The notes beneath the pieces are model-generated. The model ran no database searches and was not told where the DNA came from. It saw only the letters and a program-made list of their open reading frames with translations. A DNA stretch of 32,000 bases from Candidatus Saccharimonadota bacterium (GTDB lineage: Archaea; Nanohalarchaeota; Nanosalinia; Nanosalinales; Nanosalinaceae): NCBI RefSeq assembly GCF_047555085.1, contig NZ_CP180230.1:930001-962000 (forward strand), given 5' to 3'. Made by a program: the position numbers and the translations under genes. Below, piece after piece: positions 1 through 32,000 of this stretch. How positions within the stretch are numbered: position 1 is the first letter of the stretch; every line of letters begins with the position of its first letter.

Positions 1-210
1 GTGGATATGATCATCGAGTTCGAGAAAAAAGTTCTTGAGGACGGTGAAGTGAAATGGTCTTCTACTGGGAAAAGCAAGATGACGACTAAGACGGAGTTTG
101 AGCTTTTGTTGCGGAACTCAAGTTTCTCAGAGTGGAATGTCTACGGTGGTTTTGATCTTGAGGAGCTGGAAAACTCGGAGCAGGAGATGGTCTGGATAAT
201 AGAGAAATGA
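1..210 (+). CDS. C-terminal fragment of a probable class I SAM-dependent methyltransferase (5' end lies outside the window)
   Basis: The reading frame is open from base 1. The tail (...NVYGGFDLEELENSEQEMVWIIEK) resembles the usual C-terminus of small SAM methyltransferases. Its stop overlaps the next start (ATGA at 207-210). Function is assigned on weak similarity only. Confidence 0.4.
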   Translation: MDMIIEFEKKVLEDGEVKWSSTGKSKMTTKTEFELLLRNSSFSEWNVYGGFDLEELENSEQEMVWIIEK

Positions 211-596
211 AGCTGAAAGTTTTCGATACAGAGATTTTTCTGGATGAAAGTCTTGTAGAGGCCTCTGAAGACGAGATCAGGAGACAGGTGAAAGAGTATC
301 TTTTAGGAGAACAAGAAGTTTTTGAACTGGATTTTTCGAGGCCGGAAAATTTTACAGGGAAAGTTATGGAGGAGATGCTGGAGATCCCGCGTGGCGAGAC
401 CAGAAGTTACGGCGAGATTGCAGAGGCCTTGGATTCTGCTGCGATTGCTGTTGGTCAGGCCTGTGGAAGGAATCCTTTGCCGTTGATTGTTCCTTGTCAC
501 AGGGTTGTCGGGAAAAGTTCTGTTGGTGGTTACTGCGGTGAGAAAGACAGTTTGGCGAAGAAAAAGTTGCTGGAGCTGGAAGAGTCAGATTTTTAA
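207..596 (+). CDS. ogt: Methylated-DNA--protein-cysteine methyltransferase (O6-alkylguanine-DNA alkyltransferase)
   Basis: The active-site motif IVPCHRVV is present, preceded by an HTH-like segment (RSYGEIAEALDSAAIAVGQACGRNPLP). At 129 aa it is typical of a short archaeal Ogt. Confidence 0.85.
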   Translation: MKLKVFDTEIFLDESLVEASEDEIRRQVKEYLLGEQEVFELDFSRPENFTGKVMEEMLEIPRGETRSYGEIAEALDSAAIAVGQACGRNPLPLIVPCHRVVGKSSVGGYCGEKDSLAKKKLLELEESDF

Positions 597-668
597 CTCT
601 GCCCGCAAAAATTCTGGTTACAATGAAAGGTGGATGTGTTTCTACCGGCTACGTTTGCAACTTGTAGG

Positions 669-699
669 CCTGTTTTAGGTCAGTTAAAACCTGTTTTAG
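669..699 (+). promoter_or_regulatory. Two exact copies of CCTGTTTTAG, 21 bp apart, abutting a TATA-like GATAAAAATTT upstream of serS
   Basis: The copies are at 669-678 and 690-699. The TATA-like element is at about 699-709 and the ATG at 728, which suggests a leaderless or near-leaderless mRNA. Confidence 0.3.
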
Positions 700-727
700 A
701 TAAAAATTTCTGCACAAGTGATTATAC

Positions 728-1996
728 ATGTTAGATATTGAACTGTTCCGTGAGAGTCCTGAGATTATTAAGGCCTCTGAGGAGAGGCGTGGGAAAGATC
801 CTGAAAGAGTTGATAAAGTAGTTGAATTGGATGAGGCCTGGCGTGAGACTTTGCAGAGGCTTCAGGAGCTTCAGGAGAAGCGGAACTCTGTCGGGGACAA
901 GATTGCTGAACTGAAAAAGAACGGTGAGGATGCCCAAGAATATATTGAAAAGATGCAGGAGGTTAAAGAGACGATCTCCGAGCTTGAAGAAGATGTAGAA
1001 GCTTTGAAGGCGGAGCGTGATGAGTTAAGATATCGTGTAGGGAATGTTCTGCATGATTCTGTTCCTGAGGGAGATGATGAAGATGATAACAGGGAGATCA
1101 AGACATGGGAGCCGGATTCAGGCATAGATGAAGATGCGGAGCTTGCTGCGGATATCCTGCAGGAGAACGATCTCGTGGAGACTGAGAAAGCGGCTGAATT
1201 ATCCGGCGAACGCGCTTATTATCTGAAAAATGAGTTGTTCCGCTTGAATCAGGCCTTGATCCAGTTCTCGATGGATCTGCTTGAGGAAAAAGATTTCACG
1301 CCTATGCAGACTCCTTACTACTTGAAGCACAGGCCTATGGAGGCTGCTGCAGAGCTTGAGGATTTTGAGGAGCAGCTTTACAAGATCGAGGATGAGGATA
1401 AGTACCTGATTGCGACTTCGGAACAGACTCTGGCGACTTTCCACATGGATGAAATTTTGCAGCCTCAGGATCTTCCGAAGAAGTACGCCGGATTTTCCAC
1501 GAACTTCAGGCAGGAGGCCGGTAAGCACGGACAGGAGACTCGTGGGATCTGGCGCGTCCACCAGTTTGAGAAAGTTGAGCAGTACATTTTTTGCGAACCG
1601 GAGGAAAGCTGGGATAAACACGAGGAGTTACTTGAAAATTCCGAGGAAGTTATGCAGAAGCTAGGCCTTCCGTACAGAGTTGTCAACGTCTGTACAGGCG
1701 ACATGAACGATAACGCGGCTAAAAAGTACGATGTTGAAGTGTGGAGGCCTCCTCTTCAGGAGTACGGAGAAGTTGTGTCCTGCAGTAACTGTACTGATTT
1801 CCAGGCCCGAAAAGTCGGTGTCCGGATCAGAAGGGACGGCGACAATGAGACTGCTCACACGTTGAACGCGACAGCGTGCGCTACTTCAAGAGTTATGACG
1901 GCTATCATCGAGAACAATCAGACTGAGCAGGGGATCAAGATTCCTGAGCCGCTTCAGAAGTACATGGGCGGAAAAGAGTTTATCGAATTAGAGTAA
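728..1996 (+). CDS. serS: Seryl-tRNA synthetase (class II)
   Basis: 422 aa. It has an N-terminal coiled-coil tRNA arm (MLDIELFRE...) and class II motifs (FRQEAG..., GEVVSCSNCTDFQARK, LNATACATSRVMTAIIEN). Confidence 0.95.
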   Translation: MLDIELFRESPEIIKASEERRGKDPERVDKVVELDEAWRETLQRLQELQEKRNSVGDKIAELKKNGEDAQEYIEKMQEVKETISELEEDVEALKAERDELRYRVGNVLHDSVPEGDDEDDNREIKTWEPDSGIDEDAELAADILQENDLVETEKAAELSGERAYYLKNELFRLNQALIQFSMDLLEEKDFTPMQTPYYLKHRPMEAAAELEDFEEQLYKIEDEDKYLIATSEQTLATFHMDEILQPQDLPKKYAGFSTNFRQEAGKHGQETRGIWRVHQFEKVEQYIFCEPEESWDKHEELLENSEEVMQKLGLPYRVVNVCTGDMNDNAAKKYDVEVWRPPLQEYGEVVSCSNCTDFQARKVGVRIRRDGDNETAHTLNATACATSRVMTAIIENNQTEQGIKIPEPLQKYMGGKEFIELE

Positions 1997-2000
1997 ATTC

Positions 2001-2018
2001 AGGCCTTGAGATAGGCCT
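2001..2018. terminator. AGGCCT-N6-AGGCCT hairpin-capable element between convergent serS and the 379-aa ORF, followed by T-rich sequence
   Basis: AGGCCTTGAGATAGGCCT: the two self-complementary hexamers can form a 6-bp stem with a 6-nt loop. TTAATTTTCTCTT follows. Confidence 0.3.
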
Positions 2019-2030
2019 CTTAATTTTCTC

Positions 2031-3170
2031 TTATATCCTTGTCCGGACACGTCTTTCGTCAGGAAGAATGTCTGGATCCCATCCTTCCGCTAAGTAGTCA
2101 ACTATTGTTTCATCAGGAAGTTCGTCCATGTACTGTTGGGCCTCTCTGTAGTCGTCTTTCCACTGATTGGCTATCTGTTCAGCTACTGGTTCCGGATAGT
2201 CATGGTTTTCAGTCAGAGTTTTGACAAGAGTGTCAGGGAATGCCTTGTAATCCTGTCCTCCGAAGAAGTATTGCTGGCTTTTCACAGCGCCAGAAAATTC
2301 GTTGTCAACGAAGACAGGGAATCTTCCTTCTCCGTCCTGCCACGAGTCTATAAAGAACTCGTCTTTTCTGTCGAACCAGTTAATTATCTGTAAGTTGGCG
2401 AGATTAGCATAATATTTCGCAAGGCCGTCTGTATCGCTGTTTCCTAGGCCTCCTTTGAAGACGTCTTCGAGACTGTTTCGCAATACGTAAACGCTTCCAT
2501 CGTCTTCAACATCTACAGCAGTCCATTTAGTCGGTGTAAGAGGCCTTGCTGCTTCATTATCTCTTACATCAGCATAGTATGACATTAGTGCTGTCTGAAG
2601 ATCTCTTTCGTCTATCATAGTAACTGATTCATTGAAATCAGCCATATCACCAGATCCTATGCTTCTATGGTAAACATCATCGTGTTTCATCCTGTTGAAA
2701 TCTGTGTTTTTATGGAGTCTGTACAGTGTTTCATCGTCTAGAGGCCTCCAGTGTCTCAATACAAGTTCCTTGTCTGATTCCTCTGATTTCAGAAACATGA
2801 CGTTCGGCATCGAAAGTATTCCGCCGGCAGGAATATTCTGACGGGGCACAACACTGTATCTCTCACCATCAATATCTGCATATGCATCAAATTCACTTTT
2901 AGTCTCCGCAAAACGTGTTTCAGCCTCACGAACCAGTTCCCTATTCTTTTCTTTCACTTTCTCGTTTTGAGAGGCCTGTCTGTCACCCATTGTAGAACGA
3001 TACTCTCTAACAACCTGATTTCTTTCATGGTTCGACTCAAGAACAGGCTCGAGAGGATCATAAACACTGAAAAGACTCTCTGCATGAACTTGCTCTCCGT
3101 CAAGATAGAAGTCTACATCTTTAATTCCCAGTACATCAGGCCCGAGCATATTGTTACTTTGTAGTGACAT
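2031..3170 (-). CDS. Hypothetical acidic cytoplasmic protein with no recognisable motif
   Basis: An uninterrupted 379-codon ORF with an ATG start. Its D/E-rich composition matches neighbouring genes. I see no signal peptide or TM segment and no family I can name. Confidence 0.65.
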   Translation of the reverse strand: MSLQSNNMLGPDVLGIKDVDFYLDGEQVHAESLFSVYDPLEPVLESNHERNQVVREYRSTMGDRQASQNEKVKEKNRELVREAETRFAETKSEFDAYADIDGERYSVVPRQNIPAGGILSMPNVMFLKSEESDKELVLRHWRPLDDETLYRLHKNTDFNRMKHDDVYHRSIGSGDMADFNESVTMIDERDLQTALMSYYADVRDNEAARPLTPTKWTAVDVEDDGSVYVLRNSLEDVFKGGLGNSDTDGLAKYYANLANLQIINWFDRKDEFFIDSWQDGEGRFPVFVDNEFSGAVKSQQYFFGGQDYKAFPDTLVKTLTENHDYPEPVAEQIANQWKDDYREAQQYMDELPDETIVDYLAEGWDPDILPDERRVRTRI

Positions 3171-3251
3171 TCTTTTATCCTTTTCTGTTGAATGGCCGAA
3201 TTAAAAAATCAAGCCTGTAATTATAGAACTGTTGGTGTAGATTAAAGTATT

Positions 3252-5312
3252 ATGCAGACGACAGTGATGGTCGGTGAGAAGCCGAACGTTGCCAGTAAAC
3301 TGGCTCAGGCCCTGGGAGATTACAGTATGAAGAAGAACCGCGGGGTAAAAAATTACATCATTGAGACAGACGATAGACGTATAATCATCGCACCTGCTGT
3401 CGGACACATATTCAATCTTGATTCTACTGAAGAGGGCTGGGATTACCCTGTTTTCGATGTAGAGTGGAAGCCTACCTTCGAGACCAGTGATTCTGCCGAC
3501 TACATGAAAAAGTACTACAATAATCTCAAAGACCAGCTTGAGAAAGCAGATACATACATTAACGCATGCGACTTCGATCTTGAAGGGAGTGTTATCGGTG
3601 CCAACGTCATCAAGCAGATCACAGGAGCTTCAAACGAGCAAATAGAGCGTATGAAGTTCTCCACACTTACCAAAAGTGATCTGCAGGAGGCCTTTGATAA
3701 TCTGGAGAGCTTCGATGAGGGAATGACAGATGCAGGAATCACACGACACATACTGGATTATTACTACGGTGTCAACGTTTCACGGGCATTGATGCAGGCT
3801 GTACGTGAGAATGACCGCTACAAGACTCTGTCCACAGGCCGTGTACAGGGACCGGCACTGAAAGTGCTTGCCGATCGTGAAAGAGAGATCATGGAGTTCG
3901 AGCCTGATCCTTACTGGGAGATTTTCCTGCACCACTCAGAGTTCGATGCGAAGTTCCAGGAAACAGGTGCCGATAGAGACAAGACCGACAGGATCTGGAA
4001 GGAAGAAGACGCTAATCAGGTTTTCAACACGGTTAAAGGAGAGAAAAAAGCCCGCGTATCGAATATAAAAGTCAATAATTACAGCCACAATCCTCCTGTG
4101 CCTTTTAACTTGACAGGCCTTCAGAAAGAGGCCTCCAGCCAGTTCAATCTTTCTCCGAAGAAGACTCAGTCTATTGCACAGTCTCTTTACGAAGATTCTC
4201 TGATTTCGTATCCTCGTACCGAGTCCCAGAAATTGCCTGCGAAGCTTGGATACAAGAATCTGCTTAACAAGCTTAAAGGTCAGGACGACTACAGTGAACT
4301 GGCGAAGAAGGTTCTGAAGAAGGATAAAAACGATAATATGTATCCTCGGCAGGGGAAGAAGGAGGACGATGCGCATCCTGCGATTTATCCGACGGGTGAG
4401 AGGCCTTCGAATCTTTCTAAGATGGAGAGGAAAGTGTATGATTTGATTGTTAAGCGTTTCTTTGCGGTGTTCGGAGATGCTGCGAAGAGGCAGTCTCTGA
4501 CTTTGACGCTTGATGTACTTGGATACGACTTTACAGCGAAGTCAAAGGTTACAAAGGAGCGTAACTGGTTTGATCTTTATGATCCATATGTTAAAGTTGA
4601 GGAGGCGGAGCTTCCAGGTGTTGAGGAAGGTGAGAAGCTTGATGTTGAAGGCTTTGATCTTGAGGAGAAAGAGACGCAGCCACCTCGACGTTACAGCCAG
4701 TCTGGAATTGTTTCAGAGCTTGAGAAGAAGAATCTTGGTACCAAGGCTACGAGAGCTGCTACGGTTGATAGACTGTATGACAGGAATTATATCGAGGGCT
4801 CTCCTATCGAGGTCTCTGATCTAGGGCTTGCGATAGTCGAGACTCTGGAGAAACATGCTCCTGATCTTATGAGCGAGGAGCTTACTCGTGAGTTCGAGGA
4901 AAAGATGGAGGCTATCAGGAACAGCGAGGAAACAAGCGACGAAGTAGTTGAAAAAGCCAGAGAAGAGCTGGAAGAGACATTGATGAAGTTCAAGGAACAG
5001 GAAAAAGAGATAGGTGCTGAACTCGTCGATACCATAGACTCAGAGAGAAAGAGAAGACGACAGCTCGGCGACTGTCTTGAATGCGACGACGGCACGTTGC
5101 GCATCATAAAAAGCAACGGAAACCGTTTCGTAGGCTGTTCCAACTACCCTGACTGTGAGAACACTTTCCCATTGCCGAGAAACGGCGAAATCAACAGTAT
5201 GGAGGACGTATGCGAGGAATGTGGCAACCCGAAGATATATGTCAGCAGGGACTCAGGGAACGACTACAACATGTGCATCGATCCCGACTGCCCTACAAAG
5301 GATGACTGGTAG
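3252..5312 (+). CDS. topA: DNA topoisomerase, type IA
   Basis: Toprim N-terminus (VMVGEKPNVA ... CDFDLEGS) and active-site tyrosine context ISYPRTESQ. Two C-terminal Cys4 zinc ribbons are present (CLECDDG...CSNYPDC and CEECGNP...CIDPDC). Confidence 0.93.
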   Translation: MQTTVMVGEKPNVASKLAQALGDYSMKKNRGVKNYIIETDDRRIIIAPAVGHIFNLDSTEEGWDYPVFDVEWKPTFETSDSADYMKKYYNNLKDQLEKADTYINACDFDLEGSVIGANVIKQITGASNEQIERMKFSTLTKSDLQEAFDNLESFDEGMTDAGITRHILDYYYGVNVSRALMQAVRENDRYKTLSTGRVQGPALKVLADREREIMEFEPDPYWEIFLHHSEFDAKFQETGADRDKTDRIWKEEDANQVFNTVKGEKKARVSNIKVNNYSHNPPVPFNLTGLQKEASSQFNLSPKKTQSIAQSLYEDSLISYPRTESQKLPAKLGYKNLLNKLKGQDDYSELAKKVLKKDKNDNMYPRQGKKEDDAHPAIYPTGERPSNLSKMERKVYDLIVKRFFAVFGDAAKRQSLTLTLDVLGYDFTAKSKVTKERNWFDLYDPYVKVEEAELPGVEEGEKLDVEGFDLEEKETQPPRRYSQSGIVSELEKKNLGTKATRAATVDRLYDRNYIEGSPIEVSDLGLAIVETLEKHAPDLMSEELTREFEEKMEAIRNSEETSDEVVEKAREELEETLMKFKEQEKEIGAELVDTIDSERKRRRQLGDCLECDDGTLRIIKSNGNRFVGCSNYPDCENTFPLPRNGEINSMEDVCEECGNPKIYVSRDSGNDYNMCIDPDCPTKDDW

Positions 5313-5313
5313 A

Positions 5314-6168
5314 CTACCTTACCTCGTTGGAAAGGAACTCTATAACCTTGTCAGTATTTTCCTGGGCCTTCTCCAGATCGAACTGTTCTCCCAGTTCATC
5401 GAATCTTTCTGCAAAGGCCTCTTCATCTTCTACTAGCTCACTTAGCTCTTCAGCTGAGTCCACGAAGGCCTTTCTTATGTCCTCATTCTCCGGATTCTCT
5501 TTCTGTATGCTTCCGTAGAGGCCTGGCTTCTGGTTCAGCATCCTGGCCGTCAGATCAGTTATCAGGCTGTAGACCGGTGATGAGAACTCCTGCATATCTT
5601 CGCCTTCGAACTCGGATTTACGGATCACATCCGCCACTACAAGCTCGGAGAAATGCATTAATCCCTGGACGAAGCTCATCGCCCTGTCATGGCTCTCAGG
5701 ATCAGTGAAATGCAGATCTGCACCGTTTTCCTCCCAGAACTCCTCCATTACAGTCCATTTCTTCCCTTTCTCGGGACACAGTACTACTTTCTGGCCTTTT
5801 ATCGTATTGCTGGGTGCGTACATCGGATGCATCCCCAGTACTTCATCAGAATACTTTTTCATGGCCTCTACAGGCCTCTGTTTCACACTTGTTACATCGC
5901 AGAAGAGTGCGTTGTCTGGAACTTTCGGGCCTATACTTTCAATTACATCGACTGTTACAGAGATCGGTACTGAGACGATCACGATATCTGCATCCTTTAC
6001 TATCTCTTCTGATTCACCGTAGCCCCATTCATGTTTATTCGCTATTTTTTCAGCTTTCTCTATGCTGCTGCCGGAGATAAAGATTTCGTTTCCTTCTTCC
6101 ATGTGTTTTCCAAGATGCTGGCCGAACTTTCCCGTCCCTCCGACAATCGCAATCTTCTGATCAATCAT
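5314..6168 (-). CDS. tyrA: Prephenate dehydrogenase
   Basis: Rossmann motif IAIVGGTGKFG, the GMHPMYAP motif, and a 284-aa length. It lies within a Phe/Tyr gene neighbourhood. Confidence 0.85.
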   Translation of the reverse strand: MIDQKIAIVGGTGKFGQHLGKHMEEGNEIFISGSSIEKAEKIANKHEWGYGESEEIVKDADIVIVSVPISVTVDVIESIGPKVPDNALFCDVTSVKQRPVEAMKKYSDEVLGMHPMYAPSNTIKGQKVVLCPEKGKKWTVMEEFWEENGADLHFTDPESHDRAMSFVQGLMHFSELVVADVIRKSEFEGEDMQEFSSPVYSLITDLTARMLNQKPGLYGSIQKENPENEDIRKAFVDSAEELSELVEDEEAFAERFDELGEQFDLEKAQENTDKVIEFLSNEVR

Positions 6169-6264
6169 TATGCAGCAAGACCGGACTCGAGGCCTAAATA
6201 GATTTTCCAGGAGAAAGGATTAGAGACCTCAACAGTTTTACATCCGGAGATATAATACAGAGAT

Positions 6265-6564
6265 ATGGCAGAACTAATTGAAGATGAAGAACTTGAACAG
6301 GCGCTGGATGAACTCCAGATCTGGAGCGAGTTGAACGGAAAACTTACTACAAGAGTGGAGTTCGATGACTACAGAGAGACTGTCTTCTTCGCCAACACAG
6401 TTTTCTCACTGGCCGAGGAAGAGTTCCACCATCCCGAAGTAAGCGTACAGTACGGCGCCGTTGAAATCGATCTCTGGAGCCACGAAGAAGACGGCATCAC
6501 AGAAAAAGACTTGGAGATGGCGAAAAAGATAGAGGAAAAAGTAGGAAAGATAAACTGGGATTAA
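6265..6564 (+). CDS. Pterin-4a-carbinolamine dehydratase (PCD/DCoH family)
   Basis: 99 aa. The family signature is intact: E-x3-HHP-x5-Y-x9-H-x8-D (EEEFHHPEVSVQYGAVEIDLWSHEEDGITEKD). Confidence 0.8.
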   Translation: MAELIEDEELEQALDELQIWSELNGKLTTRVEFDDYRETVFFANTVFSLAEEEFHHPEVSVQYGAVEIDLWSHEEDGITEKDLEMAKKIEEKVGKINWD

Positions 6565-7664
6565 CGATTCTCCAATCTGTCAAAGGCCTTCTCTATCTCC
6601 TCTTTAGTGGTCGATCCAAAACATATCCTGACGTTTCTATCGCTTTCAGGCCCCATAGGCTCACCGGGGACCATCGCGACACCTTCCTCAATCATATCCA
6701 TGCAGAAATCCCAGGAATCCTCGCCTACCTCTGGGAAAGCATAGATCGCGCCTTCAGGAGCGACAAAGTCCCATCCCAAGGCCTCCATGCGTTCAACTAA
6801 CAGATCCCTTCTTTCCTCATAGGCCTCACGCATCTCCTCGACATGCGAATCATTGTTCAAGGCCTCAATCGCCGCGTACTGCGAAATTCTCGGCGGACAC
6901 GCTGTAGAGGCTCTGGAAACTTTCGCGTATTCCTCTATATTTTCCGGTTCGTCGATTATCCAGCCGACTCTCCAGCCCGTCATCGCATGATTTTTCGAAG
7001 CAGAGCCTATAACCGCGGAATCATGTGCATGAACTGCTGGCGAGTAATGCTTCTTTCCGTAGGTGAGTCTGTGATACACTTCATCCGATACGAGGAAAGT
7101 ATCGTTTTCTTCAGCACATTCACCGATTTCACGGGCCTGATCCTCTGTCAAAACATAGCCCGTTGGATTTCCTGGCGTATTAACAACAATCATGTCAGCC
7201 TCAGCAATTTTTTCCTTCGCCTCTTCTCTCAGTTCTCTATCATCGTTCCAGTACTCGACCTGTTCCCATTCATTGCCGTTGACCTCGGAGATCATCTTGT
7301 AAGGCCCCCAGCACGGATCATTGAACAAGGCCTTATCGTCTTCTCCAAGCCTGGCGGCGAAGATGGCGAACAAAGCCCCCATACCGCCTGTCGTAACCAT
7401 CACGTTTTCAAGGCCTAAGTCGAAATCTTGAAATCCTTCTTTGTTATTCTCTTCCTTCAGGACTGCTTCTCTCATCTCTTCAAGGCCCAGCATAGGAGAA
7501 TATCCCTGTTTGTTTTCCAGGCCTTCTTTAGCTGCTTCTTTAACGTGTTCTGGCGTGTCAAAGCTTGGCTGTCCAATGTCAAACCTTACGACATCGTCCA
7601 TCTTTGCTGCTTTTTCCGATATTTTTCTGATCGATAAGTTGATATTTTCGATGCGTTCTCTCAT
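6561..7664 (-). CDS. Class I/II PLP-dependent aminotransferase (aspartate/aromatic type)
   Basis: Contains NTPGNPTG and the PLP-lysine motif SASKNHAMTGWRVGW. GAGGT lies 7 nt upstream of the ATG. It directly follows pheA on the same strand. Confidence 0.88.
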   Translation of the reverse strand: MRERIENINLSIRKISEKAAKMDDVVRFDIGQPSFDTPEHVKEAAKEGLENKQGYSPMLGLEEMREAVLKEENNKEGFQDFDLGLENVMVTTGGMGALFAIFAARLGEDDKALFNDPCWGPYKMISEVNGNEWEQVEYWNDDRELREEAKEKIAEADMIVVNTPGNPTGYVLTEDQAREIGECAEENDTFLVSDEVYHRLTYGKKHYSPAVHAHDSAVIGSASKNHAMTGWRVGWIIDEPENIEEYAKVSRASTACPPRISQYAAIEALNNDSHVEEMREAYEERRDLLVERMEALGWDFVAPEGAIYAFPEVGEDSWDFCMDMIEEGVAMVPGEPMGPESDRNVRICFGSTTKEEIEKAFDRLENR

Positions 7665-7676
7665 GAATTTTTACCT

Positions 7677-8453
7677 CTATTCAGGCCTCTCTGCTTTCCT
7701 GTACCCTCCAAGATTCTGAACGTCTCCGTATGTCTCAAGTGCTGTAACTGCCTTCTGAAGTTTTTCTCCTGAGGCCTCTGCCTCGACATAGAAGTAGTAC
7801 TCACCGAGCTTTTCCTTCGTAGGCCTTGACTGGATGTGGCTCAAGTTGATCTCGTGTCCCGCGAAACACGACAGCATTGCGTGAAGCAGGCCGGGCCTGT
7901 CCTCTCCCGGCTCCAGTATGAGTGAAGATTTTTCTCGGGCCTCTGGTTCACCATTGAGGACAAGGAAACGTGTGACGTTTACGTCCCTGTCCTGGACAGA
8001 TCTCTTGAGAATGTTTTTATCGTTGATTTCTGCTGCGATCTCTGAGGCCAGAGCGGCTTCTCCTGTTTCAAGGCCTGTTACTGCGTCTGCCGTAGAATTT
8101 GTCTCCTCTGTACTCCAGCCGTGTTGTTCTATTATCTGTTTGCACTGGGCCAGGGCCTGGGGATGAGATTTTACTTTTTCGATGTCTTCTATACTTTTTT
8201 CGTCGGAGATCAGTGCGTGCTGGATCGGTAGGACGACTTCGCCGGAGATTTTTTCGTCTTTCTCTCTCAAGAGGTCGATTGTGTCTGTTACTCCTCCTCC
8301 TAGAGAGTTTTCGATTGGAACTAATTTGGCCTCTGTATCTGATTCAAATACCTCTCTTATAGTTGAACAGAACTCTGGCTCTAAATCTTCGAAGTATTTT
8401 TCCGCTGCCTGATGTGTATAGGTGCCTTCAGGGCCTAGAAGTGCGACTTTCAA
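7677..8453 (-). CDS. pheA: Prephenate dehydratase with C-terminal ACT domain
   Basis: N-terminus KVALLGPEGTYTHQAA and an ACT-region motif (IQSRPTKEKLGEYYFYVE). The start is TTG, 3 nt after the upstream stop; no ATG is available. Confidence 0.9.
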   Translation of the reverse strand: MKVALLGPEGTYTHQAAEKYFEDLEPEFCSTIREVFESDTEAKLVPIENSLGGGVTDTIDLLREKDEKISGEVVLPIQHALISDEKSIEDIEKVKSHPQALAQCKQIIEQHGWSTEETNSTADAVTGLETGEAALASEIAAEINDKNILKRSVQDRDVNVTRFLVLNGEPEAREKSSLILEPGEDRPGLLHAMLSCFAGHEINLSHIQSRPTKEKLGEYYFYVEAEASGEKLQKAVTALETYGDVQNLGGYRKAERPE

Positions 8454-8456
8454 AAA

Positions 8457-8732
8457 TTATTCTTCCTCCATTAGGTCTTCCTGTATATCGACAGCCGTTT
8501 CTATAAGGACTTCAGCCAGTTCCCGGCCTCTCTCTGGAGGCATCTTCTTGTTCTCGAACATTTCCTCGAAATCCTGCTTCACTTCTTCCTCTCTTTCTTC
8601 ATCACGGATCTGCATATCTTCACGGCTCTTGTAGTTCATTACCTTGAGAACTGCATCCATCCTGTCACGGACGTTTCCAGCTATTCTTTTGTTCGCCTTA
8701 TCGATCTCCTCACGTGCATCCTCCAGACTCAT
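8457..8732 (-). CDS. Probable AroQ-type chorismate mutase
   Basis: A 91-aa all-helical-looking protein (LEDAREEIDKANKRIAGNVRDRMDAVLKV...) lying immediately upstream of pheA in the same operon. The call rests on size, context and weak motif similarity. Confidence 0.55.
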   Translation of the reverse strand: MSLEDAREEIDKANKRIAGNVRDRMDAVLKVMNYKSREDMQIRDEEREEEVKQDFEEMFENKKMPPERGRELAEVLIETAVDIQEDLMEEE

Positions 8733-8772
8733 GTAGATACAGTTGAGGCCTACATTTTAGAATTTTTCCGTG

Positions 8773-9462
8773 CTAGAAGAGTCCTCCTTCAGATGCCTCA
8801 ACGAGGCCTTCATCAGTTATCTCAAATCGGACTTCCTTCCCCTCAGGAAGAGAACGGTGCTTCGATATACGGGCCTTCCTGACGTTTTTATCGCCCTGTG
8901 AAAGCTTGACAAGGCATTTACTCCAGTACTTTGGAACGTCTCTCCCTACAAGTTCCAGGCCTTCTTCGTCGAAAGATGTGTATACCTGGTTCGTTATCAT
9001 GACCGGGATATTGTGGTTTCTGGCGATTCCTGAAAGTGTTGAGAGCTGCTGTGAAAGCTCCTGATTAACTTCCTGAGCGTTTTCCCCATTAACTTTCAGG
9101 CGGTAAAGAGATACGAGAGAATCAACTACGATAAGATCTATTTCTTTTTCTTCCACCAGATTTTCGAGGCCTTCGATCGTTTCATCCTGCTGTTCGAAGT
9201 CTGTAACGTCTTTCAAGAATATATTGTCAAGTGCTTCCTCTGAAGCTATCTGTATGAATCTTTCTGGAGAGAAAGAGGCCTCTGAGTCGACGTATGCTAC
9301 TTTTCCGCCGTCCATGGCTACCTGTGCTGCTACCTGTATACAGACGTTGGTCTTCCCTGATCCTGACTCGCCGTAAAAATTTGAGATAACTCCTTTCTCC
9401 ACGCCACCGTTTAACAGCGTATCCAGTGGTTCGCAGCCGGTAGATACTCTTTCTACTTCCAC
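8773..9462 (-). CDS. radB: RadB, archaeal RecA-family recombinase paralog
   Basis: 229 aa, with Walker A GESGSGKT and Walker B DLIVVDS. No N-terminal HhH domain is present, so it is RadB-sized rather than RadA. GTG start. Confidence 0.85.
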   Translation of the reverse strand: MEVERVSTGCEPLDTLLNGGVEKGVISNFYGESGSGKTNVCIQVAAQVAMDGGKVAYVDSEASFSPERFIQIASEEALDNIFLKDVTDFEQQDETIEGLENLVEEKEIDLIVVDSLVSLYRLKVNGENAQEVNQELSQQLSTLSGIARNHNIPVMITNQVYTSFDEEGLELVGRDVPKYWSKCLVKLSQGDKNVRKARISKHRSLPEGKEVRFEITDEGLVEASEGGLF

Positions 9463-9560
9463 AGACGAATAAAGTGTTACAACTCTTTTATCCTTAATCA
9501 GTTGATTTTCCGGAAGAGATTCCGAGGCCTTAAATTCAGGTCTCAGTAAAAAAGTCCTGT

Positions 9561-10022
9561 ATGGAGAAGCGGCACATAATCTACGGAGCTGTCTTCGTAG
9601 TAATTTTTGCTCTAGGATCTTTCAATGTGGCGACTGACGGAGAAGTATCTTACATACTGAATAACGGCGAGAAAAATGTTACCCCCGAGATCGATGTGGA
9701 GAATAACTTGACTATAGGCCGGAACCAGACTGGGACCGTAGAGGCCTCTATACAGAACGCTCAGAGAGCTTCTTACACAGCAAGCAGAGAGGGAGTTATA
9801 GGCCCATACGAGATGACTCCCGAGTATGATATCAGTCCCAGGCCTCGAGGTGTTCTTACATCTCTTCCCCCGTACTGGGTCTGGGACAAAGCTGTAGGAC
9901 GTATAGATGTGACTATGGAGTTCAATTCTTCAGGCATAGAAAAAGGAAATTACAGTTACGGCGTTGAGGCCTGGAACAACGAGAGTTACAGTAACGAGAC
10001 TTTCCATGTTGTGGTCGAGTAA
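9561..10022 (+). CDS. Hypothetical membrane-anchored / secreted protein, rich in N-glycosylation sequons
   Basis: N-terminal hydrophobic anchor (IIYGAVFVVIFALGSF). There are seven N-x-S/T sequons in 153 aa. A TATA-like CTTAAATT lies about 28 nt upstream of the ATG. Confidence 0.65.
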   Translation: MEKRHIIYGAVFVVIFALGSFNVATDGEVSYILNNGEKNVTPEIDVENNLTIGRNQTGTVEASIQNAQRASYTASREGVIGPYEMTPEYDISPRPRGVLTSLPPYWVWDKAVGRIDVTMEFNSSGIEKGNYSYGVEAWNNESYSNETFHVVVE

Positions 10023-10058
10023 ATCTTTATTTTCAGGCCTCCTCTCGTCAAAAAGAAT

Positions 10059-10080
10059 TTTTTGTTTACGTAAACAAAAA
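10059..10080. promoter_or_regulatory. Perfect 22-bp palindrome TTTTTGTTTACGTAAACAAAAA upstream of the small-ORF/cdc48 operon
   Basis: Checked base by base: arms 10059-10069 and 10070-10080. It lies 33 nt upstream of ATG 10113. This is a candidate operator or promoter element. A role as a weak AT-rich terminator for the upstream gene cannot be excluded. Confidence 0.45.
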
Positions 10081-10112
10081 TCAATTTAAGTGTTGCTTAT
10101 CAATGATTGATT

Positions 10113-10445
10113 ATGCCAGAGAAAGAGGCTGCGTTGATTACGTACAACACTGAGAGAAAGAATTTTGAGTCCGTTTATGAGCGGAACAAGTTTTACAGAG
10201 GCCTCTTTGGGTATAAGCAGACGGTTCGGAAGAACGGTAAGGAGTACGAGTATGAGAAAGAGGGTTTGATGGATGAGATCCCGCATATGAGGATTGATGA
10301 CAGTGTTTTCATCACTTCCACTAAGTACGTTGAGAAGGTTGAGAGCTATTTCAACGAGTGGGGTGAGAAGGTTTCGAAACACGTGTTCAGAGTAGTACTG
10401 GAGGATTCAGATATTATCGAGAGGATCAAAGGTGATAAACAATGA
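10113..10445 (+). CDS. Small hypothetical protein, translationally coupled to cdc48
   Basis: 110 aa counted from the ATG at 10113 (the ORF track starts at TTG 10107). The stop TGA overlaps the cdc48 ATG (ATGA at 10442-10445). I recognise no family. Confidence 0.6.
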
Positions 10446-12721
10446 CAGATGAAAATTCAGTGAAGCTGCGTGTTGGGGAAGTACCTCCTAACGCCCAGCA
10501 GGACATCGGAAAAGGTATTGTCAGAATTGACAGCAAAATCATGGAAGAGATTGACGTCCGTGAAGGAGAGGCCGTTGTAATCGAGGGAGATCGTGAGACA
10601 GCAGGAAGAGTTGCCAGAAGCTATCCTGCGGACAAAGGCCTCGGTATAGCACGGATGGATGGATACATGCGAAAGAATGCAGGCACAAGCCTGGGAGAAA
10701 ACGTCTCCGTGAGAAAGGCAGACATCCAGAAGGCTGAGGAGATCACTCTTGCTCCTGCCGAGAAAGGCGTCATGATGCAGGTTTCGAATCCGAATATCTT
10801 CAAGAAAGGACTGGCCAATCGTGCAGTTATGCAGGGAGATATCGTCGTACCAGGAAGTGATCGGGACAGGCCTCAGGGAATGTTCGACGACATGCCATTC
10901 GACTTCGATATGGACAAGTTCGCATTCAGTTTCGGCGGCGATACAAAACTGATGATTGTAAAGACAAAGCCGAAAGGCCCTGTACAGATAACTAGAGACA
11001 CAGAGATCAAGGTAAAGAAGCAGGCAGTCGACGAGCAGGAGCAGCAGCGTGTCAAAGTTCCGGACGTAACGTACGAGGACATTGGAGGCCTGGATGAAGA
11101 AGTTCAGAAAGTTAGAGAGATGATCGAACTACCTCTAAAACACCCTGAAGTCTTCCAGCAGCTTGGAATCGACGCACCATCAGGAGTACTACTCCAAGGA
11201 CCGCCAGGAACAGGTAAGACACTCCTGGCAAAAGCAGTAGCCAACGAATCGAACGCTACTTTCCTTTCTATCGATGGCCCGGAGATCATGTCAAAGTACT
11301 ACGGAGAATCAGAGAAACAGCTCCGTGAAAAATTCGAAGAGGCCCGCGACGATGCTCCAGCAATAATATTCATCGACGAAATCGATGCCATCGCTCCAAA
11401 GAGAGATGATACGGGAGGAGAAGTAGAAAGACGTGTTGTAGCACAGCTACTCTCAGAGATGGATGGTCTGGAAGCAAGAGAGAACGTCATCGTTATAGCA
11501 GCTACAAATAGAGCAAACGCCATCGATCCAGCATTGAGGAGAGGAGGACGTTTCGACAGAGAGATAGAGATCGGAGTTCCAAACAGAGATGGAAGGAAAG
11601 AAATTCTCCAGATCCATACACGAAACATGCCTCTTGCAGACGACGTAGATCTCAATGAGCTTGCAGATAAGACTCACGGCTACGTGGGAGCTGATCTCGA
11701 GACTTTATGCAAAGAGGCCGCGATGTACGTCCTCAGAGAGGTGCTTCCTGAGATAGATCTGGACGAGGAGATTCCTAGTGAAGTGCTTGAAGACCTGATA
11801 ATCGACAGAGATGCTATGATAAAAGGCATGAGAACTGTAGAGCCTTCACAGATGCGTGAAGTCATGGTGGAAGTACCACAGGTCACCTGGGATCAGATAG
11901 GAGGCCTCAACGAGACAAAGGAACGACTTCAGGAAATGGTAGAATGGCCACAGGAATATCCAGAAAGATTCGAGAGAATGGGCATAGAAGTACCGAAAGG
12001 AATCCTTCTATACGGACTTCCTGGAACAGGAAAGACACTCCTGGCAAAAGCAGTAGCCAACGAATCCAACTCGAACTTCATCTCAGTTAAAGGCCCGGAA
12101 CTACTTTCCAAGTACGTTGGAGAATCAGAGAGCGCCGTAAGAGAAGTATTCAAGAAGGCTAGACAGGTAGCGCCGTGCGTACTGTTCATCGACGAGATAG
12201 ACTCTATCGCTCCACGCAGAGGATCCAGAAGTTCGGACTCCGGTGTAGGAGACAGAGTTGTGAATCAGTTGCTGACTGAGCTGGATGGAATAGAAAGCCT
12301 TGAAGGAGTTACTGTCATTGCGGCGACGAACAGGCCTGATATGATTGATCCTGCAATCATGAGGCCTGGAAGGATCGACAGGAATGTTGAAGTGGATGTT
12401 CCGGATGTAGAGGCCCGGAGAAAAATTTTCGAGGTCCATACGAGAGATATGCCTCTGGCCGATAATGTTGATCTTGATGAGCTTGCTGAGGAGACTGATG
12501 GCTTCGTCGGCTCTGATATCGAATCAGTGTGTAGAGAGGCTGGCATGGATGCTCTTCGAGCCGATGGCGATGCATCAGAAGTCACAATGGATGACTTCGA
12601 AAGCGCGATAGACGATGTGAAGCCTACAGCTACGGAGGAGAATCTAGAGCGCTACAGATCGATGATGAAGAAGATGCAGGATATAGAGCAGAGCGAAGAG
12701 ACTCCTGATTACTTCGGATAA
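10442..12721 (+). CDS. cdc48: Cdc48/VCP-type AAA+ ATPase (two AAA domains)
   Basis: 759 aa. It has an N-terminal double-psi-barrel-like domain, Walker A GPPGTGKT and GLPGTGKT, Walker B IIFIDEID and VLFIDEID, and second-region-of-homology arginines. Confidence 0.95.
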
Positions 12722-12726
12722 ATTTG

Positions 12727-12751
12727 CAGGGAGGACGTGGTTCCCTCCCTG
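12727..12751 (+). terminator. GC-rich hairpin (8-bp stem CAGGGAGG/CCTCCCTG, 9-nt loop) 6 nt after the cdc48 stop
   Basis: The inverted repeat was verified by pairing 12727-12734 with 12744-12751. It is followed by T-containing sequence (CTTCTGTTTATT). Confidence 0.45.
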
Positions 12752-12793
12752 TAACCCTTCTGTTTATTAACAGTAAAATGTTCTAAACTATGT

Positions 12794-13765
12794 ATGTCGG
12801 ATAGTCACGAGTGTAGTATCTGTGGAGAGGAATTTGATTCTGAAAGAGGCCTGAAAATTCACAAGGGACAGAAGCACCCTGATGAGAAAGAAGAGGCCTC
12901 CACAGAAGATGTTTCAAATGATGAAAATGAAGGCGAAGAAGCAGCGGAAAACTCAGTTGATAATGATAATTCAGAAAGTACGGGTGGAGATACTGTCGAT
13001 CTTAGTTTCTCTGTGCGACAGGCCATAACTGTGGCCTTTGCTTTAGGCCTTTTTGTTGGGTTCACAGGAGGTTTCGTCACTTCCTCCATTACTCCCGGGC
13101 CAGAGGCCTCTCCTTCCGGAGATACAGGGGATTCTGGAAGTCAGCTTGAGAAAGTTGACATCGGTAATATCAGTTTCGAGGATGAGCCAAGTCTTGGAGA
13201 GGCTGATGCGCCGATAAAAGTCGTTGAGTACACTGACTTTGGATGTCCGTACTGCGCGGAGTGGAACGGTTACGATGCAAGTCCTCGGCTTCCTATTGAC
13301 ACGCAGCAGAATCATCAGAAGCTGAAGGAACAGTACATTGAAACCGGTCAAGTGGAACTGATTATGAAGGATTACCCTGTTCCAAACCTGCATCCTAATG
13401 CGATCAGGGCGCATGCAGCAGCTAACTGTGTATATGATCAGAGCGAGGAAAGATACTGGGATTATGCGGCTGAACTTTTCGACCGCAGAGATACCTGGAT
13501 GGCAGGAGGACAGAACCGTACAACAGAAACATTCAACGATATAGCCTCTGGAATGCAGGAGATAGACAACGAAGAATTCACCCAGTGTTACCTGTCAACC
13601 GACGGATCTGAAATGGCAGAGGACAAGAACAATGCCATAAGAAATATCGGCAGACTTGGCACACCGACATTCCTCGTAGGAAACCAGGAAAACGGCTTCG
13701 TGAAGATTTCCGGCGCCCAGCCGCTTTCAAACTTCGAAAAGGCCTTTGAGCAGATCCAGAGCTGA
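12794..13765 (+). CDS. Fusion protein: N-terminal C2H2 zinc finger, acidic linker, TM helix, extracytoplasmic DsbA-like thioredoxin domain
   Basis: C-x2-C-x12-H-x4-H (ECSICGEEFDSERGLKIHKGQKH), TM segment AITVAFALGLFVGFTGGFVTSSI, and a DsbA-type segment KVVEYTDFGCPYCAEW with ...GTPTFLV. Confidence 0.8.
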   Translation: MSDSHECSICGEEFDSERGLKIHKGQKHPDEKEEASTEDVSNDENEGEEAAENSVDNDNSESTGGDTVDLSFSVRQAITVAFALGLFVGFTGGFVTSSITPGPEASPSGDTGDSGSQLEKVDIGNISFEDEPSLGEADAPIKVVEYTDFGCPYCAEWNGYDASPRLPIDTQQNHQKLKEQYIETGQVELIMKDYPVPNLHPNAIRAHAAANCVYDQSEERYWDYAAELFDRRDTWMAGGQNRTTETFNDIASGMQEIDNEEFTQCYLSTDGSEMAEDKNNAIRNIGRLGTPTFLVGNQENGFVKISGAQPLSNFEKAFEQIQS

Positions 13766-13767
13766 AC

Positions 13768-13779
13768 TTGAGGCCTCAA
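13768..13779. repeat. 12-bp perfect palindrome TTGAGGCCTCAA (an extended AGGCCT site) in the DsbA / membrane-protein spacer
   Basis: Verified base by base. It starts 3 nt after the stop of 12794..13765. Confidence 0.6.
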
Positions 13780-13806
13780 AAAACATTTTTCACCTCTATT
13801 TTTATT

Positions 13807-14313
13807 ATGAATGAAAGACTGGAAAAATTCCGGGAAAGCCTTTTCCATCCTTTCAGAAGCTTTTCTACAGGCATCTCGGCGTTGTTTTTCACAGGATTTT
13901 TCTTCTTGTTCAGCCTTCTGAGCTCACAGCCAGAGTTCTCGATGCAGATGATTTCATCCGGGATAAGCAACTGGATTCCTGCAGTACAGATAAGATTAGG
14001 AGGCCTGATCGCAACATCTGGATACACCGGACTCATACTTACAGGCCTTTTCAGTGCTCTGGCAGCTATCCTACTTGTGAACACCGTATTAGAGCTCAGG
14101 TACAGAAACGTGAACAAGAATATAGTAGGGATACTGCCCGGATTTCTTGCCGCCGGATGCGCATCATGCGGAGTAGGCCTCCTCACATTTCTGGGATTCG
14201 GAGGCGTACTGGCTTTACTGCCTTATCAGGGAAATCTCCTGCGTCTTGGAGCAGTTATACTGCTTGTAGGCCTCATAAATAGAAATGGCGTTCCCGGACA
14301 ATGCAAGGCCTAG
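13807..14313 (+). CDS. Polytopic membrane protein with an intramembrane CxxC (CASC)
   Basis: About 4 hydrophobic helices, with the motif GFLAAGCASCGVGLLTFLGFGG. I prefer the ATG at 13807; the ORF track starts at TTG 13768. Confidence 0.6.
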   Translation: MNERLEKFRESLFHPFRSFSTGISALFFTGFFFLFSLLSSQPEFSMQMISSGISNWIPAVQIRLGGLIATSGYTGLILTGLFSALAAILLVNTVLELRYRNVNKNIVGILPGFLAAGCASCGVGLLTFLGFGGVLALLPYQGNLLRLGAVILLVGLINRNGVPGQCKA

Positions 14314-15198
14314 CTATCTTCTGGTAGTTACTTTTTTCCCGTCCTCAGTCAAGACAACTGTATGTTCTGCCTGGACTACTGTTCCGCCGTTTACTTCGTT
14401 CAGTACAGGGTATGAATGCACTATCCCTCCATCAACTAATTTTTTCATTGCCATGCGTTTTCTGGCCCCGAAATCATCAAACCATCTTGGTGTAAACGGC
14501 AATCCATTGAACTCTTTGATCCTGTTAAGCAGTTCTCTCTCTACACGGCCTCTAACGTTTCTTTCATTTTCAATTTTGTAGATGTTGCCCTGTGCGCCGT
14601 TTTTGATCCGTCCAGAGCCGTCTGTAAGGAAAGGCTCTATAGCAAAAGCATCTCCAACTTCAAAGACGTGATCAGAGTCATTGGAAAAGTTAGGTATCGA
14701 TACACCAGCGTGTTGCTCATACTTGCCGATATAGTGCCCTGTAAGATTCCTAACTACCTCATACTCCTGTGGAATCTGATCTTCAACAAAATTTCCAAGC
14801 TCCCCGACAGTTTTACCTGGCTCAACAAAGTCCAGGGCTTTTTCAAGAACCTGCTCGACCGCATCGATCATTTCCTGATGCTGGCCTGAAGGATTAACAG
14901 TCAAAGCAGTATCAGCGATATAACCATCTGAATGTGCCCCTATATCGATTTTTACAACGTCGTCTTCTTTCAGGACTCTGTTTTCTTTAACTCCTGGAGT
15001 GTAGTGTGCTGCAGAATCATCTATAGAGATATTTACAGGGAAAGCTGGCTCAAGGCCTTCTTCACGTATCAGGCCTTCAACTTCTTCAGCTATAATTTTT
15101 ATATTGGTGCCTGGCTCTGCAGCTTTGCGGGCCTTTTTCCTTGCTTTCTGTATTACTTCGCCCGCTCTGATGTAGTTTTCAAGTTTCTCCTCGTTCAT
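14314..15198 (-). CDS. map: Methionine aminopeptidase, type 2 (archaeal)
   Basis: Metal-ligand regions DIGAHSDGYIADTA, GHYIG, FAIEPF and AEHTVVL. The true start is taken as MNEEKLENY (ATG at 15198), because the upstream 41 codons are basic and overlap the malic enzyme gene. Confidence 0.9.
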   Translation of the reverse strand: MNEEKLENYIRAGEVIQKARKKARKAAEPGTNIKIIAEEVEGLIREEGLEPAFPVNISIDDSAAHYTPGVKENRVLKEDDVVKIDIGAHSDGYIADTALTVNPSGQHQEMIDAVEQVLEKALDFVEPGKTVGELGNFVEDQIPQEYEVVRNLTGHYIGKYEQHAGVSIPNFSNDSDHVFEVGDAFAIEPFLTDGSGRIKNGAQGNIYKIENERNVRGRVERELLNRIKEFNGLPFTPRWFDDFGARKRMAMKKLVDGGIVHSYPVLNEVNGGTVVQAEHTVVLTEDGKKVTTRR

Positions 15199-15229
15199 AG
15201 AGAAAAAAGAGAAGTGAAAACTGAAAAAC

Positions 15230-16387
15230 CTATTCTCTGGCAACTTTGCTTTCTCTGGCAGCCTCCTTGACTTTCTCCGCAATCTCCATTGCAAGCTCCC
15301 TATCCAGAGTGTCAGGCACAATCCTGTCTTCTTCTGGCTCGATAAATTCTCTTATAGCCTCTGAAGCAGCTATCTTCATCTCTTCATTTATATCTGAGGC
15401 CTTTACATCAAGTGCTCCTCTGAAGACTCCAGGGAATGCCAGCGAGTTGTTCACCTGATTATCGAAGTCGCTTCTGCCTGTTGCAGTGATGAATGCTCCG
15501 GCTTCTCTAGCTTCTTCCGGCAGAATTTCAGGATCAGGATTTGCCAGTGCAAAGACTATTGGATCATCCGCCATAGACTCTACCATGTCCTTGGAAACTA
15601 TTCCCGGAGCTGAAAGGCCTATGAATACGTCCGCATTTTCCATTGCATCGGAAAGATCTCCCTGTTCCTCAGAGGCCAGAGTTCTTTCCGCCAGGCCTGC
15701 CTTGTACTCGTTCTGATCGTCTGTTCTGAGGATGCCGGAAGAGTCTACAGGGACAATGTTTTCTGCACCTGCATCGAGCAGGAATTTTGCCACTGCGATA
15801 CCCGAGGCTCCTGCACCAGATATTGCGATCCGTGCATCTTCAAGGTCTTTTCTGGCAAGATCAAGCGCATTCCTTACAGCAGCACCGACGACTATTGCAG
15901 TGCCGTGTTGATCGTCGTGGAAAACCGGGACGTCAAGAGATTTTTTCAGAGTCTCTTCTACACGGAAACAGCGTGGAGCCTTGATATCCTCAAGATTTAC
16001 TGCACCAAAAGTCGGCTCCAGGGCCTCAACATGCTCTACAATATCACCTGCAGTTTCCGCATCAAGACATACAGGGAATCCGTCAACACCGCCGAATTTT
16101 TTCATCAAGTTGGCTTTTCCTTCCATCACAGGCATAGAGGCCTCTGGACCTATATCGCCCAGTCCAAGGACTGCGGAGCCGTCAGAAACTATAGCCACAA
16201 GATTTCCTTTTGAAGTATAATTATAGGCCTCTTCATTGTCTTGAGATATTTCTTTACACGGCTCTGCGACTCCAGGAGTGTATACGAGATTCAGATCCTC
16301 TTTTCCATCTATCTTTACTGAAGGTTCTACAGATATTTTTCCAGGGTTTTTACTGTGAAGTTCCAGTGCTTCTTCTCTGTCAACCAT
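15230..16387 (-). CDS. NAD(P)-dependent malic enzyme (short form)
   Basis: Contains YTPGVA, GLGDIGP, the dinucleotide fold ISGAGASGIA, and FALANPDPE. The start is taken as MVDREEALELH (ATG at 16387), because the upstream 41 codons are basic and unlike the rest of the proteome. Confidence 0.9.
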   Translation of the reverse strand: MVDREEALELHSKNPGKISVEPSVKIDGKEDLNLVYTPGVAEPCKEISQDNEEAYNYTSKGNLVAIVSDGSAVLGLGDIGPEASMPVMEGKANLMKKFGGVDGFPVCLDAETAGDIVEHVEALEPTFGAVNLEDIKAPRCFRVEETLKKSLDVPVFHDDQHGTAIVVGAAVRNALDLARKDLEDARIAISGAGASGIAVAKFLLDAGAENIVPVDSSGILRTDDQNEYKAGLAERTLASEEQGDLSDAMENADVFIGLSAPGIVSKDMVESMADDPIVFALANPDPEILPEEAREAGAFITATGRSDFDNQVNNSLAFPGVFRGALDVKASDINEEMKIAASEAIREFIEPEEDRIVPDTLDRELAMEIAEKVKEAARESKVARE

Positions 16388-16553
16388 AGTTTGATTCTTG
16401 GTGCAGAACTCCTTAATTCTTTTTCCAAAACCCGATCTAACAGAATTGAACAGGGAAAACTGGCGAAGGAGGCCTGTAGAGGATTTTACAGTCCGCAGAT
16501 AAACGTTCATTCAGAGGCCTGATTTAAAATCCTTCGGAGACGAATAGGCATGT

Positions 16554-17408
16554 ATGAGAAAGGCTTTACTAATCATCTTGTTCGCTGTAACATTTTTCAC
16601 CGTAGCAGGAGCTGGACAGCCACAGATAGATCAGACGGAAAGCGGCGCGGATCCCGGACTTATGCCGGGGAACTTTCTCTATGGACTGGAAAAGTTCGTG
16701 GAGGATCTTGAAGTCCGCATAGCCGGTGCTGTAGGAGGCCCGGATATGAAGTCCAAGGCTCTGGCGAACAATGCGGAGGAGAGGCTTGCAGAGGCCAATG
16801 CTCTGGCCGACAGGAACAGGAGCGAGGAGGCCTCAGAGATGGTACAGGCCTATTCAGATACTCTCAACAGATCAAGAAGTATAGCTGCCGGAAACAACAA
16901 TACCGATCTAACAGAGCAACTCGATAATATTTCAAGGAGAAATACTCAGAAACTGGAGGAAGTGAAGAATAAAGTTCCGGAACAGGCCAGAGCCGCCATC
17001 CAGAAAGCTATAGATAAGTCTCGAAATCCCGGGAAAACAGGGAGGCCTGAGAGCCCTGGTAAAAGCGGAGAAGTGAACTCCAGAGGATCAGATACCGGAA
17101 ATGTTACCGGCACACCAGCGAACAATGATAGAATGGCAAAATCACCCGGGAAAGATTCGATACCAGGAAACATGAGTAATCCCGGAAGTAATGCTCCAGA
17201 TAGAGAAGTCAGGCCTGAAAGACAGAATGATTCGCCTGTAGGAGGCGCGAACACCAGTGTTTCAGAAAACATCGGAAATGATGATAACATAGGAAATCCT
17301 GCCGACAGGCCTGATAACTCGATTAATGAGAATGAGAGAAGTGCAGGAAAAGATACCGGAGAGTTATCTGGAAAATCTAATGAGATAGACAGGCCTGGAA
17401 GGCCTTGA
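16554..17408 (+). CDS. Secreted protein: signal peptide, DUF5667-like helical domain, and a low-complexity N/P/G/S-rich tail
   Basis: Signal-like N-terminus MRKALLIILFAVTFFTVAGAG. The PGNFLYGLEKFVEDLEV segment resembles DUF5667. The tail contains repeated R-P and PGK motifs and many N-x-S/T sequons. Confidence 0.65.
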   Translation: MRKALLIILFAVTFFTVAGAGQPQIDQTESGADPGLMPGNFLYGLEKFVEDLEVRIAGAVGGPDMKSKALANNAEERLAEANALADRNRSEEASEMVQAYSDTLNRSRSIAAGNNNTDLTEQLDNISRRNTQKLEEVKNKVPEQARAAIQKAIDKSRNPGKTGRPESPGKSGEVNSRGSDTGNVTGTPANNDRMAKSPGKDSIPGNMSNPGSNAPDREVRPERQNDSPVGGANTSVSENIGNDDNIGNPADRPDNSINENERSAGKDTGELSGKSNEIDRPGRP

Positions 17409-17448
17409 ATCGGAGTATTTTTTATCTGTGGAGGCCTAGAGAATTGTT

Positions 17449-17832
17449 ATGGCAGTTCCTTTTCCCGAAGCCGAGTTTGAGATTCTTATCTATATGCTTC
17501 TGGGAGCATTTATCGCTTTGAGTTTTGCAGCAGGCCTGTATATCTGGAAGCTTCAGAAGTTTCTTGACGAGGAGTACTACAGTGATGACGAGTCCGAAGA
17601 TCTCAGGGTTGATAATATAGGTCTTTCAAGGCGTGCAGAGGAGATAATTGATGCCGTCCTGGATGAGCCTATGCTTCAGAGTGAGTTGCCTGATGAGATC
17701 GGTGTATCAAAGGCTACTGTGAGTAATGCTGTCTCCGAGCTTTTCGAGAGAGGTCTTGTGATAAAGAAGAAAAAGGCGAATACCTATCTGATTGAACCTG
17801 ATATCGATGAGCTTGAGAAGCAGCAGAGATGA
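17449..17832 (+). CDS. Membrane-anchored winged-helix transcription regulator (MarR/TrmB-like wHTH)
   Basis: N-terminal TM segment (ILIYMLLGAFIALSFAAGLYIW) followed by a wHTH-like segment, LQSELPDEIGVSKATVSNAVSELFERGLVIKKK. Confidence 0.65.
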   Translation: MAVPFPEAEFEILIYMLLGAFIALSFAAGLYIWKLQKFLDEEYYSDDESEDLRVDNIGLSRRAEEIIDAVLDEPMLQSELPDEIGVSKATVSNAVSELFERGLVIKKKKANTYLIEPDIDELEKQQR

Positions 17833-25913: not shown

Positions 25914-26729
25914 ATGCCTGAATGTGATTTCTGTGGCGAGGAGTTCGAGTCTGATCTGGAGCTTCACGTTCACTGGGGTGAAGAGCATGAGGATGAACTT
26001 AATTCTCATCAAAAAGATACTGTAAAGAAAGCTAGGAGAGAAAAAGAGGAACAGGAGAAGAAGGAAAGTGAGAGAAAGAAGAATCTTGCTTTCAAAGTTC
26101 TTGCCTCCGGTGTAGCGATCGTTATTGCTGCTATTCTAATCCCTCAGTTGCTTAACGCAGGTAACGGCGGAGATGCGTCCAACAGCACCGCCAGCTTTAC
26201 GCTTGAAGGTGAGCCGGTACTTGGAAATGAAAGCGCCAACGTCAGCATAGTCGCTTTCGAGGATTTCTACTGCCCTTCATGCAAGAGCTTCAATGACGGC
26301 GTGAAGCCTAGACTTGAAGATAATTACATCGAAACAGGTCAGGCAAAGTTTTACTACCTCGACTTCCCTCTGGACTTCCACGATCCACAGGCCACAGCTG
26401 CATCGGTCGCAGCAGAATGTACTTACCAGCAGGACGAGGAATCTTTCTGGCCTGTACACGATGCACTGTACGATGTGCAGAGAAGTATAGATTACACTCC
26501 TGAAAGACTGACTCAGTTAGTCGAAGAAAACACTGAAGGCCTTGACTACGAGGCAATACAGTCCTGCATAGCAAGTCAGGAAACAGTTAACAGAGTAAAC
26601 GAGGACATGAGAGAAGGCCTCAACGCAGGTGTCTCAGGTACACCAACAATCTTCGTGAACGGAGAACAGGCCTCAGACTTCAGGTACTCAACACTTGAAA
26701 GCATGATAGAGGACGAACTAGCAGGCTAA
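25914..26729 (+). CDS. Second fusion protein of C2H2 zinc finger, TM helix and DsbA-like thioredoxin domain (paralog of 12794..13765)
   Basis: C-x2-C-x12-H-x4-H (ECDFCGEEFESDLELHVHWGEEH), a K/R-rich stretch, TM segment AFKVLASGVAIVIAAILIPQLL, then DsbA-type VAFEDFYCPSCKSF and GTPTIFV. I prefer the ATG at 25914; the ORF track starts at 25893. Confidence 0.8.
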   Translation: MPECDFCGEEFESDLELHVHWGEEHEDELNSHQKDTVKKARREKEEQEKKESERKKNLAFKVLASGVAIVIAAILIPQLLNAGNGGDASNSTASFTLEGEPVLGNESANVSIVAFEDFYCPSCKSFNDGVKPRLEDNYIETGQAKFYYLDFPLDFHDPQATAASVAAECTYQQDEESFWPVHDALYDVQRSIDYTPERLTQLVEENTEGLDYEAIQSCIASQETVNRVNEDMREGLNAGVSGTPTIFVNGEQASDFRYSTLESMIEDELAG

Positions 26730-26737
26730 AGGCCTTC

Positions 26738-26772
26738 AAAAAGGGGATTACTCCCTTTTTCCCAAATTTTTT
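26738..26772. terminator. Hairpin (AAAAAGGG / CCCTTTTT, 7-nt loop) plus a T6 run, between convergent DsbA-paralog and polB genes
   Basis: Stem 26738-26745 pairs with 26753-26760. The TTTTTT run is at 26767-26772. Confidence 0.4.
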
Positions 26773-26797
26773 CTCAAAAAATTCTACATTATAACTT

Positions 26798-29197
26798 CTA
26801 GCTGAATCTTCCAAGGCCGCTCTGTCTGCCTTTGCCTTTGAGCTCATCTTCAGTGTATCCAAAAACTTTGAGAACTCGTACAGCAGCAGGCACAACCTGG
26901 TTATCTATATAATAGTCCGGATCATAGTTATCGGCGAATTTCGTAAGTTCAGCTCTCTCTGAGATACCTCCACCACCGCGAGTAACAACATAATCAACTG
27001 TAGTCTCCGGCTCTATATCCATGCCTCTTTTCCTGGCTTTTTTCACGGCCTCAACGTGCGGAGCCGTGGATCCGTACTCTTCAGGGGGCTTTGTCAGTGT
27101 CGTATGAATCTTCAAACGTTCCACAGGCATTTCCTGATTTTTCAGGGCCTCTATAGTTTCTTTGACTTCTTCAGCGGCCTCCGAGATCCTGTCCTGGAGC
27201 ACAAGATTCAAGACTTTTTTCTGAGTTTCTTTGGCCACAGGACTCCAGTCCCTTCTCACCTGCTCGAAGCCTGTGATCTTGAGGCCTCCTTCTTCATCCA
27301 TCAATGCGTACTTCTTCTTGGCTCCTTCGCCTGAGGCCTTCGACGTGAAGAATCCTCGTACGAAGTAGCCCTCGAACTCCAGTTCCATGAACTCAGGAAG
27401 AGTCGAGTTAACTTTCTCGAGGAAACTTTCTTTCCTTTCCTTGACGTCCTCTCCCTGTATGAAGACCGAGTCAGTATCGCCGTAGACGATCTCGAATCCC
27501 ATCTCCTCGGCGATATCTATAGTATCCTCGATATACTCTCTTCCAAGATACGTAGTGGCCTGTGCAGACTCCTTGGAATACCATCGTGCTCCATCATATC
27601 CCAGATACCCATAGAACGAGTTGGCGAGGATTTTCTGGGCCTGCTGGCGGCTGTAAACCCGTTCATACTCGAGAGAGTCTTCCTCAAGATCCTTTAACTT
27701 CTCCTTCAATTCATACCTGCTTCCTACCAGGCCTTCGATAAGCTCCGGGAAAAATCCCTGTTCATCCTGACAGAAAAAGAAGTCGAACTCCTCCAGAGTA
27801 AATTTTTCATCGCAGTCCTCGAGATCAAGGACTTCAGGCGAAATATTATGAGCCACCATAACCGTCGGATACAGAGAACGGAAATCAAAAACAGAAACAT
27901 CTTCATAGAGGCCTGAATCCGGAGTATATACAAAACCTCCCTCGTAAGCTCCCTGATTCTGCCTTCTTCTCCTTTCATTCCTTGTAGGCCTGTTAGGCGC
28001 CAGCATGTTCCTGTTGAAGGCCTCTCTGAGGAGGAAGTTTTCCGTCAACTGTCCGTAAGTCAGCCTGCACGCATCGAACGGTATGAGGCCTGTGATCCTG
28101 GAAAGCTCCATTATCTGCGGCACAAGCTCTTCAGAAAGCCTGTAGGCCAGCTCGGAATCTCTTAAATTGTATCTTGCAAATTTTTCCAGATTTTCGCTGT
28201 CTCTCCACCACTGTTTCATCTCTTCAAAAGTTACTTCATCCTTGTTCTCTCCCAGCATCTCTTCAGCTACAGAATCAAGGTCAAGAGTCTCCGAATCAAG
28301 GCCTGGAGCTACTACATGTGATATGAACGGGAAAAGATCGAGATGCATCCTACCCTTCAGTCTTGCTCCCTTGAAGCGGCCTCTCCTGTTGTATTTCATT
28401 CTTTCGCCATCTCTGCCAAGCGAAAGCTCCATCCCGTATTTCTGGACTCGTTCTCTGAGTACACCGAAATCAAACTCATCGGTGTTGTACCCTGTTATTA
28501 TATCGGTATCTCTATCCTCTATTATCGCCATAAATCTCTGTAAAAGCTCTTTCTCGGATTCAAAAGTCTCAACAAAATCTTCATCGATCTCCCCAGTAGA
28601 AAGAACTTTTTCAAAATCTTCACCGTAGAAAGAGGCCATAACTACCTCTTCATCGATTACTTCAAGATCGAAAGCCAGTTTGGAGAAACTTGGCTCCTCT
28701 TTATCGGATTCAGTGACTTCTTCAAGTAAAATTTTTCGTTCAATATCTCCAGAGGCCTGTTCTCCGTTCACGCGAACTGTTTCTCCAGGCCTTATCCCTC
28801 TATCGATCAGAAATCTTTTGTAGAATGGTATATCAAATTCTCTGCATTCCTTGACTTCCTGCATCTTACTTACGGGATACTTCAGTTTAGGGACGTTCGC
28901 CGGTATATCTGTGGAGATCTTCAGGGCCTTTACCTCCTCTAGGCCTAATTTTTTGTCCTGTATCTCTATTTCTCTTACTTCCAAGGGTTCATCGTCGTCA
29001 TCTGTGAACTGTCTGCTTTCTATCTCTTCCTTCAGTTCTTCAGCGTTTTCATTCGGGACTGCGTAGAAGTATGGCTGCAGTTGTCTGTCCTCTATGAGGA
29101 TATTCTCTCCTGCTGCTGTTTTTCCGAAAGCCCTTATCAGGACTTCACCGTTGTCTATACGGTAGTCAGCATCGATTACAGTTACGTCAGTTTCCAC
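26798..29197 (-). CDS. polB: DNA polymerase, family B
   Basis: 799 aa. Motifs present are Exo I FDLEV, Pol motif A DFRSLYPTV, motif B KILANSFYGY, and motif C YGDTDS. GTG start. The length shows no intein-sized insertion. Confidence 0.95.
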   Translation of the reverse strand: METDVTVIDADYRIDNGEVLIRAFGKTAAGENILIEDRQLQPYFYAVPNENAEELKEEIESRQFTDDDDEPLEVREIEIQDKKLGLEEVKALKISTDIPANVPKLKYPVSKMQEVKECREFDIPFYKRFLIDRGIRPGETVRVNGEQASGDIERKILLEEVTESDKEEPSFSKLAFDLEVIDEEVVMASFYGEDFEKVLSTGEIDEDFVETFESEKELLQRFMAIIEDRDTDIITGYNTDEFDFGVLRERVQKYGMELSLGRDGERMKYNRRGRFKGARLKGRMHLDLFPFISHVVAPGLDSETLDLDSVAEEMLGENKDEVTFEEMKQWWRDSENLEKFARYNLRDSELAYRLSEELVPQIMELSRITGLIPFDACRLTYGQLTENFLLREAFNRNMLAPNRPTRNERRRRQNQGAYEGGFVYTPDSGLYEDVSVFDFRSLYPTVMVAHNISPEVLDLEDCDEKFTLEEFDFFFCQDEQGFFPELIEGLVGSRYELKEKLKDLEEDSLEYERVYSRQQAQKILANSFYGYLGYDGARWYSKESAQATTYLGREYIEDTIDIAEEMGFEIVYGDTDSVFIQGEDVKERKESFLEKVNSTLPEFMELEFEGYFVRGFFTSKASGEGAKKKYALMDEEGGLKITGFEQVRRDWSPVAKETQKKVLNLVLQDRISEAAEEVKETIEALKNQEMPVERLKIHTTLTKPPEEYGSTAPHVEAVKKARKRGMDIEPETTVDYVVTRGGGGISERAELTKFADNYDPDYYIDNQVVPAAVRVLKVFGYTEDELKGKGRQSGLGRFS

Positions 29198-29279
29198 AGG
29201 ATTATTTTTCCGGGCCGAGAGTTAAGTAAATGGATTCCTGTGTCAAAGACTTAAGTTGTCAGGCCTTCAAAGACAGTTT

Positions 29280-29936
29280 ATGAGGACACTTCTGATAACT
29301 GATATTCACGGAGATACAGACAAGCTGGAAAAAATAATTGAAAAAGAGGATTTTGAGGCCATCCTGTGCGCCGGAGATCTTTCAGATGCCAGAGAGTTCG
29401 ATGACTACGAGGGAAAGCTGGATGAAGTGCTTGACCTTTTCGATAAGAAAGACAAGCTCGTTAAAGCCGTCCCCGGGAATATGGATCCTGAAGAGGCCTG
29501 TGTGAAGGCCTTGAGGGAGCGAAGAATCAATTTACACAGGAAGATCGGATCTTTCGATGGCTTTGAGGCTGTTGGCCACGGAGGAGGAATCACTCCTTTC
29601 GGCACTCCTTTCGAGCCGTCAGGAGAGGAAATCAAGAACGCTGTGGAGACTTTGAGCGAGCGGATGAAGGCAGATACACGTCTGGCTGTTATCCATCAGC
29701 CTCCGGCGAACAGTGAACTGGATATCGCAGATGGCGAGCATGTGGGCAGTCCGGAAGTAAGAGAGTTACTTGAAGACTCCGAGTTCGATCTCGTTCTGAC
29801 AGGCCATATCCATGAATCCCGAGGCAGAGATAAGTTCAACGGGACTGTGGCAGTAAATCCAGGGCCTGTACTGGAGGGCTACTATGCTGTTGCAGAGATA
29901 GGTGATGGCATCGCAGTTGAAATGAAGCAACTGTGA
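29280..29936 (+). CDS. Calcineurin-like metallophosphoesterase (YfcE/MJ0936-like)
   Basis: Motifs DIHGD, GDL, GNMD, GHGG and TGHIHES occur in the canonical order. I prefer the ATG at 29280 (MRTLLITDIHGD); the ORF track starts at TTG 29256. Confidence 0.8.
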   Translation: MRTLLITDIHGDTDKLEKIIEKEDFEAILCAGDLSDAREFDDYEGKLDEVLDLFDKKDKLVKAVPGNMDPEEACVKALRERRINLHRKIGSFDGFEAVGHGGGITPFGTPFEPSGEEIKNAVETLSERMKADTRLAVIHQPPANSELDIADGEHVGSPEVRELLEDSEFDLVLTGHIHESRGRDKFNGTVAVNPGPVLEGYYAVAEIGDGIAVEMKQL

Positions 29937-30084
29937 CTTTTTCACAATATCTACAGGCCTTTCCGGAGAATGCCAGAGTTTATACAGTGGTAGAATGGAG
30001 AGGCCTTTTCCCAGTGTTTTCTTTTTCATTTGTAAGAGTTGTCTACAGGACGATAACTGTTTAACGTGTGCTGCACGCCACATA

Positions 30085-30094
30085 TTTTTATATA
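30085..30094 (+). promoter_or_regulatory. TATA box TTTTTATATA of the histone gene
   Basis: A canonical archaeal TATA sequence about 55-60 nt upstream of ATG 30147, which implies a 5' UTR of about 30 nt carrying the Shine-Dalgarno site. Confidence 0.5.
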
Positions 30095-30127
30095 GGAGTA
30101 GAACGTAAATTATCAGTACAAGCCTTA

Positions 30128-30137
30128 AAGGAGGTGA
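30128..30137 (+). promoter_or_regulatory. Shine-Dalgarno AAGGAGGTGA of the histone gene
   Basis: It gives an 8-9 nt match to the anti-SD sequence and lies 9 nt upstream of ATG 30147. Confidence 0.65.
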
Positions 30138-30146
30138 CACTATACA

Positions 30147-30344
30147 ATGGCAGAACTACCACTAGCACCTGTAAAGAGAATTATCAAGCAGGCCGGCGCT
30201 TCAAGAGTTTCAGAGGACGCAGTAGAAGAACTAAGAGATGAACTAGAAGCACACGCAGAGGATCGTGCAAGAGAAGCAAAGCAGTACGCTGAGCACGCCG
30301 GCAGAAAGACAGTACAGGCAGCAGACGTTAAGACTTCAAGATAA
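30147..30344 (+). CDS. Archaeal histone (HMf family)
   Basis: A 65-aa histone fold (MAELPLAPVKRIIKQAG...RKTVQAADV). A strong Shine-Dalgarno AAGGAGGTGA and a TATA box lie upstream. Confidence 0.9.
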   Translation: MAELPLAPVKRIIKQAGASRVSEDAVEELRDELEAHAEDRAREAKQYAEHAGRKTVQAADVKTSR

Positions 30345-30416
30345 AGTTTTTTCTTGAAGAGGCCTGTACGTTTCATACTTCCTTTTTTTATTTCTCACCG
30401 ATCAGATTGTTCTACA

Positions 30417-31160
30417 GTGAAACTGGAAAACTCATTTATCCTGTTCCCTGGCATTGGCCAGAAGACCGAGAAAAAACTCTGGAAAGACAATATACGGCAC
30501 TGGGACCATCTTGAAGACTCTTCTAAGCACAATAAAGTTCAGGAACACATGGAGAAGGCCCGCAAAAATTTGAAAGTGAATAACTCAATTTACTTCGACG
30601 ACAAACTCCCAAACAAAAGCCTGTGGAGAGCCTACAAAAATTTTGAGAAAGATGTCACGTTCTTCGATATCGAGACAACAGGCCTGAAGCCGGAAAGGAA
30701 CAAGACCACGACAGTAAGTTTCTACCGTAACGGCGAATCAAAGACATTAATCAGAGGCCAGAATCTGACTCGTGAAAAACTTGAAAACGAGATTTTCGAG
30801 TCATCTATGCTTGTCTCATTTAACGGGAAGCGTTTCGATGCTCCTTTCCTGGAGAAAAACTTTGACTTGAATATCGAGACGCCGCACATCGATTTGATGT
30901 ATCCGTGTAAACGACTTGGATACAGTGGAGGCCTGAAGAAGATCGAGAAAGACTTGAAGATTCAGCGAGAACTGGAGGATATCGATGGAAGGGAGGCGAT
31001 CAAGCTGTGGAAGAAGTACGAGAACAACGGTGACGAAGAGGCCTTGAACAAGCTTGTCAGGTACAATCAGTACGACGCCGAGAATCTTCAGGACTTGCTT
31101 GAGATCGTCCGTGAAAAATTGATCGAGAAAGTGGCTGACAGGCCTGAAAGATTCGAGTAG
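30417..31160 (+). CDS. RNase-H-fold 3'-5' exonuclease-like protein (YprB / COG3359-like)
   Basis: An HhH-like N-terminus (LFPGIGQKTEKKLW) and DEDD-type segments FFDIETTG, SFNGKRFD and YNQYDAENL. I prefer the GTG at 30417, which lies 29 nt downstream of a T7-A-T3 TATA-like element. The ORF track's TTG 30354 extension is hydrophobic/basic and unlikely to be coding. Confidence 0.7.
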   Translation: MKLENSFILFPGIGQKTEKKLWKDNIRHWDHLEDSSKHNKVQEHMEKARKNLKVNNSIYFDDKLPNKSLWRAYKNFEKDVTFFDIETTGLKPERNKTTTVSFYRNGESKTLIRGQNLTREKLENEIFESSMLVSFNGKRFDAPFLEKNFDLNIETPHIDLMYPCKRLGYSGGLKKIEKDLKIQRELEDIDGREAIKLWKKYENNGDEEALNKLVRYNQYDAENLQDLLEIVREKLIEKVADRPERFE

Positions 31161-31750
31161 AGGCCTGCAAAGGTTTTCCGGATACTTTTTCCTTTTCCGC
31201 TGTGCATGTTTGGAGGGAAAACTTAAAAGGGTCGACTTCTAATTAGAGGTTGAAGAAAATGGCCTTGGTTAATACTATTTCACCCGCTGGAAACATGTGG
31301 ATGGATCTGGTGAGGTGCACCCATACCGAAAACAAGGCCAAGGCTTTCTCCATTATTAATTATCTGGCAGAGTAAAGTGGGATGAAGTCTTGGCCGACAT
31401 TGACTGGCCAAGTACCGACCGCGAATACTCAAAAAACCAAATTCTTGACAGCCTCTCGTTCTACCTCTATGGAACATGGAATGAGGGCTTGGGCAGTGTG
31501 CTGCTTGCAAGGTGGTGCACTGTCCTTGGCACCTATCTAGTCTATCTGTAAAAGATACGATACGTACAACGATCAGAGGTGCAATACACACAATGGATGC
31601 GAACACACGCCACTTCGAAACCGAGCTTCAGGCTCAGCACGAAGAGACCACTCGACAGACTACCGATGTCTCACCTGAAGCAAACGTTGTCCCGGCAACA
31701 GCACTTTAAACCAGAAAAACAAGAATAAAGAAGATTACAGGCCTCCAGAA

Positions 31751-31999
31751 TCAGTCCTGACTCTGGTATGCCGCCGACTCGAAGGCAGCCCAGCCGTTGG
31801 CCATAGAATCAAGCATCGAGGTGAAAGACTTCGCTGGCTTGATGACTTTTCTGCGGCCCTGAGAGCCTTCTCTCGAATCACGGTACTCCAGATACTCGTA
31901 CTGAATTGCCCCTAAACGCCGGAGCTTAGGCAGAATATTGTTTTTCAGATTGGAGAGGCCTTTCTCGTGTCCCCATTCATCGAAGTTATTCAGTTTCTC
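31751..31999 (-). CDS. C-terminal 82 codons of a hypothetical protein (5' end beyond the window); absent from the ORF track
   Basis: This is the only open frame on the minus strand at the window edge (83 codons including stop TGA at 31751-31753). It reads ...EKLNNFDEWGHEKGLSNLKNNILPKLRRLGAIQYEYLEYRDSREGSQGRRKVIKPAKSFTSMLDSMANGWAAFESAAYQSQD. I recognise no family. Confidence 0.45.
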   Translation of the reverse strand, partial: EKLNNFDEWGHEKGLSNLKNNILPKLRRLGAIQYEYLEYRDSREGSQGRRKVIKPAKSFTSMLDSMANGWAAFESAAYQSQD

Positions 32000-32000
32000 G

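Follow-up and report, generated by a model that had tools for sequence, protein, structure and literature searches.

Why does one palindromic hexamer recur every two hundred bases or so in the DNA of a nanohaloarchaeon (DPANN), and what could keep it there? The window, i.e. the whole stretch of 32,000 nucleotides analysed here, has a GC content of 46.7% and holds exactly 151 copies of AGGCCT, about one per 211–212 bp, with 16 in the first 3 kb; the original prediction had counted the same 16 and about 150 in all. Base composition predicts 6.7 copies, which makes the excess 22.5-fold, close to the earlier estimate of about 6 expected copies and a 25-fold excess. AGGCCT is the most frequent of the 4,096 hexamers in the window, the runner-up among over-represented palindromic hexamers reaching only 2.4-fold, and the favoured unit is the full hexamer, as had been proposed: the other NGGCCN contexts number 24, 11, 5, 13, 19 and 16 copies. 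Dinucleotide-preserving shuffles (n=100) yield 8.2±2.9 copies (maximum 16), and with motif-poor relatives as an empirical null (0.24/kb) the enrichment of the window is about 19-fold. Codon or dipeptide preference, already dismissed as the cause on first reading, is ruled out by synonymous-codon shuffles (n=500), which give 17.5±4.1 copies (maximum 31) against the 132 observed in coding sequences.

An order-4 (maximal-order) Markov model, suggested earlier as a check, expects 141 copies, near the 151 observed (ratio 1.07), and at face value this speaks for a trivial origin of the excess, be it biased codon or dipeptide use, a family of dispersed repeats or an artefact of assembly. However, the sub-words AGGCC (199 copies in the window), GGCCT (191) and GGCC (270) are mostly AGGCCT itself, so that the ratio is uninformative: the null is no sound test of a word that accounts for most occurrences of its own sub-words, and the circular result leaves the excess unrefuted. 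A trivial cause, whose probability is negligible, is refuted by the codon shuffles, by an observed/expected ratio of 21.6 in non-coding DNA, by unrelated flanks and a lack of tandem arrays, and by the recurrence of the signal across different studies, in metagenome contigs as well as in independent MAGs and a complete genome. As foreseen, the bases around the sites vary almost freely, with at most 0.15 bit at any flank position (position -1, where T is avoided) and a faint palindromic extension, AG-AGGCCT-CT. Pairwise flank identity between copies is 9.18/30, compared with 8.94/30 at random positions, and the copies are therefore independent sites rather than members of one longer repeat family.

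While 132 of the 151 sites lie within 27 coding sequences and 19 are intergenic, their density is 4.64/kb in coding and 5.34/kb in non-coding DNA. Genes of both strands carry them, in all codon phases (26, 55 and 51 copies), in line with the original prediction; the six sites claimed for serS, which occupy six of its seven eligible contexts, fall at the positions and in the three phases given for them. Among related genomes the excess is phylogenetically scattered, with three or more motif-rich clades (8–23-fold) standing among sister lineages at background level, and one of the motif-rich loci, L008, is the complete genome M3_22 (observed/expected 9). The trait has been gained or lost several times among close relatives.

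Along the DNA, AGGCCT sites are more evenly spaced than chance. Counts per bin in the window are under-dispersed, with a variance-to-mean ratio (VMR) of 0.42–0.55 (P=0.001–0.038) and of 0.47 at 1 kb (P=0.005), and the VMR lies below the null in all nine motif-rich loci. The evenness persists when conditioned on eligible contexts (combined P=1.7e-4, 500-bp bins), and eligible contexts that remain unoccupied sit closer to another AGGCCT (combined P=1.4e-5), an interference signal absent from the window and from locus L001 taken individually. The pressure for AGGCCT is weaker where another site is already close, and this results in even spacing. Such repulsion bears on an RNA-level role, one of three explanations offered earlier, in which transcripts would pair through their AGGCCU copies or bind an RNA-binding factor there. 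A palindrome is indeed present in RNA whichever strand is transcribed, and the intergenic pair AGGCCTTGAGATAGGCCT, located where serS (stop at 1996) converges on a minus-strand gene ending at 2031, could make a terminator-like hairpin. This pair is, however, among the few close ones in the window, where gaps below 40 bp number 19 against 25±4 expected. Sites keep apart rather than cluster, their intergenic density matches the genic one, and no copy lies in the conserved candidate structured RNA at 31,240–31,560. An RNA-level role is therefore scarcely credible.

How strong is the pressure? In the window, 131 of 176 eligible amino-acid contexts (74%) hold AGGCCT, compared with 37 of 585 (about 6%) in 11 motif-poor loci; Arg-Pro is encoded as AGG-CCT in 26 of 29 cases, and the motif fills 54 of 78 [KEQ]A[FLSYCW] and 51 of 69 xGL (xxA-GGC-CTx) contexts. 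The log odds ratio in coding DNA is 3.8, the logarithm of the observed/expected ratio in non-coding DNA is ln 21.6 = 3.1, and both are fitted by one scaled, selection-like coefficient (S≈3–3.8 per site). The pressure drives all six positions, the outer A and T as strongly as C and G, around a GGCC core, the stringency at the outer positions differing between lineages; one-off variants are graded, with positions of unequal importance.

These features also bear on the first of the earlier explanations, a drive of the Vsr type. In enterobacteria, Dcm and Vsr cause an excess of CCWGG and a depletion of CTAG-type neighbours, a modest effect that concerns only C<->T exchanges of the methylated cytosine. 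AGGCCT would resemble CCWGG as a candidate methyltransferase target of repair-shifted abundance, with m5C in the motif and T:G to C:G repair turning AGGTCT and AGGCTT into AGGCCT. The depletion of transition neighbours that this entails is found in coding DNA, where AGGTCT/AGACCT is about 2–3 times rarer in motif-rich loci (41 vs 96; 0.28–0.33/kb vs 0.83/kb). In non-coding DNA it is gone (10 vs 8 for AGGTCT/AGACCT, 13 vs 4 for AGGCTT/AAGCCT), so that the coding depletion stems from saturation of synonymous contexts. Moreover, the effect is about 20-fold and extends to the outer A and T, which reach 74–90% occupancy at synonymous sites and which C-restoring repair is incapable of driving. No Vsr-like ORF was found in the window or any related locus examined, and M3_22 is listed without a Vsr gene, its sole methyltransferase being predicted as m4C-forming (PMC10609329). 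The Vsr form of the idea is thus largely refuted and very improbable, while the link to a methyltransferase stands as the leading idea.

Could a protein other than a methyltransferase read the motif? Direct selection on each site for a nucleoid-organising or segregation protein, or for a Chi-like nuclease stop that marks DNA as 'self', agrees with even spacing under diminishing returns, equal coding and non-coding density and the importance of all six positions; for HIP1, Xu et al. argue that selection acts on chromosomal distribution rather than on individual sites (PMC5861425). Yet sister lineages with the same biology are entirely without AGGCCT, so that such a function would have to be one that lineages can do without and have acquired or abandoned several times. 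Individual sites turn over as well, occupancy at co-eligible contexts being roughly independent across genomes (odds ratio 0.6–2.5 for pairs with the window), and the window yielded no candidate protein. We consider this explanation unlikely.

Among the closest known systems are the cyanobacterial "highly iterated palindromes", HIP1 (GCGATCGC) and the alternate HIPs (Elhai 2015, PMC4390886; Xu et al. 2018, PMC5861425), themselves unexplained, of which AGGCCT in nanohaloarchaea would be the archaeal counterpart. Like them, it is a short, GC-rich, perfect palindrome, with enrichment in the range of 15–300-fold, sites that are independent of one another and fall in non-coding DNA as well as in every reading frame, a non-random distribution along the DNA, and replacement or loss by lineage. 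Its one-base deviants cluster at the first and last bases, a bias reported for HIPs (PMC4390886), and both are circumstantially associated with an orphan methyltransferase recognising the core, for AGGCCT a putative one. The differences lie in the host, a DPANN archaeon, in a GGCC-core hexamer instead of a CGATCG-core octamer, and in a density about five-fold that of HIP1 (1 per 211 bp vs about 1 per kb); in addition, AGGCCT nearly saturates its synonymous opportunities, with demonstrable parallel amino-acid replacements, is much patchier among close relatives, and has a methyltransferase that is still a candidate.

We therefore favour, tentatively and with a probability of about 40%, an element of the HIP/USS class that a symmetric, lineage-specific DNA-binding protein recognises, an orphan methyltransferase being the likeliest such protein. 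That AGGCCT is a selected or selection-like recognition site, the second of the earlier explanations, is the class supported by the single coefficient, the even spacing and the overridden protein sequences. Thousands of independent copies per genome would have arisen by point substitution, not copying, and in certain nanohaloarchaeal lineages a genome-wide, selection-like directional pressure would hold them at about one per 200 bp. One lineage-specific protein may read the motif as a symmetric dimer, most likely an orphan Type II methyltransferase of StuI/HaeIII-like specificity, whose methylated sites could mark the DNA at regular intervals for genome maintenance. Selection, or an Elhai-type methyl-directed repair ratchet, would go on favouring new sites until every stretch of DNA is within reach of a mark; we know of no methyl-directed mismatch-repair nickase, which the ratchet requires, in archaea. 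In favour of a methyltransferase, the sole restriction-modification-related gene listed for M3_22 is an orphan Type II enzyme, predicted to form m4C (PMC10609329 Tables 1–2), AGGCCT-specific methyltransferases exist in nature (PMC12128166), and each alternate HIP of cyanobacteria co-occurs with a matching one (PMC4390886). The link is circumstantial, as neither the window nor about 600 kb of related loci yielded a methyltransferase gene; a methylome has been published for a single nanohaloarchaeon, Nanohalococcus, and shows GDGCHC, unrelated to AGGCCT (PMC10266531).

AGGCCT shares its dyad symmetry with StuI-type (AGGCCT) and HaeIII-type (GGCC) restriction-modification targets, is the same word as the former, and parallels their natural variation in flank stringency around GGCC. 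Genomes with active systems, however, normally hold their own site at or below expectation, whereas AGGCCT is hyper-abundant here and M3_22, the one surveyed motif-rich genome, is without a restriction enzyme. Alcanivorax borkumensis, which has an AGGCCT restriction-modification system and 1,674 sites per genome, methylates the motif and has only about 0.5 copies of it per kb (PMC12128166), and a methyltransferase alone thus does not cause accumulation.

A further reading is an uptake-like signal without benefit of its own, spread by molecular drive through an uptake or transfer receptor as conspecific fragments bearing AGGCCT are taken up and recombined more often. The resemblance to the USS of Pasteurellaceae and the DUS of Neisseriaceae is considerable: these, too, comprise thousands of evenly spaced copies derived by point mutation (PMC2817400, PMC1939737; for the spacing of USS, Karlin, cited in PMC1939737), with graded over-representation of mismatched forms and lineage-specific dialects, under a selection-like drive, equal for AGGCCT in coding and non-coding DNA, that needs no cellular function. 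Peptide contexts compatible with AGGCCT are about 1.8 times commoner in the window than in motif-poor loci, and USS 'approximately doubled' its encoded tripeptides (PMC2817400). Nevertheless, USS and DUS are asymmetric, span 9–12 bp with extended flanks and occur about once per kb, while AGGCCT is a perfect 6-bp palindrome carrying far less information at about 5 per kb, a density above that of uptake sequences, as originally noted. In form, a palindromic hexamer with a GGCC core is archetypal for Type II methyltransferase or restriction sites. USS and DUS depend on a sequence bias in DNA uptake that has been demonstrated in naturally competent bacteria, and we know of no competence or sequence-specific uptake in DPANN archaea, nanohaloarchaea included. 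Uptake is thus a doubtful origin, although the equilibrium pattern expected from uptake drive is also that of selection and of biased gene conversion, which makes the three inseparable with present data.

Whatever its agent, a motif kept about every 200 bases in some tiny, salt-loving symbiotic archaea has altered their proteins. Eligible contexts number 4.7–6.0/kb in motif-rich loci (except L008, 3.1/kb), compared with 2.8–3.4/kb in motif-poor ones. At 30 of 56 aligned window sites the amino-acid context is derived, the orthologues being incompatible with AGGCCT, and 20 derived columns are common to at least two motif-rich clades. The pressure suffices to drive conservative replacements to fixation, and has done so repeatedly and in parallel.

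AGGCCT sites and associated features in the window
Feature	Position	Strand	Remark
AGGCCT array, 151 independent sites	1..32000	.	mean gap 211 bp
serS site, phase xAG-GCC-Txx	771..776	+	one of 6 in serS
Other serS sites	834, 1251; 1331, 1745; 1663		xAG-GCC-Txx; AGG-CCT; xxA-GGC-CTx
Intergenic pair	2001..2018	.	copies at 2001 and 2013; possible 6-bp stem
Intergenic AGGCCT 16470 and 16515	16470..16520	.	divergent promoter region, malic enzyme / gene starting 16554
Amino-acid-altering site, ADP-forming acetyl-CoA synthetase	20384..20389	-	ACS column 555
Amino-acid-altering site, E1-alpha subunit	21399..21404	+	orthologue alignment
Amino-acid-altering site, E1-beta	22305..22310	+	Lys-Pro to Arg-Pro
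Amino-acid-altering site, E1-beta	23018..23023	+	orthologue alignment
Amino-acid-altering site, E3 (dihydrolipoamide dehydrogenase)	24934..24939	+	orthologue alignment
Amino-acid-altering site, E3	25297..25302	+	orthologue alignment
Amino-acid-altering site, family-B DNA polymerase (PolB)	27334..27339	-	orthologue alignment
Synonymous-only site, PolB	27986..27991	-	PolB column 1260
Amino-acid-altering site, metallophosphoesterase	29494..29499	+	orthologue alignment

At site 27986 only codons have changed: Arg-Pro is present in 15/15 motif-poor orthologues, and every motif-rich genome encodes it as AGG-CCT. Elsewhere the residues themselves differ. Acetyl-CoA synthetase has Arg-Pro in the window and Lys-Ala in 5/5 motif-poor orthologues, and E1-alpha has Ala-Gly-Leu vs Ala-Gly-Ile in 6/6, with AGGCCT also in clade C (L005, L032) and GGGCCT in clade B. 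In E1-beta, the replacement at 22305 occurred in parallel in clades A and C, while site 23018, with Lys-Gly-Leu in place of Asn-Gly-Leu/Ile or Ser/Ala-Lys-Leu, carries AGGCCT in all three motif-rich clades. The E3 sites show Arg-Gly-Leu vs Arg/Lys-Glu-Leu/Val in 10 motif-poor orthologues (24934) and Ala-Gly-Leu vs Thr-Glu/Asp-Val (25297, AGGCCT also in L005 of clade C). Against their motif-poor orthologues, PolB has Lys-Ala-Ser instead of Thr/Lys-Asp/Glu/Ser-Ser at 27334, and the metallophosphoesterase Glu-Ala-Cys instead of Glu-Glu/Asp-Cys. A second AGGCCT lies at 29506, 12 bp past the 29494 site.

What kind of element is the palindromic hexamer AGGCCT in this DNA? With 151 copies in the 32,000-base window (GC 46.7%), it ranks first among all 4,096 hexamers, and other palindromic hexamers reach 2.4 times expectation at most; the 16 copies initially counted in the first 3 kb are exact. 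Base composition predicts 6.7 copies in the window, a first-order Markov model 8.2, and 100 dinucleotide-preserving shuffles 8.2±2.9, with a maximum of 16. Codon bias is rejected as an explanation, as 500 synonymous-codon shuffles of the coding sequences yield 17.5±4.1 copies (maximum 31) against 132 observed, and even this null errs on the conservative side, as the presence of the motif raises the usage of GCC, GGC, AGG and CCT. An order-4 Markov model expects 141 copies, a ratio of 1.07, and in the original prediction a ratio near 1 would have spoken against the excess. However, the motif makes up the bulk of each of its sub-words (AGGCC 199, GGCCT 191 and GGCC 270 copies), so that conditioning on them erases the signal by construction; the excess stands. 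The maximal-order Markov null was therefore dropped as circular; codon shuffles took its place, together with an empirical null from motif-poor relatives. In nine related loci, AGGCCT is 8–23 times more frequent than expected. With 151 copies against 6.7 or 8.2, this short perfect palindrome attains the over-representation of at least ~15-fold typical of the highly iterated palindromes (HIPs) of cyanobacteria. Its density is greater than that of every described HIP or uptake sequence, in agreement with the earlier claim that uptake sequences are sparser.

The sites in the 27 coding sequences of the window (4.64 per kb) fall into all codon phases, 26 as AGG-CCT, 55 as xAG-GCC-Txx and 51 as xxA-GGC-CTx, and affect plus- and minus-strand genes equally, as first described; a further 19 are intergenic (5.34 per kb), and the pooled non-coding observed/expected ratio is 21.6. 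Enrichment in three reading frames as well as in non-coding DNA is a further trait of HIPs. Bases next to the motif vary almost without constraint; T is disfavored at position -1, the largest bias (0.15 bit), and the motif tends weakly towards the longer palindrome AG-AGGCCT-CT. The 30-base flanks of different copies share 9.18 of 30 identities, compared with 8.94 of 30 at random positions, no pair reaches 20 of 30, and no tandem arrays of the motif were found. As the flanks show no similarity beyond that of random positions, the copies are independent sites, as in HIPs, and not parts of a longer mobile repeat. Descent from one repeat family, which would have undone the original prediction, is thus contradicted, and a dispersed repeat, MITE or REP element is rejected on the same grounds and because point substitutions at orthologous codons give rise to the sites. 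The window contains no tRNA or Rfam-recognized RNA genes. As a separate observation, AGGCCTTGAGATAGGCCT could, judging from its sequence, form a hairpin with a 6-bp stem and is a candidate bidirectional terminator.

The proteins of the window are archaeal and extremely acidic, and the relatives of its family-B DNA polymerase are Nanohaloarchaea without exception, the best being a metagenome-assembled genome (MAG) with 79% amino-acid identity; a scan of metagenomes for close strains returned none closer than 68%. Among 38 related loci, the AGGCCT excess is all-or-none and phylogenetically patchy. Motif-rich loci (observed/expected 8–23) form clade A, which holds the window together with L001 and L029/L034, clade B with L004 and L008 (the complete genome M3_22), and clade C with L005, L032 and L037 (the SG9 MAG); L028, a Nanohalobium, is also motif-rich. 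Background levels (0–2.3) are found in the interleaved sisters L014 and L002, L009 and L010, and L030, L031 and L033, as well as in Nanosalina J07AB43 and Nanosalinarum J07AB56. To explain this pattern, the trait must have been gained or lost two or three times at the least. By name, the motif-rich genomes include M3_22 (CP046106), SG9 (LFCJ01), B1-Br10_U2g29 (LKMQ01), NHA29 (JALDAN01) and Nanohalobium spp., and the motif-poor sisters include J07AB43, J07AB56, JBEQAY01 and CAYMJB01. Near-matches in L014, the closest motif-poor sister, are not above those in distant motif-poor genomes, giving no sign of ghost sites from a recent loss; L037, with many five-of-six matches and few complete ones, looks partly decayed or relaxed. 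No alternative palindrome of comparable abundance was found in motif-poor lineages. L016 (CAZTXA010000003.1), a GC-rich motif-poor nanohaloarchaeal contig, has 7 copies of CGATATCG where 0.2 are expected and 14 of GATATC where 2.2 are expected, which may represent a weak alternative iterated palindrome, and CTGCAG is enriched 4–8-fold in L028, L008, L014 and L019. L010 (JBLGBK010000002.1), in a record titled 'MAG: Colwellia polaris', encodes a nanohaloarchaeal PolB (61% identity) in synteny with the window; probably, the contig was wrongly binned into a bacterial MAG. Among the matches listed, viral contigs with dense AGGCCT mostly carry tandem arrays; dispersed sites occur in L039 (IMGVR_UViG_3300029432_000018; 13 sites in 3.6 kb, GC 36%) and L124 (22 sites in 10.8 kb, GC 53%), both viral and not halophile-like, so that AGGCCT may also be hyper-abundant in other, non-archaeal hosts.

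How far has the motif penetrated the coding sequence? Eligible contexts, in which synonymous codons for the amino acids can spell AGGCCT, are Arg-Pro; Lys, Glu or Gln followed by Ala and then Phe, Leu, Ser, Tyr, Cys or Trp; and x-Gly-Leu following a codon that allows a final A. The window has 176 such contexts, and 131 of them (74%) carry the motif (26/29 Arg-Pro, 54/78 Ala and 51/69 Gly-Leu contexts), compared with 37 of 585 (6%) across eleven motif-poor loci. At synonymous sites, 74–90% of contexts have the outer A/T positions fixed; as the synonymous positions involved span all six bases of the motif, outer A and T included, every position is driven. Eligible contexts are themselves ~1.8 times commoner than in motif-poor relatives, at 4.7–6.0 per kb in motif-rich loci (3.1 per kb in L008) versus 2.8–3.4 per kb. 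Codon alignments for nine sets of orthologs cover 56 window sites, of which only 21 lie in a context eligible in most motif-poor orthologs, while for 30 these orthologs carry incompatible residues; examples of derived sites are given in the table. With all motif-rich genomes pooled, 70 of 104 motif-bearing columns have a derived context, and 20 of these have the motif in more than one clade, namely in two or three. Half of the window sites are positionally shared with L001, and where amino acids are conserved between the two, 25 of 32 motif hexamers are identical, versus 27% of other hexamers. However, in jointly eligible contexts, occupancy is near independent between genomes (odds ratios of 0.6–2.5 for pairs involving the window), so that sharing probably reflects saturation and turnover rather than inheritance, and site conservation is not taken as a sign of purifying selection. 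Highly conserved proteins, CDC48 and topoisomerase I among them, have few eligible contexts, yet these are highly occupied.

Positions of derived AGGCCT sites and of further features in the window
Window position	Feature	Detail
207-596	ORF of an Ogt/MGMT-type O6-alkylguanine-DNA alkyltransferase	PF01035, E=1.4e-24
2001-2018	AGGCCTTGAGATAGGCCT	located precisely between the stop codons of two convergent genes, serS and its minus-strand neighbor
20384	derived site	KA to RP
21399	derived site	AGI to AGL
22305	derived site	KP to RP
23018	derived site	NGL to KGL
24934	derived site	REL to RGL
31,240-31,560	candidate unannotated structured RNA	~300 nt
31,593-31,709	conserved 38-codon ORF	MDANTRHFETELQAQHEETTRQTTDVSPEANVVPATAL; third-position variation among relatives
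from ~31,800	minus-strand gene	runs off the window end

The sites are also spread more evenly than expected by chance. The variance/mean ratio of counts in the window is 0.55, 0.47 and 0.42 at 500, 1,000 and 2,000 bp (P=0.001–0.038), and each of the nine motif-rich loci has a ratio lower than the null, compared with 1.0–1.7 for frequent control hexamers. This under-dispersion is kept when conditioned on the real eligible contexts (P=0.001–0.006 in the window; combined P=1.7e-4, 0.008 and 0.017). With physically overlapping contexts left out, the distance to another site is shorter for unoccupied than for occupied contexts in L005, L032, L029 and L037 (combined P=1.4e-5), and pooled occupancy climbs from 0.43 to 0.66 with distance from another site; in the window or L001 singly, this short-range interference is not significant. 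Together, under-dispersion and interference argue for diminishing returns of the underlying pressure, as expected for a density set-point. A non-random spatial distribution, here of under-dispersed counts and short-range interference on the 32-kb scale, is again a property of HIPs, a long-range periodicity having been described for the cyanobacterial HIP1 by Xu et al. (PMC5861425). An RNA-level role, which had been suggested since the copies could pair with one another, is rejected: close pairs are not enriched in the window, where 19 gaps are shorter than 40 bp against 25±4 expected.

Compared with motif-poor relatives of similar GC, variants deviating at an outer base are enriched 1.6–6-fold in motif-rich loci, with 108 versus 18 copies of GGGCCT/AGGCCC, 93 versus 41 of CGGCCT/AGGCCG and 88 versus 56 of TGGCCT/AGGCCA, whereas inner variants are not, as is characteristic of HIPs. 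Clades A and C show no enrichment of GGCC in which both flanking bases deviate from the motif; in clade B, GGCC is raised ~4-fold in every flank context, and AGGCCT makes up 25–33% of GGCC, versus 56–68% in clades A and C. The element common to the clades is the GGCC core, with lineage-specific flank stringency. A mutational drive by Vsr-like T:G repair coupled to a methyltransferase, as proposed at the outset, would act on the methylated C/G positions only, and the fixation of the outer A/T positions does not fit this. AGGTCT/AGACCT is depleted in motif-rich loci (41 versus 96), but only in coding DNA; the non-coding counts are 10 versus 8, and 13 versus 4 for AGGCTT/AAGCCT, and the anticipated shortage of C-to-T neighbors is thus missing there. 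The coding depletion is therefore no Vsr signature and reflects mass drawn to the motif within saturated synonymous sets. No Vsr-like gene was detected in the window or in the related loci (~600 kb), nor does a published survey list one for M3_22 (PMC10609329), and this drive is left unsupported.

How strong is the pressure? In a reversible model, with the neutral frequency multiplied by exp(S) at equilibrium, S≈3.1 follows from the enrichment in non-coding DNA (21.6) and S≈3.8 from the coding odds ratio (74% versus 6%), so that a single weak selection-like pressure per site accounts for both compartments. Such a pressure also makes clear why no amino-acid replacements other than near-neutral ones are recruited. 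One pair of motif-rich 22-kb nanohaloarchaeal contigs from two metagenomes, L029 and L034 (Ga0102939_1000023 and Ga0209946_1000028), is 99.92% identical with 18 differences, including a GGGTCT/GGGCCT at 18729 and one at 12128, the base directly 3' of a motif; as the only near-identical pair, it has too few events to be of use for polarizing substitutions. This lineage favors the extended palindrome AGAGGCCTCT.

Our characterization identifies AGGCCT as an archaeal HIP with a GGCC core, which has convergently reshaped codon usage and proteins in several nanohaloarchaeal lineages. As its likeliest mechanism, to which we assign a probability of about 40%, the target of a lineage-specific orphan methyltransferase would accumulate to a density set-point, either by selection for the mark or by a methyl-directed repair ratchet. 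HIP1 and alternate HIPs resemble AGGCCT in the scale of enrichment, the occurrence in all frames and non-coding DNA, the one-base deviants at the ends, the non-random distribution and the lineage-specific presence, and they are associated with often orphan methyltransferases that recognize the motif or its core, a methyl-directed repair ratchet saturating at a set density having been proposed (PMC4390886, PMC5861425). For M3_22, a REBASE-based survey lists one orphan Type II methyltransferase, predicted to be m4C-forming, and no Vsr, restriction enzyme or other restriction-modification gene (PMC10609329). Signature expressions and BLAST probes (approximate M.HaeIII and E. coli Vsr sequences) detected no DNA methyltransferase gene in the window or the ~600 kb of the 38 nanohaloarchaeal loci, and Pfam searches of unannotated window ORFs gave no DNA-recognition candidate. 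The only published nanohaloarchaeal methylome, of Nanohalococcus, has the motif GDGCHC, unrelated to AGGCCT (PMC10266531, PMC11001535). AGGCCT-specific methyltransferases do exist; Alcanivorax methylates AGGCCT, yet has only 1,674 copies per genome (PMC12128166), so that a methyltransferase alone is not sufficient for accumulation.

A drive of the uptake type is a live alternative, as AGGCCT resembles the uptake sequences (USS/DUS), by which competent Pasteurellaceae and Neisseriaceae preferentially take up DNA, in its even spacing, in the roughly doubled frequency of the peptides it encodes and in the logic of a molecular drive (PMC2817400, PMC1939737). However, these are asymmetric, longer and sparser, with a core of 9–12 bp and an extended consensus in the flanks, while AGGCCT is a perfect 6-bp palindrome with flanks of at most 0.15 bit. 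Direct selection for a binding site is likewise live. We consider it rather unlikely that AGGCCT is a mark of 'self' needed at high, even density, be it a palindromic, Chi-like or methylation-based signal that would shield the cell's own DNA from nucleases scavenging host DNA, or a first archaeal DNA-uptake or exchange signal. If so, an ectosymbiont would have rewritten its genome and proteome for a six-base password, and sister lineages with and without it would reveal the reader protein.

No paper on AGGCCT abundance in archaea turned up in the literature searched. To our knowledge, the HIPs of cyanobacteria have been known for ~25 years without an accepted mechanism, and the nanohaloarchaeal motif adds a case that is independent of these and comes from a second domain of life. 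Here, small genomes (~1 Mb) are an advantage, M3_22 being a complete motif-rich genome reported with a single restriction-modification-related gene, and as the trait is switched on or off between close sister lineages, presence/absence genomics should pinpoint its determinant. Given 74% saturation and parallel replacements, modest population data can tell mutation bias, selection and gene conversion apart. At S≈3–4, a pressure on the DNA also skews the usage of GCC, GGC, AGG and CCT codons and the di- and tripeptide content in DPANN archaea, where convergent protein changes caused by the motif would mislead phylogenies and tests for positive selection; it thus bears on DPANN annotation and evolutionary inference. 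Beyond the motif, the window contains several features of its own. The Ogt/MGMT-type ORF is a DNA-repair gene without any link to AGGCCT. Near the end of the window, at 31,240-31,560, lies a conserved segment without a plausible acidic ORF, Rfam match or AGGCCT, for which RNAalifold, applied to five nanohaloarchaeal homologs, predicts local hairpins with compensatory changes (alignment A1, columns 46–82, 141–202 and 263–316), making it a candidate structured RNA.
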